Shown: in pieces, positions 1-64,000 of the stretch | How the letters are laid out: each line of letters starts with the position of its first letter | Numbering within the stretch: the first letter of the stretch is position 1 | Origin: Burkholderiales bacterium | GTDB lineage: Bacteria > Pseudomonadota > Gammaproteobacteria > Burkholderiales > SG8-39 | Length of the DNA stretch: 64,000 bases | Reading direction: 5' to 3' | NCBI GenBank assembly: GCA_014860395.1 | Contig: JACZJU010000102.1 | Span: 808-64,807 of the forward strand | The notes under the pieces: model-generated | Database searches by the model: none | The model's input: the letters and a program-made list of their open reading frames with translations, nothing else | Told to the model about the DNA's origin: nothing | Position numbers and translations under genes: made by a program

Positions 1-1
1 C

Positions 2-1015
2 AAAAAGCAGCAGAAAAAGCGCATGCAGGAACTGGAGAAGGACCCGCTCACGCGCTGGCGGGTGACCAAGCTCGACTGGGAGCGCTTCAAGATGTACGAC
101 GTCTTTCGCGAGGTGTCGGAGCGCGCGCTGCGCGAAACCAGCAGCGCCAACGCGCCGTGGACCGTGGTCGAGGGCATGGATGCGCGCTATCGCAGCCTCA
201 CCGTCGGCAAGATGCTGCTGGAGGCGATGAAGAAGCGGCTGGAAAAAAGCAGCTACAAGGAGCGCCGGGTGCAGGTGCCGCCACTGCCGGAAATGGACAA
301 CCTCGGCCTGCTGCGCGACCTGGACATGAAGCAGAAGCTCGCCAAGGACAAGTACGATATCCAGCTGGAAAAATGGCAGGGGCGGCTTAACCTGCTGTCG
401 CGCGAAAGGAAGTATTTCAAGAAGCACTCGCTGATCCTGCTGTTCGAGGGCTCGGACGCCGCGGGCAAGGGCGGGGCGATCCGGCGCATTACCGCCGCCA
501 TCGACGCGCGGCATTTCCAGGTGGTGCCGGTGGCCGCGCCGACCGAGGAGGAGCGCGCGCAGCCCTATCTGTGGCGCTTCTGGCGCCATGCGCCGCGGCG
601 CGGGCGCATCACGATTTTCGACCGATCCTGGTACGGACGCGTGCTGGTGGAGCGCGTCGAAGGCTTTTGCGGCGTCGCCGACTGGATGCGCGCCTACAGC
701 GAGATCAACGATTTCGAGGAGCAGTTGACGCGCGGCGGCGCGATCGTGTGCAAGTTCTGGCTGCAGATCACCGCGGACGAACAGCTGGCGCGCTTCAACC
801 TGCGGCAGAAAACGACCTTCAAGCGCTTCAAGATTACCGAGGAGGACTGGCGCAACCGCAAGAAATGGGGCGAATACGAGCAGGCGGTGTGTGACATGAT
901 AGACCGCACCAGCACCGAGATCGCGCCGTGGACCGTGGTCGAGGCGGAGGACAAGTATTTCGCGCGCGTCAAAATCCTCAAGACCATCGTCGAGCGCATG
1001 CAGGCTGCGCTCTGA
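2..1015 (+). CDS. Polyphosphate kinase 2 family protein, probably two-domain polyphosphate:AMP phosphotransferase type; 5' end cut by window edge
   Basis: The reading frame is open from the window edge (ORF track 23..1015). PPK2 P-loop region LILLFEGSDAAGKGGAIRRI and FDRSWYGRVLVERVEGF are present. The first ~90 aa (APWTVVEGMDARYRSLTVGKMLL) look like the C-terminal end of a preceding PPK2 domain. Confidence 0.85.
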   Translation, partial: KKQQKKRMQELEKDPLTRWRVTKLDWERFKMYDVFREVSERALRETSSANAPWTVVEGMDARYRSLTVGKMLLEAMKKRLEKSSYKERRVQVPPLPEMDNLGLLRDLDMKQKLAKDKYDIQLEKWQGRLNLLSRERKYFKKHSLILLFEGSDAAGKGGAIRRITAAIDARHFQVVPVAAPTEEERAQPYLWRFWRHAPRRGRITIFDRSWYGRVLVERVEGFCGVADWMRAYSEINDFEEQLTRGGAIVCKFWLQITADEQLARFNLRQKTTFKRFKITEEDWRNRKKWGEYEQAVCDMIDRTSTEIAPWTVVEAEDKYFARVKILKTIVERMQAAL

Positions 1016-1117
1016 GGCAATTTCCGGGCGGTGATTTCGCCGCGCAGAATGCAACATCGCCGGTGTCGGAGCTGCCAACAGCAGCCTCGCCTGCCGGCAC
1101 AGCATAAGGAGGGAATT

Positions 1118-1621
1118 ATGAAAGCAGCATCAGGATTGGTATTGGGTGCGGCGCTGCTGGCCTTGTCAGTCCAGGCGCGGGCCGAGGAAACAGCCACTTA
1201 CACCACGCGCAACCTGACGGTGGAGACCGCGCTCAAGGCGGCGCAGGCGGCGTTGAAGAAATGTCGCGACAGCGGCTGGCAGGCGGCAGTCGCCGTGGTC
1301 GATCGCAGCGGCGCAGTGCAGGTGCTGCTGCGCGATCGCTACGCTGGGGCACATACCCCGCGCACCGCGAGCGGCAAAGCCTGGACCGCGGTGAGTTTTC
1401 GCAGCAACACCGGCGCCCTGGTAGACCTGACGCAGCCTGGCAAGGCGCAAAGCGGCGTGCGCAACCTGCCCGATGTCGTCATCCTGGGCGGCGGCATGAT
1501 GATCGAGGGCGGCGGCCAGATGTTAGGTGCGATCGGTGTCTCCGGCGCACCGGGGGGCGATGCCGACGAGGCCTGCGCCAAGGCGGGCATTGCCGCGATC
1601 CAGGAAAGTATCGAGTTCTAG
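1118..1621 (+). CDS. GlcG/HbpS-like (DUF336) heme-binding protein, secreted
   Basis: ATG at 1118 is preceded by AAGGAGGG. Signal peptide MKAASGLVLGAALLALSVQARA. C-terminal motif GGGMMIEGGGQMLGAIGVSGAPGGDADEACA is typical of the GlcG family. Confidence 0.85.
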   Translation: MKAASGLVLGAALLALSVQARAEETATYTTRNLTVETALKAAQAALKKCRDSGWQAAVAVVDRSGAVQVLLRDRYAGAHTPRTASGKAWTAVSFRSNTGALVDLTQPGKAQSGVRNLPDVVILGGGMMIEGGGQMLGAIGVSGAPGGDADEACAKAGIAAIQESIEF

Positions 1622-1631
1622 CTGCTCGGCG

Positions 1632-1916
1632 CTAGGCGACAGGCAGATTGAAACTGCGCCGGACGCTGATGCAGTCCTCCGACCCCGACTGAAACTCGCG
1701 GCACACCAGGGGTCGGTTGGCGTAGACGCTGCAGCTTGCCCGGCGTCCCAGCTCCCCCACCAGCGCGGCGCAGCGCTTGCCGTGGCACAGCATGCGCCCG
1801 TGCTCGAAGTCGATAAGCTCGTCCGGGATGCCGGCGGCGTCGCCGTCGCCGATGAATGCCGGCCAGGTCTCCGAGTAGGCGCAGCATGCGCCGCAAGAGA
1901 TGCAGTCAAAAGACAC
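1632..1916 (-). CDS. YkgJ-family (UPF0153) cysteine-cluster protein
   Basis: 94 aa with N-terminal CISCGACC (CxxCxxCC) plus further Cys (CHGKRC, C..C), the hallmark of the YkgJ zinc/iron-chelating family. Confidence 0.75.
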   Translation of the reverse strand: MSFDCISCGACCAYSETWPAFIGDGDAAGIPDELIDFEHGRMLCHGKRCAALVGELGRRASCSVYANRPLVCREFQSGSEDCISVRRSFNLPVA

Positions 1917-1976
1917 TAGTGTGTCGCCGGATCGCCGATGCAGGAACGGCTGTCGCAGAGCGAGGAGAAAGCCGGA

Positions 1977-2216
1977 TTATGCTGGAACCGGCTGCGATCG
2001 AAGTGGCGTCGCCGGTTTGCGCAGCCTCTCCCGCGTCCGCCTGGAGGAAAGCAGCAACACGAATTCGGTTATGTGCGCCTCCGCCTGCAATCGGGCGAGT
2101 TCGAACTCGTAGACTTGTTTCACCATCGCGAACTCATGCCCGGTTTCGACTGCAAGCGCCTTCATTGCATTCAGGTGTAGCACTTCTTGATCAGGATTTT
2201 CGAGGAGTCGCGGCAT
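1977..2216 (-). CDS. Hypothetical small protein (79 aa from internal ATG)
   Basis: ORF track 1977..2282. The internal ATG at 2216 has AAGGA 8 nt upstream. No family recognised by eye. Confidence 0.45.
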   Translation of the reverse strand: MPRLLENPDQEVLHLNAMKALAVETGHEFAMVKQVYEFELARLQAEAHITEFVLLLSSRRTRERLRKPATPLRSQPVPA

Positions 2217-2548
2217 AGGGAATGTCCTTGGGGTCGTTGTCTGCGTTACTGCCGCCGCGTTGGTCGAGTCTGAGTACGGCAACGCTCGACCAGCGCGCGG
2301 GCGTCGCGGTGGCGAACAACAGGCGGCATTATATTGCGGGCCAAGTGATCATGCTGACCGGCGGTGATCTCTTTGCGTGATGCGCCGCATCAAAACATGT
2401 GATTGCCGGCAGAGCCGCAATATGCTTGCGGCAACGAAATATGAATCTGGGCACTCTGGATCTGCCTGCGCGCACCCGATCGCATGCGTTTTGATTCGAT
2501 TGCGGCGGTTTGAACCAATCAGGGCTGGCCGCCGGAGCAACCGGGGGC

Positions 2549-2580
2549 AAAAAAAGCCGCGGGTCAAACGTCCGCGGCTT
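2549..2580 (-). terminator. Rho-independent terminator downstream of the PhoX-like gene
   Basis: On the minus strand, stem AGCCGCGG / CCGCGGCT with a 9-nt loop is followed by a run of 7 T (plus strand aaaaaaagccgcgggtcaaacgtccgcggctt). Confidence 0.7.
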
Positions 2581-2622
2581 AAGCAGATACGATCGACTGG
2601 ACGTCGATCGAGGCGGCCCGAT

Positions 2623-4977
2623 CTATCGCATCGCGGGAACGCCAGCGAGATAACCCACTTCCGCCTTGTCTGGGTTGATGCCGCCGATGATGGCGTCGTA
2701 GGTCGCCTGCGTGGTGCCGTTCTTGTCGCCCGCGTGCTGGTAATTGCTCATGATGTAGGCGTGGCCGTTCATGTTGTCCACTACCTGCAGGCCGGTGGAT
2801 TCCGCGCCCATCGGCAACGACAGGATGCGCACCAGTTTCCCGGTGTCGACGTGATAAGCCCAGAGATAGTTGTTGACGTGATTGCCGCTGTCCTCGCCGA
2901 TGAACAGCACGCGCATGCGCTCGGAGAAGGCTACGTTGTCCGGGCTGGCGATCTTCTCCAGCTGCGACTTGTTGCCGTCGGTATCCGCGCTCATGTCTTC
3001 GCCCACCACCAGCGCCTCCATTACGACGGGCACGAGATCGCTGTTTATGACCTCGCCGCTGCTGTCCACCTGATTCGGCTTCAGCGTCAACTGATAGACC
3101 GCGCCGGAGGAGTTCTTCTTCAGGCGGATGTCGTTGGCGGGATCGGCGGACTTGTTCTCCATGCCATTGGTCATGCGCGTCATCGCGGCATAAGCCTTGC
3201 CGTCCTTGGCGTTGTAGGCGACGCCCTCGAATTTTTCGAATTCGACGGTGGCGCCCTTGTAGGCGGCATAACGGCGGGTCTCGAGGAAGGCCGCCAGTGT
3301 AGCGATGTCCACGCCGGTCGAGCCGAAGGTGCCCGTCTTCAGCTTCAGGTCTTCCACCGTCGCTGTTTCATGTCCATGCTTGATCCGGGTAAATCCCGCG
3401 GCCGGCGCGGCGCCACCGGTGGTGTCCACATCGAACAAGTCGCTGAACTTGACGCCGGCATCCACGGCCTTCTTGATGTCTTCGTGCGTGGCATGGCCGA
3501 GCTTGATCCAGGTCAGCGTGGCCTTGCCGCCGTCGGTGCCGTCGGCGGATACCTGGTTCCACTTGGCGGCATAGAGGGTGCCAGTGGACAGATCTGCAGC
3601 CTTGTCGGCGACGAACATGGTCAAGGAAGTGTAGGTGCCGTCATCGCCCTGGATCGCGGTGCGCGAATCGCCGAAGAACTGCGCCTTCTCGCGCGATACC
3701 CGGCCGAGGGTATACCACTTTTGCACGGTGCTGCTGCCGTCCGTCGCAATGCTGACTTCGGGAACCCGGCCGTAATTGTAGGGCGATGCGGTCGTATCGC
3801 CGTACAGCGTACGGAACGCATCCATGCGCGCGGTGTATTCCATGCTGGTGCAGGAACTGCTGGCCGCGTAGGTGGTATCCGCCTCGCAACGCGCATCCGG
3901 CTCGTACTCTTCGGAGCCGAGGTGGGTGTTCCAGGGCGAGCGGCTGCCCGCACAGGGAATCCACAGTCCGTTCACGGCGGAGAAATCGACCTGCTTGACG
4001 GAGTCGACCGTGAATTTGCCGTCAGTGCTGCTCTGGCTGAGTTTGGCCAGGGTCATGAGCATGGGCAGTTTGCCATACCAGTTGTTGCCCGCGCTGTCGT
4101 TGTTTTCGTATTCGAAGTGGGTCACCAGATAGGGCGTGCCGCCGATATTCATCAGCGAATTGGCGTCCGGCGTCTGCGGCACATAGGGCTTGCCGTTGAC
4201 GTCCTTCAGGATGTTGCCGCTCTTGTCGCGGACCGCTGCGGCCGCGGCGCCGTCCGCGGTCTTGTCCGTGTCGGTGTTGTTGAACAGGTTCACGTAGGAA
4301 AGCGGGAACTCCTTGGTGGTGTTATCCGCGTAAGTCACCTTGACCGTGGAACTGGTATAGGTCAGCGCACGCTGGGCGGCGCTCAGGCCGCTGATGTCGG
4401 TAGGCGTGAACTCGACCGACTTCACGTCTGCCGGAGCCGAAAGCAGATGCTGGGCGACTTTGTCCAGCGCAGTGGGTGTAAGACCCGCGCTCGCCAATAC
4501 CGTGTTCGCCGCATCCAGGGAGTCGATGGTGGTGGCTGCCACAGACGAGAATTTGGCGGCATGGACGCCGACATCGATGCTGGTGTCGGTGGGCGAGGCT
4601 GCCGCGGCCGTCTGGATTACCTGGGCGACGGCGAGCGATTTTTCATCGGTCTCGTCGGTGACCCCGGCCAGATCCTTCGGGCGAACGACCAGATTGCCAC
4701 CCTGGGTGCCAAGGGCAACGCTGGCCATGTCGGCGGAGCCCAGCGTGACATTGGCGATCTTGAAGCTGACAGTATCGCCGGCGGCGTACTTGAACTCGCC
4801 GTTGGCGTTCGTCGACCCGGAGATGCCACTGCTGCTGGTGTAGCTGACACCTTTGACGACCGAGTCGGAAAGGACGCCGGTGAGCTGGGGTGCGGCGCTG
4901 CTGCCGTTGTCACTGCTGCCGCATGCGGCCAGCGCCATGCTGCCCGCCACCGCCAGGCAAATCGTTTTCATGTGCAT
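2623..4977 (-). CDS. PhoX-like (DUF839) secreted phosphatase, lipoprotein, with long N-terminal extension
   Basis: ATG at 4977 has GGAG upstream. Lipobox signal MHMKTICLAVAGSMALAAC. PhoX-like motifs SPWNTHLGSEEYEPD and SPDNVAF...LFIGEDSGNHVNNYLWAY...GAESTGL...YIMSNYQHAGD. Sits in a Pho-regulon neighbourhood. Confidence 0.6.
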   Translation of the reverse strand: MHMKTICLAVAGSMALAACGSSDNGSSAAPQLTGVLSDSVVKGVSYTSSSGISGSTNANGEFKYAAGDTVSFKIANVTLGSADMASVALGTQGGNLVVRPKDLAGVTDETDEKSLAVAQVIQTAAAASPTDTSIDVGVHAAKFSSVAATTIDSLDAANTVLASAGLTPTALDKVAQHLLSAPADVKSVEFTPTDISGLSAAQRALTYTSSTVKVTYADNTTKEFPLSYVNLFNNTDTDKTADGAAAAAVRDKSGNILKDVNGKPYVPQTPDANSLMNIGGTPYLVTHFEYENNDSAGNNWYGKLPMLMTLAKLSQSSTDGKFTVDSVKQVDFSAVNGLWIPCAGSRSPWNTHLGSEEYEPDARCEADTTYAASSSCTSMEYTARMDAFRTLYGDTTASPYNYGRVPEVSIATDGSSTVQKWYTLGRVSREKAQFFGDSRTAIQGDDGTYTSLTMFVADKAADLSTGTLYAAKWNQVSADGTDGGKATLTWIKLGHATHEDIKKAVDAGVKFSDLFDVDTTGGAAPAAGFTRIKHGHETATVEDLKLKTGTFGSTGVDIATLAAFLETRRYAAYKGATVEFEKFEGVAYNAKDGKAYAAMTRMTNGMENKSADPANDIRLKKNSSGAVYQLTLKPNQVDSSGEVINSDLVPVVMEALVVGEDMSADTDGNKSQLEKIASPDNVAFSERMRVLFIGEDSGNHVNNYLWAYHVDTGKLVRILSLPMGAESTGLQVVDNMNGHAYIMSNYQHAGDKNGTTQATYDAIIGGINPDKAEVGYLAGVPAMR

Positions 4978-5156
4978 TGGAAATACTCCATATCGGGTTG
5001 AGGAAGTCGGGGCCAGACCACGCGGGACTGGTCGGCGACACGATATGGAAATCACATTGCGGAATGATTACGTCTTTGTTGCAGTTGTGCTTGCGCGGGT
5101 CCGTGGCTTCAGCCGGCAGAGTGCGGCATGTGCGGCGTGTTCAGCTATGCCGCGCC

Positions 5157-5192
5157 AGTGACCGGCGCGGCAAAGGCTGCCGCCCGGTCACT
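5157..5192 (-). terminator. Hairpin downstream of the thiolase gene (possible terminator, no U-tract)
   Basis: Sequence agtgaccggcgcggcaaaggctgccgcccggtcact has outer stem AGTGACCGG/CCGGTCACT and inner stem CGGCA/TGCCG. It begins 15 nt after the stop at 5207. Confidence 0.35.
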
Positions 5193-5206
5193 GGCTGATG
5201 ACAGCG

Positions 5207-6388
5207 TTACGCGCGCTCGAACACCGCCGCGATGCCCTGACCGCCGCCGATGCACATGGTCACCAGCGCATAGCGGCCACCGCAGCGCTGCAGTTCGTGT
5301 AGCGCCTTGACTGTCAGCAGGCAGCCGGTGGCGCCGATGGGATGCCCCAGCGCCACGGCGCCGCCGTTGGGGTTGGTCTTCGTCGGGTCGAACTGCAGAT
5401 CCTTGGCCACGGCGCAGGCCTGGGCTGCGAACGCCTCGTTGGATTCGACCACGTCCATGTCGCTCACCTTGAGCTTGGCGCGCGCGAGCGCCGACTGCAC
5501 CGCGAGCACCGGGCCGATACCCATGTATTTGGGATCGACGCCAGCATGCCCGTAGGCGAGCAGCCGCGCCATCGGCTTCAGGCCTTGCTTCGCAGCGGCT
5601 GCGGCCTCCATCAGCACCACCGCCGCCGCGCCGTCGTTGATGCCGGAGGCGTTGCCGGCAGTGACCGAGCCGTCTTTCTTGAACACAGTCTTGAGCTTAG
5701 CCATGCCTTCCATGCTCGCATCGGCGCGCGGGTGCTCGTCGGTATCGAACACGGTCACGCCCTTGCGCGTCTTGAGTTCGATCGGCAGGATCTGCTCCTT
5801 GAAGTAGCCCTTTTGAATCGCGTTGATTGCGCGGCGGTGGCTTTCCACCGCGAATTCGTCCTGCTGTTGGCGTGTGATGCTCCATCTCGCGGCAACGTTC
5901 TCGGCGGTGATGCCCATGTGCACGGTGTCGAAGGGGTCGGTGAGCGCCCCCACCATCATGTCCACCGTGCCGCCGTCGCCCATGCGCTGGCCCCAGCGCA
6001 GTGTCGGCATCAGGTAGCCGCCGCGGCTCATCGATTCCGCTCCGCCCGCAAGCGCGATATCGGCATCGCCCAGCAGGATCGCCTGCGCGGCGCTGACGAT
6101 CGCCTGCATGCCGCTGCCGCACAGGCGGTTGAGCGTCATTGCCGGCGTGTGGTGGGCGAGGCCGGCATCGATCATGGCGACGCGCGACAGGTACATGTCC
6201 CTGGGTTCGGTATGGATGACGTGGCCGAACACCACGTGGCCGACGTCTTTCGGATCGATTTTGGCGCGCGCAACCGCTTCGCGCGCGACTTTGGCCGCGA
6301 GTTCGGTCGGCGCAATGTCTTTGAGCGCGCCGCCGTAATCACCGATTGCGGTGCGCACACCGCTTACTACCACGACTTGTCTGCTCAT
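5207..6388 (-). CDS. Acetyl-CoA C-acetyltransferase (thiolase II)
   Basis: MSRQVVVVSGVRTAIGDYGG N-terminus with AGGAG upstream of the ATG at 6388. Active-site regions NRLCGSGMQA, NEAFAAQ and GHPIGATGC ... CIGGGQGIA. Confidence 0.93.
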   Translation of the reverse strand: MSRQVVVVSGVRTAIGDYGGALKDIAPTELAAKVAREAVARAKIDPKDVGHVVFGHVIHTEPRDMYLSRVAMIDAGLAHHTPAMTLNRLCGSGMQAIVSAAQAILLGDADIALAGGAESMSRGGYLMPTLRWGQRMGDGGTVDMMVGALTDPFDTVHMGITAENVAARWSITRQQQDEFAVESHRRAINAIQKGYFKEQILPIELKTRKGVTVFDTDEHPRADASMEGMAKLKTVFKKDGSVTAGNASGINDGAAAVVLMEAAAAAKQGLKPMARLLAYGHAGVDPKYMGIGPVLAVQSALARAKLKVSDMDVVESNEAFAAQACAVAKDLQFDPTKTNPNGGAVALGHPIGATGCLLTVKALHELQRCGGRYALVTMCIGGGQGIAAVFERA

Positions 6389-6875
6389 CTGCGTTCTCCT
6401 TGATAGTGCGCGGCACGCCGCTGTGCCCGCGCAGGCAATGATGCCGTCGGACAATGTTACGCCCTTTGCGTCAGGTCAAAGCGTCTTGCAGAAATTCGGT
6501 GCGCGGTAAGACAAGACCAACCGAAAGCGGACGAGTTCAAGGGAGAGGGCGGACCTGGACGAAGTTGAGCGCGCGGAATTCCCCCGGGTCGGGCGCGCTG
6601 TCATCGTTCTGTAACACCGCTGGTGGCAGACTATTATCTGTGCAGACAGGAAAAACGCCGGCAGATCGCCGACTTGCGCGGCCGCAGCGAAGTTTTGCAC
6701 AGGCATATCCACAGATTTTGTGGGTAATTTCCCGTGAGTCGAGGTTTGCGCGATGTAGTGCGCGACACGGCTGCCGTGAAAATTTCACGCTGTCCGATTG
6801 CGGCGGGCGAATTGAGCTGTTCTGTCACGCAGCAGATCAAGACTGAAGCCAGACAATAAGTGATAGGGAGGGGCA

Positions 6876-7121
6876 ATGAAGGAGATGAGGGTCACCGGCG
6901 CTCAACAGAAGGTTCTGCAAATCCTTTCGCGCAAGGATATTTCCGCTATACGCAGAAATCCCAAGCTCGTCGCCGGCGCGAAGCACTTGCTGCTCGCATG
7001 CAAGAAGGCAATCAGGAAAGTGGAAGGGATTCCGCAGTACGCCTCGCGCAAGAAGCGTGAGACGGCGTACCGGCACATCGTCGCCATTTGCCGCAAGGCG
7101 ATAGACGAAGCCGAGCGTTAG
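6876..7121 (+). CDS. Hypothetical small basic protein (81 aa)
   Basis: GGGAGGGG Shine-Dalgarno 5 nt before the ATG. No recognisable family. Lies in a lower-GC gene-poor islet. Confidence 0.45.
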   Translation: MKEMRVTGAQQKVLQILSRKDISAIRRNPKLVAGAKHLLLACKKAIRKVEGIPQYASRKKRETAYRHIVAICRKAIDEAER

Positions 7122-7290
7122 CACGATTTCATTCTGAAAACACTGACGAGAACAAAGTACGGCGCAGAGTCAGAGACAATTCACATTTCCGTCAAAGCAC
7201 TGTCACTTTTCACCTCTATTGTGGGCATCTTGCGGCAGACCTGATCCGGACTGCCTTTGGATATCACAATCTGTAGAGGAGAATTTGATC

Positions 7291-7611
7291 ATGACCGACC
7301 AGAAGAGGGCTGTTCCGGCCGCCGACCGCGCGGATCGGAGCGCGCGGCCGACCGAGCTCAGACAAACCATCGCCGCCGTCATTGCCGTGACCCGGCGCGA
7401 GTGGATTTCACAAATGCCAGCGATGCCTGCACCCGAAGAAACCGCGCTCAAGCGCGCCCGGTTCGCGCACCCATTGGTCAGATATATTTTTGATTCCAAG
7501 CGCAACAGTTCCTGGCGCGCGCGGGTAGGGCGGCAGGGGCGCAAGCAAAGCGCGGAACGGTTTGCAGACCCGGATTGTGCGCCGGGGCGGCGCAGGCTGG
7601 AGCCTGTTTGA
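7291..7611 (+). CDS. Hypothetical protein (106 aa), weak AP2-like DNA-binding motif
   Basis: GAGGAG is 8 nt before the ATG at 7291 (inside ORF track 7219..7611). Segment VRYIFDSKRNSSWRARVGRQGRKQSAERF resembles the first half of a bacterial AP2 domain. The stop codon lies in REP-like copy E. Confidence 0.35.
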   Translation: MTDQKRAVPAADRADRSARPTELRQTIAAVIAVTRREWISQMPAMPAPEETALKRARFAHPLVRYIFDSKRNSSWRARVGRQGRKQSAERFADPDCAPGRRRLEPV

Positions 7612-7640
7612 AAATGAGGGCATATCCTTCCCTCATGGCC
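7601..7640 (+). repeat. REP-like hairpin element, copy E (degenerate)
   Basis: gcctgtttgaaaatgagggcatatccttccctcatgg aligns with copy A (gcctatttcaaaatgaggggatacatcccctcacg). Lies between convergent genes. Confidence 0.45.
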
Positions 7641-7642
7641 AA

Positions 7643-8635
7643 TTAAAGATACTGTTGGCCCAGGAACCAAGCGACCGCGGCGATGAAGGCGGAACAGGGT
7701 ATGGTGAGTATCCAGGCCCAGACGATATTGCCGGCCACGCCCCAGCGCACGGCATTGAATCGGTTCACCGATCCCACGCCGACGATGGCGCCGGTGATGG
7801 TGTGGGTGGTGGAAACCGGGACGCCCAGCCAGGTGGCGAGAAACAGGGTGATCGCACCGCCGGTTTCGGCACAGGCGCCGCCCACGGGTTTGAGCTTGGT
7901 GATTCTCTGGCCCATGGTTTTGACGATGCGCCAGCCGCCGAACATCGTGCCGAGCGCCATCGCCGACTGACAGGCCATCACTACCCAGAACGGCAGCGGA
8001 TCGCTTTGGCCGAGCTGGTCCCCCGCGATCAGCAGCATCCAGATGATGCCCATGGTTTTTTGCGCATCGTTGCCGCCGTGCCCGAGGCTGTAGAGCGAGG
8101 CCGAGACGAACTGCAGCCGGCGGAACCAGCGGTCGACGCGGCGCGGTGTAGTGCGCGAGAACATCCACGATACGGCAAGCATCAGTGTCCCGCCGAGTAC
8201 CATGCCCAGCAGCGGTGACAGCACGATCGCGGCGGTAGTTTTGAGAAAGCCGGCCGCCACCAGCGACTCCACCCCGCCCTTGGCCACCGCCGCGCCGGCG
8301 AGCCCGCCGATCAGGGCATGCGAGGAACTCGAGGGAATGCCGAAATACCAGGTGATGATGTTCCAGCTGATCGCCCCGATGAGCGCGCCGAATACAACAT
8401 AGTGATCGACGATGTCCGGATCGATGATGCCCTTGCCCACGGTGGCGGCGACCAGCAGGCCGAAGAACAGGAAGGCGATGAAATTGAAAAACGCCGCCCA
8501 CAGGACCGCCCACTGCGGCCGCATGACGCGCGTCGACACGATGGTGGCGATGGAATTGGCCGCGTCATGGAAGCCGTTGAGGAAATCGAAAGCGAGTGCC
8601 AGCGCGATCAGTAAGACGAGTTCATGGAGGCTCAT
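7643..8635 (-). CDS. pit: Inorganic phosphate transporter, PiT family
   Basis: N-terminal FDFLNGFHDAANSIAT and the second-half repeat GHGGNDAQKTMG are both PiT signature motifs. Multi-TM protein of 330 aa. Confidence 0.93.
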   Translation of the reverse strand: MSLHELVLLIALALAFDFLNGFHDAANSIATIVSTRVMRPQWAVLWAAFFNFIAFLFFGLLVAATVGKGIIDPDIVDHYVVFGALIGAISWNIITWYFGIPSSSSHALIGGLAGAAVAKGGVESLVAAGFLKTTAAIVLSPLLGMVLGGTLMLAVSWMFSRTTPRRVDRWFRRLQFVSASLYSLGHGGNDAQKTMGIIWMLLIAGDQLGQSDPLPFWVVMACQSAMALGTMFGGWRIVKTMGQRITKLKPVGGACAETGGAITLFLATWLGVPVSTTHTITGAIVGVGSVNRFNAVRWGVAGNIVWAWILTIPCSAFIAAVAWFLGQQYL

Positions 8636-8650
8636 TGGCGGAGGCCGCGC

Positions 8651-9277
8651 TCAGGCGTTTTCGATCACGATGCCCTGGATGATGTTGGCCACATCCTCGC
8701 AGCGGTCGGTCACTGTCTCCAGGTGCTCGTACACCGTGCGCAGCTTGATCAGCTCGCGCACGTCGGGCTCGTCGCGAAACAGGCGTCCGATGGCCGCGCG
8801 CATCACGTGGTCGGCGTCGGACTCGAGCCGGTCTATTTCCCGGCATATCGCCATGATCGCATCGGCGTTGTCCATGCTGGAGAGCAAAGCCACGGCGCTT
8901 TTTACCTTGTCGCAGCATTCCACGCAGATGTCCGCGAGTTTTTTAGCGTCCGGCGACAGGACGCGCACGTCGTACAGGAACATGAGCTGCGCCGAGTCCT
9001 CGATCAGGTCGAGGATATTGTCCATTTCGGAGATCAGCTGGTGAATATCGTCGCGGTCGATCGGCGTGATGAAGGTCTTGTGCAGCAGTTCGATCGTGTT
9101 GCGGGTAATCTTATCGCCGCGCTTTTCTATCGTCTCGACGTTGCGTGCGCGCCGCTCGAGATCGTCGCCGCTGGCCATCAGCGCCGCCAATTCGCGGCTG
9201 CCCTCCAGTATCAGCGCCGCGTGTTCATTGAACAGATCGAAGAATTTGCCCTCGCGCGGCATGAAGCGACTGAACAT
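8651..9277 (-). CDS. DUF47 / PhoU-like Pit accessory protein (YkaA family)
   Basis: MFSRFMPREGKFFDLFNEHA start and helical DUF47-type sequence (IEKRGDKITRNTIELLHKTFITPIDRDDIHQL). Lies immediately upstream of pit in the same orientation. Confidence 0.88.
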   Translation of the reverse strand: MFSRFMPREGKFFDLFNEHAALILEGSRELAALMASGDDLERRARNVETIEKRGDKITRNTIELLHKTFITPIDRDDIHQLISEMDNILDLIEDSAQLMFLYDVRVLSPDAKKLADICVECCDKVKSAVALLSSMDNADAIMAICREIDRLESDADHVMRAAIGRLFRDEPDVRELIKLRTVYEHLETVTDRCEDVANIIQGIVIENA

Positions 9278-9449
9278 CGCGACCTCGACTGGAAGATGGA
9301 ATTATTGGTTATTAACGAGCTGGGCGGCTTCTGCAATCGCCGCCTTTTCGAGGCAGGATTGTAGCAATAGACGCAGGCGCTGTCCCGAAAAAAACTGCCG
9401 TGCCGCATTTTTTAAAGAAACCAGGCAGCGGTGGCCGGTGCGCGGGAAC

Positions 9450-11537
9450 TTACTCGCGCGCGAGTTCGCCCAGCAGCATCAATTGCGCCGAACGCGGCAG
9501 GGTGCCGCGCGGATTCTTGCGCTTGTATATTCCGTCGGCGTCCATGTCCCAGGCCTGCCGGTTGTCCTTGAGGTAGGGTTTGAGCCCCTCCTTGATGACG
9601 CGTTGTTTGAGTTTTTTGTCCAGCACCGGAAAGCAAAGCTCGACGCGGCGGAAGAAGTTGCGATCCATCCAGTCGGCGCTGGAGAGATAGACATTTTCCT
9701 TGCCGCCATTATGGAAATAGAAAATGCGCGTATGTTCGAGAAAACGGCCGACGATGGAGCGCACGCGGATTCGCTCTGACAGCCCCGGCACCCCGGGGCG
9801 CAGCGCGCACACCCCGCGCACCACGAGGTCGACGCGCACCCCGGCCTGCGAGGCCTCGTACAAGGCTTCGATTACTGTAGGTTCGAGCAGGGCATTCATT
9901 TTCGCGATGACGCGCGCCGGCTTGCCTGCCTTGGCGAGCCGGGTTTCGTTTTTTATCGCGGCGATGACGTTCGCGTGCAGCGTGAACGGCGCCTGCCACA
10001 CGTGATGCAGTTTCCCTGCCTTGCCCAGGCCGGTCAACTGCTTGAACACCTCGTTGACGTCGGCGCAGACGTCCTTGTTGCAGGTGAACAGGCCGAAGTC
10101 GGTGTAAAGGAGCGCGGTGCGCGGATGGTAATTGCCGGTGCCCAGGTGCACGTAGCGGCGCAGCTTCCCCTCCTCGCGCCGCACCACCAGCGCCATTTTT
10201 GCATGGGTCTTGTGCGCAACCACGCCATAGACCACGTGTGCGCCGACTTCCTCCAGACGCTCGGCCCAATTGATGTTGGCGACCTCCTCGAAGCGCGCCA
10301 TCAGTTCCACCACCACGGTCACTTCTTTGCCGCTGGCGGCCGCCTCGATCAGGGCTTCCATAATGGCGGAGTCGGTGCCGATGCGGTAGACCGTCTGCTT
10401 GATCGCGACCACCTGCGGGTCCTTGGCGGCTTCCTGGACGAAATTGACCACCGGCGTAAACGACTGGAACGGGTGGTGCAGCAGCACGTCGCCCTTGCGC
10501 ACTGCGGCGAAAATGTCGGCCCGCTTCGCCAAGGCGGCGGGGCGTCCCGGACGAAACGCCGGGAACGCGAGGTCGGGCCGGTTGACGAGTTCGGGGATCT
10601 GCATCAGACGCACCAGGTTGACCGGGCCGTTGACCTGGTACAGATCCTCCGCACTGAGACCAGTCTGCTGCAGCAGGAATTCGGCCATGCCCTGGGTGCA
10701 GTTGTCGGCGACCTCCAGGCGCACCGCGGCGCCCAGGTTGCGCAAAGGCAGCTCGCCCTGCAGCGCCGTGCGCAGGTTTTTTACCTCTTCTTCGTCCACG
10801 AACAGGTCGCTGTTGCGGGTGACGCGAAACTGGTAGCAGCCGCGCACGCTCATGCCCGCGAACAACTCGGACGCGTGTTCGTGCAGCACGGAGGAGAGGA
10901 AAACGAAGCTCTGTTCCTTGCCTGGTTGCAGCTCGCCGGGCAGCCGGATCATCCGCGGCAGGATGCGCGGCGCCTGCACGATTGCGGCGCGCGAGGCGCG
11001 GCCGAAGGCGTCGCGACCCTCCAGTTCCACGGCGAAGTTCAGGCTCTTGTTGAACACGCGCGGGAAGGGGTGCGCCGGATCCAGGCCGATCGGCGTGAGC
11101 ACCGGCATCATCTCGTTGAAGAAATAGTCGCGCACCCAGTTGCGCTGCGCTTCGTTCAGATCATTGCGGCGCAGGAAGCGCACGCCGGCCTTTTCCAGCT
11201 CCGGCAGGATATTCTCGTTGAGCAGCCGGTACTGGCGATCCACCAGTTCGTGTGCGATGCGGCTGACCGCGGCGAATACGTCGCGCGGGTTCATGCCGTC
11301 GGGGCCGGCGCTGGACAGATTAACGCTGATCGTCTCCTTCAGTTCGGCGACGCGGATCTCGAAGAATTCGTCCAGGTTGCTGCTGACGATGCAAAGAAAG
11401 CGCAGGCGCTCCAGCAGCGGCGTGTCCGCATCCTCGGCCTGGGCCAGCACGCGGCGGTTGAACTCGAGGATGCCGATTTCCCGGTTGAGAAACAGCACTT
11501 GCGGCGGGAGCATTGAGTCTTTCTTCTTAAACAACAT
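9450..11537 (-). CDS. ppk: Polyphosphate kinase 1
   Basis: ~695 aa. N-terminus FLNREIGILEFNRRVLAQAED, autophosphorylation-region HLGTGNYH, and two PLD-like C-terminal domains. Start chosen at the second ATG (11537); 11564 is the alternative. Confidence 0.95.
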   Translation of the reverse strand: MLFKKKDSMLPPQVLFLNREIGILEFNRRVLAQAEDADTPLLERLRFLCIVSSNLDEFFEIRVAELKETISVNLSSAGPDGMNPRDVFAAVSRIAHELVDRQYRLLNENILPELEKAGVRFLRRNDLNEAQRNWVRDYFFNEMMPVLTPIGLDPAHPFPRVFNKSLNFAVELEGRDAFGRASRAAIVQAPRILPRMIRLPGELQPGKEQSFVFLSSVLHEHASELFAGMSVRGCYQFRVTRNSDLFVDEEEVKNLRTALQGELPLRNLGAAVRLEVADNCTQGMAEFLLQQTGLSAEDLYQVNGPVNLVRLMQIPELVNRPDLAFPAFRPGRPAALAKRADIFAAVRKGDVLLHHPFQSFTPVVNFVQEAAKDPQVVAIKQTVYRIGTDSAIMEALIEAAASGKEVTVVVELMARFEEVANINWAERLEEVGAHVVYGVVAHKTHAKMALVVRREEGKLRRYVHLGTGNYHPRTALLYTDFGLFTCNKDVCADVNEVFKQLTGLGKAGKLHHVWQAPFTLHANVIAAIKNETRLAKAGKPARVIAKMNALLEPTVIEALYEASQAGVRVDLVVRGVCALRPGVPGLSERIRVRSIVGRFLEHTRIFYFHNGGKENVYLSSADWMDRNFFRRVELCFPVLDKKLKQRVIKEGLKPYLKDNRQAWDMDADGIYKRKNPRGTLPRSAQLMLLGELARE

Positions 11538-11658
11538 AGCGTAAGCTCTGCATGTTGCAGCCATATTACCCCAATCGCGGGCGCAGCAATATTCCCGTCA
11601 TATTCGCTTGCTAGCATCCTCCGATCCAATGGACTATCGGGTCGGGCAGCCATCCCTC

Positions 11659-12363
11659 ATGCAGCACAAGCATACCTCCAGCCAATTCGATGCCCAGTTG
11701 GAGCAGATTCGCTCCAAAGTCCTGCATATGGGCGGCGCGGTCGAGGACCAGCTGTCTTTGGCGGTGCGCTCGCTGCAGGCGGGCGAAATGTATCTGATCG
11801 AGCAGGTGCTGGATGTAGAACTCCAGGTCAATGCGCTGGAAATGGAGATTGATGAGCTATGCACCAACATCATCGCGCGCCGCACACCGACCGCGATCGA
11901 TCTGCGCATGGTGACCATGGTCGTCAAAACGATCACCGACCTTGAGCGGGTGGGCGATGAGGCGAAGAAGATTGTGCTGATGGCGCGCGAGTTCTTCCGC
12001 AGCGGGCGCGGCCATATGCCGCGCTATTCCGAGATCCAGCGCATGTCCGGGATCGTCATCGATATGCTGCGTGACGCGCTGGACGGTTTTGCCCGCCTCG
12101 ATGCGGAAACGGCGCCATCGATCGCGCGCCGCGATCTGGAAGTGGACGACTCTTTTCGCGCCATCCTGCGCGAGCTGCTCACCTATATGATCGAAGACCC
12201 GCGCACCATATCGGCGACCCTCGACACGGTGTTCATCGCCAAGGCGCTGGAGCGCGTGGGCGATCACGCCAAGAACATTTCCGAATACGTGGTCTACATG
12301 ATCATGGGCAAGGATGTGCGCCATCTGAGCGCGGATGAAATAGAGCTGGCGGTGAAATCGTAG
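11659..12363 (+). CDS. phoU: Phosphate signalling complex protein PhoU
   Basis: HTSSQFDAQLEQIRSKVLHMGG N-terminus. Duplicated PhoU repeats with DLERVGDEAKKI and ALERVGDHAKNI. ATG at 11659 inside ORF track 11608..12363. Confidence 0.93.
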   Translation: MQHKHTSSQFDAQLEQIRSKVLHMGGAVEDQLSLAVRSLQAGEMYLIEQVLDVELQVNALEMEIDELCTNIIARRTPTAIDLRMVTMVVKTITDLERVGDEAKKIVLMAREFFRSGRGHMPRYSEIQRMSGIVIDMLRDALDGFARLDAETAPSIARRDLEVDDSFRAILRELLTYMIEDPRTISATLDTVFIAKALERVGDHAKNISEYVVYMIMGKDVRHLSADEIELAVKS

Positions 12364-12454
12364 TCCGCGGCGATGGCCGCGCCACGCAACTTGGCGGCGC
12401 AGGTCGAGTAATTCTGTTGCGTGCCCATGTTCGCGGTGCTAAGGTATTCGCGCC

Positions 12455-13954
12455 ATGCAATACGAGACTCTTGCCGCGGTCGACCTCGGCTCCAACAGCT
12501 TTCATCTGCAAATCGGCCGTATCGTCGACGATCAGATCTATCTGCTCGACGGCATGCGCGAGCCGGTGCGCCTGGGCGCCGGGCTGACGCGCGACAAGCG
12601 CATCGACCGCGCCACCCAGGTGCGCGCGCTGGATGCGCTGCGGCGTTTTTCCGACCGGCTGCGCGGCTTTCCCGCGGAGGCGGTGCGCGTCGTCGGCACC
12701 AACGCGCTGCGCGTGGCCAAGAATTCGCGCCAATTCCTGGCCGAGGCCAAGGAGGCGCTGGGCTTTCCGATAGAAATCATCGCCGGACGCGAGGAAGCGC
12801 GGCTGATCTACGTCGGCGTGGCGCACAGTCTGACGCTAAGCCGCGAAAAGCGCCTGGTGATCGACATAGGCGGCGGCTCGACCGAATGTATCATCGGCAT
12901 CGGCGTCGAGCCGGTGCTCATGGACAGCCTGTACATGGGCTGCGTCAGCTTCAGCCTGAGGTACTTCGCAGACGGCAGGATCGAGAAGTCCGCGTTCAAG
13001 CAAGCCGAACTTGCGGCGAGAAACGAACTGCAGACCATCGTCAAGCAGTACACCCGGCACGGTTGGGGCGAGGCCGTAGGCGCGTCCGGGACCGCGCGCT
13101 CGATAGCCAGCATTCTCGAAGCCAACGGCTGGAGCGAGCACGGCATATCGGCGCCGGGGCTGGACAAGTTGAGAAGCGCTTTCCTCAAGGCGGGGGAGGT
13201 CGAGCGCCTGGACTTGCCCGGCTTGCGCGAGGACCGCGCTTCCATACTACCTGGCGGCCTGGCCATCATGTGCGCCGCGTTCGCCGAGCTGGGCATCGAA
13301 CACATGAGCGTTTCGGACGCCGCCCTGCGCCAGGGGGTGCTCTACGATCTGCTAGGCCGCGTGCAGAAGCACGACATGCGCGAAGTCACGGTGCAGCACT
13401 TCATGCGCCGCTATCACGTCGATACGGCGCAGGCGCGGCGCGTGGCGGAGCTGGCGGCGAGCTTGCATCGCAATCTGCGCGGGAGCGAGAGCGACCCGAA
13501 TGCGGAACAGACGCTCGCCTGGGGCGCCGCCCTGCACGAGATCGGCATTTCCATCGCCCACAACGGCTATCACAAGCATTCGGCCTATATCATCGCCAAT
13601 GCCGACATGCCCGGGTTCTCGCGCATGGAGCAGTCGCAGCTGGCGCGGCTCGCGCTCGCCCATCGCGGCAAGCTGGCCAAGCTGCAGGACCTGAGCCCGG
13701 TTCCCGACGATTGGGCGCTGGTGTTCTGCCTGCGCCTGGCGAGTCTTTTCTGCCGCAGTCGCACCGATCTCGATCTGCCGCGGCTTGCCTGCGAACTGAC
13801 AGAGAGCGGCTTTCGCCTGCTGCTGCCGCCGGACCTGCTGGAGGACCGCCCCTTGATCGCGGCCGCGCTGGCCGATGAAGCGGACCAATGGAAATCGATC
13901 GGGCTGCGGCTGGAAACGAAGCCGCTGCGCGATACTGGAGCCAAGGCGGCCTGA
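12455..13954 (+). CDS. ppx: Exopolyphosphatase (Ppx/GppA family)
   Basis: LAAVDLGSNSFHLQI, DIGGGSTE and RLIYVGVAH (ASKHA fold), followed by an HD-like C-terminal domain. 499 aa. Confidence 0.93.
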   Translation: MQYETLAAVDLGSNSFHLQIGRIVDDQIYLLDGMREPVRLGAGLTRDKRIDRATQVRALDALRRFSDRLRGFPAEAVRVVGTNALRVAKNSRQFLAEAKEALGFPIEIIAGREEARLIYVGVAHSLTLSREKRLVIDIGGGSTECIIGIGVEPVLMDSLYMGCVSFSLRYFADGRIEKSAFKQAELAARNELQTIVKQYTRHGWGEAVGASGTARSIASILEANGWSEHGISAPGLDKLRSAFLKAGEVERLDLPGLREDRASILPGGLAIMCAAFAELGIEHMSVSDAALRQGVLYDLLGRVQKHDMREVTVQHFMRRYHVDTAQARRVAELAASLHRNLRGSESDPNAEQTLAWGAALHEIGISIAHNGYHKHSAYIIANADMPGFSRMEQSQLARLALAHRGKLAKLQDLSPVPDDWALVFCLRLASLFCRSRTDLDLPRLACELTESGFRLLLPPDLLEDRPLIAAALADEADQWKSIGLRLETKPLRDTGAKAA

Positions 13955-14164
13955 CGACCGGTTAAGCGCAAGCCCTAAAATAGGGTGCGCCGATGCCGGG
14001 ATCAGTCTTTGCGCTTATTCCTAATCATCGTTGGCAGCGCCAGGCCGCGGCTGCATCGAACTTTTCATCCACACTAAGGTCTACGCAATTGTTTCAAACC
14101 GCGCCGTTTCGGGATATATCTCGGCGCGACTGAGGACGGCCCATACTCCGAGTGGATATTCGTT

Positions 14165-14569
14165 ATGGAATGGAAGACCGAGTACGCGACCGGCATACGC
14201 AACATTGATGCTCATCACCGAAAGTTGATGGAGTTCATCGCTTTGTTTGAAAATGCTGTGCAACACAATGCGCCCGGGAACGAGGTCCGCGCCTTGTTCC
14301 AGCGCACGAAGACTTTCCTGCAATTTCACTTTGACGTCGAAGAAGCTTTGATGCGCCTGGTCCCGTACCCGGGACTCGACGCGCATAGAACGGAACATCA
14401 GCAGGTGTTATCGCAAATCGAGCAGCTAGAGCAGCGCGCGGCTGGCGACATTGCGCCGAACGACCTGGCGGCGTCGATGCAGGCCTGCCTGGCCGATCAC
14501 ATTGCGGCCGGCGACAGATTGTTCGCGCAATACGCCCACCGCCTCTACGGTCAGGCAAGCCTGCCTTAG
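14165..14569 (+). CDS. Bacteriohemerythrin (hemerythrin-like metal-binding protein)
   Basis: WKTEYATGIRNIDAHHRKLMEFI start, then HFDVEE and H..H...H / DHI ligand pattern. 134 aa. Confidence 0.88.
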   Translation: MEWKTEYATGIRNIDAHHRKLMEFIALFENAVQHNAPGNEVRALFQRTKTFLQFHFDVEEALMRLVPYPGLDAHRTEHQQVLSQIEQLEQRAAGDIAPNDLAASMQACLADHIAAGDRLFAQYAHRLYGQASLP

Positions 14570-14570
14570 A

Positions 14571-14625
14571 GCCTATTTCAAAATGAGGGGATACATCCCC
14601 TCACGCTCCCCTAAATCAGGGACCA
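14571..14625 (+). repeat. REP-like hairpin element, copy A
   Basis: Hairpin TGAGGGGA-tacA-TCCCCTCA (14584-14603) followed by conserved tail CGCTCCCCTAAATCAGG. Between convergent hemerythrin and sixA-like genes. Confidence 0.6.
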
Positions 14626-14655
14626 TTTCTTTAATTCTGCAATGACCTCTTAGCT

Positions 14656-15156
14656 CTATAGCAAGTCCGGGGCGACGACGGCGCGCAGGATGATCTCGCC
14701 CGTGCGATTCGAAAACCACCACAGCGCGCCTTTCTTGATGGTCCAGTCGTCGGGCGCACCGGCGAGCAACTGGGCGGCGACTTGCCCCAGGGTGGGTTGG
14801 TGGCCGACTACGAGGACCGCGCCTTTGCGCCGCGGCCAGTCGCTTGCGGCGATGATATCGGTGACACTTGCGTGCACGCCGATGCGCTTTTCGGTGGTGT
14901 ATGGCAGATCCAGCGCGGCGGCGGTTTGCTGGGCGCGCTTGGCCGGGCTGACCAAGATCGTGCACTCGGCAGGCAGTCGCGGCTTGAGCCATTGCGCTAC
15001 CTGCTTCGCCTGTTTCAATCCTTTCTTCGTGAGGGCGCGCCCGGAATCGGGTATTCCGTCTTCGGCGTCGGCATGACGCCAGAGCAGGAGTTCCGCGGTG
15101 AATTCAGCTTCGTTCTGAGTCATGCTATTCGTCTCCGTGCAATCCGCTTGCGTCAA
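14656..15156 (-). CDS. sixA: Histidine phosphatase superfamily protein, SixA-like phosphohistidine phosphatase
   Basis: LLLWRHADAE (RH catalytic motif) and VLVVGHQPTLG. ~155-166 aa. An alternative ATG lies at 15123. Confidence 0.8.
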   Translation of the reverse strand: MTQADCTETNSMTQNEAEFTAELLLWRHADAEDGIPDSGRALTKKGLKQAKQVAQWLKPRLPAECTILVSPAKRAQQTAAALDLPYTTEKRIGVHASVTDIIAASDWPRRKGAVLVVGHQPTLGQVAAQLLAGAPDDWTIKKGALWWFSNRTGEIILRAVVAPDLL

Positions 15157-15184
15157 AATGCGGCCGCTTTCTACAGTAGGAAGG

Positions 15185-15781
15185 CTAGGCCGGCCAGCCG
15201 AGCAGGGTAAGCGCGCCGGTGAGGACGAACAGGCCGGCCGCTGCCAGGCGTATCGCTTTCATCGGCAGGCGTGCGGCAAGCTTCTCGCCTATCATAACCG
15301 CGGGCACGTTGGCGAGCATCATGCCCAGCGTCGTGCCCAGCACCACCGCCGCCAGGCTGTCGAAGCGCGCGGCCAGCGCCACCGTCGCGAGCTGCGTCTT
15401 GTCTCCCATCTCGGCGAGGAAGAAAGCGATCAGCGCGGTGGCGAAGGCGCCGGCGCGATGGATTTTCGGATCGTCATCGAGCGCGTCCGGATGCAGCGCC
15501 CACAGGCCGAAGCCGATGAATAGCAGCCCGGTCACCCACAGCATCACGCCGGGTCCGGCCAGTTGCGCGAGCCAGGCGCCGAGCGAGCCCGCCAGCGCGT
15601 GATTGGCAATCGTCGCCACGAGAATGCCGGCGATGATGGCCCAGGGCCGGCGCAGGCGCGCCGCGAGTATGAAGGAGAGGAGCTGTGTCTTGTCGCCGAT
15701 TTCGGCGACGGCGACCAGCAGGGTGGAGGTAAGGAAGGCTTCCAAGGGGATTTGCCCGCGATCGGGGGATGATATAAGCAA
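15185..15781 (-). CDS. TMEM165/GDT1 (UPF0016) family cation (Ca2+/Mn2+) transporter
   Basis: Two copies of the E-x-G-D-K-T motif (AEIGDKTQLLS and AEMGDKTQLAT) in a 6-TM protein of 198 aa. Confidence 0.88.
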   Translation of the reverse strand: MLISSPDRGQIPLEAFLTSTLLVAVAEIGDKTQLLSFILAARLRRPWAIIAGILVATIANHALAGSLGAWLAQLAGPGVMLWVTGLLFIGFGLWALHPDALDDDPKIHRAGAFATALIAFFLAEMGDKTQLATVALAARFDSLAAVVLGTTLGMMLANVPAVMIGEKLAARLPMKAIRLAAAGLFVLTGALTLLGWPA

Positions 15782-15856
15782 TGACGCTCTGCCGCCGCGT
15801 TTAGGGCGGCTGCTCCCCGATGACGGCGGGCGGACTATATGCCGCGTCGCGCGGCT

Positions 15857-16285
15857 TCAGGATTTCTTATGCGGGCAGTCTGGCTTGATGCAATCGACGT
15901 ACAGATGCAGCGAGTGCTCGGTGATGACAAAGCCCCGCTGCTTGGCGATTTTGTTCTGGCGCTTTTCGATCTCGGCGTCGTAGAACTCCTCGACCCGCCC
16001 GCATTGCATGCATACCAGATGATCGTGATGGCTGCCGGCGTTGAGCTCGAACACGGCGCGGCCGGATTCGAAATGATGCCGCTGCAGCAGGCCGGCATGC
16101 TCGAACTGCGTCAGTACGCGATAGACCGTGGCGAGGCCGGTGTCCAGTCCTTCCGCTACCAGAAGCTTGTATACGTCCTCGGCGGACAGGTGGCGCACCT
16201 TGCTTTTCTCGAACAGATTGAGAATCTTGAGCCGGGGCGCGGTGGCCTTGAGGCCGATAGTCTTGAGATCTTCTGGTTTGCTCAT
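15857..16285 (-). CDS. fur: Ferric uptake regulator
   Basis: [46 protein letters not shown]. 142 aa. Confidence 0.95.
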
Positions 16286-16368
16286 AGGGGTCGATGGGGC
16301 TGCTCAATGATGCGGAAAAACTAGGTTATCATATAGCGCTGCACCCTACCAGAGAACGAATCCTATCT

Positions 16369-16788
16369 ATGTTTTTACGCGCACTGCCCGCAATGGCCGC
16401 ATTACTCCTCGCTTCCTGCGGTTCCGGCGGGCTGCCGATACCGGACCTCAAGCCTTACCGGATCGAAATTCAGCAGGGGAATTTCGTTTCGCAGGAAATG
16501 GTGTCGCAACTTAAGCCCGGTATGAGCAAGGACCAGGTGCGCTTCGTTTTGGGCACGCCGCTGATCACCGACACCTTTCATGCCGATCGCTGGGACTATG
16601 TGTTCCGGCGGCAAAGGGCCAACTCGCGCGAGCTGGAGCAGCGCAAGATCGCGGTGTTCTTCGAGGACGGCAAGTTGAAGCGCGTCGACGGCGACGTGAA
16701 GCCCGCGGCCGGCGCGGACAATTCCGCGGCAAACACGGACCAGTCTGCGGCCGCGCCCCCACCGCCGGCGGACGGCAAGCCGCAGTAA
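16369..16788 (+). CDS. bamE: Outer membrane protein assembly factor BamE (SmpA/OmlA lipoprotein)
   Basis: Lipobox LLLASCGS. IEIQQGNFVSQEMVSQLKPGMSKDQVRFVLGTPL is the BamE core. Divergent from fur, as in many Betaproteobacteria. ATG at 16369 inside ORF track 16294..16788. Confidence 0.9.
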   Translation: MFLRALPAMAALLLASCGSGGLPIPDLKPYRIEIQQGNFVSQEMVSQLKPGMSKDQVRFVLGTPLITDTFHADRWDYVFRRQRANSRELEQRKIAVFFEDGKLKRVDGDVKPAAGADNSAANTDQSAAAPPPPADGKPQ

Positions 16789-16853
16789 AAAAGCTGGCGG
16801 CAACGGCTCAAAGAGAAGTTCTTACGTGACCGCATGATTTTGAAGGCGTCGGT

Positions 16854-17651
16854 ATGAAGATCGCTATTGCAGGCAGCTCAGGACGCATGGGCCGCAGCCT
16901 GATCGAGGCAGTGCTGTCGGGCAAGGATCTGAAGCTGTCCGCAGCGTTGGACGTCGTCGGAAGCGCATACCTGGGCAAGGATGCAGGCGAGGCCCTGGGC
17001 AGCGCCTGCGGCGTTGCGGTCAGCGCCGACTATGCCGCCGGCATCGCCGCGTCCGACTGCCTGATCGACTTCACGCGGCCCGAAGGCAGCCTGCTGCATC
17101 TGGACGCCTGCGTGAAGGCGGGCACGAACATGGTGATAGGTACGACCGGCTTCAGCGCCGAGGGCAAGCAGCGCATCGTCGCCGCAGCAAAGCAAATTGC
17201 CATCGTGTTTGCGCCGAATATGGCCATCGGCGTCAATGCCACCTTCAAGTTGGCCGAGGTCGCGGCGAAAATCCTGGGCGACGCCTATGACGTCGAAATC
17301 ATAGAGGCGCATCACCGGCACAAGGTCGATGCGCCATCGGGGACGGCGCTCAAGCTTGGCGAAGTAGTCGCTGCGGCGCTAGGCCGTGACCTGAAAAACT
17401 GTGCCGTGTACGGGCGCGAGGGCGACACCGGCGAGCGCGACGCCAAGAGCATAGGTTTCCACGCGATTCGCGGCGGCGATATCGTCGGTGAGCACACCGT
17501 GATGTTTGCCGGGAGCGGCGAGCGCATCGAAATCACGGTGCGCTCGCAAAGCCGCACGACCTATGCAGCGGGTGCCCTGCGGGCTGCGCGCTTCCTCAAG
17601 GGCAAGGCCTCGGGACTTTACGACATGCAGGACGTGCTCGGTCTGCGCTGA
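16854..17651 (+). CDS. dapB: 4-hydroxy-tetrahydrodipicolinate reductase
   Basis: [14 protein letters not shown] (NAD(P)-binding), [15 protein letters not shown] and [12 protein letters not shown] motifs. 265 aa. Confidence 0.96.
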
Positions 17652-17679
17652 ACGGGCGCAGCCCGGCGTAAAAGCCCAT

Positions 17680-17748
17680 GCTGCGCGATTCCTGGAGGGA
17701 AAGACGTCGGGTCTTTACGGTATGCAGGACGTGCTTGGCCTGAAGTAA
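17680..17748 (+). pseudogene. Degenerate second copy of the last ~22 codons plus stop of dapB
   Basis: 54/69 nt identical (counted by hand) to 17583-17651, offset 97 bp. Encodes AARFLEGKTSGLYGMQDVLGLK* versus the genuine [22 protein letters not shown]. Confidence 0.8.
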
Positions 17749-17798
17749 TCCATCGTCTTTTGCTCGCTCACGCTTTGCGCCACACCGCGCCGGCGTGT

Positions 17799-17880
17799 TT
17801 GGCGCGAAGTAGTGTTCCGAGTTATAATCACCCGGTATGACGGGACGGGACCTGCGTGGTGCCTGTCCCGTTTCTATATA
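17799..17880 (+). promoter_or_regulatory. Putative carAB promoter (TTGGCG-18-TATAAT) and leader hairpin/attenuator
   Basis: TATAAT at 17823-17828. Hairpin ACGGGAC...GTCCCGT (17840-17871) is followed by TTCTATATATAAA. A 19-codon ORF (17837..17896) spans the hairpin and ends 2 nt before the carA GTG. Confidence 0.35.
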
Positions 17881-17898
17881 TAAATCCTGGAGTTAGCC

Positions 17899-19080
17899 GT
17901 GTCCTCGCCGTTTCCGCCCGCCGTTCTTGCGCTCGCCGACGGGACCATATTTTACGGCTCCGGATTCGGCGCAGCGGGCAGTACGGTGGGCGAAGTGGTG
18001 TTCAACACCGCCATGACCGGTTACCAGGAAATCCTCACCGATCCCTCCTATTGCCGTCAGATCGTCACGCTGACCCATCCGCATATAGGCAACACCGGCA
18101 TCAACCGGGAAGACCAGGAATCGGCGCAGGTGCACACGGCCGGCTTGGTGATCCGCGACCTGCCGTTGCGCGTATCGAATTTTCGCAGCGAACAAAGCCT
18201 GTCCGACTATCTCCGGGCCGGCAAGATCGTTGCAATCGCCGGCATCGATACGCGCAAGCTCACGCGCATTCTGCGCACTCATGGCGCGCAGTCAGGATGC
18301 CTGCTCGCCGCAGCGCAAGGCGAGTCGCTGAGCGACGCTGACGTGGCGCGTGCCGTTGCGCTGGCGCGCGAGTTTCCGGGCCTCGCCGGCATGGATCTGG
18401 CGAAAGTGGTGTCGGTAAGCAAAGCCTACGATTGGAGCGATGGTGCATGGGCGCTGGGCGAGGGATATCGAAAAATCGACAGCCATCGTTTCCATGTCGC
18501 CGCCTATGACTACGGCGTGAAGCGCAACATCCTGCGCCTGTTGGCCGAGCGCGGCTGCAAGGTGACGGTGTACCCGGCCGAGACGCCGGCAAAGGCGGTG
18601 CTGGCCGCTAACCCAGACGGCGTCTTCCTTTCCAATGGACCGGGCGATCCGGAACCCTGCACCTACGCCATCGAAGCGATAAGCGAAATCATCGATGCCG
18701 GCATACCCACATTCGGCATCTGCCTCGGCCATCAGTTGCTCGGTCTGGCATCGGGCGCAAAGACCATGAAAATGAAGTTCGGGCACCACGGCGCCAATCA
18801 CCCGGTGAAGGACCTGGACACCGGACAGGTGGCGATCACCAGTCAGAATCACGGCTTTGCCGTCGATGCGGCGACGCTGCCGGCCAACTTGCGGCCGACC
18901 CATGTTTCGCTGTTCGACGGCAGTCTGCAGGGCATGGCGCGTACCGATCGGCCCGCCTTCTGCTTCCAGGGCCATCCCGAGGCGAGCCCCGGCCCGCATG
19001 ACATCGGCTATCTGTTCGATCGCTTTGTGAAACTGATGGACGATGCCAAGGGCGGCAAGCCCGTCGGCGCGAAGAAATAG
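17899..19080 (+). CDS. carA: Carbamoyl-phosphate synthase small (glutaminase) subunit
   Basis: [32 protein letters not shown], and GATase triad region GICLGHQLL ... FQGHPE. GTG start. Confidence 0.96.
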
Positions 19081-19081
19081 C

Positions 19082-22303
<3,222 letters not shown>

Positions 22304-22465
22304 TGGTCTCCAACTAACTCAGAGTTGATAGAATTGGCGAAGAGCGGGACGGGAAAGGGTCCCTCCCGCTTCCTTGGCACCCCCTTTTTCCGTTGGTTAG
22401 GGGTTTTTCCCTGGCCGAAGACAGCTTGTTTGCTTCCGGCTGGCCCGACTTAGGATTGAACGAAC

Positions 22466-22942
22466 ATGAGCAAGACTCCCCTTACGGTCAAGGGCGCGGA
22501 GCTGTTGCGCGCCGAACTGCAGCGTCTGAAGACGATAGACCGGCATAGCGTGATCGCCGCGATCGCCGAGGCGCGCTCGCACGGCGATCTGTCGGAGAAC
22601 GCCGAGTACGACGCGGCCAAGGAGCGGCAGAGCTTTATTGAAGGGCGGATCGCCGAAGTCGAGAGCAAGCTCGCCAATGCGCAGGTGATCGACCCCAAGC
22701 TGCTCGACGCTGACGGGCGCTGCGTGTTTGGCTCGACCGTGGACCTGCAGGAACAGGCAAGCGGTGACAAGGTGACCTACCAGATCGTCGGTGATGACGA
22801 GGCCGACATCAAGCACGGCAAGATTTCCATCGGCTCGCCTATCGCGCGTGCGTTGATCGGCAAATACGCGGGCGACGTGGTAGAGGTACAGGCTCCGGGA
22901 GGCGTACGCGAGTTCGAAATAATCGATGTACGCTACGAATAG
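22466..22942 (+). CDS. greA: Transcription elongation factor GreA
   Basis: [43 protein letters not shown]. 158 aa. Confidence 0.96.
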
Positions 22943-23152
22943 CGGGAGTCGCCCGTGTTCGTAAATTCGGTCGCGGGCGACGTGGTCGAGGTACAGGCTC
23001 CGGGAGGCGTGCGCGAGTTCGAAATAATCGATGTACGCTACGAATAGCGGTAGTCGCCCGTGTTCGTAAAATTGGTCGCGGGCGACGTGGTAGAGGTACA
23101 GGCGCCGGGAGGCGTACGCGAGTTCGAAATTTTCGACGCGCGCTACGAATAG
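22838..23152 (+). repeat. 105-bp tandem repeat x3; unit 1 is the 3' end of greA
   Basis: TAG stops at 22942, 23047 and 23152, exactly 105 bp (35 codons) apart. The last 72 nt of units 1 and 2 differ at 2 positions. Units 2 and 3 are ~90% identical (94/105, counted by hand). Confidence 0.92.
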
Positions 23153-23171
23153 CGCGCAAGATCGGCTCGAC

Positions 23172-23528
23172 CTACTCGCCCTGGTAGCTTTGCTTCGTTC
23201 GGCGCGGCGGCTTGCGCACGGCGCGTTTCTTCGGCGCGGGCGTGGTCGCTGGCGGTTCCAGATGTTCACGGTACACGACCAGTATCTTGCCGATGTGCTG
23301 CACCGGGGAGGCGCCGGTTCGGTTGCAGATTTCGCCGAGCAGTGCCTGGCGCAGGTCGCGGTCGTCGCCTGTGACGCGTATTTTGATCAGCTCGTGCGCC
23401 TTTAGGCTGGTTTCAATTTCCTTGAGCACCGCAGCTGACAGGCGTTCGTTTCCCACCGTGACCACGGGCCTGAGGGCGTGAGCTCGTGCTTTGAGCAGCT
23501 TGCGCTCGGCGGGAGAGAGGGATTTCAT
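23172..23528 (-). CDS. yhbY: Ribosome assembly RNA-binding protein YhbY (CRM domain)
   Basis: MKSLSPAERKLLKARAHALRPVVTVGNERLSAAVLKEIETSLKAHELIKIRV with a basic C-terminal tail. The ATG at 23528 lies inside an over-extended ORF-track entry (23172..23897). Confidence 0.88.
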   Translation of the reverse strand: MKSLSPAERKLLKARAHALRPVVTVGNERLSAAVLKEIETSLKAHELIKIRVTGDDRDLRQALLGEICNRTGASPVQHIGKILVVYREHLEPPATTPAPKKRAVRKPPRRTKQSYQGE

Positions 23529-23573
23529 TTTGAATGCTATCGCAAAGTCTAATTGTAACAGCCTGAGCCGGAA

Positions 23574-24200
23574 ATGAGCCGCAGCAAGACGAGCAAGGCG
23601 TGGATGCGCGAGCACGTCAACGATCCTTATGTGCAAAAGGCCAGGGCCGAGGGCTATCGGTCGCGCGCCGCGTATAAGCTCTTGGAATTGGACCGGAAAG
23701 ACCGGCTGCTCGCGCCCGGGAAGCTGGTGGTCGATCTGGGCGCGGCCCCCGGGGGTTGGTCGCAGGTGGCGGCAGCAAAGCTCGGCGCCAGGGGCCGTTT
23801 GGTTGCGGTGGACATACTGCCGATGGAGCCGTTGCCGGGGGTGCATTTCGTGCAAGGCGATTTTCGCGAACAGGCCGTGCTCGATGCGCTGATCCAAGCC
23901 TTGGGCGGGAGCAAGGCGGACCTTGTAATCTCCGATCTCGCCCCCAATATCTCAGGTATCGGCGTAAGCGACCAGGCGCGAGCCATGTACTTGGCCGAGT
24001 TGGCGCTGGAATTTGCCCGGCAATGCCTGAAACCGGGCGGCTCGTTGGTGGTCAAAGTGTTTCAGGGAGCCGGATTCACGGAATTTTTGACGGCGATGCG
24101 CAAGGCTTTTGCCAAAGTGGGGTCGCGCAAGCCGGAAGCCTCGCGCGGACGTTCGAGCGAGATGTATTTGCTGGGGAAGGGTCTGAAATCAGGCGTATAA
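23574..24200 (+). CDS. rlmE: 23S rRNA (uridine2552-2'-O)-methyltransferase RlmE (FtsJ)
   Basis: [44 protein letters not shown] (SAM motif), [10 protein letters not shown]. Confidence 0.95.
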
Positions 24201-24361
24201 AAGGGGATATGCAAAGGGCGGAACCGTTTCTTCCCGCGCGGCCACTTTTATGGCTATCCGGCGAGAGCCGCAGGGGTATTGCGGCGGCTAGCCCCGCTCC
24301 CCGCTAACCCTGTAAAATGGGCAACGAGCAGCATTAGCAGCAATAGTCGCATAGGAACCCA

Positions 24362-26248
24362 ATGAACAACATGTTTAAGAATCTCGTGATCTGGCTGGTG
24401 ATCGGCATGGTGCTGATGACCGTGTTCAATCAGTTCAACACGCGCCAGACGTCCCAGGCGGCGATGGACTATTCCCAGTTCTACGAGGAAGTCAAAGCCG
24501 GGCATATCGCCGAGGTGGTGATCGAGGGCCGCAACCTCAAAGCGAAGACGACCGACGGCAAGTCCATCACCAGCTACTCCCCCGGCGACATCTGGCTCAT
24601 TTCCGACCTGTTGAAATACGGGGTCAAGGTCAAGGCGAAGCCGGAAGAGGAGCCGTCGCTGCTGATGAACATCTTCGTTTCCTGGTTCCCGATGCTGCTG
24701 CTGATCGGCGTGTGGGTGTTCTTCATGCGCCAGATGCAGGGCGGCGGACGCGGCGGCGCTTTTTCGTTTGGCAAGTCGCGCGCGCGCATGCTCGATGAAT
24801 CCACCAACACCGTCACCTTCGCCGACGTGGCCGGCTGCGAGGAAGCCAAGGACGAGGTGTCCGAGCTGGTCGATTTCCTGCGAGATCCAACCAAGTTTCA
24901 GAAGCTGGGCGGGCGCATCCCCAAGGGCGTGCTGATGGTGGGCAACCCGGGCACGGGCAAGACGCTGCTGGCGCGGGCGATTGCGGGTGAAGCCAAGGTG
25001 CCGTTCTTCTCGATTTCTGGCTCGGATTTCGTCGAGATGTTCGTCGGCGTGGGCGCGGCGCGCGTGCGCGATATGTTCGAACAGGCGAAAAAGCATGCTC
25101 CCTGCATCGTATTCATCGATGAGATCGACGCCGTCGGCCGCCAGCGCGGCGCCGGCCTGGGCGGGGGCAACGACGAGCGCGAACAGACGCTGAACCAGCT
25201 GCTGGTGGAGATGGACGGGTTCGAGGCTACCGCCGGCGTGATTGTCATCGCCGCCACCAACCGCCCCGATGTGCTCGACCCGGCGCTGCTGCGCCCGGGC
25301 CGCTTCGACCGCCAGGTGGTGGTGCCGCTGCCCGACATCCGCGGGCGCGAACAGATCCTGCTGGTGCACATGCGCAAGGTGCCGATGGCGCCCGACGTCA
25401 AGGCCGACATCATCGCGCGCGGCACGCCGGGCATGTCAGGCGCCGATCTGGCCAATCTTGTGAATGAAGCGGCGCTGTTCGCGGCGCGCAAGAGCAAGCG
25501 CCTGGTGGACATGGACGATTTCGAGCGCGCCAAGGACAAGATCATCATGGGCGCGGAACGGCGTTCCATGGTGATGCCCGAGGAGGAGCGCAGGAACACG
25601 GCCTATCACGAGTCCGGCCACGCGGTGGTGGCCAAGCTGGTGCCCAAGTCCGATCCGGTGCACAAGGTCACCATCATCCCGCGCGGGCGCGCGCTGGGCG
25701 TGACCATGCAGTTGCCGGCGGAAGACCGCTACAGCATGGATCGCGTGCGATTGCTGTCCACGATCGCGGTACTGTTCGGCGGGCGCATCGCGGAAGAGAT
25801 ATTCATGCACCAGATGACTACCGGCGCGTCGAACGACTTCGAACGCGCTACCGAGATGGCGCGGCGCATGGTGACGCAATGGGGCATGTCCGATGCTTTG
25901 GGTCCGATGGTCTACGGCGAGAATGAAGGCGAGGTGTTCCTCGGCCGCTCGATCACCACGCACAAGAACGTTTCCGAGGTGACCATGCAGAAGGTCGACC
26001 AGGAAATCCGCCGCATAATCGACGAGCAGTATGCGCTGGCGCGGCGCCTGATCGAGGAGAACCGGGACAAGGTCGAGGCGATGGCCAAGGCCCTGCTCGA
26101 GTGGGAAACCCTGGACTCCGACCAGTTGGACGACATCATGGAAGGCAAGCCGCCGCGCGCGCCGCGGCCGACCCAGTCCAGTACCACGCCGCCGCCGTCA
26201 CCTCCTAAGGACGACGCAGCCGGCGCTGCAGCACCCGCTGCGACTTAA
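24362..26248 (+). CDS. ftsH: ATP-dependent zinc metalloprotease FtsH
   Basis: Walker [12 protein letters not shown], Walker [13 protein letters not shown] region [20 protein letters not shown], and zinc motif HESGHAVV. Confidence 0.97.
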
Positions 26249-26308
26249 ACGGGACAGTCTGGGAACAATCAGAGTGTCTCCGGCAAGGGAAAAGCGCTGA
26301 ATGCACGA

Positions 26309-26334
26309 ACAAGGGGGGGCGCGCCCCCCCTTGT
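26309..26334. terminator. Perfect 26-bp GC palindrome (G7/C7) downstream of ftsH, possible bidirectional hairpin terminator
   Basis: acaagggggggcgcgcccccccttgt is perfectly self-complementary. No U-tract follows it. Confidence 0.4.
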
Positions 26335-26448
26335 CCCCCAGGAGGACTTCCTTCGGGGCGTATATCCCCCCCCCGCGAATAGACGCCGACAAAGGGGCGA
26401 TTATCGCGCCCGCGGTCGACTCCCGGCCGTCGCTGCGTACCCGATCCA

Positions 26449-27276
26449 ATGATCGCCCAGCTTCACTGTGGCCGCTTTCGCTTCGCGCTTGATCGGCCGC
26501 TCATCATGGGCGTGGTCAATATCACGCCCGATTCTTTTTCCGATGGCGGCCGGTTTCTCGATCCCGCCGCCGCCATTGCGCACGCGCACCGACTGATGGA
26601 GGAGGGCGCAGACCTCATTGATCTGGGCGCCGAGTCCAGCCGGCCGGGCGCGGCTGCAGAGGTGAGCGCGGAGGAAGAACTGCGCCGGCTGCTGCCGGTG
26701 CTGCAGGGCTTGCGCGACCTGCCGCTGTCGGTGGATACGGTCAAGCCCGAGGTGATGCGCGTCGCGCTCGCCGAGGGTGCTGCAATGATAAACGATATCA
26801 ATGCATTGCGCGCGCCAAGTGCGCTGGCTGCCTTGGCGGCCAGCGATGCCGCCGTGTGCCTGATGCACATGCAGGGCAGTCCCGGCACCATGCAGCAGGA
26901 TCCGAGCTACGGCGACGTTGTGGCGGAGGTGAAGGCTTTTCTGCTCGAGCGCATCGGGAGCGTAGTCGCGACGGGGATTGCGTTGGAGCGCGTGGTCGTC
27001 GATCCGGGCTTTGGTTTCGGCAAGACCCTTGAGCACAATCTCGAGCTGCTGCGTCACTTTGGCGAGTTCGCCGCGCTCGGCGTGCCGGTCCTGGCCGGTT
27101 GGTCGCGCAAGTCCTCGCTGGGCAAGATCACAGGCAAGCCGGCCGGCGAGCGTCTTGCTGCGAGCATTGCCGCCGCCCTGATTGCAGCGCAAAATGGCGC
27201 TGCGATTTTGCGCGTGCACGACGTCGCGGCAACGCGCGACGCGCTCGCGGTGCTTGCGGCGGTGAAAAATACCTAA
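26449..27276 (+). CDS. folP: Dihydropteroate synthase
   Basis: IMGVVNITPDSFSDGG, GADLIDLGAESSRPGA, ILRVHDV. 275 aa. Confidence 0.95.
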   Translation: MIAQLHCGRFRFALDRPLIMGVVNITPDSFSDGGRFLDPAAAIAHAHRLMEEGADLIDLGAESSRPGAAAEVSAEEELRRLLPVLQGLRDLPLSVDTVKPEVMRVALAEGAAMINDINALRAPSALAALAASDAAVCLMHMQGSPGTMQQDPSYGDVVAEVKAFLLERIGSVVATGIALERVVVDPGFGFGKTLEHNLELLRHFGEFAALGVPVLAGWSRKSSLGKITGKPAGERLAASIAAALIAAQNGAAILRVHDVAATRDALAVLAAVKNT

Positions 27277-27280
27277 AGGC

Positions 27281-27342
27281 CGTTTCGGAATTACCGAAAT
27301 GTCCACCGATGTAGAGGAGTATGAGGGGAGGTATCCTCTCAT
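27281..27342 (-). repeat. REP-like hairpin element, copy D (degenerate, inverted orientation)
   Basis: Hairpin TTTCGG-aatta-CCGAAA, then GTAGAGGAGTATGAGGGGAggtatCCTCTCAT. Same order and similar sequence to copy C (TTTAGGGGAGCACGAGGGG). Confidence 0.45.
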
Positions 27343-27359
27343 CTCGTAATAGGCACTCA

Positions 27360-28715
27360 ATGACAAGAAAATACTTCGGAACAGACGGCATACGCGGCCT
27401 GGTGGGCGAATCGCCGATTACCCCGGACTTCATGGTGCGCCTGGGTTATGCCGCAGGCGAGGTTCTGGTGCGCCGCGCGCATTTGTCCCCGGGCCAGCGG
27501 CCGGCGGTGCTGATCGGCAAGGACACGCGCATCTCCGGCTACATGCTGGAGGCGTCGCTGGAGGCGGGATTTGCCGCGGCCGGCGTCGACGTGATGCTGT
27601 CGGGTCCGATGCCGACGCCGGCGGTGGCCTATCTCACCCGCGCGTTGCGGCTGCAGGCCGGGGTGGTGATCAGCGCCTCGCACAATCCTTATCCCGACAA
27701 CGGCATCAAGTTCTTTTCCGGCGACGGCAACAAGCTGCCCGATGCGGTGGAAGCCGAGATAGAGGCACAGCTTGAACTGCCGATGCGCTGCCGGGCTTCG
27801 GCGGACCTCGGCAAGGCGCGGCGCATCGACGACGCCGCCGGCCGCTACATCGAGTTCTGCAAGAGCACCTTTCCCAACAAGCGCGACCTGCGCGGCCTGA
27901 AGATTGTGGTCGATTGCGCCAATGGCGCGGCCTATCACATCGCGCCGCATGTGTTCCACGAACTCGGCGCCGATGTGGTGGCGATAGGCGTCAACCCGGA
28001 CGGCCTCAACATCAACGACATGGTCGGCGCCACCAGCCCGAAGGCGCTGCAGCTGGCGGTAAAACAGCACAAGGCCGACCTGGGAATCGCAGTGGATGGC
28101 GACGGCGACCGCCTGCTGATGGTCGACCAACGCGGCAACAGCTACGACGGCGACCAGCTGCTGTATGTGATCGCGCGCATGCGCGCCAGGCAGGGTGCGG
28201 TTCCCGGCGTGGTCGGCACGCTGATGAGCAATCTGGCTCTGCAGCGCGCGCTGGAGGCGGAGGGCATCGCTTTCGAGCGCGCCAGGGTGGGCGACCGTTA
28301 CGTGCTCGAACTGCTGCAGGCGAAAGGCTGGCAGTTGGGCGGCGAGAATTCCGGCCACATCATCTGCCTGGACAAGCACACTACCGGCGACGCGCTGGTG
28401 TCCGCGCTACAGGTGCTGACCGCGGTGCGCGAGAGCGATGCCACCCTGCCTGAACTCTGCCGTGGGCTGACGCTGTATCCGCAGAAGCTGGTGAACGTAA
28501 AGGTCGGCAAGGGCTTTAGCTGGGAGGCGAACGCTGCGGTGGGCAAAGCCAAGGAAGCAGCCGAGCGCGAACTGGGCAAGGCCGGGCGGGTGCTGTTGCG
28601 GCCCTCGGGCACCGAGCCGGTGCTGCGCGTCATGGTTGAAGGCGAGGATGGCGCCAAGGTCGAGACGCTGGCGGCCCTGTTGGCCGAGAGCGTGCGCGCT
28701 GCCGCGCAGGCCTAG
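27360..28715 (+). CDS. glmM: Phosphoglucosamine mutase
   Basis: [13 protein letters not shown], active-site [13 protein letters not shown], and DGDGDR. ATG at 27360 inside ORF track 27321..28715. Confidence 0.96.
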
Positions 28716-28767
28716 CTCAACTAGACGGATGTGCAGGTTTTTCCAACGCCTGCGCGCTGCGCGCGCC

Positions 28768-28818
28768 AACCGTGTTCTCTGTATGGATGAATAGCACATC
28801 CATACAGAAAACACGGTT
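28768..28818. repeat. 51-bp palindrome (22-bp stem, one mismatch, 7-nt loop)
   Basis: aaccgtgttctctgtatggatg-aatagca-catccatacagaaaacacggtt. Confidence 0.85.
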
Positions 28819-28859
28819 ATGTGTAAAAGCAACAACGGCTTGGGGTTGATTTGTAACGA

Positions 28860-28910
28860 GATCGCCGATTGCGCGCGAATGTGCTTTTCATTCGCGCGCA
28901 ATCGGCGATC
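28860..28910. repeat. 51-bp perfect palindrome (22-bp stem, 7-nt loop)
   Basis: gatcgccgattgcgcgcgaatg-tgctttt-cattcgcgcgcaatcggcgatc. Confidence 0.85.
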
Positions 28911-28930
28911 CGCGCGGACGGGACGCCGTC

Positions 28931-28994
28931 CGCGCAAGTTGACATACACCGTTTGTATTGCGGTTCGTTTCAGCCAAATCGGCCTGTGATGTAG
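28931..28994 (-). pseudogene. Degenerate copy of the pstB 3' end plus its downstream hairpin region
   Basis: ~70% identical (30/42 over the hairpin part, counted by hand) to 29032-29094 at a 100-101 bp offset. Minus strand reads TAC ATC ACA GGC CGA TTT GGC TGA = YITGRFG*, identical to the PstB C-terminus. Confidence 0.7.
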
Positions 28995-29052
28995 TGCCTC
29001 CGGCCGGGCTTTCAGCCCTTAACTTGCGCTGCGCGCAAGTTAGCCTACGCCG

Positions 29053-29094
29053 TTACATCACTGGTCGTTTCAACCGAAACGACCAGTGATGTAA
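29053..29094 (-). terminator. Perfect 19-bp-stem hairpin made from the last codons of pstB and their inverted copy
   Basis: ttacatcactggtcgtttc-aacc-gaaacgaccagtgatgtaa. The stop codon (29070-29072) sits at the loop. A second hairpin aacttgcgc-t-gcgcgcaagtt lies at 29021-29041. Confidence 0.55.
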
Positions 29095-29876
29095 TCTTCG
29101 GTTTCTTTCTTGGCGGGGTTGATAAAGATCTTGTCGGTAATGTCGAATTCGATCAGCTCGCCCAGGTACATGTAGGCGGTGAAGTCGGACACACGCGCCG
29201 CCTGTTGCATGTTGTGGGTGACGATGGCGATGGTGTAGTCCGCCTTGAGTTCATTCAGCAGTTCCTCGATTTTCGCCGTGGAAATGGGGTCCAGCGCCGA
29301 GGTCGGTTCGTCCAGCAGCAGCACTTCCGGCTTGACCGCGACCGCGCGCGCGATGCACAGGCGCTGCTGCTGCCCGCCTGAAAGGCTGAGTCCGCTTTGA
29401 CGCAGCTTGTCCTTGGTTTCGTCCCATAGCGCCGCCTTGCGCAGCGCCCATTCGACGCGCTCGTCCATCTCCCCGCCGCTGAGCCTCTCGTACAGCTTGA
29501 CGCCGAAAGCGATGTTCTCGTAAATCGACATCGGAAACGGCGTCGGCTTCTGGAATACCATCCCGACCTTGGCGCGCAGCGCGATCACATCCTGGCGCGG
29601 ATCGAGTATGTTGCTGTCATTCAGCATGATCTCGCCGGTGGCGCGGTGCCCAGGATACAGGTCGTACATGCGGTTGAAGATGCGCAGCAGCGTGGATTTG
29701 CCGCAGCCGGAAGGGCCGATGAAGGCGGTAATTCTTCTTTCGGCGATTTCCAGATTGACGTTCGTCAGCGCCTGGTAAGTGCCGTAGTAGAAATTGAGAT
29801 TGCGAGCCCTGATCTTGCTGACAGCAGGCGGCGCCTGGATGCTTGTGTCGTGCGACGTCTGATTGCCGGTGTCCAT
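29070..29876 (-). CDS. pstB: Phosphate ABC transporter ATP-binding protein PstB
   Basis: Walker [10 protein letters not shown], signature [14 protein letters not shown], Walker [12 protein letters not shown], and PstB-typical C-terminus [10 protein letters not shown]. Confidence 0.97.
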
Positions 29877-29901
29877 AGTCTCGAATCGCGAATTGAATTG
29901 G

Positions 29902-30747
29902 TCAGGCCAGCGTCGATTTCTGCCGGAAGATGATGCGCGCGAGGATATTCAGCCCCAATACGCTCAGCGTGATCAGCAAGGCGCCGCCCCAGGCGAGTGC
30001 TTCCCAGTCGCGGTACGGGCTCATCGCGAACTGGAAGATGACCATGGGCAGGTTAGCCATGGGCGCATCCATGTCGGACGACCAGAACTGGTTGTTGAGC
30101 GCGGTGAACAGCAAGGGCGCGGTTTCGCCGCTGATGCGCGCGACCGCCAGCAGTATGCCGGTGATGATGCCGGCGCGCGCCGCGCGCAGCGTCACGAAGG
30201 ATACGACTATCCATTGCGGCGCGCCCAGCGCGGCGGCCGCCTCGCGCATGCTGTCCGGCACCAGCCGCAGCATGTTTTCGGTGGTCTTCAGAACCACGGG
30301 AATGACTATCAGCGCCAGGGCGAAGGCGCCGGCCCAGCCGGAAAAATGCCTGACGTTGGCGACATAGACTGTATAAACGAACAAGCCGATGACGATGGAA
30401 GGCGCGCTCAACAGGATGTCGTTGATGAAGCGTGTCGCCGGCGCAAGCCAGCCACGGCGGCCGTATTCGGCAACATAGGTGCCGGCGAGGATGCCGATCG
30501 GCGTGCCTATCAGGGTGGCGAGCAGCGACATCAGCAGGCTGCCGAAGATGGCGTTGGCAAGTCCGCCCTTGCTGCCCGGCGGCGGCGTGCTCTGGGTGAA
30601 CATGGTGAGATCGATAGAGTTAAATCCCTGCGCAAACAGGGTCCACAGTATCCACGACAGCCAGAACAGGCCGAACAGCACCGTCAGCATCGAGATGCCC
30701 AGGTTGATGAAATTGATTACGCGCCGACGGCGATAAAGTGCGTTCAT
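29902..30747 (-). CDS. pstA: Phosphate ABC transporter permease PstA
   Basis: 281 aa, 6 TM, with EAA-loop region [12 protein letters not shown]. Positioned between pstC and pstB. Confidence 0.93.
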
Positions 30748-30754
30748 GGATGAG

Positions 30755-31774
30755 TCAGGTGCGTGTGCCCTCGCCTTTGGCGAGTTGGTATAGCAGAACT
30801 TTCGACAATGCCAGCACGATGAAGGTTATCAGAAACAAGATCAGTCCGAGTTCTATCAATGCGGAGGTATACAACACACCGTCCGCTTCGGTGAATTCGT
30901 TGGCCAGTGCCGAGGCGATGCTGTTCCCCGGGGAAAACAGCGATGTGCCCAGCCTGTGGGCATTGCCGATGACGAAGGTCACCGCCATGGTTTCGCCCAG
31001 CGCCCGGCCCAGTCCCAGCAGTATGCCGCCGACTACGCCGATCCTGGTGTAGGGCAGCACCACGTTCCAGACCACCTCCCAGGTCGTTGCGCCTACGGCA
31101 TAGGCCGATTCCTTCAGCATCGCTGGAACAACCTCGAACACGTCGCGCATCACCGACGCGATGAACGGTATGACCATGATGGCGAGAATGATTCCGGCCG
31201 AGAGCATGCCTATGCCTTGCGGTGCGCCTCTGAACAGCGGGCCGATGATCCAGATGGGCCCGAGGTGCTCGATCATCCAGGGCTGAATGTATTCGGCGAA
31301 GATCGGGGCGAAGACGAACAGGCCCCACATGCCGTAAATGATGCTTGGGATAGCTGCGAGCAGTTCGATGGCGGTGCCGATGGGGCGCCGCAGCCACAGC
31401 GGCGACAACTCGGTAAGAAATACCGCAATGCCGAAACTCACCGGTATGCCAATAAGAAGCGCGATGAACGAGGTGACCAGTGTGCCGAAAATCGGCACCA
31501 GCGCGCCGAATTGCTTGGTAACCGGATTCCATTCGTGGCTGGTGAGAAATCCCGGGCCGAAGGCCTTGATCGCCGGCCAGCTACCGATAAGGAGCGATAT
31601 CAGGATCCCGATCAGAATTGTCAGCACAAGGAAGGCAAATATCCGCGTAACGCCGCGAAACGCCAAGTCGTACAGATGCTGTCGCTTCAGCTGGCCTTCG
31701 GGAATGGTGTGCAACATGCCTACTTGAAAAGAAGCCCCTTGCGGGGCTTCAATACTGTGGTCAACGGCGCCCAT
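30755..31774 (-). CDS. pstC: Phosphate ABC transporter permease PstC
   Basis: 339 aa permease with [17 protein letters not shown]-loop. First permease gene after pstS. Confidence 0.93.
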
Positions 31775-31807
31775 TTTAGCCTTCCCCGGCGGCCCTTGTC
31801 ACAGAGC

Positions 31808-32857
31808 CTACCAGATCGGCTTGCCGCTCGAGTCCTTGAGCTTCTCCTTCCACTCGGCGTGAATCAGCGCTACGACCTCGTCAGGCATGGGGACGTAATT
31901 CAGTTCCAATGCCAGCTTGTCGCCGTTCTTGTAGGCCCAGTCGAAGAACTTGAGCACTTCCTTGGCAGTGGCGGCATTGGCCTGGGTCTTGTGCATCAGA
32001 ATGAACGTGGCGCCGGTGATGGGCCAGCTGTCCTTGCCGGGTTCGTTGGTGAGGATTTCGTAGAATCCGGGCGCGTTCTTCCAGTCGGCGCCCGCGGCCG
32101 CGGCCTGGAAGGTTTTGTCCTCAGGGGCGACGAACTGGCCATCCCGGTTCTGCAGCAGGGTGTATGCCATCTTGTTCTGCTTGGCATAAGCGTATTCGAC
32201 ATAGCCGATCGCCCCCTTGATGCGCTGCACGAACGAGGCTACGCCTTCATTGCCTTTGCCGCCTGCGCCGGTGGGGGCGGGCCAGGCGACCGATTTGTCA
32301 TTGCCTACCTTGTCTTTCCACTCCTGGCTGACCTTGGACAGGTAGTTGGTGAAGATGAAGGTGGTGCCCGAGCCGTCAGAACGGTTCACCACAGTGATCG
32401 CAGCATCCGGCAGCTTCATGCCCTTGTTGAGCTCGGCAATCGCCGGGTCGTTCCATTTCTTGATCTTGCCCAGATAGATGTCGGCCAGGGTTGTGCCGGA
32501 GAGTTTCATTTCGCCGGGCTTGACCCCTTCGATATTGACCACCGGCACCACGCCGCCCATTACCGTGGGGAATTGCACCAGGCCGTCCTTCTCCAGTTCC
32601 TCAGCTTTTAGCGGTGCGTCGGAAGCGCCGAAATCGACGGTCTTGGCCTTGATCTGCTTGATGCCGCCGCCCGAGCCGATCGACTGGTAGTTCATGCTGG
32701 TACCGGTCTTGGCCTTGTAGGCCTCGGCCCATTTGGCGTAGGCGGGGTAGGGGAAGGTGGCGCCGGCGCCGGTGATATTTGCGGCCGTCGCGGTCGTTGC
32801 GGCGCAGATTCCCAGCGCCAGCAGCGCCGGAGTGAACATACGATGAGCCAGTTTCAT
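31808..32857 (-). CDS. pstS: Phosphate ABC transporter substrate-binding protein PstS
   Basis: Signal peptide, then [26 protein letters not shown] and RSDGSGTTF motifs. Confidence 0.96.
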
Positions 32858-32991
32858 GTGGAAGTCTCCAGTAAGAGTTTTACGTTGCTACCCTGGTCGC
32901 GGGTACCAAGCGGCGATGTTATGGCCGCTTTGTTACACGAATATTACGCGTTCAAATTCGAGCGCCGGAGCGCCGCTCATGGATCGCAGCC

Positions 32992-34110
32992 TCAAGCTGC
33001 CAAAGCGTGAAGTGGGTCGTGGAAGGGGTAATTCAGGGCTGCGGCGACCTCAGCGCAGGTCACTTTGCCGCGGCAGACGTTGAGCCCCGCGCGCAGGTGC
33101 GGGTGGTCCTGCAGCGCCCGCCGGTAGCCTTGATCGGCAAGCAGGAGCACATAGGGGAGGGTGGCGTTGTTGAGGGCAAAGGTCGAAGTTCGCGGGACGC
33201 CGCCCGGCATGTTGGCGACGCAATAGTGGACGACGTGGCCGACGACATAGGTCGGTTCGGCATGGGTGGTCGGATGCGAGGTCTCGAAGCAGCCGCCCTG
33301 ATCTATGGCCACGTCCACCACCACCGCACCGGCCTTCATCGCGCCCACCATCTGTTGCGACACCAGCTTCGGCGCCGCGGCACCGGGGATCAGCACACCG
33401 CCGATCACCAAGTCGGCCGACAGCACATGGCGCTCGATGTTGTCGCGGCTGGAGAACACCGTGATCGGGCGCGCGCCGAGAAGGCGCTCGATGCGCCGCA
33501 GCGCGTCGATGTTGCGGTCCAGCACCACGACTTGGGCGCCACTGCCCACTGCAGCCTGAGCGGCGTTCGAACCGACCACGCCGGCGCCGAGAATGACGAT
33601 CTTCGCCGGGGGCACGCCGGCCACTCCGCCGAGCAAGATGCCCATCCCTCCTTGGGGCTTTTCCAGATTGTGCGCGCCCGCCTGCACCGACATGCGCCCG
33701 GCGACTTCGGACATGGGGGCGAGCAGAGGCAGGCCGCCGTCGGGCGCGGTGACGGTCTCGTACGCGATGCAGATCCCACCGCTTTCCACCAGTTCAGCGG
33801 TCTGTTCTGGATCGGGCGCCAGATGCAGATAGGTGAAAAGGATCTGGCCCGGCCGCAGGCGCCTGCGCTCTTCCGGCTGCGGCTCTTTTACCTTGACGAT
33901 CATTTCCGCGCGCGCGAAGACTTCTTCGGCGCTGCTGACGATGTCCGCGCCAGCCGCCTGGTAGACGCTGTCGGCGGTGTTGATACCGGCCCCGGCATCG
34001 TGCTCGACGACAATCTGATGGCCATGGGCGCAGAGCTCGCGCACGCTTGCGGGCGTGAGGCCGACGCGATATTCCTGGCTTTTGACTTCCCTCGGCACGC
34101 CAATTAGCAT
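32992..34110 (-). CDS. ald: Alanine dehydrogenase
   Basis: [23 protein letters not shown]-binding [13 protein letters not shown], and HYCVANMPG. 372 aa. Confidence 0.95.
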
Positions 34111-34632
34111 CGCTTGCTCCTGATCGCGGATTCCGACGGCGTTGCGCTGCGGTATGCCCGCGCGCCAGACCTGCCCCTACGCAACGGCTGGACTCGATGC
34201 AAGACGCATTTTGCGACGGACGCCGTTGTTCAGGGGATTTTCAATATACCCCAGATCGCTGCGCCTTTGAATTGCGCTGCTGCCGTCATGGTCGCGTGCG
34301 GCATCGCTTGCCCTCATGAAATGGACGGCAATTGCAGCGTTGTTCCGGCGGCTTGAGAAGGCGCCGGGTGCTACTGTGGGCGCATGACGTCGTGCTGGTG
34401 CGCATTGGTAGCCACCGCCGCTGAGGGCGGCCCAGCGTCCGATCGGCTCCACCGGGGTCAAGATTGCGTGGCGGCTGCCGATAATGATCAGAAGAGTAAA
34501 AGTATGTCCGCTGCCGCCCCGCGCGGCAGCGGACCGGGAAAACACGCCTATGGCTGGCATCGCTAGCTTTTCACCCCCCGTCTCGCCTGCCCGCTTTTGG
34601 CAGCGTGGATCGCGCGTGCCCGGGAGGCACTG

Positions 34633-37446
34633 ATGCGGCTCGTGCGGCGCATGCGCGAATATTTCGCGCAATCATTCCGGCGCAAACTGACGCTCGCAAT
34701 GGCGCTCATGGCATTGTCGGCATCTGCGCTTACGCTTGCCGTCTCGCTCTGGGGTTTCGGTTTCGAGGCCGGGCTCGGGCGTGAGCACCCGAGTGCGGGT
34801 CGCAATGCCGCCGCCATGGGAGCATTCGCGACATTTGCACTGGCATTCGCGCTGCTCGTGTCCGCGCGTCTGGCGCGAGCGCTCGCGGCGCCGCTCCTCA
34901 CCATCGCAAACGCCGTGCACGCCGTGGCTGCGAACGGGGACTACAGCGATCGCGTGCCGGTGAGCGGTTCCGACGAGATTGGCCAGGTGGGCGGGGGAAT
35001 CAACCGCCTGCTCGATCAGATGCAGGCACGCGACCGCGAACTTGCGCGCGGCAGCGCGCGCTTGGGCCTTGCACTGGAGGCTTCACAACTATCGCTGTGG
35101 GACTGGGATATAAGCGGTGGCTGGGTCTCGCTTTCGGAGCGCTGGTCCGAGAGCCGCGGCGGACCCGCGCAATCGACACGCATCACGTTTGCGGAGTTCG
35201 TGTCACTGGTGCATCCCGATGACCTGCCGCAATTGCGCGAGCAGCTGCACAGCGTGTTGAAGGGCCGGACTGCCCACTACCAGGCCGAGCACCGCGTACG
35301 CGGCGTGGCGGGCGAAGAATGGATCTGTGTGCAGACCCGCGGCCACGTCTATGAGCGCGATGCGGCGGGCCGGGCGCTGCGCATGACGGGCATCAATGCG
35401 GATGTCACCGATCAGCGCCGGCGTGAAGCGGAACTCATGCAGGCCAAACTTATGGCCGAGTCCGCAAGCCGGGCGAAATCGCAGTTTCTCGCGAACATGA
35501 GCCATGAAATCCGCACACCGATGAACGGGGTGCTCGGCATGACCGAGCTATTGTTGCAGACAGAACTGTCCGAGCGCCAGCGGCGGCTCGCACAAACCGT
35601 GTGCCAATCCGGCGCGGCGCTGCTCACTGTCATCAACGACATTCTCGATTTTTCCAAGATCGAGGCCGGCAAGCTCGAAATCGACCGCATCCCGTTTGAC
35701 CTGCAGCGCGTGGTCGAGGACGCGCTGGATCTGCTTGCGGAACCGGCGATCGCCAAGCGCCTGGAACTGGTCAGCGACCTGGAACCGGGGCTGCCCTGCT
35801 GGTTGCGCGGCGATCCCGGCAGGCTGAGGCAGGTGCTGAGCAATCTGCTGAGCAACGCGGTCAAGTTCACCGACGGGGGCGAAATAGTGTTGAGGATCGC
35901 TGCGGCGAGCAGCAGCGAGCGCGAGGCGGTGCTACGATTCGAGGTGAAGGACACCGGGATCGGCATCGAACATGGCCAGCGGAAAGGCGTCTTCCAGGCA
36001 TTCCGGCAGGGCGATGCCAGCACCACCCGGCGCTACGGCGGCACAGGTCTGGGCCTCGCAATCTGCAGGCAACTGGTCGAGCTGATGGGAGGGGAAATCG
36101 GCGTGCAGAGCAGGCTGGGGCAGGGTTCGACGTTTTGGTTCGTCCTGCCTTTCGAGCGCGTTGCCGAAAGCGCGGCCGAGGTGCAGCCACCGTGGAGTCG
36201 TCTGCGCGGGTTGCATGTGCTGGTCGTCGATGACAACGCCACCAATCGGGATATCCTGTGCGAGCAAATGAGCGCGGAAGGGATCTGCGCCGACAGTGCG
36301 CCGAGCGGGGCGCAAGCGCTGGCGATGCTGCAGTCGATGGCGATGCGTGATCCGTACCGCATTGCGGTGCTCGACATGCATATGCCGCAAATGGACGGGT
36401 TGGAACTTGCGCGCCGCATACGCGAGGATGCTGCGCTCGCGCGCACCGAATTGCTGATGCTGAGCTCGGTCGGGCAAGACATACGCGCGGCCACGTTGCG
36501 CAAACTGGGAATTCGGCGCTGGCTTGCCAAGCCGGTGCGCCAGAAAGAACTGCTGGCCTCGCTCGATGCATTGCTCGATAGCGGGAACGGATTTGCGGTT
36601 GCGCAGGACGCGACGTCGCAGCCGCGTTCTATACTGCACGAGGCGTGCATCCTTCTGGTCGAGGACAACGAGGTAAACCAGATAGTGGGCAAGGAGATGC
36701 TGGAGGTCCTGGGCTACCGCTGCGAGGTCGCGCCGCACGGGCGCGCCGCAATCGAGGCGCTGCGCGCAGGGCGCTATGCGCTGGTGCTGATGGACTGCCA
36801 GATGCCGGAGATGGACGGCTTCAGCGCCACGCGCGCGATTCGCGATCTGGAGGCTCGCGGCGAGTGCTTCGCGACCGGCGAGGGCCGGCTGCCCATCGTC
36901 GCGCTCACGGCGCATGCCATGGTTGGCGACAGGGAGAGGTGCATCGAAGCGGGAATGGACGGCTACATCATCAAGCCCTTCGCTCAGACAGAACTCAGTC
37001 TCGAGATTCAGCGGCATCTGGCGGTTGGCAGGTCACCAGCCGACGGCGCCGCGGGAGCAGGCGTGGCGTCGCCGGCCGAATCCGGCGAAACCCTGGACGA
37101 GAGCGCCCTGGACGCGCTGCGTGCCTTGGACAAAGACGGCAGCCGCGGCGTGGTCCGACGCGTGTTCGACATTTATCTCAAAAACGCGCCGGTGCTGATC
37201 GCGGAAATGCAGGCGGGTGCGACGAAGAACGACCTGGATCGCATGAGTCGCGCCGCGCACTCGCTCAAGTCGAGCAGCCGCAGCGTAGGTGCGGTGAATC
37301 TGGCCGATATTTGCCGCAAGCTGGAGCGCTCGGCCAACGAGGGCCGCGTCGCCGATGCCGCAAGCCTTGTCGCTGCGGCGGTGAGCGCACACGCCGACGC
37401 GTCAAGGCTGGTGCGGGAGCAACTGGAGGACGCGGGGTCAGTATGA
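34633..37446 (+). CDS. Hybrid sensor histidine kinase (2 TM-HAMP-PAS-HisKA-HATPase-REC-REC-HPt)
   Basis: GGGAGG before the ATG at 34633. H-box [20 protein letters not shown] boxes LLSNAVKFT and [18 protein letters not shown]. Two receiver domains ([23 protein letters not shown]). HPt motif [13 protein letters not shown]. Confidence 0.92.
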
Positions 37447-39611
37447 ACGACACGCGCGAGAACCTGCCGTTGGTATTGATCGTCGATGACGACGAGGCGG
37501 CGCGCTTGCTGATCGAAATATCGCTTACCGACGAAGGATTGCAGGTTCAGCAGGCCGCGGATGCGGAAGAGGCGCTGGCCGCATTCGCGGCGCACCGGCC
37601 CGATATCGTGCTGCTCGATGTGAACATGCCGGGCATGGACGGATATGAGTGCTGCCGCGAGTTGCGCCGCCGTCCCGGCGGCGCGGACCTGCCGGTCTTG
37701 ATGCTCACCGGCCACGAAGATCTGCAGTCCATCCAGAGAGCCTACGAGGCCGGGGCGACCGACTTTCTGAGCAAATCCAACAACTGGGGACTGCTCGCGC
37801 ATCGCGTGCGCTACATGCTGCGCGCCAGCCGCGCGTTTGTGAATCTGACACAAAGCCGCCAGCGGCTCGCCTCCGCACAGCGCATTGCGCGCATGGGAAA
37901 CTGGGAGTGGCGTACGGACGAGGGGCGCTTCGCAGTTTCAGACGAGACGCTCGATGTGCTTCATCTGCGCGGCGCGGGCCTGGACGGGACCGGCGAGAGC
38001 GCCATCCGGCTCGTGCATCCGGAAGACCGCGCGCAGGTGATTGACGCCGTGCGGCAGGCCGTCGCCTCGGGTGAGCCTCTGTGCACCGACTTTCGCATCG
38101 TACCGCCCGATGCGGCCGTGCGCTGGCTCCAGCTTCAGGCCGAGATGGTGCGCGACAGCGGCGATGGCGAGGTGGGCATGGCGGGTACGGTGCAGGACGT
38201 CACCGAGCGCTATCTCGCCCAGGATCGGATCCGCTATCTCGCTTACTACGACAGCCTGACCAAGCTTCCCAACCGCACCTTGTTTTGCGAGCAGCTCGGG
38301 CGCGCGGTCCTGCGCGCGCCGCGCTCGAGCGGCAGGCTTGCGGTCATGTTCCTGGACCTGGACAACTTCAAACGCGTCAACGACACCCTTGGCCATTCGG
38401 TCGGCGACCAGATACTCGCCTCGGTGGCAGAGCGGATAAAGAGTTGCCTGCGCCAGGGCGACACCACCGGTCGCAACTACGAGGAACAGTTCGTCGATGT
38501 CGACAACCAGGCCAGGCTGGTCGGTCGGCATGGCGGGGACGAATTCACCCTGTTCCTCGCCGATCTGAAACAAGACAGCGACGCGGCCCTGATCGCGCGG
38601 CGCCTGCTCGCCTCGCTGGCGCAACCGTTCGTGGTCGGCGCGCAGGAAATCGTCGCCAGCGCCAGCATCGGCATTGCCATGTGCCCGGATGACGGCGGCG
38701 ACGTCGAGACACTGCTGCGCCACGCCGATGCGGCGATGTTTCACGCAAAAGAGCATGGCCGCAACAACTACCAGTACTACAGCCATTCCATCGGAGCCGC
38801 GGCATTCCAGAAACTGGCGCTCGAATCGAGTCTGCGCAAAGCGCTCGAACGCGAGGAGTTCGTTCTGTACTACCAGCCGATCATAAGAATCGCGGACGCC
38901 AGCATCGTCGGTGCCGAGGCGCTGCTGCGCTGGCGCCACCCGGATCGCGGCATCGTCCCGCCGAGCGAATTCATCCCGCTCGCAGAGGAGACCGGGCTGA
39001 TCGTTCCGCTGAGCGAGTGGGTGCTGCGCGAGGCCTGCCGGCAGGCGCGCGCCTGGCAACTCGCCGGTCTTGATCCGGTGCACGTCGCGGTGAACATTTC
39101 CGCCGCCTACCTGCAGCGCGCGAACCTCGCGCACGCGGTTGCAAGCGCTCTCGAGGACGCCGGCCTGGACCCGCATTGTCTGGGCCTGGAACTGACCGAA
39201 AGCGTATTTGCGCGCGACCTGGAGGCGACGCTGACCCTGTTCATGGGATTGCGTGACTTGGGAGTCGCACTGGCGATCGATGATTTCGGCACCGGCTACT
39301 CGTCTCTGAGCTACCTGCGCCGCTTTCCGTTGAATGCGCTCAAGATCGACCGCTCCTTCGTGCACGACCTGCCGCACGACGAGGACGCAGTAGCGCTCGC
39401 CACGGCGATCATCGCCATGGGTCGCAGTCTTAAGCTTGAACTGATCGCTGAGGGAGTGGAAACGCCGCTGCAACTGGAGTTCCTGCGCGCTCAGGGCTGC
39501 GAGCGCTTCCAGGGCTATCTTTTCAGCCCGGCGGTGCCGCCGCAGGAGTTCGCCGCGCTGATGGCCGGCGGCGCCGATCATGGGCGCTTGCTGTGCCGCG
39601 CAGGCTTGTAA
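37443..39611 (+). CDS. Response regulator with PAS, GGDEF and EAL domains (c-di-GMP turnover)
   Basis: The start ATG overlaps the kinase stop (ATGA). [14 protein letters not shown]...[12 protein letters not shown]; GGDEF motif [11 protein letters not shown]; EAL motif GAEALLRW plus [10 protein letters not shown] and KIDRSFV. The ORF-track entry 36645..39611 is over-extended upstream. Confidence 0.93.
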
Positions 39612-39798
39612 GCTCACCTAGCAGAAGTAGTTTAGTCGCAGGCTCTGAGGCGGGCGAGCGCCGCCTGGCGGCGCGCTATTGAACGAGCGCGGCGCGAGGC
39701 GCAAAATGCCCCTTGGGCGTAGCGGCACTGCGGCAATACCGATCACGCATTGGCCGCTGCAACCGAACGACAGTGCGGGTTAGCCACGGAGCGATTCT

Positions 39799-40032
39799 AT
39801 GACTACGGACGAAAACAGGACGAAGGTGACCATTCTGACCGGGACCTACCGCGTCAAGGGCTATATCGAGCTCTTGCCCGGCGCCCGGGTGACGGACTAC
39901 CTAGTGGAATCGAAGGACTTTATCGCGGTCACGGATGCCGAGGTCTGGGAACTGGGCAATCGTCACGTTCTTAACGCTCCGTTCATCAATGTGAGCCTCG
40001 AACACATCCAGATTGTCACGCCAGGAGATTGA
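39799..40032 (+). CDS. Hypothetical small protein (77 aa)
   Basis: ACGGAG lies before the ATG and codon bias looks good. No family recognised by eye. Confidence 0.5.
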   Translation: MTTDENRTKVTILTGTYRVKGYIELLPGARVTDYLVESKDFIAVTDAEVWELGNRHVLNAPFINVSLEHIQIVTPGD

Positions 40033-40267
40033 CGCCGGAGCATCCAATTCGCCGCCGCAATATGAGTTTTGCGGCAGTCCGAGCAGGGGAGCAGGAGGGG
40101 ATGCGCTGCCCTTCATTTCGAATCAGACTCTTAGCCTCGCGCCGCGTTTGAAATCGGACCGCTGGCCGCGGCGCCAGAGGCGGCATTTGATTGACCGGCT
40201 TTGTCTAAACGCTGTAAAATCCGACGGTTCTGACGCCTAACGGCGGCTTTTCCTAGGAATCAAGGCA

Positions 40268-41026
40268 ATGCGCAGCCGGCTGGTCGCGGGTAATTGGAAA
40301 ATGAACGGCAGCCTGGCTGCCAATCGGCGCTTGCTCGACGCCCTGAAGGCTGGCTTGCAGGCGAGTGCCGGGGTGCAGCATACGGTATGCGTGCCTTACC
40401 CGTATCTGGCCCAGGTTGAAGCAGCTCTGGCCGGCACGTCCATCGCCTGGGGGGCGCAAAATCTGAGCGAACATGCTCAGGGCGCGTACACCGGCGAAGT
40501 GTCGGGCGCGATGCTGCGCGACTTCGGTTGCCGCCATGTGCTTGTCGGCCATTCCGAGCGGCGAGCGCTGTATGGCGAGAGCGACAAGCAGGTAGCGGCC
40601 AAGTTTCAGGCGGCGCAGGGGGCGGGATTGATTCCGATCCTGTGTGTGGGCGAAACCCTGCAGGAGCGTGAGAGTGCAGTGACCGAAATCGTGGTCGGGC
40701 GCCAGCTCGCAGCCGTGCTCGATTCGAGTGGCGTTGGCACGCTGGTGAACGCAGTAATCGCCTACGAACCGGTGTGGGCCATCGGTACCGGCAGGACCGC
40801 GACGCCGCAGCAGGCGCAAGCGGTGCACGCGTTCATACGCGGGGTCGTCGGCAGGCAGGATGCCAAGCTCGCCGCGGGTTTGACCATTGTATATGGCGGC
40901 AGCGTCAAGGCAGCCAATGCGAAAGAACTGTTTTCCATGCCCGATATAGATGGCGGGCTCATCGGCGGTGCCGCGCTGGTGGCGGAGGAATTCATTGCGA
41001 TTAGCGCTGCGGCGGGCGGGGCATAA
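40268..41026 (+). CDS. tpiA: Triosephosphate isomerase
   Basis: [36 protein letters not shown]. Confidence 0.97.
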
Positions 41027-41128
41027 ACGGCGTGGGGCAGGGGGTGCGGCCCGGCGAATCGGCGCATCATCGATTGTACAGAGTTTTTATCGTCCGTCAT
41101 GCGGCGGGTGAGTCATAGCGAGTGAGGA

Positions 41129-41515
41129 ATGGACATCTGGTTGACAGTGATTTTGACGATGCACGTTTTGGTGGCGCTGGCGATTATCTTTCTGGTGCTG
41201 CTTCAGCACGGCAAGGGCGCGGACATGGGGGCAGCTTTCGGCGGCGGTTCTTCGGGCAGCCTGTTCGGCGCCACCGGTTCGGCGAATTTTCTTTCCCGCA
41301 CCACGGCAGCCCTGGCGGCGGTATTTTTCCTCACCAGCCTCGGCCTGGCCTACGTGGCGACGCACAAGCCCAAGACAGGGGGCAGCGTGATGCAGGGCGT
41401 GACCGCGCCGCCTGCACCTGCGGTCACGCCCTTGGAAGACGTGCCCAAACCGGCCGATGCGCCCAAACCGGCAAGCGCGCCGTCGGGGTCCAAGGCGAAC
41501 GACATACCTAAGTAA
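41129..41515 (+). CDS. secG: Preprotein translocase subunit SecG
   Basis: LVLLQHGKGADMGAAFGGGSSGSLFGATGSANFLSRTT is the SecG signature. Ala/Pro-rich tail. Confidence 0.93.
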   Translation: MDIWLTVILTMHVLVALAIIFLVLLQHGKGADMGAAFGGGSSGSLFGATGSANFLSRTTAALAAVFFLTSLGLAYVATHKPKTGGSVMQGVTAPPAPAVTPLEDVPKPADAPKPASAPSGSKANDIPK

Positions 41516-41603
41516 AGACTGGTGGCTGGAGGCCGGAAACCAGGAGCCCCAAGGACATGGCGGTTCATCTAGTTTCTGGACACCAGTCTCTAGTTGCTAG
41601 ACT

Positions 41604-41688
41604 GCCGACGTGGTGAAATTGGTAGACACGCTATCTTGAGGGGGTAGTGGCGAAAGCTGTGCGAGTTCGAGTCTCGCCGTCGGCACCA
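41604..41688 (+). tRNA. tRNA-Leu (anticodon GAG), CCA-encoded
   Basis: Acceptor GCCGACG/CGTCGGC, anticodon stem CTATC/GGTAG with loop TTGAGGG, long variable arm, T-arm GAGTTCGAGTCTC, and 3' ACCA. secG-tRNA-Leu(GAG) synteny matches secG-leuU. Confidence 0.92.
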
Positions 41689-41906
41689 ATGATTTTTGGA
41701 TTGATGAACTTGGAGCGAGGGCCTTGCGGAATTTTGGGGTCTGCGACTTGTCGAATGAAAAGTGAATGAAGGCCAAACAAAAAGAGCGCGTTTGATCTAT
41801 GTCAACTCCGCGACGCGCTCATTGGTAGACCATGTCGCCTGCCTGTATGATTGAAAAAATAACCTACATCAATACTTTGATCATCGACTCCAGAAACTGA
41901 CGCTCC

Positions 41907-42263
41907 GTGCTCGAAAATTACTTTCCTGTTCTGATGTTCATTTTCATCGGCCTTGCCGTCGGCATCGGGCCGATCGTCACCGGCGCGATACTCGGACCGC
42001 ACCGTCCAGACAGCGAAAAGCTTTCCCCCTACGAGTGCGGCTTCGAGGCTTTCGAAGACGCGCGCATGAAGTTCGACGTGCGCTATTACCTGGTCGCGAT
42101 TCTGTTCATCCTGTTCGATCTAGAGATCGCGTTCCTGTTTCCCTGGGCGATCGTGCTCAATGAAATCGGTCTGTTCGGTTTCGTTTCCATGATGATTTTC
42201 CTCGGTATTCTGGTGGTTGGCTTCATCTACGAGTGGATGAAAGGAGCACTGGAATGGGAATAG
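41907..42263 (+). CDS. nuoA: NADH-quinone oxidoreductase subunit A
   Basis: 118 aa, 3 [37 protein letters not shown] start. Confidence 0.93.
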
Positions 42264-42730
42264 AAGGGATACTGCAGGAAGGCTTTGTCACCACCACGGC
42301 GGACAAGCTGATCAACTGGACCCGCACCGGGTCAATGTGGCCGATGACCTTCGGCCTGGCTTGCTGCGCGATCGAAATGATGCACTCCGGCGCTGCGCGC
42401 TACGACCTCGATCGCTTCGGCATCGTGTTCCGTCCCAGCCCGCGCCAGGCGGACGTGATGATCGTCGCCGGCACCCTGTGCAACAAGATGGCGCCGGCGC
42501 TGCGCAAGGTCTACGATCAGATGGCCGAGCCGCGCTGGGTAATTTCCATGGGCTCCTGCGCCAACGGCGGCGGCTACTATCACTATTCCTATTCGGTGGT
42601 ACGCGGCTGCGACCGCATTGTGCCGGTCGACATCTACGTGCCAGGCTGTCCGCCCACGGCCGAGGCTTTGCTCTACGGCATCATTCAGCTGCAAAACAAG
42701 ATTAAACGCACAAATACTATCGCTCGCTAA
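42254..42730 (+). CDS. nuoB: NADH-quinone oxidoreductase subunit B
   Basis: AAGGAG before the ATG at 42254. [20 protein letters not shown] and PGCPP (N2 cluster ligands). Confidence 0.96.
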
Positions 42731-42808
42731 TGCTCGCTCAGACAATCGCTCGCTAACGCTCGCTCAGACTATCGCTCGCCAACACCCACTCAGATGATCG
42801 CCCGCTAA
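42719..42808 (+). repeat. 26-bp tandem repeat x3.5 filling the nuoB-nuoC spacer; unit 1 contains the nuoB stop
   Basis: atcgctcgctaatgctcgctcagaca / atcgctcgctaacgctcgctcagact / atcgctcgccaacacccactcagatg / atcgcccgctaa, followed directly by the nuoC ATG at 42809. Confidence 0.9.
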
Positions 42809-43414
42809 ATGTCCGGTAAGCTGGAACAACTCAAGAACAATCTGGAAGCCGCTCTCGGCAGCCGAATTGTCAGCCTGACCCAGGCATTGGGTGAAATCAC
42901 CGTGGTGGTAGGCGCGGCCGATTACGTAGGCGTGGCACAGACGCTGCGCGACGAACCCGGCCTGGCCTTCGCGCAACTCATGGATCTCGCCGGTGTGGAC
43001 TATTCCGCCTACGGCGATGGCGAGTGGAAAGGCGCCCGCTTCGCCGCCACATCGCAGCTGCTTTCGCTCAAGCACAACTGGCGCGTGCGGCTGCGGGTGT
43101 TTGCGACGGACGACGATTTCCCGGTCGTGGACACGCTCACCGGCGTCTGGAACAATGCCAACTGGTACGAGCGCGAGGCGTTCGACCTGTTCGGCATCAT
43201 GTTCTCCGGCCACCCCGACCTGCGCCGGATACTTACCGACTACGGCTTCATCGGCCATCCGTTCCGCAAGGACTTCCCGATTTCCGGCCAGGTCGAAATG
43301 CGTTACGACCCGCAGCAAAAGCGGGTGATCTACCAGCCCGTCACGATCGAGCCGCGCGAAATCACGCCGCGCATCATCCGCGAAGATCACTACGGCGATC
43401 TGGGTAAGCACTGA
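42809..43414 (+). CDS. nuoC: NADH-quinone oxidoreductase subunit C
   Basis: [40 protein letters not shown]. Confidence 0.95.
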
Positions 43415-43415
43415 C

Positions 43416-44669
43416 ATGGCCGAGATCAGAAATTACACGATGAACTTCGGGCCGCAGCACCCGGCGGCGCACGGCGTGCTGCGCCTGGTGCTGGAAATGG
43501 ACGGCGAGGTGGTGGTGAACGCCGATGCGCACATAGGCATGCTGCATCGCGCGACGGAGAAGCTGGCCGAGCAAAAGACCTACGTCCAGGCGCTGCCCTA
43601 CATGGACCGGATGGATTACTTCTCCGTCATGGCGAACGAGCACGGCTATTGCCTGGCGGTGGAGCGTCTGCTCGGCATCGAGGTGCCCGAGCGCGCCCAG
43701 TACATCCGCGTCATGTTCGACGAGATCACCCGCATTCTGAGCCATCTGCTGTTCCTCGGCGCCCACGGCCTCGATATCGGCGCGATGACCATGTTCTTGT
43801 ATTGCTTTCGCGAGCGCGAGGATTTGTTCGACATGTACGAGGCGGTGTCGGGGGCGCGCGTGCATGCGGCCTACTACCGCCCCGGCGGCGTGTATCGCGA
43901 CCTGCCCGACGTCATGCCGCGCTATGTGCCGACGAAAATCCACGGCGCCGGCGAGGTGGCGAAACTCAACGACAGCCGCTCGGGCAGCCTGCTCGACTTC
44001 ATCGAAGATTTCACTGAGCGTTTCCCGGCGCATATCGACGAATACGAAACCCTGCTCACCGACAACCGCATCTGGAAGCAGCGCACGGTCGGCATCGGCG
44101 TGATTTCGCCCGAACGGGCGATCGAACTCGGCTTTACCGGCGTCATGCTGCGCGGATCGGGCGTCGCCTGGGACCTGAGAAAGAAACAGCCCTACGAAGT
44201 CTACGACCGCATGGATTTCGACATACCGGTAGGCGTCAACGGCGACACCTACGACCGTTATCTGTGTCGGGTGGAGGAACTGCGCCAGTCCAATCGCATC
44301 ATCCGCCAGTGCGTCGAGTGGCTGCGCGCCAATCCCGGCCCGGTGATCGTGGACAACCACAAGATCGCACCGCCCGCGCGCGTCGAAATGAAGGGCAGCA
44401 TGGAAGAGCTGATCCATCATTTCAAGCTCTTTACCGAGGGGTTTCGCGTGCCCGCGGGCGAAGCCTACGCTGCCGTCGAGCATCCCAAGGGCGAGTTCGG
44501 TGTCTACATAGTCTCGGACGGGGCGAACAAGCCCTACCGCGTAAAGATCCGTGGCGCCGGTTTCAACCACCTGCAGGGACTGAACGAGATGTCGCGCGGC
44601 CACATGATCGCCGACGTGGTCGCGATCATTGGCACGCTGGACTTCGTGTTCGGCGAGATCGACAGGTGA
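43416..44669 (+). CDS. nuoD: NADH-quinone oxidoreductase subunit D
   Basis: [23 protein letters not shown] ... [11 protein letters not shown] ... [13 protein letters not shown]. 417 aa. Confidence 0.97.
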
Positions 44670-44699
44670 GAAAGGGTACCAAGTATTTTGGTGGATGAC

Positions 44700-45173
44700 A
44701 TGCTGAACGCAGAATCATTGAAGAGAATCGATCGCGAGGTCGCCAAGTTCCCGGCCGAACACAAGCAGTCGGCGGTGATCGCGGCGCTTGCCATCGCGCA
44801 GGACGAAAAGGGCTGGCTCTCGAGCGAGACCATGGACTACGTTGCGCATTACCTGGGCATGCCGCCGATCGCGGTGTACGAGGTCGCGAGCTTCTACAAT
44901 ATGTACAACCTTGAACCCGGCGGCAGGCACAAGGTCACCGTCTGTACCAACCTGCCGTGCGCGCTCTCAGGCGGCGCCGACGCGGCCGAGCACCTGAAGC
45001 ACCACCTCGGCGTGGGTTTCAACGAAACCACCGCTGATGGCCGCATCACACTCAAGCAGGGCGAATGCATGGGTGCCTGCGGCGATGCGCCGGTGCTGCT
45101 GGTGAACAACAAGCGCATGTGCAGCAACATGTCGCGCGACAAGCTCGATCAACTGCTCGCGGAGCTGAAGTGA
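44700..45173 (+). CDS. nuoE: NADH-quinone oxidoreductase subunit E
   Basis: [2Fe-2S] ligands [11 protein letters not shown] and [13 protein letters not shown] at 44700 (ORF track gives a TTG at 44688). Confidence 0.94.
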
Positions 45174-46501
45174 TGCTCGACTACGGTCCCGACGCTATCC
45201 TGATGAAGGGCCTTGACGGTTCGAACTGGCACCTCAAGGACTACGAAGCGCGCGGCGGTTATGGCGCGCTGAAAAAGGTGCTCGGCGAAAAAATGACAGC
45301 CGATGCGGTTATCGCCGAAGTGAAGAAATCGGGGCTGCGCGGCCGCGGCGGCGCCGGCTTCCCGGCCGGGCTCAAATGGAGCTTCATGCCGAAGCAGTAC
45401 ACCGGGCCGAAATATCTCGTGTGCAACACCGACGAGGGCGAGCCGGGCACGTTCAAGGACCGTGACATCATCCGCTACAACCCGCACATGCTGATCGAGG
45501 GCATGATCATCGCGGCCTACGCGATGGGCACGGCGGTCGGCTACAACTACATCCATGGCGAAATCTGGGCCGAATACGAGCTGTTCGAGCAGGCGCTGGA
45601 AGAGGCGCGCGCCGCCGGCTACCTCGGCAACAACATTCTCGGCACCGATTTTTCGTTCCAACTGCACGCAGTGCACGGCTGGGGCGCCTACATCTGCGGC
45701 GAGGAAACCGGCTTGCTCGAGTCGATCGAAGGCAAGAAGGGGCAACCGCGATTCAAGCCGCCGTTCCCCGCGAGCTTTGGTCTGTATGGCAAGCCCACCA
45801 CAATCAACAACACCGAGACTTTCGCTGCGGTGCCCTGGATCATCAACAACGGCGGCGATGCCTTCCTCGCCCTCGGAAAACCGAACAACGGCGGCACCAA
45901 GCTGTTCTCCGTCTCGGGCCACGTCAACCGGCCGGGCAATTACGAAGTGCGTCTGGGCACGCCGTTCGCGACGCTGCTGGAGATGGCGGGCGGGATGCGC
46001 GGCGGCAGAAAGATCAAGGCGGTGATTCCCGGCGGCTCTTCGGCGCCGGTCCTGCCCGGGCACATCATGATGCAGACCGACCTGGACTACGATTCCATCG
46101 CCAAGGCCGGCTCCATGCTCGGCTCGGGCGCGGTGATCGTCATGGACGAGACCACCTGCATGGTGCGCGCGCTGGAGCGCCTGTCGTATTTCTATTTCGA
46201 AGAGTCCTGCGGCCAGTGCACGCCCTGCCGCGAGGGTACCGGCTGGATGTACCGCATGGTGCACCGCATAGAGCACGGCAAGGGGCGGCAGGAAGATCTG
46301 GACCTGCTCACCAACGTCGCCGACAACATCGCCGGGCGCACCATCTGCGCTCTCGGGGATGCAGCGGCGCTGCCGGTAAAAAGCTTCCTCAACCATTTCC
46401 GCGACGAATTCCAGTATCACGTCGATCACAAGCGCTGCCTGGTGAGCGTCCCCGGCGGCTATTTCACCGCTGGTGCTGCCACCGCCGAGAAGGCGGCCTG
46501 A
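45173..46501 (+). CDS. nuoF: NADH-quinone oxidoreductase subunit F
   Basis: [16 protein letters not shown] (FMN), [12 protein letters not shown] (N3 cluster). The ATG overlaps the nuoE stop (TGATG). Confidence 0.96.
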
Positions 46502-46508
46502 GAACAAC

Positions 46509-48839
46509 ATGCCCACAGTAGAAATAGACGGCAGGCAGATCGAGGTGCAGAACGGCGCCACCGTGATGGACGCGGCCAACGCGCTCGGCATCGCCATTCC
46601 GCACTTCTGCTATCACAAGAAGCTCTCGATCGCCGCGAACTGCCGCATGTGCCTGGTGCAGGTGGAGAAAGCGCCCAAGCCCCTGCCGGCCTGCGCCACG
46701 CCGGTGACCGAAGGCATGAAGGTGTTTACCGACTCGGAGTACGCCAGGACCGCGCAGAAGTCGGTGATGGAGTTCCTGCTCATCAACCATCCACTCGACT
46801 GCCCGATTTGCGACCAGGGCGGCGAATGCCAATTGCAGGACCTCGCGGTAGGTTACGGCAAGAGTGCCTCGCGCTACCAGGAAGAGAAGCGCGTGGTGTT
46901 CCACAAGAACGTCGGTCCGCTGATCTCGATGGAGGAGATGACCCGCTGCATCCACTGCACCCGCTGCGTGCGTTTCGGCCAGGAGATCGCCGGCGTGATG
47001 GAACTGGGCATGATGGGACGCGGCGAACATTCGGAAATCGTGTCCTTTGTCGGCAACAGCGTCGATTCCGAACTTTCCGGGAACATGATCGATCTGTGCC
47101 CGGTGGGCGCGCTCACCAGCAAGCCGTTCCGCTACAGCGCCCGCACCTGGGAGCTTGCGCGCAGGAAATCGGTGAGTCCGCACGACAGTCTGGGTTCGAA
47201 CCTCATCGTGCAGGTGATGGCGAACAAGGTCATGCGGGTGCTGCCGCTGGAAAACGAGGAACTGAACGAATGCTGGCTCAGCGATCGTGACCGCTTCGCC
47301 TACGAGGGGCTGAATTCGGACGACCGCCTGACGCAACCCATGCTCAAGATCGACGGCAAGTGGCAGGAAGTGGACTGGCAGCAGGCGCTGACCGCCGTGG
47401 CGAAAGGATTGAAGAATGCACAGGCGCAGCACGGCGGGCAGGCGATAGGCGCGCTCGCCGCGCCGCATTCGACGCTGGAAGAGTTGCACCTGCTGGGTAA
47501 GCTGATGCGCGGCATCGGCAGCGAGAATATCGACTTTCGCCTGCGCCATTCGGACTTCTCGGCAGACCAGAAGCAATCAGGCGCTCCCTGGCTGGGCATG
47601 AAAATCGACGACATTGGCAACCTCGACCGGGTGCTCGTCGTAGGCTCCTTCCTGCGCAAGGATCATCCGCTCCTCGCCAATCGTCTGCGCCAGGCCGCAA
47701 AGCGCGGGCAGCAGATCAACCTGATCCACGCCACCGACGACGATCTGCTGATGGCGATCGCGAACAAGGCCATCGTGCCGCCGCGGGACCTGCCCGGGGT
47801 GCTGGCGCAGGTGGTGAAAGCGGCGGCCGAGGCGAAACAGCAGCCGGTGCCCGCCGCGCTGGCGGGCGTGAATGTCGGCGAGGCCGCGAAGAACATTGCA
47901 GCCAGCCTCGCCTCCGGAACGAAGACCGGCATATTCCTCGGTAATCTGGCCGCGCAGGACCCGCAGGCGACGCAGTTGCGGCTGCTGGTGCAGGAACTGG
48001 CCGGACTGCTGGGCGCAAGCTTCGGTTTTTTCGGCGAGGCTGCAAACAGCGTAGGCGGTTACCTGGCCCAGGCCGTGCCCGGAGCGGGCGGTCTCGATGC
48101 ATCCGCCATGCTGGCCCAGCCGCGCAAAGCCTATGTGCTGCTGAACGCCGAACCCGAGTTCGATTGCCATAATCCGCATGCGGCGCTCAAAGCCATGCAC
48201 GCGACGGATTTCGTCATTTGCCTGTCGGCGTACAAGGGGTCTGCTCCCGACTACGCCAATGCGCTGCTGCCGATTGCACCATTTACCGAAACCTCGGGCA
48301 CGTTCGTCAACGCCGAGGGCCGCATGCAAAGCTTCAACGGCGTGGTCAAACCACGGGGCGAGGCGCGTCCGGCGTGGAAAGTGCTGCGCGTGCTCGGTAA
48401 CCTGCTCGGGCTCGATGGTTTTGACTACGACTCCAGCGAACAAGTGCGCGACGAGATCGCCAATCCCGATCAGATAGCGGCCAAGCTCGACAACAGGCTG
48501 AGCGGGGTTGCGTTGCAGGCTCCGGCGGCTGCCGCAGGCCTGCAGCGAATCGCCGACGTTCCCATTTATGCAGGCGATGCGATCGTGCGCCGCGCCGCGT
48601 CGCTGCAACAGACGCACGATGCCGCGCCGCCGCGCGCGTGGATGAATTCCGCGCTGCTGGCCAGGCTCGGTCTGAAAGACGGGCAGGCGGTGAAGATCCG
48701 CCAGGGCGAAGGCGAGGCCGCGGTGAACGTCGCGCGCGATGACAAGCTGCCGCAGGACTGCGTGCGCCTTGTTGCAGCGCATCCGGCGACGAGCAAGCTG
48801 GGCCCGATGTCGGGCGAACTCAGCGTGGAGCCGCAGTAA
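46509..48839 (+). CDS. nuoG: NADH-quinone oxidoreductase subunit G
   Basis: [52 protein letters not shown]. 776 aa. Confidence 0.96.
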
Positions 48840-49942
48840 TGGACGTGCTTGGTATGTACGCCAAAATCATCGCCATCGGGCTGGAATTCACCCAGGGCCT
48901 GTTCGGCCCGGAGCTCGGCGCGGCAATTTTCACCCTGGTCAAGACTTCGGTGCTGATCATGCTCATCGTCGCGCCGCTGCTCGGTGCCGTGGCCTACCTG
49001 ACGCTGCTCGAGCGCAAGGTCATCGGCTACATGCAGGTGCGCATCGGGCCCAACCGCGTCGGCCCCCTGGGCCTGCTGCAGCCGATCGCCGACGGCGTCA
49101 AGCTGGTGTTCAAGGAAATCATCATCCCGTCCGGCGCCGACAAGATTCTGTTCGTGCTCGCGCCGGTGATTACGCTGACCGTGGCGATGGCCGCATGGGC
49201 AGTGGTGCCGTTCAGCCCGAAAGTGGTGCTGGCCGACGTTAATGCCGGACTGCTCTACATCATGGCGATCACGTCGATGGGCGTGTACGGCATCATCGTT
49301 GCCGGCTGGGCGTCGAATTCGAAATACGCGTTCCTCGGCGCGATGCGCGCGGCGGCGCAGATCGTCTCCTACGAGATCGCCATGGGTTTTGCCCTGGTGT
49401 GCGTGCTGCTGGTGTCGCAAAGCCTCAACCTCACCGACATCGTCAGCGGCCAGGAGAAAGGCTATTTCGCCGACATGGGGCTCAATTTCCTCTCGTGGAA
49501 CTGGCTGCCGCTCGCGCCCATGCTGCTGGTGTATTTCATCTCCGGCGTGGCCGAGACCCAGCGTGCGCCGTTCGACATGGCCGTGGGTGAGTCGGAGATT
49601 GTCGGCTTTCACGTCGAATATTCGGGCATGCTCTTCGGCGTGTTCTCCATGGGCGAGTACGCCAACATGATTCTGGTGGCTTTCCTCACCACCATCATGT
49701 TCTTCGGCGGCTGGGCTGCGCCGATCGACTCGACGGTGTTCAATGCCATTCCCGGCTTTCTCTGGCTGTTCGGCAAAGTGCTGTGCGTATTGATCCTGTT
49801 CCTCTGGTTCCGCGCGACTTTCCCGCGCTATCGCTACGACCAGATCATGCGCCTGGGCTGGAAGGTGTTTATTCCGCTGACCATCGTGTGGCTGGTGTTG
49901 ATCGCCGCGTGGATGCAGACCCCCTTCTCAATCTGGAAATGA
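48839..49942 (+). CDS. nuoH: NADH-quinone oxidoreductase subunit H
   Basis: [34 protein letters not shown] and [17 protein letters not shown]. Confidence 0.96.
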
Positions 49943-49948
49943 CGCGCC

Positions 49949-50440
49949 ATGGCTGAGAAAATCCGCGAGTTCTTCAAGACCTTCCTGCTGATCGAATTGC
50001 TCAAGGGCATGGCGGTCACCGGGCGGTACCTGTTTGCGCGCAAGATCACGATTCAATATCCGGAAGAGCATACGCCGCAGTCGGCGCGCTTTCGCGGTCT
50101 GCACGCACTGCGCCGCTATCCCAACGGCGAGGAGCGCTGCATCGCGTGCAAGCTGTGCGAGGCGGTGTGCCCGGCGCTGGCGATCACCATTGAGTCGGAA
50201 GAGCGCGCCGACGGCACGCGCCGCACCACGCGCTACGACATCGACCTGAACAAATGCATATTCTGCGGTTTCTGCGAAGAATCCTGCCCGGTCGACTCCA
50301 TCGTCGAGACGCGCATCCTCGAATACCACGGCGAGAAGCGCAGCGACCTGCACTACACCAAGGAAATGCTGCTCGCGGTGGGCGACCGTTACGAAGCCGA
50401 GATTGCCAAGGACCGCGCCAGCGACGCGCAATACCGGTGA
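49949..50440 (+). CDS. nuoI: NADH-quinone oxidoreductase subunit I
   Basis: Two 4Fe-4S motifs, [12 protein letters not shown] and [12 protein letters not shown]. Confidence 0.96.
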
Positions 50441-50447
50441 TGAACTT

Positions 50448-51056
50448 ATGAATATCGAACCGATTGTTTTCTACCTTTTCTCCGCGATCCTGCTGATTGC
50501 GGCGCTGCGCGTCATTACCGCGCGCAATCCGGTGCACGCGGCGCTATGGCTGGTGCTCGCATTCTTCACCGCCGCCTCGATCTGGATGCTGCTGCGGGCG
50601 GAGTTCCTGGCGATCGTGCTGGTGCTGGTCTACGTCGGCGCGGTAATGGTGCTGTTCCTGTTCGTGGTGATGATGCTCGACATCAACCTCGACCGGCTGC
50701 GCGAGGGCTTCTGGAGCTACCTGCCACTCGGACTGGGCGTGGGCGTGCTGATGGTGGTCGAGATGGTGCTGGTGCTGGGCGGCAAGTATTTCGGCGCGGA
50801 GCACATGCCCAACCCGGCCGATCCCGGCGCGGGCTACAGCAACACCAAGGAGCTGGGCCGGCTTCTTTATACGGACTACGTCTTCCCGTTCGAACTCGCC
50901 GCGGTGATCCTGCTGGTTGCCATCGTTGCGGCGATCGCGCTGACCCTGCGCGGACGCAAGGACAGCAAGCACCAGATTCCGGCCGAACAGATCGCGGTCA
51001 AGCGTGCCGACCGGGTGCGTCTCATATCCATGCCGTCCGAGAAAAAGGAAAACTGA
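50448..51056 (+). CDS. nuoJ: NADH-quinone oxidoreductase subunit J
   Basis: [19 protein letters not shown]...[20 protein letters not shown] at 50448 inside ORF track 50403..51056. Confidence 0.93.
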
Positions 51057-51058
51057 TC

Positions 51059-51394
51059 GTGCAGTCGTTCTCGTTACCGGTGCTACCCGCGCTATCGCTG
51101 TCGCACTTCCTGATCCTCGGCGCGCTGCTGTTCGCCATCAGCGTCGTCGGCATATTTCTCAACCGCAAGAACGTCATCATTCTGCTGATGGCGATCGAGC
51201 TGATGCTGCTCGCGGTGAACATGAACTTCATCGCGTTTTCGCATTACCTGCATGACATTTCCGGCCAGGTGTTCGTGTTCTTCATCCTGACCGTGGCGGC
51301 GGCCGAGTCGGCCATAGGCCTCGCAATCCTGGTGGTGCTGTTCCGCAACCTCTCCACCATCAACGTCGACGACCTGAACGCATTGAAGGGCTAA
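51059..51394 (+). CDS. nuoK: NADH-quinone oxidoreductase subunit K
   Basis: [43 protein letters not shown]...[16 protein letters not shown] at 51059 follows AAGGAA. An alternative GTG lies at 51080. The gene is embedded in ORF-track entry 50546..51394. Confidence 0.9.
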
Positions 51395-51501
51395 AGGAAG
51401 GCAATGGGTAAAGAGCAAAAGGCGGGAAGCAGGAGCGTGCAGACGCTGGGTCTGCGCGACGGACTGCCGCGCGCCCCGCGTTCGTCACCCGGCACAACGC
51501 T

Positions 51502-53520
51502 ATGACATCGATGCAACAACTCTACCTGCTGGTGCCGCTGGCGCCCCTTGCCGGCGCCCTGATCGCGGGTCTTGCCGGCCGCGCCATCGGCCGTTCCGGC
51601 GCCCATTGGGTGACCATCATCGGCGTGGCGATCGCGTTCTTCGCCTCGGTGGTGATCTTCATCGACGTGATGAACGGCAATGTGTTCAACGGCAGCGTCT
51701 ACACCTGGCTGACTTCGGGTGAAACGCGCTTCGAGATCGGCTTCCTCATCGACCGGCTGACGGTGCTGATGATGGTGGTGGTGACGTTCGTCTCGCTCAT
51801 GGTGCATATCTACACCATCGGCTACATGGCGGACGATCCGGGTTACCAGCGCTTCTTCTCCTATATCGCGCTGTTCACCTTCTCCATGCTGATGCTGGTG
51901 ATGTCGAACAACTTCGTGCAGCTGTTCTTCGGTTGGGAGGCGGTGGGCCTGGTGTCCTACCTGCTGATCGGCTTCTGGTACACGCGGCCGACGGCGATAT
52001 ACGCCAATCTCAAGGCCTTCCTGGTGAACCGGGTCGGCGACTTCGGCTTTCTGCTCGGCATCGGACTGATCCTGGCCAACTTCGGCACGCTCGATTACGC
52101 CAGCGTGTTCGCGCAGGCGCCGGGCATGGCCAAGACCAGCATAGAGTTGTTCCCGGGAGCGCCCTGGATGCTGCTGTCGGTGATATGCATATGCCTTTTC
52201 ATCGGCGCCATGGGTAAATCCGCTCAGTTTCCGCTGCATGTCTGGCTGCCCGATTCGATGGAAGGTCCGACGCCGATCTCGGCCTTGATCCACGCTGCGA
52301 CCATGGTGACCGCCGGCATATTCATGGTGTCGCGCATGTCGCCGCTGTTCGAGTTGTCCGATGCGGCGCTGTCCTTCGTGCTGGTGATCGGCGGCATTAC
52401 CGCCTTCTTCATGTCCCTGATCGCCGTTGTGCAGTACGACATCAAGCGCGTGATCGCATATTCGACCCTGTCGCAGCTCGGCTACATGACAGTGGCCCTG
52501 GGCGCATCGGCCTATTCGGTCGGCATGTTCCACCTCGCGACCCACGCCTTCTTCAAGGCGGTGCTGTTCCTCGGCGCCGGATCGGTGATCATCGCGATGC
52601 ACCATGAACAGGACATGCGCAAGATGGGCGGTCTGCGCAAGTACATGCCGATCACCTACCTCACAATGCTCATCGGCGCGCTCGCCAATGCCGGGCTGCC
52701 GCCGTTCGCAGGATTCTTCTCCAAGGACTCGATCCTGGAGGCAGTGCATCTGTCGCATACCCCGGGCGCCGGCTTCGCCTACCTGATGGTGCTCCTCGGG
52801 GTGTTCGTCGGCGGGTTGTATTCCTTCCGCCTCATCTTTTACACCTTCCACGGCGAGGAGCGCTTCCGCGCGCAGGCCGCCGGCCATGGCCATGACGCCG
52901 GCCACGCCGCGGGCAAGGACGAGCACGGACATGGCGATCACGGCCATGAACCGCACGAAACGCCGGCGGTGGTAACTTGGCCGCTGATCCTGCTCGCGAT
53001 CCCGTCCATCGCCGCGGGCTGGACCATAGGCACGGTGCTCTACGGCGGCTATTTCGGTTCCGCGATCTACATCTCCCCCGAGCACGAGGGCCTGGCGGAG
53101 ATGGCGCACGAGTATCACGGCGTCATCACCATGATGCTGCACGGGTTGACCAGCCTGCCGTTCTGGTTCGCGCTTTCCGGGGCAGTGACCGCCTGGTATC
53201 TGTACATCGTGAAACCCGAACTGCCGGGCGTGCTGCGGCAGAAGCTCAGCTTCCTCGTCAATATCCTGATGGAGAAATACGGTTTTGACCGCTTCAACGA
53301 CTGGTTCTTCGCCGGCGGCGCGCGCGCGATCGGCGGCGGCCTGTGGAAATTCGGCGATGTGACCATCATCGATGGCTTCATGGTTAACGGCGCGGCGCGC
53401 GTGGTCGGCTGGATTTCGAGCCTGGTGCGCCTGTTCCAGTCCGGTTACATCTACCACTACGCGTTCACCATGATCATCGGCGTCTTCGTGCTGCTGACCT
53501 TGTGGTTCGGCCAGGCTTAG
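51502..53520 (+). CDS. nuoL: NADH-quinone oxidoreductase subunit L
   Basis: 672 aa antiporter-like subunit with WEAVGLVSYLLIGFW and GKSAQFPLHVWLPDSMEGPTPISALIHAATMV. Confidence 0.96.
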   Translation: MTSMQQLYLLVPLAPLAGALIAGLAGRAIGRSGAHWVTIIGVAIAFFASVVIFIDVMNGNVFNGSVYTWLTSGETRFEIGFLIDRLTVLMMVVVTFVSLMVHIYTIGYMADDPGYQRFFSYIALFTFSMLMLVMSNNFVQLFFGWEAVGLVSYLLIGFWYTRPTAIYANLKAFLVNRVGDFGFLLGIGLILANFGTLDYASVFAQAPGMAKTSIELFPGAPWMLLSVICICLFIGAMGKSAQFPLHVWLPDSMEGPTPISALIHAATMVTAGIFMVSRMSPLFELSDAALSFVLVIGGITAFFMSLIAVVQYDIKRVIAYSTLSQLGYMTVALGASAYSVGMFHLATHAFFKAVLFLGAGSVIIAMHHEQDMRKMGGLRKYMPITYLTMLIGALANAGLPPFAGFFSKDSILEAVHLSHTPGAGFAYLMVLLGVFVGGLYSFRLIFYTFHGEERFRAQAAGHGHDAGHAAGKDEHGHGDHGHEPHETPAVVTWPLILLAIPSIAAGWTIGTVLYGGYFGSAIYISPEHEGLAEMAHEYHGVITMMLHGLTSLPFWFALSGAVTAWYLYIVKPELPGVLRQKLSFLVNILMEKYGFDRFNDWFFAGGARAIGGGLWKFGDVTIIDGFMVNGAARVVGWISSLVRLFQSGYIYHYAFTMIIGVFVLLTLWFGQA

Positions 53521-53530
53521 GGGACAGACG

Positions 53531-55009
53531 ATGAATTCCACTCCCTGGCTCAGCCTCACCATCTGGATCCCGATCCTGTTCGGCCTCGCGGTGCTGATGT
53601 TCAGCGACCGCCACGCCGCGCTGGTGCGCAAGCTCTCCCTCGTCGGCGCGCTGTTTGGCCTAGCCGTGAGCATTCCGCTCTACGTCGGGTTCAACACGCA
53701 GACCAGCGCAATGCAGTTCGTCGAATTCTCGCGCTGGATCCCGCGCTTCAACATCAACTACAACCTCGGCGTGGATGGTATCTCGCTGCTGTTCATCCTG
53801 TTGAACAGTTTCATCACCGTGCTGGTGGTGCTGGCCGGCTGGGAGTCGATCCAGAAGCGCGTGGCGCAGTACATGGCGGCCTTTCTGATCATGTCGGGTC
53901 TGCTCAATGGTGTTTTCGCCGCCCTGGACGCAATGCTGTTCTACGTATTCTTCGAGGCGACGCTGATCCCGATGTACCTAGTGATCGGGGTCTGGGGCGG
54001 CCCCAACCGCGTCTACGCCGCAGTGAAGTTCTTCCTCTACACCCTGCTTGGGTCGCTGTTGATGCTGGTCGCCTTCCTCTACCTGTTCGACCAGTCTGGC
54101 GGCAGCTTCTCCATCCTCGACTGGCATAAGCTGCCGATCGCGATGACGCCGCAGATCCTGCTGTTCTTCGCCTTCTTCCTCGCGTTCGCGGTGAAGGTGC
54201 CGATGTGGCCGGTGCACACCTGGCTGCCCGACGCCCACGTCGAGGCGCCAACCGGGGGCTCCGCGGTGCTGGCGGCGATCCTGCTCAAGCTGGGCGCCTA
54301 CGGTTTCATCCGCTTTTCGCTGCCGGTGCTGCCGGATGCAAGCCACGCGCTGTCCGGTTTCATGATCGCGCTTTCCCTGATTGCGGTGGTCTATATCGGA
54401 CTGGTGGCGATCGCGCAAACCGATATGAAGAAGTTGATCGCGTATTCATCGATCGCGCACATGGGCTTCGTCACGCTCGGTTTCTTCATTTTCAACGCGT
54501 ATGGCATGGAAGGCGCGCTGGTGCAGATGGTCTCGCACGGCTTCGTCTCCGCCGCCATGTTCCTGTGCGTGGGCGTGATGTACGACCGCATGCACAGCCG
54601 CAACATCGCCGACTACGGCGGTGTGGTCAATACCATGCCAAAGTTCGCCGCGCTGATGATGCTGTTCGCGATGGCCAACTGCGGGCTGCCGGCCACCAGC
54701 GGCTTCGTCGGCGAATTCATGGTTATTCTCGGCGCAGTGAAGTACAACTTCTGGATCGGCTTTCTCGCCGCGACCACGCTCATCTTCGGGGCCGCCTATA
54801 CCCTGTGGATGTATAAGCGCGTGATTTTCGGCGCCGTGGCCAACGACCACGTGGCCAAGTTGAAGGACATCGGCGCGCGCGAATTCCTGGTGCTGGCGCT
54901 GCTTGCGCTCGCCGTGCTCGGCATGGGCCTTTATCCGCAGCCTTTCACCGAAGTGATGCACGCCTCGGTCAACGACCTGCTGCAGCACCTCACGGTAAGC
55001 AAGCTGTGA
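53531..55009 (+). CDS. nuoM: NADH-quinone oxidoreductase subunit M
   Basis: 492 aa with [27 protein letters not shown] and [14 protein letters not shown]. Confidence 0.96.
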
Positions 55010-55019
55010 GGCCGAACCC

Positions 55020-56495
55020 ATGAATTTCACCATGCCCAATCTGCTGCCCGCCTACCCCGAGATCTTCCTGCTGATCATGGTGTCGATCATCCTGGTCGTG
55101 GATCTGTTCCTGCCGCAAAGGCTGCGTTTCGTGACTTACGCCCTGACGCAACTGGCTCTGCTTGGCAGCGCCATGCTCACGCTCGACGTCGCCGTACTCA
55201 CCCAGGGGATTGCCACCTACACCTTCAGCAACATGTTCGTCGCCGACCTGATGGGGCACGTGCTGAAGATCGGCGCTTATATCGCGCTGTTCACCACCCT
55301 GGTCTATTCGCGCGCCTACCTCGCCGATCGCGGCATGTGGAAGGGCGAATTCTTCGCACTGGTGCTGTTCGCGCTGATGGGCATGATGGTGATGATCTCG
55401 GCCAACCACTTCCTCACGCTATACCTGGGCCTGGAACTGCTGTCGCTGTCCCTCTACGCGCTGGTGGCACTGGACCGGGACTCGGCGCGCTCGACCGAGG
55501 CGGCAATGAAATATTTCGTGCTGGGCGCGCTGGCTTCAGGGCTGCTGCTCTACGGCATGTCCATGATCTACGGCGCCACCGGCACGCTCGATATTTCGCA
55601 GGTCGCGTATGCGATCGGCACCGCCAATCCCAATAAGATCGTGCTCACCTTCGGCCTGGTGTTCCTGGTGTCGGGGATGGCGTTCAAGCTCGGAGTGGTG
55701 CCGTTCCATATGTGGATCCCGGACGTCTATCACGGCGCGCCCACCGCGATGACCCTGATCATCGGCTCGGCGCCCAAGCTGGCGGCGTTCGCGATGGCGA
55801 TGCGCCTGCTGGTGCTGGGGCTGCTCGGCCTCGCGGTGGACTGGCAGCAGATGCTGGTGATTATGGCGGTTCTGTCCATGGCGCTTGGAAACCTCGCCGC
55901 AATCGCGCAGACCAACATCAAGCGCATGCTCGCCTATTCCACCATATCGCACATGGGCTTCATGCTGCTGGGCCTCCTGGCCGGGGTGGTCAACGGCAAC
56001 TGGCTCAATGCCCCCGACGCCTATAGCGCCGCCATGTTCTACGTCGTGATCTACGTGCTGACCACACTGGGCACTTTCGGCATGGTGCTGCTCTTGTCGC
56101 GCGCCGGCTTCGAGGCCGAGAATCTGGACGACTTCAAGGGGCTGAACGCGCGCAGCCCGTGGTACGCCTTCATCATGCTGCTCTTGATGTTCTCGCTCGC
56201 CGGGGTTCCGCCCACAGTCGGCTTCTACGCCAAGCTGTCGGTGCTGCAGCCGTTGCTCGCCGCGGACATGACCTGGCTGGCGGTGGTGGCGGTGCTGTTC
56301 TCGCTGATCGGCGCGTTCTACTACCTGCGCATCGTCAAGCTGATGTACTTCGACGAGCCGACCGATACCGCGCCGATCGCTCCCAGCCTGGACGTGAGCG
56401 TGCTGATTTCGGTCAACGGCCTCGCCGTGCTTGCGCTCGGCATCATGCCGCAGTCGCTGATGGCCCTGTGTTACTACTCCATTAAAGCCCTGTGA
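55020..56495 (+). CDS. nuoN: NADH-quinone oxidoreductase subunit N
   Basis: 491 aa with [22 protein letters not shown] and [14 protein letters not shown]. Confidence 0.96.
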
Positions 56496-56598
56496 GTCCG
56501 GGCGCGGGCCTGTTTCTGCCGCTTGCCGCTTTCACTGCAGTCGATTTCCATGTTCCGGTCGGGCGCACGGCGCGCGCCGTTGCCGCGGGGTGCAGGCG

Positions 56599-57426
56599 AT
56601 GAAGTTCATTCACCGCCTCGAACAGGCGTGGGCCGCGCAGCGCTCGCTCTTGTGCGTGGGCCTGGATCCGGATCCCGCGCGCCTGCCCGGGCAGCTCTCC
56701 AGTTTCGCGCATCCCATATTCGAATTCGGCCGCGCGATCGTCGATGCGACCGCCGATCTGGTGTGCGCGTTCAAGCCGCAGATCGCCTACTATGCGGCAG
56801 CGCGCGCCGAAGACCAGCTGGAAATGACCATCTCTCACATCCGCCGGCACTATCCGGCGATACCCGTGATTCTCGATGCCAAGCGCGGCGACGTGGGCAG
56901 CACGGCCGAGATGTATGCGCGCGAAGCGTTCGAGCGCTACCAGGCCGACGCCGTTACCGTGAATCCGTATCTCGGCTTCGATTCGCTGCAGCCGTTCCTG
57001 GATCACGAGAACAAGGGCGTGATCGTGCTCTGCCGCACGTCCAACCCCGGCGCCCGCGATGTGCAGGACATCGCCAGCGACGGCAGGAAGCTGTATCAGC
57101 TTATCGCCGAAAAAGCGGCGCGCGATTGGAATGCCAACGACAACGTGCTGCTGGTGGTGGGCGCGACCTATCCGCAGGAGCTGCGCGAGATCCGCGCCAT
57201 CGTCGGCGACATGCCCATCCTCGTGCCCGGCGTCGGCGCGCAGGGCGGGGACGTGGCCGCAGTGCTGGCGAACGGCGCCACCGCGGACGGCACCGGACTC
57301 CTCATCAGCAGCTCGCGCGCCGTGCTCTACGCCGGCAGCGGCGCCGATTACGCCCAGGCTGCCAGGGCGGCGGCCCTGAAGCTGCGCGACGAAATCAACC
57401 TCTGCCGTAAATTTCAAGGTGCCTGA
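56599..57426 (+). CDS. pyrF: Orotidine 5'-phosphate decarboxylase, type 2
   Basis: [47 protein letters not shown] at 56599 (GTG at 56590 is possible). Confidence 0.92.
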
Positions 57427-57513
57427 CGGTATTTCCGTCAGGCGGCAAATTTAGGGGAGCACGAGGGGCTAAGGAAGGGGGCGGGACCCTTCCTTTCCCG
57501 CCCGGTCCCCTCG
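57421..57513 (-). repeat. REP-like hairpin element, copy C (inverted orientation, with nested extra hairpin)
   Basis: Hairpin GCCTGACGG-tattt-CCGTCAGGC contains the pyrF stop. Then AAATTTAGGGGAGCACGAGGGG, the reverse complement of the CCCCTCGTGCTCCCCTAAA core of copy B. Closing CCCCTCG at 57507-57513. Confidence 0.6.
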
Positions 57514-57532
57514 CATCGTATAGGACATCGCG

Positions 57533-58105
57533 ATGAAGCAGGAAGACCTCACCGAGCACGAAACTGGCAGCGAAACCGTGTTCCAGGGCAAGCTGCTGCA
57601 GGTCAAATGCGATACCGTCAGACTGCCCGACGGCAAGGCGGCGACGCGCGAGTACGTCGAGCACAACGGCGCGGTGATGGTCATTCCGGTGCTCGATTCG
57701 GGCGAGCTGGTGATGGAACGCCAGTACCGCTACGTCATGCGCCGGCATTGCATTGAGTTCCCGGCGGGCAAAATCGACCCCGGCGAGGAGCCGCTCGCGA
57801 CCGCGCGACGCGAACTGCTGGAGGAGACCGGCTATGTCGCCGGCGAATGGATCTACCTCACCACCATCCATCCGACCGTGGCCTATTCCACCGAGCGCAT
57901 CCTGGTCTATCTCGCGCGCGGCCTCGAGCACCGCGGCAGCAAGCTCGACGAAGGCGAGTTCCTCGAAGTGTTCAAGCTCGCGCCCGAGGCGCTGCTCGAG
58001 CTGGTGCGCTCGGGCGAAATCAGCGACGTGAAGACGGCGATGGGCGCGTTGTGGCTGGAGAAGCTGCTGCGCGGCGAGTGGGCGGCCGGGCCCGCTTTGT
58101 CCTAG
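57533..58105 (+). CDS. NUDIX hydrolase, ADP-ribose pyrophosphatase-like
   Basis: Nudix box GKIDPGEEPLATARRELLEETG. 190 aa. NudF-like N-terminal beta domain (VFQGKLLQVKCDTVRLPDG). Confidence 0.88.
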   Translation: MKQEDLTEHETGSETVFQGKLLQVKCDTVRLPDGKAATREYVEHNGAVMVIPVLDSGELVMERQYRYVMRRHCIEFPAGKIDPGEEPLATARRELLEETGYVAGEWIYLTTIHPTVAYSTERILVYLARGLEHRGSKLDEGEFLEVFKLAPEALLELVRSGEISDVKTAMGALWLEKLLRGEWAAGPALS

Positions 58106-58122
58106 TCGGAGGGAGGCAAGAT

Positions 58123-58656
58123 ATGAATTGCCTGATGACGGCCTGGCATGAACACGAAGCCGAATTGCGTGGCTGGCTGCGGCACCGGATGGGGAACGCT
58201 GTCGACGCCGAGGACTTGCTGCAGGATGTGTTTATCAAGGCCATGCGCCAGGGCGAGCGCTTCTGCGCGATCGTCGATGCGCGCGCCTGGCTGTTCGAGG
58301 TGGCGCGCAACGCGCTTGCCGACCGTCTTCGACTCAAGCGCACCACAGTGGAACTGCCCGAAGACCTGAGCGCCGAGACCGAGGAGGCGGCCGCGGTCGA
58401 CAGCCTCGCGGCCTGCCTTCCGCGCGTGCTCTCCGAGCTGAGTCCGGAGGACAGGGAGGCGATCACCCTGTGCGATCTGCAGGGTCTGCGGCAGGAAGAA
58501 TACGCGCGCCGCAAGGGTCTGAGCCTGCCCGGGGCGAAGTCGCGCGTGCAGCGCGCGCGCAAGCGGCTGCGTGAACGGCTTACGCAAGCCTGCCAAGTCC
58601 GCCTGGATGCGGACGGGCAGGTGAGCGATTTCGTGCCGCGCCCGCCGATCGCCTGA
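58123..58656 (+). CDS. ECF-type sigma-70 family RNA polymerase sigma factor (SigZ-like, no adjacent anti-sigma)
   Basis: GGAGGGAGG before the ATG at 58123. Region 2 DAEDLLQDVFIKAM...AWLFEVARNALADRLR. Region 4 LSPEDREAITLCDLQGLRQEEYARRKGLSLPGAKSRVQRARKRLRE. Confidence 0.88.
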   Translation: MNCLMTAWHEHEAELRGWLRHRMGNAVDAEDLLQDVFIKAMRQGERFCAIVDARAWLFEVARNALADRLRLKRTTVELPEDLSAETEEAAAVDSLAACLPRVLSELSPEDREAITLCDLQGLRQEEYARRKGLSLPGAKSRVQRARKRLRERLTQACQVRLDADGQVSDFVPRPPIA

Positions 58657-58664
58657 GCGCAATA

Positions 58665-59072
58665 TTAGAGATTCGCCGAAAGCGTCGCGATAATCGGGCA
58701 TGAGCGCGGGCGCTTACCATCGGCGCATTGCGCAATCAGCCCCCGGAGCGATCGGCGCATGCGCATCAGGTCGGTGATGCGCCTTTCGATCAGACCCAGC
58801 TTGCGCTCGGCAAGCAAGCGCGTCTCCCGGCAGCTTTGACCGTCCTCCAGCAGCAACAGCTCCTTGATTTCCTCCAGCGTGAAGCCGAGCTGTTGCGCGC
58901 GCTTGATGAAGCGCACGCGCGTCGCCGCCGAGGCCGAGTAGCGCCGCTGTCCGCCCAAGGGCCTGGACGGCTCATCCAGCAGCCCGCGCCGCTGGTAGTA
59001 ACGTATGGTTTCGACGTTCACGTCCGCCGCCTTGGCGACGCCACCGATGCTGGGTTGCGCGTTTAATTTCAT
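58665..59072 (-). CDS. merR: MerR-family Hg(II)-type metalloregulator
   Basis: 135 aa from the ATG at 59072. HTH IGGVAKAADVNVETIRYYQRRGLL. Cys81/Cys116/Cys125 have the same spacing as the Hg-ligand Cys82/117/126 of Tn501 MerR. LEDGQSC and SCPII match MerR LEDGTHC and SCPLI. Confidence 0.9.
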   Translation of the reverse strand: MKLNAQPSIGGVAKAADVNVETIRYYQRRGLLDEPSRPLGGQRRYSASAATRVRFIKRAQQLGFTLEEIKELLLLEDGQSCRETRLLAERKLGLIERRITDLMRMRRSLRGLIAQCADGKRPRSCPIIATLSANL

Positions 59073-59076
59073 CCCC

Positions 59077-59108
59077 TTGACTCCGTACCATGGTACGGAG
59101 TCTATGCT
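59077..59108 (+). promoter_or_regulatory. mer-type operator/promoter (MerR dyad inside an over-long -35/-10 spacer)
   Basis: TTGACT (59077-82); perfect dyad CTCCGTAC-catg-GTACGGAG (59081-59100); TATGCT (59103-08), giving a 19-20 bp spacer. Nearly identical to the Tn501/Tn21 merOP core TCCGTAC-N4-GTACGGA. Confidence 0.88.
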
Positions 59109-59214
59109 ACTCCTGTCGCCGGAAAACCAGTGGAGGCACTGTGAATTCATCGAAGGCAAAGGCCGCGTTGATCGCCGGGATGCCCGTCGGCATCGACGCG
59201 CCATAAGATCCAAA

Positions 59215-59433
59215 ATGAGCGCCGTCGTCCTCGAATCCGTGCTGACCTGCCCGCATTGCGGCTACGCCAGGCTGGAAACCATGCCTACGGACGCCTGCCA
59301 GTTCTTCTACGAATGTGGCGGTTGTGGCGCGCTGCTGCGTCCCAGGCCCGGCGACTGCTGTGTTTTCTGTTCGTTCGGCTCGGTCAAATGCCCGCCGATT
59401 CAGCAGCATGGCGCTTGCTGCGGCCCGGGCTAG
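59215..59433 (+). CDS. GDCCVxC-domain cysteine-rich miniprotein (72 aa)
   Basis: MSAVVLESVLTCPHCGYARLETMPTDACQFFYECGGCGALLRPRPGDCCVFCSFGSVKCPPIQQHGACCGPG has 13 Cys, including CPHC, CGGC and GDCCVFC. First gene downstream of the mer promoter. Confidence 0.8.
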   Translation: MSAVVLESVLTCPHCGYARLETMPTDACQFFYECGGCGALLRPRPGDCCVFCSFGSVKCPPIQQHGACCGPG

Positions 59434-59523
59434 CCCAGGCTGCATCCTTTCGCGCCGTCGTTCGTCTTCACTGGTAAGGGCGCAATCTGTGCCCATGCTA
59501 GGGATGACGAAGGAAATACGCCC

Positions 59524-60570
59524 ATGGACGCGGTTTTTGCCCCACTGCGGCGCTGGCCCAGCCAGCAACCGCTGCTGTTCCTGATTCTGGCCATCTCGGC
59601 TTGGTTCGGCCTTTACCTGCTCCTGGCGCCGGCCGCCGAGGCATTGGTGGCCGCGTTGCCGGTGGAACGCGACAGCCACCTCGGCGGCGCCCTTCAATTC
59701 TTCTTCTACGACACGCCCAAGGTGCTGCTGCTCTTGACCGGCATCGTGTTCGTGATGGGGATGGTCAACTCCTACTTCACGCCGGAACGCACGCGCGCCT
59801 TGCTTGCCGGGCGCACCGAGGGCGCGGCCAATGTTATGGCGGCCAGCCTGGGCATCGTCACGCCATTTTGCTCGTGCTCGGCAGTGCCACTTTTCATCGG
59901 TTTCGTGCAGGCGGGCGTGCCGCTGGGCGTGACCTTTTCCTTCCTGATTTCGGCGCCCATGGTCAATGAAGTCGCGCTCACGCTGCTGTTCGCGATGTTC
60001 GGCTGGAATGTCGCGCTTCTCTACCTCGGCCTGGGCCTGACGGTGGCCATCGTCGCCGGCTGGGTGATCGGCCGACTGAAAATGGAAGCCCATTTGGAGG
60101 ACTGGGTGCGCGATATGCCGCATACCGCCGCAGCCGTCGGCGAGGACAGGCTCAGCCTCGGCGAGCGTCTCGACGCCGGCTTCACTTCGGTGCGCGAGAT
60201 CGTGGGCAAGGTCTGGCCCTACATCCTCGGCGGCATCGCCATAGGCGCCGGCATACACGGCTATGTGCCGCAGGATTTCATGGCGTCGTTCATGGGCAAG
60301 GATGCGTGGTGGGCGGTGCCGCTGGCGGTGGTGATCGGCGTGCCCATGTACACCAACGCTGCAGGCGTGATTCCGATCGTGCAGGCGCTGCTCGCCAAGG
60401 GCGCGGCGCTGGGCACGGTGCTCGCGTTCATGATGAGCGTGATCGCGCTGTCGCTGCCCGAGATGGTAATCCTGCGCAAGGTGCTGAAAATGCGCTTAAT
60501 TGCCACGTTTGTCGGCGTGGTTGCCACGGGCATCCTGCTCGTCGGTTACGTATTCAATGCTGTTCTCTAA
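59524..60570 (+). CDS. UPF0718/ArsP-like permease with vicinal-Cys motif
   Basis: 348 aa, ~8-10 TM. FFFYDTPKVLLLL and GIVTPFCSCSAVPLFIGF motifs. Internal two-fold repeat (second half PMYTNAAGVIPIVQALL). Confidence 0.8.
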   Translation: MDAVFAPLRRWPSQQPLLFLILAISAWFGLYLLLAPAAEALVAALPVERDSHLGGALQFFFYDTPKVLLLLTGIVFVMGMVNSYFTPERTRALLAGRTEGAANVMAASLGIVTPFCSCSAVPLFIGFVQAGVPLGVTFSFLISAPMVNEVALTLLFAMFGWNVALLYLGLGLTVAIVAGWVIGRLKMEAHLEDWVRDMPHTAAAVGEDRLSLGERLDAGFTSVREIVGKVWPYILGGIAIGAGIHGYVPQDFMASFMGKDAWWAVPLAVVIGVPMYTNAAGVIPIVQALLAKGAALGTVLAFMMSVIALSLPEMVILRKVLKMRLIATFVGVVATGILLVGYVFNAVL

Positions 60571-60584
60571 TGCGGGGAACGAGA

Positions 60585-60645
60585 CGAGGGGACATATCCC
60601 CTCGTGCTCCCCTAAACCAGGCGCCTAACGAAAATCGTCAGGCGC
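60585..60645 (+). repeat. REP-like hairpin element, copy B
   Basis: Hairpin CGAGGGGA-cata-TCCCCTCG, tail TGCTCCCCTAAACCAGG, and second hairpin GCGCCTAACG-aaaat-CGTCAGGCGC. Lies between the permease and thioredoxin-fold genes. Confidence 0.6.
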
Positions 60646-60669
60646 TCTAAATCAACCAAGGAGTTTTCC

Positions 60670-60909
60670 ATGAAAGAAGTCAAGGTGCTTGGAAGCGGTT
60701 GCGCCAACTGCCGTACCACTGCGGCGCTGATCGAGGAAGTGGCACAGGCCAAGGGCGTTGCCGTCACTATGCAAAAAGTCGAGGAACCACGCGAGATCGT
60801 CGGCTACGGCGTGATGTCCACGCCGGGCGTAGTGATAGACGGCAAGGTCGTGCATGCAGGCGGCGTGCCCAGCCGCGACAAAATCGCGGGATGGTTTTCC
60901 GCCGTGTAA
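60670..60909 (+). CDS. Thioredoxin-fold protein (redox-active disulfide protein 2 / MTH895-type)
   Basis: 79 aa, MKEVKVLGSGCANCRTT (CxxC) ... STPGVVIDGKVVHAGGVPS. AAGGAG before the ATG. Confidence 0.85.
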   Translation: MKEVKVLGSGCANCRTTAALIEEVAQAKGVAVTMQKVEEPREIVGYGVMSTPGVVIDGKVVHAGGVPSRDKIAGWFSAV

Positions 60910-61019
60910 ACTGTCGACTCCCGTCGAAATAGGGCGGTTCTGCCGGCCCCCCTTCTTCGACAACCTGCTAACATTTGCCGGATACGCTCCTACCCTCAAC
61001 GTAAACGGCTGATTTGCCC

Positions 61020-62420
61020 ATGGAGTCCAAGCACCGCGCCCGCCTGAAAGCCATCATCGATGCGCTGGAAAGCGGATTGGTGGAACGCCGCCAGAGCGTG
61101 CGGCTATGCCTGCTCTGTGCCCTGGCCGGCGAGCACACGCTGCTCATCGGTCCCCCTGGCACGGCAAAAAGCGAACTGGCGCGGCGTCTGCATACGGTTT
61201 TTCGCGACGCTCGCTACTTCGAGCGCCTGCTGACCCGCTTCTCGGTGCCGGAGGAGTTGTTTGGCCCGCTGTCGATCCAGGCGCTGGAGCAGGACCGCTA
61301 CGAGCGGCATACCGACGGATTCCTGCCCGATGCCTCGATTGCGTTCATAGACGAGGTGTTCAAGGCCAACAGCGCCATACTCAATGCGTTGCTTACGCTG
61401 CTCAACGAGCGCGAATTCGACAACGGCGCCGGCCGCCAGCGCTGCCCCCTGATCAGCGCCATCGGCGCTACCAACGAGGTGCCGGAAGACGAGGTCGCCG
61501 ACGCCTTCTTCGACCGCTTCCTGGTGCGCCTGCCGGTCGCCGCAGTCAGCGCGGCGGGCTTCGGTGCGCTGCTCGAGGTCGGCCTAGACTGCGGTTGGAC
61601 GCCGCTGCCGGCGGGCCTGGCTTTGGACAAGAACGATCGCACCGTGCTTGCGGACGCGGCGACCGCGGTTGAGGTTCCAGCCGCGCTGGTCGCGGTGCTG
61701 GCCGAACTGCGCCAGCACTTCGCTGCCGAGAGAATCCATGTATCCGACCGTCGCTGGGTGAAGATCGTCTGGCTGCTGCGCGTCGCCGCGGCGAGCGAAG
61801 GCAGATCGGCTGTCGCGCTGTGGGACCTGCTTTTGCTTCCCTGGGTCACCGGGCCCGATGCGGCGCGCCAGGCGGCTGTGGCCGACTGGCTCTCTGCCCG
61901 GCTCGGGGTGCGCGAAACATATTCGCCCGAACGCCTGACGCGGGTAGTCGAGGCCTTTGAGGCGCAGCTCGATGCCGAACTGAATGCGAACGATCTGGAT
62001 TACGACGAATTCGGTCGCTTGCGCTTCTCCGCGGCCGAGTTGGCGGAACAAGTTGGCGACGCCAAGCAAGGCGCAGCCGCCCCGCGCATGACCTACAAAC
62101 GCAACCGCCGCTACGGCAGGACGCATATCGACGCCCGTGTCGGCCAGATCGACGCATTGCTCGCGCGCATTGCGGACTACGCTAGCGAAATCTCCACGCA
62201 GCGGGAAAGCCTCGCCGCCTACCGGGCGCAGAGCTTGTGGCTGGATGAGAGTCTGACCGGGCGCGCCGCCGCAGTTCTGGCTGCCACGGGTGCCGCAATT
62301 GACGGTTTGGCCGAGCGCGCGCGATCGGCGCGGGAAGGTTTCCTCGATCTGCCGCGCCTGCAGCAGGACGACGGCATGGTGCCGGAACCCGTTGTTCACG
62401 AGGCGCTCGCCGAAACTTGA
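61020..62420 (+). CDS. ravA: MoxR-class AAA+ ATPase, RavA-like
   Basis: Aligns by eye with E. coli RavA. LESGLVERRQSVRLCLLCALAGEHTLLIGPPGTAKSELARRL (Walker A), FIDEVFKANSAILNALLTLLNEREF (Walker B), HVSDRRWVKIVWLLRVAAASEGRSAV. Confidence 0.88.
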   Translation: MESKHRARLKAIIDALESGLVERRQSVRLCLLCALAGEHTLLIGPPGTAKSELARRLHTVFRDARYFERLLTRFSVPEELFGPLSIQALEQDRYERHTDGFLPDASIAFIDEVFKANSAILNALLTLLNEREFDNGAGRQRCPLISAIGATNEVPEDEVADAFFDRFLVRLPVAAVSAAGFGALLEVGLDCGWTPLPAGLALDKNDRTVLADAATAVEVPAALVAVLAELRQHFAAERIHVSDRRWVKIVWLLRVAAASEGRSAVALWDLLLLPWVTGPDAARQAAVADWLSARLGVRETYSPERLTRVVEAFEAQLDAELNANDLDYDEFGRLRFSAAELAEQVGDAKQGAAAPRMTYKRNRRYGRTHIDARVGQIDALLARIADYASEISTQRESLAAYRAQSLWLDESLTGRAAAVLAATGAAIDGLAERARSAREGFLDLPRLQQDDGMVPEPVVHEALAET

Positions 62421-64000
62421 ACGCTCCGGTTCCACATTCACTGCTGTTCGAAGCCGAAGAGGCGCGCCTCGCGGCGCTCGACGGCTTGGCGCGCAAGCTC
62501 TGGCTGGGCGGGCTGACGAACTCCCAGGGTCGCCTGGAACCGCGGCTAGAGTCGCTCCTTGCTTTGCGCACGGGATTGCACAGCGGGCGGCTCGCGCCCG
62601 CCGAGACATGGCTGTGGCCGCCGCCTCCGATTGCCGACGCCCTGAACGATGCAATCACCGAGTTTGGTCTCGCCGGCTATTGCGCTGGCGAGGCGGAACT
62701 AACGGACACCGTCGTAATGAGCGTTTTGTTTCACCTGGATTTCATCGTCGACTACCGCGACCGCGGGGCGAGTGAGGCCGAGGCTGTGCGCATGGCGATA
62801 GAGGCTTTCGCAGCGGAGTGGCAGGAACGCTGCGGCCAATTCGACGAGCTGGTCGAGGTTTTCGGCTTGCTGCCCGATGACACAAAAAGCACGCGTTGGG
62901 ATCAGATTCGCGGCGTGCTGCGCTCCGCGGGATGGCAGGAGGTGCTGCGCATACGCCGGCTGCTGGCGCGCCTGCCGGAATTGGCGCGGATCATACGCGG
63001 GCTGGGGCGTGCCCGAGCGTCCGAGGAGCGGGACGCGATGAACCAGACGAGCGTGGAGCTCATCGACGAGGCCATCGCTCAGCGTCCCGAGCGCCGTACC
63101 GTGCGCGTGCCCGACATGCCAGGCGAAACCCGGGGCGTGCATCGCTCCGACCGGATCGCGCGCATGCTGCCAACCGAGGCCATGCTTCTCGGTCATCCGC
63201 TGCTGCGGCTCGTATGGCACGCGCGCCGGGCCGAACGCACGCTCCTCAGCTACGAGGACGACGACCGCATGCAGGAGCTGCGTCTGCACCGATCACGCGT
63301 CCTGCGTCCGCATATCGAACAGCAGCCGGGCACGCGGCCGGAAATGGGGCCGATACTGGTGTGCGTCGACACCTCGGGCTCCATGCAGGGTGGCGCCGAA
63401 GCGGTGGCAAAAGCGGTCGTGCTCGAGGCCATGCGCACCGCCCATGCGCAACGGCGTTCCTGCCACCTGTTTGCGTTCGGCGGGCCCGACGAACTGGTCG
63501 AAATGGAGCTGGCCGTGGACAGCGGCGGGATCGAGCGTATTGCGCGTTTTCTCGGGCAGGCTTTTCACGGCGGCACCGACATCTGCGCGCCACTCGAAAG
63601 GGCGATGGCCAAACTCGAACACCAGCGCTGGCAGCTGGCCGATCTGCTCATCGCCTCCGACGGCGAATTCGGCGCCACGCCAGCGACCGTCACCCGGCTG
63701 GACGCGATTAAGCGCAAGCTCGGCCTGCGCGTGCAGGGCGTGCTGGTCGGAGACCGGGAGAGCGTAGGCTTTTTGGAAATTGCCGACAACATCTATCCAA
63801 TCCGCGACTGGCGCCGCTACGGCGGGTCCGATGCAGAGTCGCCGATCCATTCCCATCGTCTTACCGCCATGTATTTCCCGGGGGCGCTGCGCGGCGCGCG
63901 GGAGCCCGCAGTCTCCGGCGAGATCGCCTCGGCAACCATGTGCAGCGGTCCGGATGGCAGCGTGCGAGAGCCGCGAACCCTTCCTGGTTCCGGCCACAAC
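62417..64000 (+). CDS. viaA: VWA-domain protein, ViaA-like; 3' end beyond window; NOT in supplied ORF track
   Basis: My own translation of the frame containing 62417 shows no stop to the window end. RGVHRSDRIARMLPTEAMLLGHP, LLSYEDDD, GPILVCVDTSGSMQGG (MIDAS DxSxS at 63368-63385) and FHGGTDICAPL resemble E. coli ViaA. The proposed TTG start overlaps the ravA stop (CTTGA), and the exact start is uncertain. Confidence 0.8.
   Translation, partial: MNAPVPHSLLFEAEEARLAALDGLARKLWLGGLTNSQGRLEPRLESLLALRTGLHSGRLAPAETWLWPPPPIADALNDAITEFGLAGYCAGEAELTDTVVMSVLFHLDFIVDYRDRGASEAEAVRMAIEAFAAEWQERCGQFDELVEVFGLLPDDTKSTRWDQIRGVLRSAGWQEVLRIRRLLARLPELARIIRGLGRARASEERDAMNQTSVELIDEAIAQRPERRTVRVPDMPGETRGVHRSDRIARMLPTEAMLLGHPLLRLVWHARRAERTLLSYEDDDRMQELRLHRSRVLRPHIEQQPGTRPEMGPILVCVDTSGSMQGGAEAVAKAVVLEAMRTAHAQRRSCHLFAFGGPDELVEMELAVDSGGIERIARFLGQAFHGGTDICAPLERAMAKLEHQRWQLADLLIASDGEFGATPATVTRLDAIKRKLGLRVQGVLVGDRESVGFLEIADNIYPIRDWRRYGGSDAESPIHSHRLTAMYFPGALRGAREPAVSGEIASATMCSGPDGSVREPRTLPGSGHN

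Follow-up and report, generated by a model that had tools for sequence, protein, structure and literature searches.

Strain-variable tandem copies of their own 3′ ends follow four core genes of an uncultured betaproteobacterium

The window, by which the whole stretch of DNA that was analysed is meant, is a 64 kb contig. The metagenome-assembled genome to which it belongs carries the label ‘Burkholderiales bacterium’ and is that of an uncultured soil/groundwater betaproteobacterium. Within the window, four core genes, dapB, greA, pstB, and nuoB, are followed by direct copies of their own last codons (Table 1). These repeats had been reported in a preliminary description and are all present: counting the expressed end, dapB has two copies, greA three, pstB two, and nuoB four. 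They were compared with the same loci in about 50 metagenome contigs of relatives (designated by L-numbers).

Table 1. Genes, repeat units, and neighbouring features of the four arrays (window positions)
Feature	Position	Strand	Description
dapB CDS	16854..17651	+	ORF list; functional end TGA 17649-17651; exact protein MBE0620457.1, 4-hydroxy-tetrahydrodipicolinate reductase
dapB end copy 1 (expressed)	17583..17651	+	last 22 codons and TGA
dapB spacer X	17652..17679	+	28 nt; homologous to the dapB array spacers of L097, L108, L127, and L128
dapB end copy 2 (silent)	17680..17748	+	reads AARFLEGKTSGLYGMQDVLGLK; ends TAA; +1 frame relative to dapB
greA CDS	22466..22942	+	96% identical GreA homologues with Pfam GreA_GreB domains
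greA unit 1	22867..22971	+	105 nt: last 25 codons and TAG (76 nt) and 29-nt spacer
greA unit 2 (silent)	22972..23076	+	105 nt; coding part 97% identical to unit 1
greA copy 3 (silent)	23077..23152	+	76-nt coding part without spacer; 92% identical to copy 1
yhbY-like (CRS1_YhbY) gene	23172..23540	-	convergent; bounds the greA array
Multi-hairpin palindromic element	28745..28935	.	between glmM and the pstB array
pstB copy 2 (silent)	28929..28993	-	24 nt (28970-28993) and about 40 nt of partly conserved spacer
pstB unit 1	28994..29093	-	last 7 codons and TGA (29070-29093) and 76-nt spacer (28994-29069)
pstB CDS	29070..29876	-	ORF list; exact protein MBE0620466.1, PstB
nuoB CDS	42254..42730	+	starts MGIEGIL; identical protein in at least 22 other contigs
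nuoB array	42705..42808	+	last 26 nt of the gene (42705-42730) and units 42731-42756, 42757-42782, and 42783-42808
nuoC	42809..43414	+	ATG directly abuts the last nuoB unit (TAA)

The dapB repeat has an offset of 97 nt. Its two copies are 83% identical over the ungapped core (17583-17645 and 17680-17742) and 78% (78.3%) identical over the full 69 nt, and the identity of copy 2 with the functional alleles found in other genomes is slightly higher (82.6%) than that with copy 1 (78.3%). The orthologue in L081 has Pfam DapB_N/DapB_C matches. A single dapB end is found in 35 of the 39 relatives, two copies of the 97-nt unit in L108 and L128, and three in L127; in L097, two copies are visible and the contig stops within the array. 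The spacers are homologous across all five array-bearing genomes, and spacer X was found nowhere else in the available sequence. Changes seen in the silent copies include a damaging one, in which a conserved Asp of DapB becomes Gly, and copy 3 of L127 has the same translation as copy 1.

The greA and nuoB arrays were also detected by TRF and a repeat finder, as 105 nt × 2.7 and 26 nt × 3.5, respectively. In greA, the two coding differences between units 1 and 2 are both synonymous, and the changes in copy 3 include Ile to Phe and Val to Ala. This third copy occupies the native position, with the convergent yhbY-like gene ending around 20 nt away; together with its flank, it is collinear with the single-copy genomes L083, L101, and L115. 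Similarly, copy 2 of L096, the translation of which is identical to that of copy 1, can be aligned along its whole length, flank included, with L094, L103, and L114, which are single-copy genomes. The spacer resembles the flank of two single-copy genomes, L097 and L115. Thirteen of the 18 genomes have a single greA end and four have two copies of the 105-nt unit; three copies are found in the window. A candidate microhomology, CGCGGGCG, at both ends of the L081 unit hints weakly at how the array began.

In pstB, on the reverse strand, the offset is 100-101 nt, and all five coding differences between copies 1 and 2 are synonymous. The number of copies of the unit of about 100 nt ranges from one to three among relatives, with three in L081. 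Unit 1 of the window matches L081, and the flank of copy 2 continues as in L093. The palindromic element that lies next to this array is also present at the pstB locus of L093 and downstream of greA in L085, L094, L096, L103, and L114.

The nuoB units each end in a copy of ATCGC(T/C)CGC and a stop codon, except for the third copy, where CAA replaces the stop. The count of 2.5 extra copies in the preliminary description becomes three extra units of 26 nt, and the decay of the copies with distance that it reported is seen in greA and roughly in nuoB. In relatives without extra units, the nuoC ATG abuts the nuoB stop (TAAATG), which is the ancestral state. Across 11 contigs encoding an identical NuoB, the junction contains zero, one, two, or three extra units, with three in the window, in L089, and in L091/L092. 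This array is the only one of the four at a co-directional gene junction, there being no abutting co-directional gene at dapB, greA, or pstB.

That such repeats exceed chance, as had been supposed, is borne out: they follow 4 of the 53 gene ends in the window and 3 of the 1043 gene ends in 80 other proteobacterial loci used as an outgroup (Fisher p = 1.5e-4). Smith-Waterman alignment of each gene end with its own 400 nt downstream gave scores of 35.5 for dapB and 71 for greA, against a null of 9.3 ± 2.4 with a 99th percentile of 13.8. For the shorter matches, the per-gene probability by chance is about 1e-5 for pstB and about 3e-4 for nuoB, and both are corroborated by the relatives. No equivalent 5′-end duplicate was found in any gene of the window, and a survey of related contigs, about 0.45 Mb in total and drawn largely from the same genomic regions, showed no further gene with such an array. 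Relatives differ by whole units at all four loci, the polymorphism that the preliminary description had proposed to look for. Judged from assembled sequence, the repeats are real, strain-variable, VNTR-like tandem-repeat loci, and four of them together is unusually many for a type of mutation that is otherwise ordinary.

Within the arrays, 49 differences between copies are synonymous and 21 are non-synonymous, giving a pN/pS of 0.14 (0.10 for functional orthologous ends); all the sequences are short-read metagenome assemblies, in which strain switching inside an array could inflate this allelic signature. The copies within the L108, L125, and L081 arrays are 99-100% identical to one another, whereas the expressed copies of these genomes are only 78-93% identical to those of other array-bearing genomes. 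In mixed arrays, the last copy is collinear with the haplotype of genomes that have a single copy, and it therefore looks like the former functional gene end. For copy 2 of L096 and copy 3 of L127, no sampled genome is closer than copy 1 of the same array, and a donor allele was not found.

These observations are probably best accounted for by a tandem duplication across the stop codon, followed by unequal recombination and then by exchange between diverged strains. Each array appears to have had one origin, with spacers that seem to come from the native flank. An illegitimate or slippage event would have duplicated a segment of 26-105 nt comprising the last codons and the stop and, except at nuoB, a short stretch of the native 3′ flank. 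Comparison of relatives shows that whole units are then gained or lost via unequal recombination or slippage, with the copies being homogenised at times. Finally, in homologous recombination between strains, the repeated gene end would serve as the right-hand crossover site: the imported allele, with its unit or units, would come to lie upstream, and the old gene end of the recipient would persist as a distal silent copy. Such an exchange of alleles would explain the mainly synonymous nature of the differences in silent copies and the drop in identity with distance. The arrays would be tolerated because the first copy still yields a complete gene with its own stop, and no dedicated enzyme or mobile element is necessary. 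Of the four explanations first put forward, with none preferred, slippage or unequal crossover is the best supported (by exact unit-step differences and by arrays with identical copies), and patchy replacement by diverged alleles is supported as a second layer by the pN/pS and by distal copies that are collinear, with their flanks, with single-copy haplotypes.

Other explanations must be weighed. It is scarcely credible that the repeats are artefacts in which the assembler collapsed or expanded repeats or joined strain variants in tandem. The window is, it is true, a contig of a metagenome-assembled genome, and the near identity of greA units 1 and 2 in their coding part makes their exact number hard to establish from short reads; however, the same arrays and junctions recur across projects and samples that were assembled independently (L081 and L082, for example, come from different samples and have the same arrays), most copies have diverged enough to be assembled unambiguously, and the sequence at which a spacer joins the copy that follows is conserved from genome to genome. 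The repeats might instead be plain neutral tandem duplications, decaying since one slippage event per lineage, with neither input of alleles nor selection. This would fit the head-to-tail architecture, the unit-step changes in copy number, and the damage in some silent copies (the Asp-to-Gly change in DapB, the loss of the stop in nuoB unit 3, and the substitutions in greA copy 3). It is nevertheless unlikely, given that 70% of the within-array differences are synonymous and that neutrality predicts 36-40%, that is, 60-64% non-synonymous, an expectation that is rejected (P about 1e-7; 3e-7 or lower). Moreover, distal copies (greA in the window and in L096, pstB in the window) lie in flanks of a haplotype unlike that of the proximal units, and the copies are identical in some genomes despite an old shared origin.

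The arrays might alternatively be kept by selection, as stacked terminators or mRNA-stabilising hairpins, as spacers where genes abut or converge, or as reserve ends that frequent gene conversion keeps intact. Unit 1 of pstB is predicted to fold into three hairpins (z = -8.5 against shuffled sequence), in the first of which the last codons pair with the spacer and the stop codon is at the loop, and this register is kept in relatives (80% of cells paired against about 33% with the partners slid), although covariation is not significant in the six sequences available. The proposal of a selected 3′ UTR structure is plausible for pstB only, since the dapB and greA units fold unremarkably and the nuoB array has unusually little structure. 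In addition, the arrays have endured through deep divergence with their copies still homogenised, their silent copies retain coding character, and the ancestral neighbours are close, with nuoB/nuoC and pstB/glmM abutting or overlapping and the greA and yhbY stops around 24 nt apart. Yet a single copy suffices in most relatives for dapB and greA, no copy number is preferred, and selection of this kind is, on balance, improbable. It is very improbable indeed that the repeats are scars of mobile or integrative elements directed at gene 3′ ends, which brought a replacement end and of which the body has since disappeared. In L093, a multi-hairpin element of about 265 nt lies between the end of pstB and, adjacent to glmM, a remnant of the 24-nt end sequence; this element occurs at two different loci of the clade, and an element of 110-114 nt with its own ribosome-binding site and ATG lies at start codons in relatives. 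Against this, neither integrase nor transposase nor reverse transcriptase was found among the genes of the window or of those relatives that are annotated, and the Pfam matches there are to housekeeping genes only; the spacers within arrays are of 11-76 nt, locus-specific, and partly native flank; and the duplicated lengths vary from 15 to 76 nt, in up to four copies that change by unit steps.

Duplication followed by recombination and allele exchange remains the preferred account, and some features sit awkwardly with it. The account does not explain a junction filler of 10-11 nt starting TAAA(A) in the dapB and greA units. It is also surprising, for unselected direct repeats, that the arrays should have survived while synonymous sites diverged deeply (pS about 0.5); the long survival of such repeats of about 100 nt is a puzzle in itself. 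The excess at 3′ ends probably reflects a better tolerance of insertions there than in promoters or 5′ ends, possibly helped by hairpins near the stop. If duplications occurred at random and only those disrupting genes were lost, about 28% of the surviving duplications of about 100 nt and 13% of those of 26 nt would affect 3′ ends only; the probability of all four arrays lying at 3′ ends would then be about 0.003-0.013, so tolerance alone does not explain the bias.

It is also conceivable, if rather doubtful, that the silent ends are actively maintained, either directly as 3′-UTR or spacer modules or indirectly via frequent conversion or unequal crossover that purges damage; on the indirect route, damaging mutations in a silent copy may be selected against because exchange with the expressed end is so frequent. 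If the copies are maintained, the arrays would be the housekeeping-gene counterpart of silent-cassette systems and a readable record of allele replacement where conserved genes border on hypervariable intergenic DNA. If the phenomenon is genome-wide, this clade would demonstrate that essential genes can bear long-lived, strain-variable arrays of their own 3′ ends; the old ends would show how far recombination between diverged strains extends before it halts where hypervariable intergenic DNA begins, so that allele replacement in uncultured bacteria could be mapped from a simple signature in the sequence. Such arrays may mislead gene callers and metagenome assemblers, and they are natural copy-number markers for strain typing.

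Several known systems resemble these arrays in part. In the VR/TR pairs of DGRs, a 3′-terminal coding segment is likewise repeated shortly downstream. However, no reverse transcriptase domain was found in the scanned ORFs or in the Pfam lists of the syntenic loci, the mismatches are not adenine-specific (downstream copies have A at 8, G at 8, T at 6, and C at 6), and the targets here, unlike ligand-binding variable proteins, are conserved enzymes. A 3′ end is also duplicated when an element that brings a replacement end integrates into a protein-coding gene, as e14 and phage 21 do in icd of E. coli; most of the differences are silent there, both versions having been functional ends. The diverged direct copy downstream of an intact gene is similar; here, however, no element or integrase lies between copies, the spacers are short, and there can be more than two copies, varying by unit steps. 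An integration scar, with an integrase and exactly two copies, does not fit three copies in greA, in dapB of L127, and in pstB of L081, or four in nuoB.

The arrays also recall silent-cassette gene-conversion systems such as pilE/pilS, vlsE, and msp2, in which promoterless partial copies likewise lie near an expressed gene. The silent copies of the arrays retain a coding character, are identical in some genomes, and may trade sequence with the expressed copy. The arrays differ from the cassette systems in that the genes are housekeeping ones and the copies are in tandem and include the stop codon; since the copies are nearly synonymous, no protein diversity results, unlike in the cassette systems.

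Finally, head-to-tail units of tens of nucleotides at gene junctions are shared with bacterial minisatellites and with the MIRU-VNTRs of mycobacteria; in the latter, too, close relatives differ by whole units, and units abut or overlap neighbouring stop and start codons. Insertion of MIRUs at start codons, with a coupled short ORF, has been described (PMC12548453). A truer analogue of these is the separate 110-114-nt element at the nuoB and dapB start codons in relatives. MIRUs form one dispersed, apparently mobile family, whereas each array here consists of the last codons of its own gene: when the spacers of dapB, greA, and pstB were compared by BLAST with the clade sequence available, about 0.5 Mb, only the cognate loci were found, and a MIRU-like junction exists at nuoB only. 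What the arrays do have in common with VNTRs, or minisatellites, is a head-to-tail unit and a copy number that varies by that unit among relatives.

The four gene-end repeats reported in the preliminary description, downstream of dapB, greA, pstB and nuoB, are all present as described (see the table). Each is an array of extra head-to-tail copies of the gene's own last codons and stop codon, and the concentration of these 3′-end arrays in the window is real and statistically unusual. The claim that their number exceeds chance holds: 4 of 53 gene ends in the window carry such a repeat versus 3 of 1043 in a control set of 80 loci from other Beta- and Gammaproteobacteria, to which the same tests were applied (Fisher p = 1.5e-4). 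These outgroup loci came from a CarB search of genome contigs and are, among the matches listed, distant relatives (no more than 83% identity); two of their three passing gene ends look genuine (carA in locus L015 and one in locus L051). When a gene end was compared with its own downstream region, the score was 35.5 for dapB and 71 for greA against a null of 9.3 ± 2.4, and the chance probability per gene of the short matches is about 1e-5 for pstB and about 3e-4 for nuoB. No comparable 5′-end duplicate was found for any gene in the window.

Coordinates of the arrays and of other features (L-numbers are compared loci or contigs)
Feature	Locus	Positions	Description
dapB array	window	17583-17651; 17680-17748	last 22 codons + TGA, recurring after a unique 28-nt spacer
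dapB spacer end	window	17669-17679	10-11 nt before next copy
greA	window	22466-22942	coding sequence
greA array	window	22867-23152	105-nt unit twice (76 nt coding including TAG + 29 nt), then a third copy, coding part alone
greA spacer ends	window	22962-22971; 23067-23076	10-11 nt before next copy
pstB array	window, minus strand		last 7 codons + TGA again 100 nt downstream, with about 40 nt of following spacer
nuoB array	window		last 26 nt, then three more 26-nt units reaching the nuoC ATG
secG repeats	window	41439-41481	18-nt unit × 2.4, in frame
secG repeats	L086	8887-8993	51-nt duplication, in frame
Intergenic array	L125	10310-10419	four 27-nt units, 96% identical
Three-hairpin element	window	28745-28935	between glmM and pstB
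Three-hairpin element	L093	1274-1446	between glmM and pstB
Three-hairpin element	L085	about 812-982	between greA and yhbY, opposite orientation
110-114-nt element	L111	4097-4307	upstream of dapB
nuoA/nuoB overlap	window	42254-42263	110-114-nt element absent
REP-like sequences	window	14593-14627; 26332-26363; 27277-27329; 60596-60621	short
carA leader	window	about 17840-17898	hairpin, then TATATAAATCCTGGAGTTAGCC
tRNA gene	window	41604-41685	between secG and nuoA; Rfam RF00005, 50 bits

The surroundings of the arrays are conserved core genes (G+C 62%) in the order ppk/ppx/phoU; dapB-carA-carB-greA; yhbY-ftsJ-ftsH-folP-glmM; the pstSCAB operon; tpiA-secG; and nuoA-N. The window encodes no integrase, transposase or reverse transcriptase, and an Rfam scan of its whole length for known RNA families returned the tRNA alone. 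Exact protein records for DapB (MBE0620457.1), PstB (MBE0620466.1) and NuoB (MBE0620477.1) come from a 64,989-nt contig of one NCBI metagenome-assembled genome, "MAG: Burkholderiales bacterium". Unlike these products of the same contig, the exact GreA protein has no record in the protein collection; the deposited annotation may contain a different gene call for greA, for which the repeats are a possible cause. In a JGI contig of 1005 nt (P0001), which encodes a GreA homologue 96% identical to that of the window and annotated with 265 residues, the stop codon of greA is missing and the reading frame runs into downstream sequence.

Relatives were found via GreA homologues, the exact NuoB protein and the conserved carA leader motif in metagenomes. 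Copy-number polymorphism in sister strains had been suggested as a check, and all four loci do vary. Among eleven contigs encoding an identical NuoB, the nuoB-nuoC junction has no extra 26-nt unit in L085, L088 and L093, where nuoC starts directly after the stop codon of nuoB (TAAATG), one in L084 and L087, two in L086 and L090, and three in the window, L089 and L091/L092. The end of greA is present once in 13 genomes, twice in four (L081/L082, L096 and L125) and three times in the window; that of dapB is present once in 35 genomes, twice in L108 and L128 and three times in L127, with two copies visible in L097, where the contig ends inside the array. Since the dapB 28-nt spacer is homologous in all array-bearing genomes, this array has a single origin and is now patchily retained. 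At pstB, there are three copies in L081/L082 and two in the window; L089 and L115 have only a stop-spanning hairpin, and in L086 the pstB and glmM stops overlap. The array junctions are the same in assemblies made independently from different samples. This makes an assembly artefact very unlikely, although the exact number of near-identical greA units is less secure. Within the arrays of L108, L125 and L081, the copies are 99-100% identical, while their expressed copies (those that end the functional gene) are 78-93% identical to those of other array-bearing genomes; identity of the copies inside these arrays shows homogenisation or rapid turnover. The persistence of direct repeats of about 100 nt across deep divergence would be surprising if they were unselected. 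No further gene with such an array was found in the related contigs; duplication does not seem to be frequent at present, and the arrays look instead like a small number of hot loci of old origin.

Judged by eye, what is repeated at nuoB seems to be only the final 26 nt of the gene; elsewhere, the unit consists of the gene end and a spacer. For greA, the spacer is similar to the sequence that natively follows the gene in the single-copy genomes L097 and L115, and spacer sequence occurs again after the last copy in L125, L081, L108 and L097, as is predicted by a plain tandem duplication of the gene end plus its flank. The idea that the spacers are dispersed repeats was rejected, as none occurs elsewhere in about 0.5 Mb of clade sequence. 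Tested as copies templated by sequence nearby, the pstB spacer gives a strong inverted match, which is its hairpin, the dapB spacer a marginal one (P = 0.03) and the greA spacer none. At dapB and greA, the final 10-11 nt of the spacer start with TAAA(A) and have no counterpart in the native flanks of relatives with a single copy; they look like junction fillers. None of the unit lengths 26, 97 and 100-101 nt is divisible by three. Tandem repeats inside secG are in frame, and within genes duplications appear to survive here only if the reading frame is kept. A purely intergenic tandem array in L125 indicates that the arrays of the clade do not all involve gene ends.

The silent copies, i.e., those downstream of the expressed end, look unlike decaying junk and diverge like alleles. 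When expressed ends were compared with downstream copies, 13 pairs gave 49 synonymous and 21 non-synonymous differences (pN/pS 0.14, compared with 0.10 between the functional ends of different genomes), and neutral drift would yield 60-64% non-synonymous differences versus the 30% observed (P = 3e-7 or lower). All six differences in greA copy 2 of L096 are silent, and dapB copy 3 of L127 has an identical translation, even with an arginine codon change from CGC to AGG. Mixed arrays are hybrids of haplotypes: over its full length, greA copy 2 of L096 together with the 90 nt that flank it can be aligned to the single-copy genomes L094, L103 and L114; greA copy 3 of the window with its flank aligns with L083, L101 and L115; and at pstB of the window, unit 1 matches the L081 units, but the sequence flanking copy 2 runs on as it does in L093. 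Copy 2 of dapB in the window ends in ...GLK-TAA, like many single-copy alleles; its identity to them (82.6%) slightly exceeds that to copy 1 of the same array (78.3%). Around this array, identities compared segment by segment are only 80-90% for all relatives, too low to place a recombination breakpoint. The distal copy thus resembles the gene end that was functional in the recipient before, still in its native context; the proximal units appear to have been added or imported upstream of it. Such an origin would account for both the synonymous bias and the apparent decay with distance noted in the preliminary description.

The explanations originally offered fare differently against this evidence. 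Slippage or unequal crossover is supported by the variation in whole units among relatives and by homogenisation within arrays, and replacement by diverged alleles by the allele-like silent copies and the hybrid arrays. For the arrays themselves, scars of integrative elements were rejected, because genes of such elements are lacking and each locus has its own, very short spacer. A selected 3′ UTR structure is plausible only for pstB, whose first unit folds exceptionally well (z = −8.5): the spacer pairs with the last codons, and the loop holds the stop codon; the register of this hairpin is kept in relatives, with covariation that is not significant among six sequences. It does not extend to greA and dapB, whose units fold no better than shuffled sequence, or to the nuoB array, which is unusually unstructured (z = +3.2), so that RNA structure was rejected as the common theme.

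The arrays are explained by ordinary processes of duplication and recombination, for which the best-supported order is as follows. A tandem duplication across the stop codon would come first, and would do no harm, since the gene stays complete with its first copy. The array then grows, shrinks and homogenises via unequal recombination or slippage, as the comparison of relatives shows. Finally, diverged strains would exchange arrays by homologous recombination that crosses over within the repeated gene end, which spreads the arrays and turns them mosaic; both the hybrid arrays and the pN/pS value favour this step. Survivorship alone is insufficient as the cause of the 3′ bias: in a simulation of random duplications from which gene-disrupting ones were dropped, about 28% of events of about 100 nt and 13% of 26-nt events were 3′-only, which gives P of about 0.003-0.013 for all four arrays lying at 3′ ends. 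A greater tolerance of 3′ ends compared with promoters may contribute, as may stimulation by stop-proximal hairpins.

Other small elements occur nearby. A palindromic element with three long near-perfect hairpins and no Rfam match separates glmM from pstB both in the window and in L093, where a pstB-end remnant lies beyond it; the element also occurs between greA and yhbY in L085 and downstream of greA in L094, L096, L103 and L114. Its occurrence at both junctions makes it look like a dispersed or mobile non-coding element preferring convergent gene ends. Another palindromic element, of 110-114 nt, ends in GGAGGCGGCG(A/G)C-ATG and is inserted, in one or two tandem copies, exactly at start codons, namely between nuoA and nuoB in L084, L086-L090 and L093 and upstream of dapB in L111; it supplies a ribosome-binding site and ATG, duplicates the ATGGGA of the former nuoA/nuoB overlap and is reminiscent of mycobacterial MIRUs. 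Short REP-like sequences in the window recur in the insertion that L081/L082 carry downstream of dapB, which suggests that small intergenic repeats of one dispersed family occur in this clade. The dapB-carA spacer is hypervariable outside a hairpin and TATATAAATCCTGGAGTTAGCC just before the carA start, which are exactly conserved in 39 metagenome contigs and are probably a regulatory leader of pyrimidine genes.

A literature search for an earlier description of gene-3′-end arrays found nothing specific. The arrays fail the tested defining features of integration scars and of diversity-generating retroelements, the latter being rejected because there is no reverse transcriptase and the mismatches are not adenine-specific. 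They resemble silent-cassette systems in function only, as they generate no diversity of proteins. The closest known kind is the VNTR or minisatellite locus. MIRU-VNTRs lie at gene junctions and vary in unit steps (PMC12548453). The arrays share both properties; however, MIRU-VNTRs are one dispersed family, whereas the units in the window each derive from their own gene.

Follow-up and report, generated by a model that had tools for sequence, protein, structure and literature searches.

A copy-number-variable tandem repeat at the 3′ end of greA in an uncultured betaproteobacterial genus

In the genome studied here the 3′ end of the greA gene is followed by a tandem array of 105-bp units, each of which contains a copy of the gene end. 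The array is a real repeat of variable copy number and not a new kind of system. We regard it as probable that the array is a minisatellite (VNTR-like) which originated from the greA 3′ end by duplication at a microhomology, was reshaped by recombination and is not translated. All positions given below refer to the window, which is the whole stretch of 64,000 nucleotides that was analysed.

Results

The greA gene (22466..22942, + strand; ORF list, Pfam) encodes an intact transcript cleavage factor of 158 aa. Its product matches the Pfam model GreA_GreB_N (E 4e-29), and its GreA_GreB C-terminal domain covers model positions 4-77 of 77. The orthologues are also 158 aa long in 20 of 20 genomes of the same genus. 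The genuine stop codon of greA is the first TAG, at 22940-22942. The gene yhbY (23172..23528, - strand), which is convergent with greA, encodes a CRM-domain RNA-binding protein (Pfam CRS1_YhbY, E 9e-25; tblastn in relatives). The genes carB, rlmE and ftsH are likewise found near the array (ORF list, Pfam). The stop codons of greA and yhbY are separated by 229 nt, of which 210 nt belong to the array. The array takes up most of the convergent spacer, as a first-pass annotation of this DNA had stated.

A single array with a period of 105 bp was detected by TRF at 22867-23154 (2.7 copies, 92% matches, 0% indels, score 499). Its units are closed by TAG stops at 22942, 23047 and 23152, which are spaced by exactly 105 bp. 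The first-pass annotation had recognised this spacing and described the greA end as triplicated from 22838 onward in in-frame tandem units, each ending in TAG. The in-frame, TAG-closed 105-bp units stand, but the triplication has to be revised: the array holds 2.7 copies and not three full ones. The homology to greA begins at about 22867 and not at 22838, from where the sequence continues with ordinary greA codons for 29-33 nt. Each extra unit consists of a 33-nt spacer module, here called S, and a copy of the final 72 nt of greA; this composition was missed in the first-pass annotation. Derivation of the whole 105 nt from coding sequence was considered and rejected, since the first 33 nt of the formerly claimed unit 1 do not resemble S above background; in this comparison 1 to 141 other sequence windows score higher, depending on the genome.

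The live copy, unit 1 (22867..22942, + strand; TRF, unit alignment), comprises the final 23 codons and the stop of greA together with 4 nt, CGCG. It is followed by the first copy of module S (CGGGAGTCGCCCGTGTTCGTAAATTCGGTCGCG; 22943..22975, + strand), the 3′ end of which is the CGCG junction microhomology. The silent gene-end copy of unit 2 (22976..23047, + strand) is 72 nt long and has its own TAG, the whole unit occupying 22943-23047. The live unit 1 and unit 2 align over 76 of 76 positions with 2 mismatches, both synonymous and at third codon positions; the near-identity of unit 2 with the genuine gene end had been noticed before. The second copy of S (CGGTAGTCGCCCGTGTTCGTAAAATTGGTCGCG; 23048..23080, + strand) carries an in-frame TAG at 23051-23053, which is the second codon of unit 3 (CGG TAG). 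The silent gene-end copy of unit 3 (23081..23152, + strand) again has its own TAG, and the whole unit extends over 23048-23152. Unit 3 is the most diverged, with 6 differences from the live end, two of which change an amino acid (I to F, V to A). Relative to unit 2 it shows 11 differences over 105 positions, in line with the identity of about 90% that had already been ascribed to it together with the early TAG. The last unit is followed by a terminal spacer of 19 nt (CGCGCAAGATCGGCTCGAC; 23153..23171), which extends to the yhbY stop and in which no copy of S is recognisable (alignment P = 0.26; comparison with the sister genome G006).

The repeat and the S module are present only at the greA locus when up to 5 mismatches are allowed. 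S was also considered as a dispersed REP- or MITE-like element; this was rejected because the genome holds no second copy at 5 or fewer mismatches. In a reversed-sequence control none of the 3593 ORFs of the genome reaches one quarter of the score of the greA locus. Chance is thus excluded as the source of the greA array.

Several further ORFs overlap the array (ORF list). The long antisense ORF (22397..23269, - strand, 290 aa), with a nested ORF of 106 aa inside it (22839-23159, - strand), matches no Pfam family. It is opened by the repeat and by the high G+C content and is spurious, as had been assumed. On the + strand, a mini-ORF of 30 codons starts with a GTG in S (22955..23047), and a second mini-ORF is found at 23060-23152. 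In the relatives neither of them is preserved as a reading frame, with GCG in place of GTG in G005, G007, L062 and L064. If the extra units were translated, the hypothetical peptides would read RESPVFVNSVAGDVV... and MFVNSVAGDVV.... The 34-residue extension predicted earlier for readthrough of the first TAG agrees with the translation.

The relatives belong to an uncultured betaproteobacterial genus and are represented by species-level metagenome-assembled genomes (MAGs, G numbers), with one genome per species, and by metagenome contigs (L numbers). Outside the genome studied here, the junction between S and the gene copy was found in six species-level MAGs, produced by different studies with different assemblers, and in six of the metagenome contigs. 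One unit is present in G006 and G002 and two units in G010, G014, G017, G005, G007, G001 and L061. Three units are present in the genome studied here (G000, count from the assembly) and in L062, an independent metagenome contig of 426 kb. The contig L064 starts inside its array and contains at least three junctions and at least four units. The VNTR behaviour that had been predicted is seen as 1, 2, 3 and at least 4 units, the variation being observed between species-level lineages only. The array is absent in 14 of the 21 species with greA, and at least 11 of these 14 have no recognisable S. Its state is scattered on the local tree (1350 columns adjoining the locus, backbone unresolved) and requires at least six changes; a single clade with the duplication was rejected on this ground. 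The period is 106 nt in G001 and a multiple of three in all other lineages. That the array is shared and dynamic across the genus, and that its copies evolve in concert with the live end, had not been seen in the first-pass annotation.

The origin of a unit can be followed in a pair of sister genomes. G010 has exactly one 105-nt unit more than its sister G002 and otherwise corresponds to it. In G010 the junction reads ...TCGCG/GGCGAC and its counterpart in the gene ...ACGCG/GGCGAC (breakpoints marked by slashes). Both S copies are kept in G010 and are 31/33 identical. In G006 and G002 S is found single and unduplicated as an ordinary spacer. The prefix CGGGAG of S in G000 occurs otherwise only in the sister G006, which implies that S is native there. 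G000, G007 and G001 carry no S copy after the last unit, so that a simple duplication of gene end and S needs in these lineages either a later deletion or an arrival of units by recombination.

The silent copies share 93.9% identity with the live end found in the same lineage, compared with 85-86% for the live ends of other lineages. The mismatches between copies and live ends are distributed over codon positions 1/2/3 as 1/2/43 (43 of 46 at the third position), although these counts are not independent events and the 13 in L061, where two units differ at 13 synonymous sites, may represent one recombination. The codon differences are synonymous in 41 cases and non-synonymous in 4. The share of third positions roughly fits the ~88% expected if the differences derive from functional greA alleles. 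Four of the five codon changes private to copies, that is, found in no sampled live end, are synonymous; although alleles are thinly sampled, this might point to selection acting directly on the copies. The copies and live ends follow a concerted pattern. The live end and its copy in G005 agree at 72 of 72 positions, including a lineage-specific Glu-to-Ala codon, and the terminal S copy of this genome is heavily diverged, as would fit an old array subject to conversion. Lineage-specific amino-acid changes are common to all units in G010, G014/G017, G001 and L062. Such sharing indicates that the units are of local origin or were converted locally.

At codon positions 1 and 2 the inter-lineage identity is 98% for unit 2 and 97% for the live end. 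The S modules located between units show a mean inter-lineage identity of 0.84-0.87, versus 0.58-0.67 for the third codon positions of greA. The spacer after the last unit decays, while the inter-unit S stays conserved. Since S is conserved above the level of synonymous sites, pure neutrality is insufficient, and either a function of the first S or a recent horizontal spread is needed. Contig L062 is recombinant. Its greA body is 96.5% identical to that of G007, but units 1 and 2 belong to another type and unit 3 is hybrid. In register, the array of L062 adjoins an unrelated spacer type of ~330 nt that is found in G016, G003 and G021. L062 thus shows a clear import of units between lineages.

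A possible long-range helix (22866..22958, + strand) is formed by ACGCGGGCGAC (22866-22876, codons Y-A-G-D) and GTCGCCCGTGT (22948-22958, in S) and encloses the final 23 codons of greA. This helix of 11 bp is formable in 11 of 11 lineages (RNAalifold consensus), with 95.9% of cells paired and one compensatory change, a result equalled by 94 of 500 shuffles. According to the MFE folds, a junction hairpin is located at 22948..22981, where GTCGCCCGTG pairs with CGCGGGCGAC together with 3 inner pairs, and the second copy of the hairpin is located at 23053-23086. These hairpins arise through the duplication, form on both strands and have no U tail. Every junction brings one hairpin of 13 bp, with modest folding z-scores of about -2. 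Any effect of the array would consequently fall on the 3′ region that the greA and yhbY transcripts, being convergent, have in common. The consensus scan revealed no terminator-like site on either strand of 22943-23171. The only match of the Rfam scan of 22000-24000 was a chance-level microRNA model (E 0.34; 20 bits versus a gathering score of 57).

The duplication of gene ends is not restricted to greA. Copies of their own end within 400 nt downstream are carried by 9-11 of the 3593 ORFs of the genome, versus none in the reversed-sequence control, and at least 8 other genes have duplicated ends like greA. This recurrence was missed in the first-pass annotation. The other repeats have offsets of any phase (97, 110, 113, 130, 142), and their mismatches are distributed over the codon positions as 7/5/33, with the same third-position bias. 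Because repeats out of phase show it as well, the bias needs no in-frame translation. In some of these genes the gene end is followed by a hairpin element and then by the gene-end copy, in an order conserved in several species. The dispersed hairpin E1 was considered as an element that generally inserts with duplication of the gene end; this was rejected, as only 2 of its 28 copies are flanked by gene-end repeats. The data suggest that the genome generally tolerates gene-end duplication events.

Discussion

We propose that a 105-bp segment, composed of the final 72 nt of greA and the first 33 nt of the spacer, was duplicated in tandem. The duplication would have occurred by slipped or illegitimate pairing at the short CGCG microhomology, which is seen in the junction contexts (...AAATACGCG/GGCGAC in greA and ...AAATCGGTCGCG/ at the end of S). 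The 11-bp inverted repeat around the 72 nt may have aided slippage. Because the duplicated segment contains the stop codon, greA remains intact after the first unit and the extra units are harmless. Unequal crossover or slippage would then alter the number of units, from 1 to at least 4 across the lineages, and gene conversion or unit turnover would hold the silent copies close to the live end of their own lineage. Homologous recombination, with the gene body as the left and the gene-end unit as the right homology, would transfer units between lineages and place them before unrelated native spacers. Together, crossover, conversion and recombination between lineages can account for the almost exclusively synonymous differences between copies and live ends without any translation. 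The array is probably near-neutral. The anatomy of the array, its junction, the varying number of units, the concerted pattern and the recombinant contig L062 are observed in the sequences, and near-neutrality and the molecular mechanism of every step are what we infer.

Four other explanations have to be weighed against the proposed minisatellite. The array could be an assembly artefact, with strain variants strung together or the number of units mis-resolved. The genome is a metagenome-assembled genome of 336 contigs with 4% estimated contamination, units 2 and 3 might in theory represent alleles, two unit boundaries have 39 identical nt in register, and the L064 contig breaks inside its own array. 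However, the spacer is joined to internal gene sequence, which is beyond the invention of any assembler, and the same junction is found again in another 12 assemblies, which represent diverged lineages and were made with different assemblers. Three units are also present on the independent 426-kb contig, the three units of the array are mutually distinguishable, and their boundaries share only the 39 nt. Furthermore, every period among the intragenic tandem repeats of this genome is divisible by three, as would be expected for real selected sequence but not for an artefact. An artefact is accordingly very unlikely. A further explanation is that the extra units are translated under purifying selection, either by readthrough of greA, which would give a GreA whose C-terminal beta-hairpin is repeated, or as peptides of 30 aa from the GTG codons in S. 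The high identity of unit 2 at codon positions 1 and 2, the 41 synonymous versus 4 non-synonymous differences, a GGAG located 6 nt upstream of the GTG at 22955 in this genome and a period divisible by three in all lineages but one would fit this explanation. Against it stand the GCG in place of the GTG codon in four lineages, the 106-nt period of G001 with its shift of phase, the in-frame TAGs in unit 3 of this genome and in every unit of L064, and the stop codon itself, which differs between lineages (TAG, TAA, TGA). In addition, no tRNA with a stop anticodon (suppressor) is found among the 43 tRNAs, and the out-of-phase gene-end repeats of the genome have the same third-position bias. The readthrough-extended GreA at which the first-pass annotation had hinted finds no support in these observations. 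Translation of the extra units is unlikely, and a translated product under purifying selection is extremely improbable.

The remaining two explanations assign the array an activity. In one, the 105-nt unit is a mobile 'target-healing' cassette that inserts at codon -24 of greA by a dedicated mechanism, gives the gene a new end and displaces the old end downstream. This would explain why the S-type units in L062 precede a native gene end and an unrelated spacer, the last unit being native-like, and why the two units of L061 differ at 13 synonymous sites, as if from two lineages. The conservation of the inter-unit S across lineages next to lineage-specific terminal spacers, the scattered distribution of the array on the local tree and the genes with a hairpin element between gene end and copy in several species point in the same direction. 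However, S is the single native spacer of G006 and G002, and G010 equals G002 plus one unit with both S copies, which is the pattern predicted by local duplication. S is native also in G000, as judged from its CGGGAG prefix, lineage-specific amino-acid changes are common to live end and copy, S is not dispersed in the genome, and E1 is only rarely flanked by gene-end repeats. L062 itself can be explained by ordinary homologous recombination, for which the gene-end unit serves as the right homology and no new enzyme is required. The cassette as a whole is improbable on this evidence. The other explanation regards the array as a selected 3′-end regulatory array, in which S and the hairpins act as a terminator, an insulator or an RNA-stability element and the copy number tunes the expression of greA and yhbY or curbs antisense readthrough. 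It is consistent with the S right after the live stop, which is conserved above the synonymous level in all S-bearing lineages including those with a single unit, and with the decay of the redundant terminal S copies. The Y-A-G-D/S helix is formable in all 11 lineages with one compensatory change, on both strands a stable hairpin of 13 bp comes with each junction, and a mycobacterial VNTR is reported to correlate with the expression of the adjacent gene, a possible influence on neighbouring genes (PMC2734929). On the other hand, the covariation is not significant as judged from the shuffles, the array contains no U-tract terminator, the folding z-scores are modest, and no Rfam family matches. 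The 14 species without the array, most of them without a recognisable S, and the copy number, which is not conserved, also speak against a regulatory array. Such a function for the array as a whole is improbable.

The greA array can be compared with several known systems. Like other bacterial minisatellites and VNTRs, which consist of tandem intergenic units of 40-100 bp beside gene ends and vary in copy number between lineages, it is composed of head-to-tail units, with a period of 105, and the number of units varies between related genomes. MIRUs contain short reading frames, and the start and stop codons of these frames overlap with start and stop codons of the adjoining genes. They constitute a dispersed family of about 41 loci, whereas the greA unit is found at one locus only and is derived from the last 23 codons of the gene. 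The variation seen in the greA array is that between species-level lineages, with one genome per species. Among the minisatellites, the mycobacterial MIRU-VNTR loci are the closest counterpart (Supply et al. 1997, 2000, cited through PMC2734929). In the literature we found no description of bacterial duplicated gene ends with synonymous-only divergence, only general VNTR/MIRU work (PMC2734929).

The array also resembles the products of slipped misalignment in its GC-rich CGCG microhomology, its unit of ~100 bp, its flanking inverted repeat and the later expansion, contraction and conversion between repeats. Slipped-misalignment duplications and RecA-independent exchange between close direct repeats have reportedly been reviewed by Lovett (2004, Mol Microbiol). 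The alleles of G010 and G002, filled and unfilled, differ by one unit and have CGCG at the breakpoints. Laboratory duplications of this type are unstable and transient, whereas the greA array has persisted, diversified across the genus and moved between lineages. Integrative elements that bring a replacement end and insert at the 3′ end of tRNA or protein genes lead to a similar outcome, in which a complete gene is followed by its displaced old end with synonymous differences, as in L062. The arrangement of a proximal incoming end and a distal displaced native end is seen in L062 but not in the pairs G010/G002 and G000/G006, in which S is native. Unlike these elements, the greA array has no integrase, cargo or att-like dispersed site. 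Its insert is 105 nt long and holds no gene, neither a recombinase gene nor att sites were found with it, and S is not repeated elsewhere in the genome. The concerted evolution, through gene conversion, of a gene with an adjacent partial pseudocopy is similar in its shared lineage-specific substitutions and its coding-like filtering. The greA repeats comprise only 72 nt and are 33 nt apart, and conversion between them is deduced and not observed.

The greA locus illustrates clearly, in a natural setting, how a tandem duplication across a stop codon can be tolerated, can last throughout a genus and can change in concert with the live end. The 'non-coding' copies show a coding-like substitution pattern that could pass for translation, which calls for caution with conservation-based gene finders. 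Gene annotation should pass over both the extra units and the long antisense ORFs. The copy number at the locus could also be used to mark strains within this uncultured betaproteobacterial genus.

The recurrent gene-end repeats, some of them around dispersed hairpins, the conservation of S and the imported units of one contig together hint that a more general process acts at gene ends and may be stimulated by hairpins resembling terminators. A more far-reaching reading, which we think unlikely, is that a gene end with its hairpin spacer belongs to a general class of 'portable gene-end modules' that stack and spread between species. The conserved end of a housekeeping gene would permit the installation of such a module before the native end of any relative, by host recombination or by a hairpin-directed mechanism, and the displaced old ends would be fossils. 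If this were true, the at least nine gene-end duplications of the genome would be products of the same process. The process at gene ends merits a systematic survey.

Structure of the array behind greA

The greA gene (22466-22942, + strand, 158 aa in the ORF list) is followed by two further stretches, both of which terminate in ...GTACGCTACGAATAG or a variant of it. In Tandem Repeats Finder this region gives a single array (22867-23154) of 2.7 copies with a period of 105; matches amount to 92%, indels are absent and the score is 499. The first-pass annotation described a triplication of the greA 3′ end in 105-bp units. The repetition itself is borne out by this result and by the unit alignment. 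Unit 2 is indeed nearly identical to the genuine gene end, with 2 mismatches over the last 76 positions. Unit 3 has 11 mismatches to unit 2 over 105 positions and starts with CGG TAG, in agreement with the approximately 90% identity and the early stop ascribed to it; it shows 6 mismatches to the live gene end over the last 76 positions. The extent given to the first unit does not hold. Its initial 29 positions are mismatched to the other units at 20 sites, and in a sliding-window test its initial part was no closer to the 33-nt spacer module, S, than many other windows. The array is therefore composed of the live end of greA (72 nt, with 4 nt of extra homology), followed by two units, each consisting of S (33 nt) and a 72-nt copy of the gene end. 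After the last unit, a 19-nt terminal spacer leads to the stop of the convergent yhbY gene. Pfam confirmed greA with both domains, the C-terminal one complete up to the last of the 77 model positions, as well as yhbY and rlmE/ftsJ; the Pfam search with the 290-aa antisense ORF gave no match.

The 72 nt are enclosed by an 11-bp inverted repeat, ACGCGGGCGAC (codons Y-A-G-D) and GTCGCCCGYGT in S. The helix can be formed in all 11 of 11 lineages; its covariation is weak: a single compensatory change is seen, and 94 of 500 shuffles perform equally well. Following duplication, every junction can form a 10+3-bp hairpin on either strand, which has no U tail, and a consensus scan of the array revealed no terminator.

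Distribution of the array and its probable origin by duplication

The array was compared among 23 species representatives of the genus, all of them uncultured Betaproteobacteria/Burkholderiales MAGs obtained in various studies with various assemblers. One of these betaproteobacterial MAGs (G001, locus L068) is deposited as 'uncultured Enterobacteriaceae bacterium', apparently a mislabel. The array is present in 7 of the 21 representatives having greA, and a junction-pattern scan of metagenome contigs identified 6 further contigs. Among these, L062 carries three units on a 426-kb contig, and L064 starts inside the array with at least 3 junctions, hence at least 4 units. The junction, in which the spacer is joined to internal gene sequence, is identical in all array-bearing assemblies and is therefore not an invention of an assembler; its recurrence in genus MAGs and metagenome contigs rules this explanation out. 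In the genome under study the repeat and S are confined to the greA locus (336-contig assembly searched). The two unit boundaries have only 39 identical nt in common in register, so that, judged from the sequence, a miscount of its three units is unlikely.

Several types of greA-yhbY spacer occur across the genus. A single S without duplication is found in G006 and G002, S-based arrays in the array-bearing lineages, and other short spacers in G018, G015, G004, G013, G012 and G020. G009, G022, G003, G021 and G016 have a hairpin-rich spacer of about 330 nt that is unrelated to S. This spacer (loci L010, L013, L018, L021 and L023 in the five species; also L062:4771-4832+) carries a number of long, perfect palindromes, such as CAACCGTGTTTT..CGGATGAAAAGCGCATCCG..AAAACACGGTT, and may represent a structured RNA or some small mobile element.

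The species G010 corresponds to its sister G002 plus exactly one 105-nt unit, with both S copies kept (31 of 33 positions identical). The breakpoints, after ...AAATACGCG and before GGCGAC in the gene and after ...AAATCGGTCGCG in S, have CGCG in common. Together, these observations represent the classic footprint of microhomology-mediated tandem duplication, through which the array probably arose.

Concerted evolution and transfer of units

The VNTR-like variation anticipated in the first-pass annotation is found between species-level lineages, which have from 1 to at least 4 units. Sister pairs are unequal (3 units in the genome under study versus 1 in G006; 2 in G010 versus 1 in G002), and the duplicated state requires at least 6 changes on a local tree of 1350 columns with an unresolved backbone. 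Lineage-specific amino-acid changes of the live end are also present in the silent copies of the same lineage: G005 has Glu to Ala, G010 has Val to Leu, Asp to Glu and the TAA stop, G014 and G017 have Phe to Leu, G001 has Ile to Met, and L062 has Gln to Arg. The identity of a copy to the live end of its own lineage is 93.9%, versus 85-86% to other lineages. In G005 the units are identical at 72 of 72 positions and the S copy behind the array is strongly diverged; the duplication is therefore an old one, with homogenisation of its units.

The contig L062 is direct evidence of the import of units between lineages. The greA body of L062 shares 96.5% identity with that of G007, and units 1 and 2 belong to another type. 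Unit 3 is a hybrid, with a 5′ half like unit 1 and a 3′ half like the G007/G021 end, and behind the stop the array meets, in exact register, the ~330-nt spacer of G016, G003 and G021 (69-84% identity). S-type units have thus come to lie ahead of a native gene end with the other spacer. Homologous recombination with the right-hand crossover inside the gene-end unit accounts for this arrangement. The two units of the metagenome contig L061 differ at 13 sites, 13 of 13 synonymous, which is consistent with the same process.

Both as the module between units and as the unduplicated spacer of G006 and G002, S is 84-87% identical between lineages; in the same comparisons the third codon positions of greA are 58-67% identical. 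The spacer behind the last unit is, in parallel, decayed or lost. Pure neutrality does not account for this combination. One possible reason is that the S right behind the live stop is functional, for instance through a 3′ structure of the RNA or as a protein site. The other is that horizontal spread, of the kind seen in L062, brought in units younger than the lineages themselves.

Question of translation

The divergence of the copies is coding-like. When each copy is compared with its own live end, the arrays together show 1/2/43 mismatches at codon positions 1/2/3; 41 of the codon differences are synonymous and 4 non-synonymous. Against a 50% share the third-position excess has a binomial P of 2e-10 (7e-7 without L061), values that make the case look stronger than it is because the events are not independent. 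Between lineages, unit 2 is 98% identical at positions 1+2 and 63% at position 3, as is also the case for the live end. From these figures, a third-position share of about 88% is expected if the differences were imported from functional greA alleles, which is close to the observed 93%. The first-pass annotation had hinted at readthrough into an extended GreA; several observations speak against translation of the extra units. The period in G001 is 106 nt, the CGG TAG of unit 3 also opens every unit of L064, and the array stop codon is TAG, TAA or TGA depending on the lineage. A stop anticodon is absent from all 43 tRNAs. The GTG start of the 30-codon mini-ORF in the genome under study is GCG in G005, G007, L062 and L064, and other gene-end repeats of this genome show the same third-position bias with offsets in any phase. 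For these reasons it is highly improbable that the extra units are translated.

Comparison with known systems

With its unit number varying between species-level lineages, the greA array matches what defines a bacterial minisatellite/VNTR, and it also matches a microhomology-mediated tandem duplication. The features of a MIRU-type family dispersed over the genome, of an integrase-borne element, of an intrinsic terminator and of programmed readthrough are absent from it; it fits no Rfam family. The literature searched provided general VNTR/MIRU background (PMC2734929) and no description of a greA-type pattern. The array is real, well documented and essentially an ordinary structure. Of greater interest is that untranslated copies evolve in concert in a coding-like manner, that S is conserved and that units have demonstrably been transferred between lineages. 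The boldest reading, in which the greA unit exemplifies a general class of portable gene-end modules, is rather improbable.

Gene-boundary repeats elsewhere in the genome

For 3593 coding-like ORFs, a copy of the last 75 nt was sought within 400 nt downstream. Eleven ORFs scored at least 16 and 9 at least 20, with 0 in the reversed control. The copies lie at offsets of 97-250 nt in all three phases, with mismatches at codon positions 1/2/3 of 7/5/33. The last 30-135 nt are found again within 60-250 nt downstream at no fewer than 8 other genes: C80:2697-3212, C209:8482-9394, C252:13777-15016 (- strand), dapB (C171:17661-18549, window 16854-17742), C23:891-2234, C34:7152-8001, C298:7238-7703 and C148:6056-6822 (- strand). 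Two gene-end repeat structures are kept in at least 5 other species of the genus.

The DNA that separates a gene end from its copy always contains a strong hairpin, which in two cases is E1, a dispersed ~40-nt element (CAAGGGGGC...GCCCCCTTG) with 28 copies in the genome, only 2 of them flanked by repeats. E1, of the form GACTTGGGGGATC..CAAGGGGGC(nnn)GCCCCCTTGTT (for example C34:7920-7960 and C252:13825-13870), occurs in dozens of copies in each genus member and looks like a bidirectional terminator or REP-like element. A second hairpin family, E2 (GCATCCCCG...CGGGGCCCC), forms the intervening DNA in three arrays; 4 of its 11 copies are in tandem arrays (periods 132, 111 and 142) in spacers behind genes. 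E2 sites of the form GGTCGCATCCCCG...CGGGGCCCCTGCTC are located at C80:3100-3260, C191:31478-31816 and C298:7516-7788.

Gene starts have a similar number of upstream copies as gene ends have downstream; both boundaries of genes are thus places where short tandem duplications build up. A nearby upstream copy of the first 150 nt was found for 12 ORFs scoring at least 16 (control 0), among them C190:17040-17615, C311:19901-21199 and C202:48398-49804, all on the - strand. Tandem repeats inside genes all have periods divisible by three, the outcome expected of selection on real sequence. In four places, the 3′ end of a long ORF is closely followed by a tandem array with a period in the range of 243-249 nt (C47:4888-5475, C184:10445-10958, C298:21838-22427 and C283:1981-2629); these arrays may constitute one repeat family.

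Follow-up and report, generated by a model that had tools for sequence, protein, structure and literature searches.

A merR-GDCCVxC cassette carrying a merT remnant lies between a SigZ-type sigma factor gene and an ArsP-family permease gene in a Burkholderiales bacterium

The window, a 64,000-nucleotide stretch of DNA from a Burkholderiales bacterium, contains at positions 58657 to 59434 a block of approximately 778 bp made up of merR, a mer operator/promoter, the remnant of a merT gene, and a gene for a miniprotein of the GDCCVxC family. The merR gene (58668-59072, minus strand) encodes a 135-aa Hg(II)-type MerR activator, assigned from the TIGR02051 profile and from alignment with the Tn501 protein. 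It scored 158.2 bits against TIGR02051 in a profile search (curated equivalog cut-off, 150.85), and BLASTP aligned it with Tn501 MerR without gaps at 54% identity, with C81, C116, and C125 in register with Tn501 residues C82, C117, and C126. These results agree with a preliminary description of this DNA, which had called the regulator and its operator mercury type and had placed the three Hg-ligand cysteines at the Tn501 spacing.

The mer operator/promoter (59077-59108, plus strand) consists of TTGACT (59077-59082) and TATGCT (59103-59108), separated by a 20-bp spacer and arranged around a 24-bp palindrome. The spacer had been given as 19 or 20 bp; the value of 20 bp stood, and 19 bp yields the poorer hexamer CTATGC. 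The dyad, rightly described as perfect, is a 12+12 palindrome (GACTCCGTACCA/TGGTACGGAGTC) at 59079-59102, and it sits inside a divergent promoter whose spacer is within the 19- to 20-bp range expected for an Hg(II)-responsive MerR. A sigma-70 promoter scan missed the mer promoter because the spacer is long, and otherwise returned nothing notable. The element TTGACTCCGTAC-N4-GTACGG was also found upstream of merT in the merRTP-GDCCVxC loci of other species.

Alignment identified the 5' end of a merT gene at 59133-59206 (plus strand), made up of a GGAGG ribosome-binding site, a GTG start codon at 59141, and approximately 21 codons, which stop short of the MerT CC motif. Both the GGAGG site and the GTG line up with their counterparts in the intact merT 5' regions of five other loci (L033, L045, L051, L009, and L019), and homology to merT reaches "...GGCATCG(A/G)CGC" (AIGA). 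The end point of the deletion is identical in the related contigs L167 and L173, and these contigs and the window show no protein-level conservation of the leader ORF. Since the leader is a truncated merT, the cassette derives from a merR/merT-merP-GDCCVxC module that has lost its uptake genes. The preliminary description had stated that the cargo was not merT, merP, merC, merA, or merB. No intact merA, merT, or merP lies in the 64 kb, but the merT remnant in the leader had been overlooked. We searched the 64 kb by tblastn with MerA, MerT, MerP, MerD, and MerE of Tn501 and MerT and MerP of Tn5563 and found nothing else, the best stray match being a fragment with an FAD motif (E = 0.009). With Tn501 MerA giving a negative result, the statement that the 64 kb carries no mercuric reductase held.

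The GDCCVxC gene (59215-59433, plus strand) encodes a 72-aa protein without a hydrophobic segment. It scored 106.4 bits against NF041374 in a profile search (cut-off, 40) and contains the motif G46-D-C-C-V-F-C52. Its length had been given correctly, but it has 11 cysteines, not 13. Nine cysteines were invariant among 30 homologues. The AF2 model was of moderate confidence (pLDDT, 69), and its N-terminal half was zinc-ribbon-like. A PDB sequence search with the family profile gave weak zinc-ribbon matches only (E of at least 0.065), and Foldseek with the AF2 model found no PDB match at an E of <1. Kinship to the cysteine-rich C terminus of the Tn501 DUF3330 protein was also considered, and there was no evident similarity. 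An exact-sequence contig look-up with the window protein gave no match. At 90% identity, the family falls into more than 5,400 clusters. Its NCBIfam name includes the term "(seleno)protein," and the family is absent from a selenoprotein preprint (10.1101/2022.07.06.499078). Our literature search found no paper naming GDCCVxC, in keeping with the earlier remark that no functional description of this gene set was known.

The block is absent from two sister contigs, L087 and L088, which are 82 to 86% identical in nucleotide sequence to the flanks in the window and lack exactly merR, the operator, and the GDCCVxC gene. In blastn and MAFFT alignments, homology to these contigs ends at the sigZ stop codon (58656) and returns at about 59432-59438; the corresponding gap in the sister contigs is just 20 to 28 nt. 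The gene order pyrF-nudix-sigZ-permease-trx is common to all three sequences, and the cassette arrangement recurs in related contigs L167 to L174. The only repeat found flanking the block was 10 nt long and did not fit the junctions. The flanking sigZ and permease genes, their synteny with the sister contigs, and the lack of notable flanking repeats support the earlier statement that the locus has no transposon context. Its setting is chromosomal, as first described. An Rfam search of 57400-61200 returned nothing significant.

The 348-aa permease encoded downstream of the block (59524-60570, plus strand) matched PF03773 (ArsP_1) with 259.6 bits over residues 52 to 345; its scores for SaoE (127.9 versus 325) and SO_0444 (106.1 versus 300) did not reach the equivalog thresholds. 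Its only cysteines, C116 and C118, lie in the sequence TPFCSCS and were invariant in 80 homologues, so the protein had been correctly described as ArsP-like with an FCSCS motif. The role of the conserved membrane cysteine pair in ArsP was reportedly addressed by Chen et al. in 2015. The next gene (60670-60909, plus strand) encodes a 79-aa thioredoxin-fold protein of the MTH895/ArsE family with the motif C11-A-N-C14; its length, CxxC motif, and fold are as first described, and its length is close to the approximately 77 aa typical of the family. It matched TIGR00412 with 87.5 bits (cut-off, 62), PF13192 with 95.9 bits, and PDB entry 1ILO (MtH895) with an E value of 6.7e-9. Profile searches thus matched each of the three proposed cargo proteins (NF041374, PF03773, and TIGR00412) above curated cut-offs. 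The two genes are separated in the window by a 78-nt structured insert with two stable hairpins (60572-60649, plus strand; -45.6 kcal/mol, z = -5.1), which occurs once in the window and is missing in L087, L088, L167, and L173.

We looked across 80 close permease homologues (74 to 93% identity) and found the permease-thioredoxin pair in nearly all of those whose contigs extend far enough. The thioredoxin-fold gene directly followed the permease gene in about 65 of the 80 loci, with its CxxC motif invariant, and ars genes lay within 2.5 kb of the permease in 22 of 64 eligible loci. A merR gene adjoined the pair in none of the 80, and no link between DUF318 and MerR was found in the literature search. 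Judged by gene neighborhood, the permease-thioredoxin pair is an independent, widespread unit.

Directly upstream of the cassette lies the gene for a 177-aa SigZ-type ECF sigma factor (58123-58656, plus strand), which scored 172.1 bits against TIGR02959 (equivalog cut-off, 168.65) and is the putative ancestral regulatory partner of the permease-thioredoxin pair. Of the 64 permease loci for which 700 nt or more of upstream sequence was available, 28 have a sigZ homologue 50 to 150 nt upstream of the permease gene and in the same orientation. Five SigZ cysteines (C3, C48, C98, C117, and C157) were conserved among 31 homologues. We also compared the intergenic sequences of the window and 30 further loci and found a motif, GC(A/G)TC(C)TTT-N11-(T/C)CGTCT, between sigZ and the permease gene, with strict matches in 22 of the 31 and near-variants in the rest; the spacing was 21 in 19 of the 22 strict matches. 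In each locus the motif is confined to the sigZ-permease gap, and the 64-kb window holds a single copy, TGCATCCTTT-N11-TCGTCT (59441-59467, plus strand), downstream of the miniprotein gene and upstream of the permease gene. We infer that it is a candidate ECF-type promoter that the SigZ-type sigma factor, with its five cysteines, would recognize. The literature search found no link of SigZ to ArsP or to arsenic.

At the 3' junction of the cassette, the RNA fold shows a hairpin over the GDCCVxC stop codon, followed by AUCCUUUC (59420-59444, plus strand; palindrome I5). A terminator scan from the GDCCVxC gene to the permease gene found no canonical terminator, and the junction hairpin failed the scan rule. 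It is possible that this hairpin acts as a weak attenuator of MerR-driven read-through.

To place the miniprotein in its family context, we considered 80 species-level GDCCVxC loci. The gene followed merT-merP in 29 of them, and 6 more carried partial mer remnants; clustering of the neighboring genes gave MerR, MerT, and MerP as the sole recurrent partners. About half of the sampled genes (44 of 80) had no detectable mer neighbor, and the family is therefore not strictly mercury specific. The merT-merP-GDCCVxC arrangement also occurs in Tn5563-like transposons on plasmids. Apart from two weak matches of 31 to 32%, no MerA-type reductase was found within 6 kb of the merRTP-GDCCVxC loci; in one locus (L059), a pyridine-nucleotide disulphide oxidoreductase gene lies directly 3' of the GDCCVxC gene. 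Loss of merT and merP with retention of GDCCVxC was seen in three independent lineages, namely, the window clade, L001, and L015. Such a loss has a rationale, since Tn5563a, which carries merTP without merA, reduced the Hg MIC in six strains (PMC4447125). GDCCVxC genes also lie near ArsP-thioredoxin pairs in other arrangements, as Trx-ArsP-GDCCVxC in L044 and within 3 kb in L078, L116, L139, and L142. By our estimate, such proximity affects approximately 6% of permease loci, versus roughly 0.1% expected by random placement, and this recurrence could reflect a real functional link and not an accident.

Purifying selection maintains the cassette in a small clade of Burkholderiales. The dN/dS ratio was 0.04 to 0.15 for GDCCVxC (at a dS of 0.57 to 0.73), with the gene intact in all contigs, and 0.15 for merR between the window and L167; these values are similar to those of neighboring housekeeping-type genes. 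The operator is 100% conserved in L173, its palindrome perfectly kept. The merR gene is internally deleted in L173 and L174, where GDCCVxC is still conserved, and the GDCCVxC protein can thus be useful without an adjacent MerR.

We take as established which genes are present, where the insertion begins and ends, that a merT remnant exists, that the promoter motif is conserved, and that purifying selection acts. The merT remnant, sigZ, and the candidate ECF-type promoter, all missed in the preliminary description, change the interpretation of the locus. We consider it somewhat better than an even chance that the locus is a lineage-specific chimera of two independent known modules that functions as follows. 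One module would comprise sigZ, the ECF-type promoter, the ArsP-family permease, and the ArsE-type thioredoxin-fold protein; conserved and often found within ars clusters, it would use the Cys-X-Cys pair in the membrane to export thiophilic metal(loid) species, with the small CxxC protein as the cytosolic thiol partner of the permease. The other, merR, the mer operator, truncated merT, and GDCCVxC, would be a cut-down form of the reductase-less merR/merT-merP-GDCCVxC operon, from which a single deletion would have taken out the Hg(II) uptake genes. In one Burkholderiales lineage, this cassette would have been placed behind the sigZ stop codon and ahead of the sigma-dependent promoter.

In such a chimera, C81, C116, and C125 of MerR would bind cytosolic Hg(II), and MerR would realign the over-spaced promoter. 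The cysteine-rich cytosolic GDCCVxC protein would then be made and would bind or buffer Hg(II) or hand it on. Because no canonical terminator follows the GDCCVxC gene, some MerR-driven transcripts may run on into the permease and thioredoxin genes; this read-through would add Hg inducibility to an exporter that retains its own sigma-dependent promoter. On sequence evidence, then, the most likely role of GDCCVxC is that of a thiol-rich cytosolic protein that would be induced by Hg(II) and bind metal, with transcripts that may extend into the putative sigma-controlled exporter of thiophilic metal(loid)s. What we infer in this reading is the metal that each protein handles, the direction in which the permease transports, and the read-through.

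The preliminary description had instead treated the miniprotein, permease, and thioredoxin-fold protein as one coherent set of MerR cargo. Taken further, all four genes would form a single dedicated MerR operon in which GDCCVxC binds Hg(II) or a different soft metal and thiol exchange via the CxxC protein brings it to the CSC permease for export without reduction. The missing canonical terminator between GDCCVxC and the permease gene, the gene order conserved in the clade, the purifying selection on all four genes, and the enrichment of GDCCVxC near ArsP-thioredoxin pairs (L044, L078, L116, L139, and L142) are consistent with this reading, which we nevertheless consider unlikely. The coherent set did not withstand the co-occurrence check, as the permease-thioredoxin pair stands independently in nearly all 80 homologues and none has an adjacent MerR. 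Moreover, the permease retains sigZ and its own candidate ECF-type promoter in the window, and the cassette, inserted relative to sister contigs that lack exactly merR, the operator, and GDCCVxC, stems from a common merR/merT-merP-GDCCVxC operon by loss of merTP. The decay of merR in L173 with the rest kept and the hairpin at the GDCCVxC stop codon also argue against a dedicated operon.

Quite unlikely, in our judgment, is that GDCCVxC is no metal sink but a small zinc-ribbon regulatory or redox protein (a MerD-like modulator of MerR, a metallochaperone bringing Hg(II) to a reductase encoded elsewhere, or a protein that repairs thiols damaged by Hg) whose adjacency to the exporter is incidental. 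The modeled resemblance of its N-terminal half to a four-cysteine zinc ribbon, the position of its gene after merP, where accessory genes sit, the redox-active site suggested by the "(seleno)protein" name, and the oxidoreductase gene in L059 point in this direction, as does the finding that Tn5563a, of which related copies carry the GDCCVxC gene, gave most hosts no Hg(II) protection (PMC4447125). With nine invariant cysteines among its 72 residues, a vicinal CC pair included, the protein fits direct soft-metal binding, however, and both the retention of the gene after merT/merP loss in three lineages and the near absence of MerA-type reductases around merRTP-GDCCVxC loci speak against such a role. 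It is very improbable that the merR-GDCCVxC block is decaying mer-operon debris without present function. A truncated merT, a missing merP, internal deletions of merR in L173 and L174, and a leader ORF whose protein is not conserved across the window, L167, and L173 would suit debris, but GDCCVxC is intact in all contigs and the operator palindrome is perfectly kept; we rejected this reading on the dN/dS values, which match those of neighboring housekeeping-type genes.

A broader proposal, which we regard as distinctly doubtful, is that GDCCVxC proteins are overlooked, widespread cytosolic handlers of Hg(II) or soft metals that work without mercuric reductase and that merTP loss and fusion to ArsP/ArsE here created a mercury- or organomercurial-induced, thiol-mediated efflux system. 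If true, reductase-independent thiol-mediated efflux would be undescribed for bacterial mercury resistance. Current understanding of mercury resistance is not overturned by the chimera that we favor. An uncharacterized family of small cysteine-rich proteins emerges as one that regularly belongs to MerR-controlled mer modules without a reductase, including the Tn5563 copies on clinical KPC plasmids that the literature calls "defective merRTP." The locus amounts to a natural experiment in which the Hg uptake genes are gone while the sensor and the miniprotein remain under purifying selection ahead of a putative thiol-type exporter. A second putative regulatory unit also comes to light, in which a SigZ-type sigma factor with five cysteines is accompanied by a conserved candidate promoter at ArsP/ArsE pairs in arsenic islands. 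Both points lend themselves to direct testing and would help to refine the annotation of metal-resistance islands.

Among known systems, the exporter half resembles the ArsP-ArsE pairs of arsenic operons. The window permease shares with them the Pfam ArsP_1 domain and the membrane Cys-X-Cys pair, a Thioredoxin_3/TIGR00412 gene directly follows it here too, and its subfamily is likewise often beside arsR, arsC, and acr3. The upstream gene in this subfamily is usually a SigZ-type ECF sigma factor gene (28 of 64 loci), not arsR, and the window further differs in having the MerR cassette in front. The sigma factor of the window, which is of the SigZ type (TIGR02959), has a sigma-70 r2/r4 architecture and conserved cysteines and lacks an adjacent anti-sigma gene. 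A bipartite candidate promoter ending in CGTC lies immediately downstream in relatives without the cassette and beyond the cassette in the window. A possible comparison is with the cysteine-containing ECF sigma factors that lack an anti-sigma factor, such as CorE of Myxococcus. ArsP is an experimentally demonstrated efflux permease for trivalent organoarsenicals, the Campylobacter jejuni protein being a methylarsenite and roxarsone(III) efflux permease (PMC6205960), and ArsP-ArsE pairs have been found in ArsR operons (bioRxiv 10.1101/2022.10.17.512643).

The cassette shares with the canonical Tn501/Tn21 mer operon, merRTPAD(E), the MerR ligand cysteines, a divergent merR, and a 7-4-7 dyad operator overlapping an over-spaced promoter, whose spacer is 19 bp there and 20 bp in the window. 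It differs in that the 64 kb hold no merA, merP, merD, or merE and only a remnant of merT and in that the first intact gene encodes a cytosolic cysteine-rich protein. Its closer counterpart is the reductase-less mer module of the Tn3-family transposons Tn5563 and Tn5044 derivatives, which has the same divergent Hg-type merR, the same operator core, TTGA(C/T)TCCGTAC-N4-GTACGG, no merA, and, last in the operon, an unannotated GDCCVxC gene whose product is 80% identical to the window protein. The window, in contrast, lacks merP, keeps about 21 codons of merT, is chromosomal without transposase or inverted repeats, and has its cassette fused upstream of a putative exporter operon. The window cassette is thus a derivative, rather than a member, of the merR/merT-merP-GDCCVxC module.

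The window comes from a Burkholderiales MAG. Its locus at positions 58665-60909 had been proposed to be a single MerR-driven operon for reductase-less handling of soft metals by thiol relay or sequestration, and the elements on which that description was built, MerR, its operator and three plus-strand genes, were all found there. The merR gene (58668-59072, minus strand) encodes a 135-aa protein that scores 158.2 bits against the NCBIfam mercury-regulator equivalog model TIGR02051 (cut-off, 150.85). It is 54% identical to Tn501 MerR in a gapless alignment that places the Hg ligands C82, C117 and C126 of the Tn501 protein at C81, C116 and C125. The mer promoter, four bases away from the start of merR, has the elements TTGACT (59077-59082) and TATGCT (59103-59108), which are separated by a 20-bp spacer and enclose the perfect 12+12 palindrome GACTCCGTACCA/TGGTACGGAGTC. 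Judged by sequence, neither the regulator nor its operator departs from the ordinary Hg-MerR kind. A tblastn search of the 64-kb window with MerA, MerT, MerP, MerD and MerE of Tn501 and MerT and MerP of Tn5563 found no further mer genes, in agreement with the claim that no reductase is encoded there.

The first plus-strand gene (59215-59433) encodes a 72-aa GDCCVxC-family protein (NF041374, 106.4 bits against a cut-off of 40) that has 11 cysteines, not the 13 previously counted. It has no hydrophobic segment. An AF2 model (pLDDT 69) is zinc-ribbon-like in its N-terminal half, and comparison with the PDB gave no informative match. Clustering at 90% identity divides the family into more than 5,400 groups. 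It is highly conserved: proteins from Pseudomonas, Paraburkholderia, Rhizobium and Acidobacteria are 70 to 80% identical, and nine cysteines are invariant. Among 80 species-level genome loci, GDCCVxC lay behind merT-merP in 29, with a divergent merR detected in 24 of these; partial merT or merP genes were found beside it in 6 further loci and merR alone in 1. No mer neighbor was detectable in the other 44, where it followed diverse genes, including those for Acr3, RND and P-type ATPase transporters. Four orphan GDCCVxC genes (L011, L016, L020 and L036; region 10 to 25 nt upstream of the start at ~6001) have a −10-like TA(C/T)ATAAT box 10 to 15 nt before the start codon, which suggests that several orphans have their own promoter and a very short or absent leader. 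In Noviherbaspirillum (L059), a merRTP-GDCCVxC operon is followed, 70 nt downstream of GDCCVxC, by a gene (6280-7626) for a 448-aa pyridine-nucleotide disulfide oxidoreductase with a CxxxxC active site, 32% identical to MerA but with neither an NmerA domain nor the C-terminal CC pair.

In two sister contigs, L087 and L088, the genes pyrF, nudix, sigZ, permease and trx are all present and match those of the window at 82 to 86% nucleotide identity. Homology ends at the sigZ stop codon (58656) and restarts at 59432-59438, with only 20 to 28 nt between these points in the sisters. The window therefore has ~778 extra bases (58657-59434), which are precisely merR, its operator, the leader and GDCCVxC. 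Since sigZ and the permease gene are adjacent across many divergent loci, the parsimonious reading is that these bases are a cassette inserted in the window lineage. The cassette was searched for flanking repeats and a transposase, and neither turned up, in keeping with the reported lack of transposon context. Elsewhere in the comparison, L087 (676-3550) carries ~1.9 kb between nudix and sigZ beyond the corresponding window segment (57532-58656), and the 5′ part of sigZ (window 58123-58311) has two matches in L087, suggesting that this part was partially duplicated in that contig.

The plasmid MerRs nearest to that of the window (57%) are encoded on Tn5563-type transposons of the Tn3 family, in which the gene order is merR/merT-merP-GDCCVxC, without merA. 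These elements have been described in the literature as "merRTP," defective or partial, with no mention of the fourth gene (PMC4785139; PMC4447125). In three of them (L081, 4053-4265; L084, 3957-4265; L085, 5077-5286), from clinical plasmids that include IncP-6 KPC plasmids, the RefSeq annotation does have a GDCCVxC gene, located between tnpA and merP. The 100-nt leader in the window aligns with the 5′ ends of five intact merT genes (L033, L045, L051, L009 and L019), with the ribosome-binding site and start codon in register. The similarity reaches the "...AIGA" codons, just short of the MerT CC motif, at which point the window sequence jumps to ~10 to 25 nt before the GDCCVxC start. On this alignment, the cassette is a merR/merT-merP-GDCCVxC operon that has lost the 3′ part of merT and all of merP. 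Independent merTP deletions were found in two Pseudomonas genomes (L001 and L015), with MerP fragments left behind. That merT and merP were lost is understandable. Hg uptake does harm when no reductase is present: with Tn5563a, the Hg MIC fell in six strains and rose in two (PMC4447125). Two other plasmids, Methylocapsa pRX1 (L082, 3873-4911) and C. metallidurans pMOL30 (L083, 2905-3923), carry reductase-less merR/merT(-merP) modules ending in a carboxymuconolactone decarboxylase family gene (AhpD-like, CxxC) at the position occupied elsewhere by GDCCVxC; as accessories of merTP modules, small thiol proteins may be able to replace one another.

Eight related contigs, L167 to L172 (GDCCVxC 94% identical) and L173 and L174 (83%), have the same gene order as the window, nuoN-pyrF-nudix-sigZ-merR-GDCCVxC-permease-trx. 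All share with the window identical junctions and an identical merT deletion end point, and a single event therefore took place before the clade arose. We rejected the idea that the cassette is debris, since dN/dS was 0.04 to 0.15 for GDCCVxC and 0.15 for merR, compared with 0.10 to 0.18 for neighboring genes (dS of GDCCVxC and merR, 0.57 to 0.73). In L173 and L174, merR is a pseudogene with an internal deletion of ~200 bp (L173, 4656-4860), yet the 24-bp operator palindrome is 100% conserved and GDCCVxC is under purifying selection.

The remaining two genes, both on the plus strand, encode a 348-aa ArsP_1 permease (59524-60570; PF03773, 259.6 bits) and a 79-aa thioredoxin-like protein of the MTH895/ArsE family (60670-60909; TIGR00412, 87.5 bits against 62; PF13192) that resembles MtH895 (PDB 1ILO, E = 6.7e-9). 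The permease scored under the equivalog cut-offs for both SaoE and SO_0444. We compared it with homologs from 80 metagenomic loci, which are 74 to 93% identical to it. C116 and C118, within TPFCSCS, are the sole cysteines of the permease and are invariant in all 80, as is the CxxC of the thioredoxin-fold protein among its homologs, and the thioredoxin-fold gene lies immediately 3′ of the permease gene wherever the contig reaches far enough. Upstream sequence extended for 700 nt or more in 64 loci, and 22 of these had arsR, arsC or acr3 within 2.5 kb; CDF, OsmC, rhodanese and DUF2798 genes were other recurrent neighbors. ArsP of C. jejuni has been shown experimentally to be an efflux permease for trivalent organoarsenicals (PMC6205960), and ArsP-ArsE pairs occur in arsenic-induced ArsR operons (bioRxiv 10.1101/2022.10.17.512643). 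Between the two window genes is a 78-nt insert (60572-60649) that folds into a pair of highly stable hairpins (−45.6 kcal/mol, z = −5.1), lacks a U-tract, is single copy in the window and is missing from all relatives examined. Immediately downstream of trx lies a bpMoxR AAA ATPase gene (61014-62420; PF20030), joined in the syntenic contig L173 (6860-9885) by one for a VWA protein; the two belong to a MoxR-vWA ternary system that does not appear to be connected with metal handling.

Upstream of the cassette is a SigZ-type ECF sigma factor gene (58123-58656; TIGR02959, 172.1 bits against 168.65). Neighbor clustering placed such a gene on the same strand, 50 to 150 nt upstream of the permease, in 28 of the same 64 loci. 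The sigma homologs have five conserved cysteines in common, and no anti-sigma gene adjoins the sigma gene. The sigZ-permease interval contains a bipartite motif, GC(A/G)TC(C)TTT-N11-(T/C)CGTCT, whose form, a −35-like block with CGTC after it, is that of ECF-type promoters. The strict pattern was present in 22 of 31 intergenic sequences (30 loci and the window), with a spacing of 21 in 19 of the 22 and near-variants visible in the remainder. Counting both strands, the motif was confined to this interval in each locus. The window copy (59441-59467), the only one in the 64 kb, begins 8 nt past the GDCCVxC stop codon. The permease-thioredoxin pair is an independent unit that has a regulator of its own, and we infer that the SigZ-type sigma factor recognizes the motif. 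The unit often lies within arsR-arsC-acr3 islands. A five-cysteine sigma factor with this motif ahead of ArsP/ArsE may represent an undescribed thiol- or metalloid-responsive regulon; we found no searchable literature on the combination.

No canonical intrinsic terminator was found between GDCCVxC and the permease gene, and an Rfam search of the locus gave nothing significant. RNA folding predicted a GC-rich hairpin (59420-59444) over the junction, followed by AUCCUUUC. Transcription from the mer promoter could plausibly continue into the permease gene, but the hairpin may attenuate it. Binding of Hg(II) to MerR would activate the over-spaced promoter, and the resulting cytosolic GDCCVxC protein would bind or buffer Hg(II) or another thiophilic metal at its second cysteine cluster (C28, C48, C49, C52 and C59), with C12, C15, C34 and C37 forming a structural ribbon. 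The permease-thioredoxin pair would primarily be a sigZ-dependent exporter of thiophilic metal(loid)s, which MerR-driven read-through may also make inducible by mercury. The alternative of one thiol relay driven by MerR and involving all four genes draws support from five loci (L044, L078, L116, L139 and L142) in which GDCCVxC lies near ArsP-thioredoxin pairs in other arrangements. We consider the presence of two separate modules at one site more likely. The combination of four genes does exist, as proposed, but it is a lineage-specific chimera, and a MerR gene adjoined the permease in none of the 80 homolog loci. At L044 (3780-6207, from an uncultured betaproteobacterium), genes for a TehB-like methyltransferase, a Trx_3 protein, an ArsP permease (78% identical) and GDCCVxC follow one another in that order, which differs from the order of the three cargo families in the window, and no MerR was detected.

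Set against known systems, the locus is not a canonical mer operon, because merA is absent and neither merT nor merP is intact. Nor is it a Tn5563-type module, because merT and merP have been deleted and the transposon is absent. Its exporter half belongs to the ArsP/ArsE kind, for which a sigma-factor regulator is unusual.

Follow-up and report, generated by a model that had tools for sequence, protein, structure and literature searches.

The ATPase-VWA gene pair at the end of the 64,000-nucleotide stretch of Burkholderiales DNA analysed here (the window) tracks tungsten aldehyde oxidoreductase (AOR) genes across its relatives, and not the complex I operon that neighbours it. Genomic co-occurrence and recurrent adjacency with aor and other AFOR-family genes make up a strong association, correlative in nature, which the sequence-only reading of the locus had missed. 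The locus is best explained as a translationally coupled operon of three genes that encode a RavA-like ATPase, a ViaA-like VWA protein and a DUF4213/DUF364 protein, and we lean towards the view that this operon serves as a chaperone in the maturation or assembly of a tungsten oxidoreductase.

The first two genes lie on the forward strand. The ATPase frame (61014/61020..62420) is read from an ATG at 61020, in agreement with the N-termini of its orthologues, and the resulting ravA-like gene (61020..62420) encodes a MoxR-class AAA+ ATPase of 466 aa that belongs to a short type without the LARA domain. The VWA frame (62417..>64000) begins with a TTG at 62417 that overlaps the TGA stop of ravA (62418-62420) by 4 nt, so that the two genes share the sequence TTGA (62417..62420). 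Of 78 orthologous loci, 61 have the viaA start codon at exactly the same position, as an NTGA overlap (41 GTG, 14 ATG and 6 TTG), and this conservation supports both the TTG start and the translational coupling that had been proposed from the sequence alone. The same reading had reasoned that viaA was absent from the track of open reading frames solely because its stop falls outside the window, and had advised extending the contig. The 182 nt by which the contig continues beyond the window do contain the stop, at window coordinates 64016-64018 (16-18 nt past the end), which completes a protein of 533 aa whose gene occupies 62417..64000 within the window.

A third gene, which overlaps viaA outside the window and escaped the first reading, also emerges from this extension. 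It starts at window coordinate 64015 (15 nt past the end) in an ATGA overlap with viaA, continues from contig C171 into contig C91 through an exact and unique 141-nt overlap, and encodes a protein of 282 aa that is 84% identical to its counterpart in locus L002. Pfam assigns the orthologues from L002 and L056 to DUF364 (1.7e-31) and DUF4213 (3.8e-06), both above the gathering scores. Of 80 related loci, 69 have a DUF4213/DUF364 gene immediately after viaA, and in 54 of 58 the viaA stop is overlapped by the start of the gene that comes next. Gene calls on the 80 loci relied on a GC3 filter, with key genes confirmed by tblastn, instead of longest-ORF calling, which was misled by antisense ORFs in this high-GC DNA.

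The ATPase has the MoxR-type AAA+ module, in which Walker A, Walker B and the sensor motifs are present together with the AAA lid, and its Pfam matches exceed the gathering scores: bpMoxR (PF20030; 4e-61, 206 versus 27 bits), AAA_5 (89 versus 22) and AAA_lid_8 (50 versus 22.8). Walker A (GPPGTAKS, residues 44-51, 61149..61172) and Walker B (AFIDEVF, residues 108-114, 61341..61361) are intact, as had been noted from the sequence, and invariant among orthologues, 34 of which were compared for Walker A; a GATNE motif is located at residues 149-153. The alignment with E. coli RavA, originally made by eye, is borne out by 46% identity over residues 8-273, which span the AAA+ core and lid, including an HVSDRRW block (residues 240-246, 61737..61757) that aligns with YVSDRRW in the E. 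coli protein. RavA also provides the best matches among PDB sequences and folds: the predicted model of the ATPase retrieves 4upb, 3nbx and 6q7l at the top of a Foldseek search (TM 0.62-0.64 over 460-497 columns), with RavA as the best full-length fold match. The best NCBIfam matches of the two proteins are likewise RavA and ViaA, which upholds the assignment to a RavA/ViaA-type pair, while both scores fall far below the equivalog cut-offs. With NF010054 the ATPase reaches 253.7 bits where 681 are required, and the match is confined to positions 9-281 of the 498 in the model; judged by its sequence, the protein is RavA-like but not a RavA equivalog. In the tree the ATPase falls into a supported subclade (99/91) that is clearly separated from E. 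coli RavA, and the group of relatives labelled as matching over the full length is not strictly monophyletic.

A departure from RavA lies in the C-terminal half. The window protein is about 30 aa shorter than its E. coli homologue (466 versus 498 aa), and the suspicion that the LdcI-binding LARA domain is missing proved correct: the ATPase has no match to PF20265 at E<=0.01 and no Pfam match to ATPase_RavA_C (PF12592), whereas E. coli RavA, included as a control in the same scan, matches them at 1e-39 and 1.8e-23, respectively. Though PF12592, the model for the C-terminal triple-helical bundle, is not detected, RavA structures can be aligned with the predicted model over its full length, helices 281-321 and 367-442 included. 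LARA is replaced by a conserved insert of ~45 residues (residues 322-366, 61983..62117; NDLDYDE.GRLRFS...GDAKGG...RMTY.R.RRYG), and the AAA+ core, the lid and, probably, the C-terminal helical bundle are kept. The insert has many invariant residues across 34 orthologues, and in the predicted model it lies between the two halves of the helical bundle, with low pLDDT at 329-358 and flanking helices at 303-321 and 367-404; longer relatives of the ATPase carry an insert of ~100 residues at the same place. The window genome has a single OKR_DC_1 decarboxylase, on another contig (C242).

Directly after the ATPase gene, and coupled to it, a VWA domain with a complete MIDAS is encoded. The DTSGSM motif that had been spotted in this gene (residues 318-323, 63368..63385) is accompanied by GGTD (residues 385-388, 63569-63580) and ASDGE (residues 413-417, 63653-63667), and all 36 sequences compared retain the MIDAS residues D318, T319, S320, S322, T387, D388 and D415. 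Pfam reports VWA_2 and VWA_CoxE. ViaA-like blocks had also been noted upstream of the MIDAS; the NCBIfam ViaA model (NF008230) matches residues 129-460 with its positions 157-471, albeit at 171.2 bits and not at the equivalog cut-off of 500, and BLASTP aligns residues 161-460, the middle region and VWA domain, with E. coli ViaA at 33% identity. The predicted model comprises an N-terminal helical domain (1-194), beta-hairpins, the VWA domain (313-470) and a disordered tail.

Overall, the pair shares with E. coli RavA-ViaA (PDB 3NBX, 6Q7L) the gene order, a start/stop overlap (7 nt in E. coli), the AAA+ core and lid and, according to the predicted model, the full-length fold including the C-terminal helical bundle (TM ~0.63). 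It differs in lacking LARA and a sequence-detectable RavA_C, in the N-terminal 130-160 residues of the VWA protein, which do not align with ViaA, in the additional DUF364 gene, and in a genomic association with tungsten AOR genes rather than with LdcI, Nuo or Frd.

Adjacency provides the first line of evidence for this association. In nine of the loci (L010, L013, L015, L018, L029, L030, L034, L045 and L062), aorA-aorB-aorC-aorD(-aorE) directly precedes ravA in the same orientation, ~75-100 nt away; in five loci (L023, L027, L038, L040 and L057) the aor operon is convergent and lies downstream, and in eight loci moeA is found within 10 kb. Co-occurrence in an even set of 301 genomes of the order provides the second. 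Every one of the 14 genomes in which this ATPase has a full-length relative also contains an AorB orthologue, compared with 41/301 overall (Fisher p=8e-14); at the genus level the figures are 7/7 genera with the ATPase versus 20/143 (p=4e-7), while none of the eight genomes of this sample with other RavA-like types has one. Within two genera, ATPase and AorB are present or absent together (both in G420, neither in G507; both in G549, neither in G588). Among the genomes behind the loci of the ATPase-VWA-DUF364 triad, 42/50 contain an AorB orthologue and the remaining eight contain other AFOR paralogues; an AFOR-family gene occurs in all 64 genomes tested, against a background of 44/301 (14.6%). 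It should be pointed out that 27 of the 41 AorB-positive genomes of the order sample are devoid of this ATPase type, and AOR is therefore not generally dependent on it. The aor cluster of the window assembly is situated on a separate contig (C218), and a walk from C91 to C218 by 141-mer overlaps met no unique continuation, so that linkage between operon and aor cluster is not demonstrable. Also counting against an AOR role, eight of the 50 triad genomes are without an AorB orthologue, and pair and AOR could both mark the same anaerobic, aromatic-degrading lineages, a point on which only the two within-genus contrasts bear.

Several MoxR-VWA pairs mature or reactivate one dedicated metalloenzyme, among them CoxD-CoxE(-CoxF) of the Mo-Cu CO dehydrogenase, NorQ-NorD and CbbQ-CbbO. 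The window pair resembles them in combining a MoxR AAA+ ATPase with a VWA/MIDAS adaptor that is encoded beside, or co-occurs with, one metalloenzyme; the VWA_CoxE model matches the window partner, and the NorQD complex is among the fold matches. They represent other MoxR subfamilies, and the client proposed here would be a tungsten bis-pterin enzyme of the AFOR family, for which no MoxR-VWA factor was described in the literature searched. By analogy with these systems and with RavA-ViaA, the ATPase would probably form a hexamer that spends ATP on remodelling a client held by the VWA/MIDAS partner. This client would most probably be an AFOR-family tungsten-pterin oxidoreductase, above all the three-subunit AorABC, which the pair may help to acquire its cofactor or to assemble, with the DUF364 protein as a putative facultative third component. 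More tentatively, we propose that the LARA-less pair, together with DUF364 where present, could be the dedicated machine, so far missing from the picture, that assembles AorABC and related AFOR enzymes or inserts their cofactor. In Aromatoleum, the published aor operon ends at aorE and the ATPase, VWA and DUF364 genes are unmentioned (PMC6365974, PMC9295118). AorD and AorE, termed no more than 'putative maturation factors' (PMC6365974), are encoded immediately before the pair in the nine loci listed above and share with it a proposed part in tungsten-cofactor maturation of the same enzyme, but they are unrelated, small ThiS/MoaD-fold proteins.

The product of the third gene shares the two-domain DUF4213 + DUF364 architecture with Dhaf4260 (PDB 3L5O) and with the methyl-SAM cyclase Orf5, the sole characterised DUF364 member, which produces methyl-azetidine carboxylate as part of a Streptomyces gene cluster (PMC12930334). 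DUF364 genes in other genomes accompany molybdate or tungstate transporters (PMC2954201; 10.1101/2024.03.05.583561), which speaks for a tungsten client. Against the AOR reading, the gene is absent from 9/14 order-sample genomes with the ATPase and elsewhere also occurs alone among mixed neighbours (a fused 2-oxoacid:ferredoxin oxidoreductase, an OYE flavoenzyme, an FGE-sulfatase and a TPM protein) that share no coherent theme. A homologue search with the protein returned close relatives only, and two literature matches for 'DUF364' were discarded because they actually concern DUF3644/HEPN. We know of no functional link between DUF364 proteins and MoxR/VWA pairs.

Alternatively, the pair could act on another client typical of anaerobic, aromatic-degrading or denitrifying bacteria of the Rhodocyclales type, and the AFOR link would then reflect shared lifestyle and inherited synteny. 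We regard this as unlikely. It would account for the many AOR-positive genomes without the pair, for the triad genomes without AorB and for the restriction of aor adjacency to some lineages. In two Aromatoleum loci (L074 and L077) and in more distant pairs (G149, G420, G462 and L098-L100) the genes lie amid unrelated ones; neighbours of the distant pairs are housekeeping genes such as sucAB-lpd, thiolase, recR and msrA, and one such pair is found near a xanthine-dehydrogenase-type Mo enzyme, the view of the neighbourhood being restricted by the short metagenomic contigs that carry the distant representatives. Shared lifestyle fits less well with co-occurrence in 14/14 and 64/64 genomes over a background of ~14%, with two different aor arrangements, same-strand contiguous and convergent, with joint presence and absence in two genera, and with the 0/8 score of other RavA-like types of the order.

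A respiratory client, as suggested by the sequence-only reading, is rather improbable. E. coli RavA-ViaA is reported to interact with Nuo and fumarate reductase (PMC3893208, PMC10585395), and the pair does lie close to nuo, as that reading had stated: 4,524 nt separate the nuoN stop from the ravA ATG, and the pair also follows nuoN in the closest syntenic relative (L004). However, pyrF and a Nudix gene intervene, the context upstream of the pair varies between lineages, and nuoM/N occur in the upstream flank of only one of the 80 related loci, ~64 of which have >5 kb of upstream sequence. Moreover, Nuo is near-universal in these bacteria and the pair is rare (14/301), so its presence is not explicable by Nuo. 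The thiol/metal cassette (MerR, GDCCVxC, ArsP-type permease and thioredoxin-like genes), from which a metal-related client had been thought possible, ends 110 nt before ravA in the same orientation, and a simple scan found no sigma-70-like promoter between the two; a common function, with a thiol or heavy-metal client, is nonetheless very improbable, as none of the 80 related loci has a cassette gene beside the pair, and in L004 ravA comes immediately after the Nudix gene, which identifies the cassette as a local insertion. A MoxR-vWA biological-conflict system, of the kind behind the bpMoxR name of the best Pfam match, is rejected as scarcely credible, since E. coli RavA matches this model equally well, PADLOC returns no meaningful match to any protein of the triad, DUF364 occupies the third position and neither a beta-propeller nor an effector gene is present, and the pair keeps a stable place and looks vertically conserved, at 65-87% identity across a family.

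To our knowledge, work on RavA-ViaA has been almost confined to E. coli and Vibrio, and the true client is still debated. In the window pair, a distinct branch of this family, the genomic pattern directs attention to a single class of enzymes, and it therefore offers a cleaner setting in which to study the task of a RavA-type motor. Because tungsten AORs reduce carboxylic acids and use H2, they are of interest to biotechnology, and we know of no mechanism for tungsten bis-pterin insertion or AorABC filament assembly. If the link to AOR were mere co-inheritance, the locus would be an ordinary, unannotated MoxR-VWA operon. Aromatoleum evansii has been used for recombinant AOR because the host makes and inserts the tungsten cofactor (PMC9295118), and strain KB740 has the triad (L074). 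If the pair is indeed an AOR assembly machine, its presence in Aromatoleum would help to account for the production of active enzyme in these hosts to date. For the insertion and assembly steps, an ATPase-adaptor pair dedicated to AOR would be a candidate open to testing, and heterologous AOR production might require it.

This locus encodes a RavA-ViaA-type pair without LARA, the LdcI-binding domain of E. coli RavA; it carries an additional DUF364 gene and is linked in its genomic distribution to tungsten oxidoreductases. An ORF scan places the AAA+ ATPase gene, ravA, at 61014/61020..62420 on the + strand, with Walker A GPPGTAKS (residues 44-51), Walker B AFIDEVF (108-114), GATNE (149-153) and HVSDRRW (240-246); the start at ATG 61020 is consistent with orthologue N-termini. 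The VWA gene, viaA, opens at TTG 62417 on the same strand, and its product carries a complete MIDAS signature, with DTSGSM at residues 318-323, GGTD at 385-388 and ASDGE at 413-417. What the sequence-only reading observed holds in all its details. The viaA stop, which that reading had left outside the window, lies at 64016-64018; the window spans positions 808-64807 of contig C171, which extends 182 nt past it, and the full product is 533 aa. The viaA TTG and the ravA TGA overlap by 4 bases. Of 78 orthologous loci, 61 have a start codon at the very same place (41 GTG, 14 ATG, 6 TTG), so both the unusual TTG start and the proposed translational coupling of ravA and viaA are well supported. In E. 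coli K-12 the two genes overlap too, by 7 nt (5598-5604 of locus L093), so a start/stop overlap is common to the wider family.

The identification of a RavA-ViaA-like pair is right. RavA is the best match to the ATPase by profile, by sequence search of solved structures (E. coli RavA is the sole match, residues 10-282) and by Foldseek, and the ViaA profile matches its partner. The Pfam matches of the ATPase are bpMoxR (4e-61), AAA_5 and AAA_lid_8. In BLASTP it is 46% identical to E. coli RavA over residues 8-273, with no alignment past that, and the NCBIfam RavA model, whose equivalog cut-off is 681 bits, scores 253.7 bits with only positions 9-281 of its 498 covered. The VWA protein matches Pfam VWA_2 and VWA_CoxE, scores 171 bits against the NCBIfam ViaA cut-off of 500 (residues 129-460 matched) and shares 33% identity with E. 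coli ViaA across residues 161-460. Both proteins thus belong to the RavA/ViaA branch of MoxR-VWA pairs, but neither is an equivalog of its E. coli counterpart. In the model of the VWA protein, a confidently predicted helical domain at the N-terminus (1-194) is followed by long beta-hairpins, the VWA domain (313-470) and a tail that is disordered; solved relatives were found for the VWA domain only, and are generic VWA/MIDAS domains, including that of NorD of the NorQD complex.

The suspected loss of the LdcI-binding insertion is borne out. E. coli RavA, scanned with the same Pfam models as a positive control, matches LARA_dom PF20265 (1e-39, residues 335-436) and ATPase_RavA_C PF12592 (1.8e-23), whereas the window ATPase matches neither. 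LARA absence is not rare in itself, since none of 10 near relatives, short and long types alike, has a match to either model. An AlphaFold model built from 34 orthologues (mean pLDDT 79, pTM 0.80) predicts an AAA+ core, a lid and helices at 281-321 and 367-442, split by low-confidence residues 322-366. With this model, Foldseek ranks the RavA structures 4upb, 3nbx and 6q7l first (TM 0.62-0.64 over 460-497 aligned columns), and the C-terminus aligns in two blocks around the ~100-residue insert of longer relatives (about 520 aa). The fold matches, the model and the two-block alignment together indicate that the ATPase is built like RavA, from a core, a lid and a helical bundle with an insert; its insert, however, is not LARA but a conserved segment of ~45 residues (NDLDYDE.GRLRFS...GDAKGG...RMTY.R.RRYG..HI.AR in the orthologue alignment), which occupies the position of RavA's LdcI-binding region. 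The window's own genome encodes one large Orn/Lys/Arg decarboxylase, on a contig other than that of the pair, and the ATPase is without the decarboxylase-binding domain.

A defence-system reading of the 'bpMoxR' Pfam name was rejected: E. coli RavA matches the same model, no beta-propeller or effector gene is present, and PADLOC returned no meaningful match for any of the three proteins. Links of the pair to the nuo operon or to the adjacent thiol/metal cassette had also been proposed. We compared 80 loci with full-length ATPase orthologues (65-87% identity), mostly of Rhodocyclaceae type (Sulfuritalea, Dechloromonas, Azonexus, Methyloversatilis, Aromatoleum and Azoarcus), and the ATPase and VWA genes are adjacent in all 78 where the contig permits. 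The gene ravA does lie about 4.5 kb past nuo (4,524 nt from nuoN), but the loci show no nuo enrichment; nuoM, nuoN, pyrF and a Nudix gene stand upstream of the pair in the closest relative only (L004). In that syntenic locus ravA follows the Nudix gene after about 146 nt, without the block of ECF-sigma, MerR, GDCCVxC, ArsP-type permease and thioredoxin-like genes at about 58106-61019 of the window; the block is therefore a local insertion between the Nudix gene and ravA, and its cassette genes are beside the pair in none of the other loci. Neither link is supported. At 60873-60889, still inside the thioredoxin-like gene at its 3′ end, is a hairpin with a T-run that resembles a terminator, and no sigma-70-like promoter upstream of ravA was found in 60500-61200.

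A third gene of ~280 aa directly follows viaA on the same strand in 69 of the 80 loci, and in 54 of 58 cases its start and the stop of viaA overlap; orthologues match Pfam DUF364 (1.7e-31) and DUF4213 (3.8e-06). In the window's genome it starts at ATG 64015, sharing an ATGA with the stop of viaA, and runs off C171 into the start of contig C91, with which C171 shares an exact 141-nt overlap, its sole continuation; the joined gene encodes 282 aa. The unit therefore consists of three overlapping genes, the last of which lay out of sight of the sequence-only reading. DUF364 is a facultative partner of the pair: of the 14 ATPase-carrying genomes in the order-wide sample described below, only 5 have a DUF364 relative at all, the gene lies apart from the pair in G389, G420 and G575, and DUF364 genes are found also in genomes without the pair, the neighbours of stand-alone copies being mixed. 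In G420 (L083, 9789-14346) and G507 (L089, 6333-10797) the DUF364 gene, away from ravA-viaA, lies directly 3′ of a fused 2-oxoacid:ferredoxin oxidoreductase of 1,204-1,210 aa (TPP_enzyme_C, POR, DUF6537). On C91 (L082, 750-2243), nitroreductase-family and MlaC-family genes lie downstream of DUF364 and are not kept beside the triad in other loci. The sole characterised DUF364 member is a methyl-SAM cyclase of a Streptomyces cluster (PMC12930334), and beyond that, gene context alone has prompted the suggestion that the family works alongside transporters for molybdate or tungstate (PMC2954201; 10.1101/2024.03.05.583561).

Annotation of the recurrent neighbours of the pair revealed a set of five genes, for a small Fe-S protein, an AFOR-family protein (AFOR_N and AFOR_C), a pyridine-nucleotide-disulphide flavoprotein, a ThiS/MoaD-like protein and a 98-aa ORF; this set is the aorABCDE operon of the tungsten aldehyde oxidoreductase of Aromatoleum aromaticum (PMC6365974). 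The operon lies directly upstream of ravA on the same strand, at about 75-100 nt, in nine loci (L010, L013, L015, L018, L029, L030, L034, L045, L062) and downstream of the pair, convergent, at 0.5-6.4 kb in five (L023, L027, L038, L040, L057). In eight loci moeA, whose product inserts the metal into molybdopterin, is within 10 kb of the pair, and in G389, the genome of L045, the order is moeA, aorA-B-C-D, ravA, viaA and a second aorC-like gene. This last flavoprotein gene, directly 3′ of viaA (L086, G389:C192, 10740-11957), is 46% identical to AorC. The window's genome has five genes of the AFOR family (PF01314): one in an aorABCD cluster on C218 (7716-11715, minus strand), a contig other than the triad contigs, three paralogues on C206 and one on C336. 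In L100 (14539-18091), an ATPase-VWA pair of the short type that is only distantly related (P0132, 47% identity) lies ~4 kb from a xanthine-dehydrogenase/aldehyde-oxidase-type molybdenum enzyme (Fer2, MoCoBD, FAD_binding_5), another pterin enzyme near such a pair.

Co-occurrence was assessed in 301 genomes sampled evenly across the order. Of these, 14 have a full-length ATPase relative, and every one of the 14 also encodes an AorB orthologue (71-87% identity), although only 41 of the 301 do so in all (Fisher p=8e-14); counted by genus, the figures are 7/7 and 20/143 (p=4e-7). AorB is found in none of eight further genomes whose RavA-like proteins are of other types and match the ATPase only to about residues 275-325. 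Two within-genus contrasts agree: G420 and G549 carry both ATPase and AorB, whereas G507 and G588, respectively, carry neither. Among 50 genomes behind triad loci, 42 have AorB and the remaining eight all carry other AFOR-family genes, against an any-AFOR background of 44/301. Overall, an AFOR-family tungsten enzyme gene is present in 64/64 genomes with this ATPase type versus about 14.6% overall. The converse fails: 27 AorB-positive genomes are without the pair, which would thus be an accessory factor rather than a universal requirement.

MoxR-VWA pairs such as RavA-ViaA, CoxD-CoxE, NorQ-NorD and CbbQ-CbbO are ATPase-adaptor systems and serve as a model for mechanism. By analogy, a hexameric ATPase would remodel a client engaged by the VWA/MIDAS partner, with the 45-residue insert as a plausible candidate docking site for partner or client. 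The assisted step could be insertion of the tungsten cofactor into AorB, assembly of the Fe-S or flavin subunits, or filament formation or disassembly. The finding is real: the ATPase-VWA(-DUF364) genes of the RavA/ViaA branch form an operon that is conserved and translationally coupled, has lost LARA, recurrently adjoins aor/AFOR genes and co-occurs strongly with them. In the literature searched, no paper joins MoxR or von Willebrand with tungsten or AFOR; a 2026 WOR classification paper covering about 4,000 WOR gene neighbourhoods makes no mention of such genes, nor does a 2025 tungsten-enzyme review mention MoxR/VWA genes. The triad is carried by A. evansii KB740 (L074), and the genomic tie to tungsten oxidoreductases, not described in that literature, is testable in laboratory strains of Aromatoleum.
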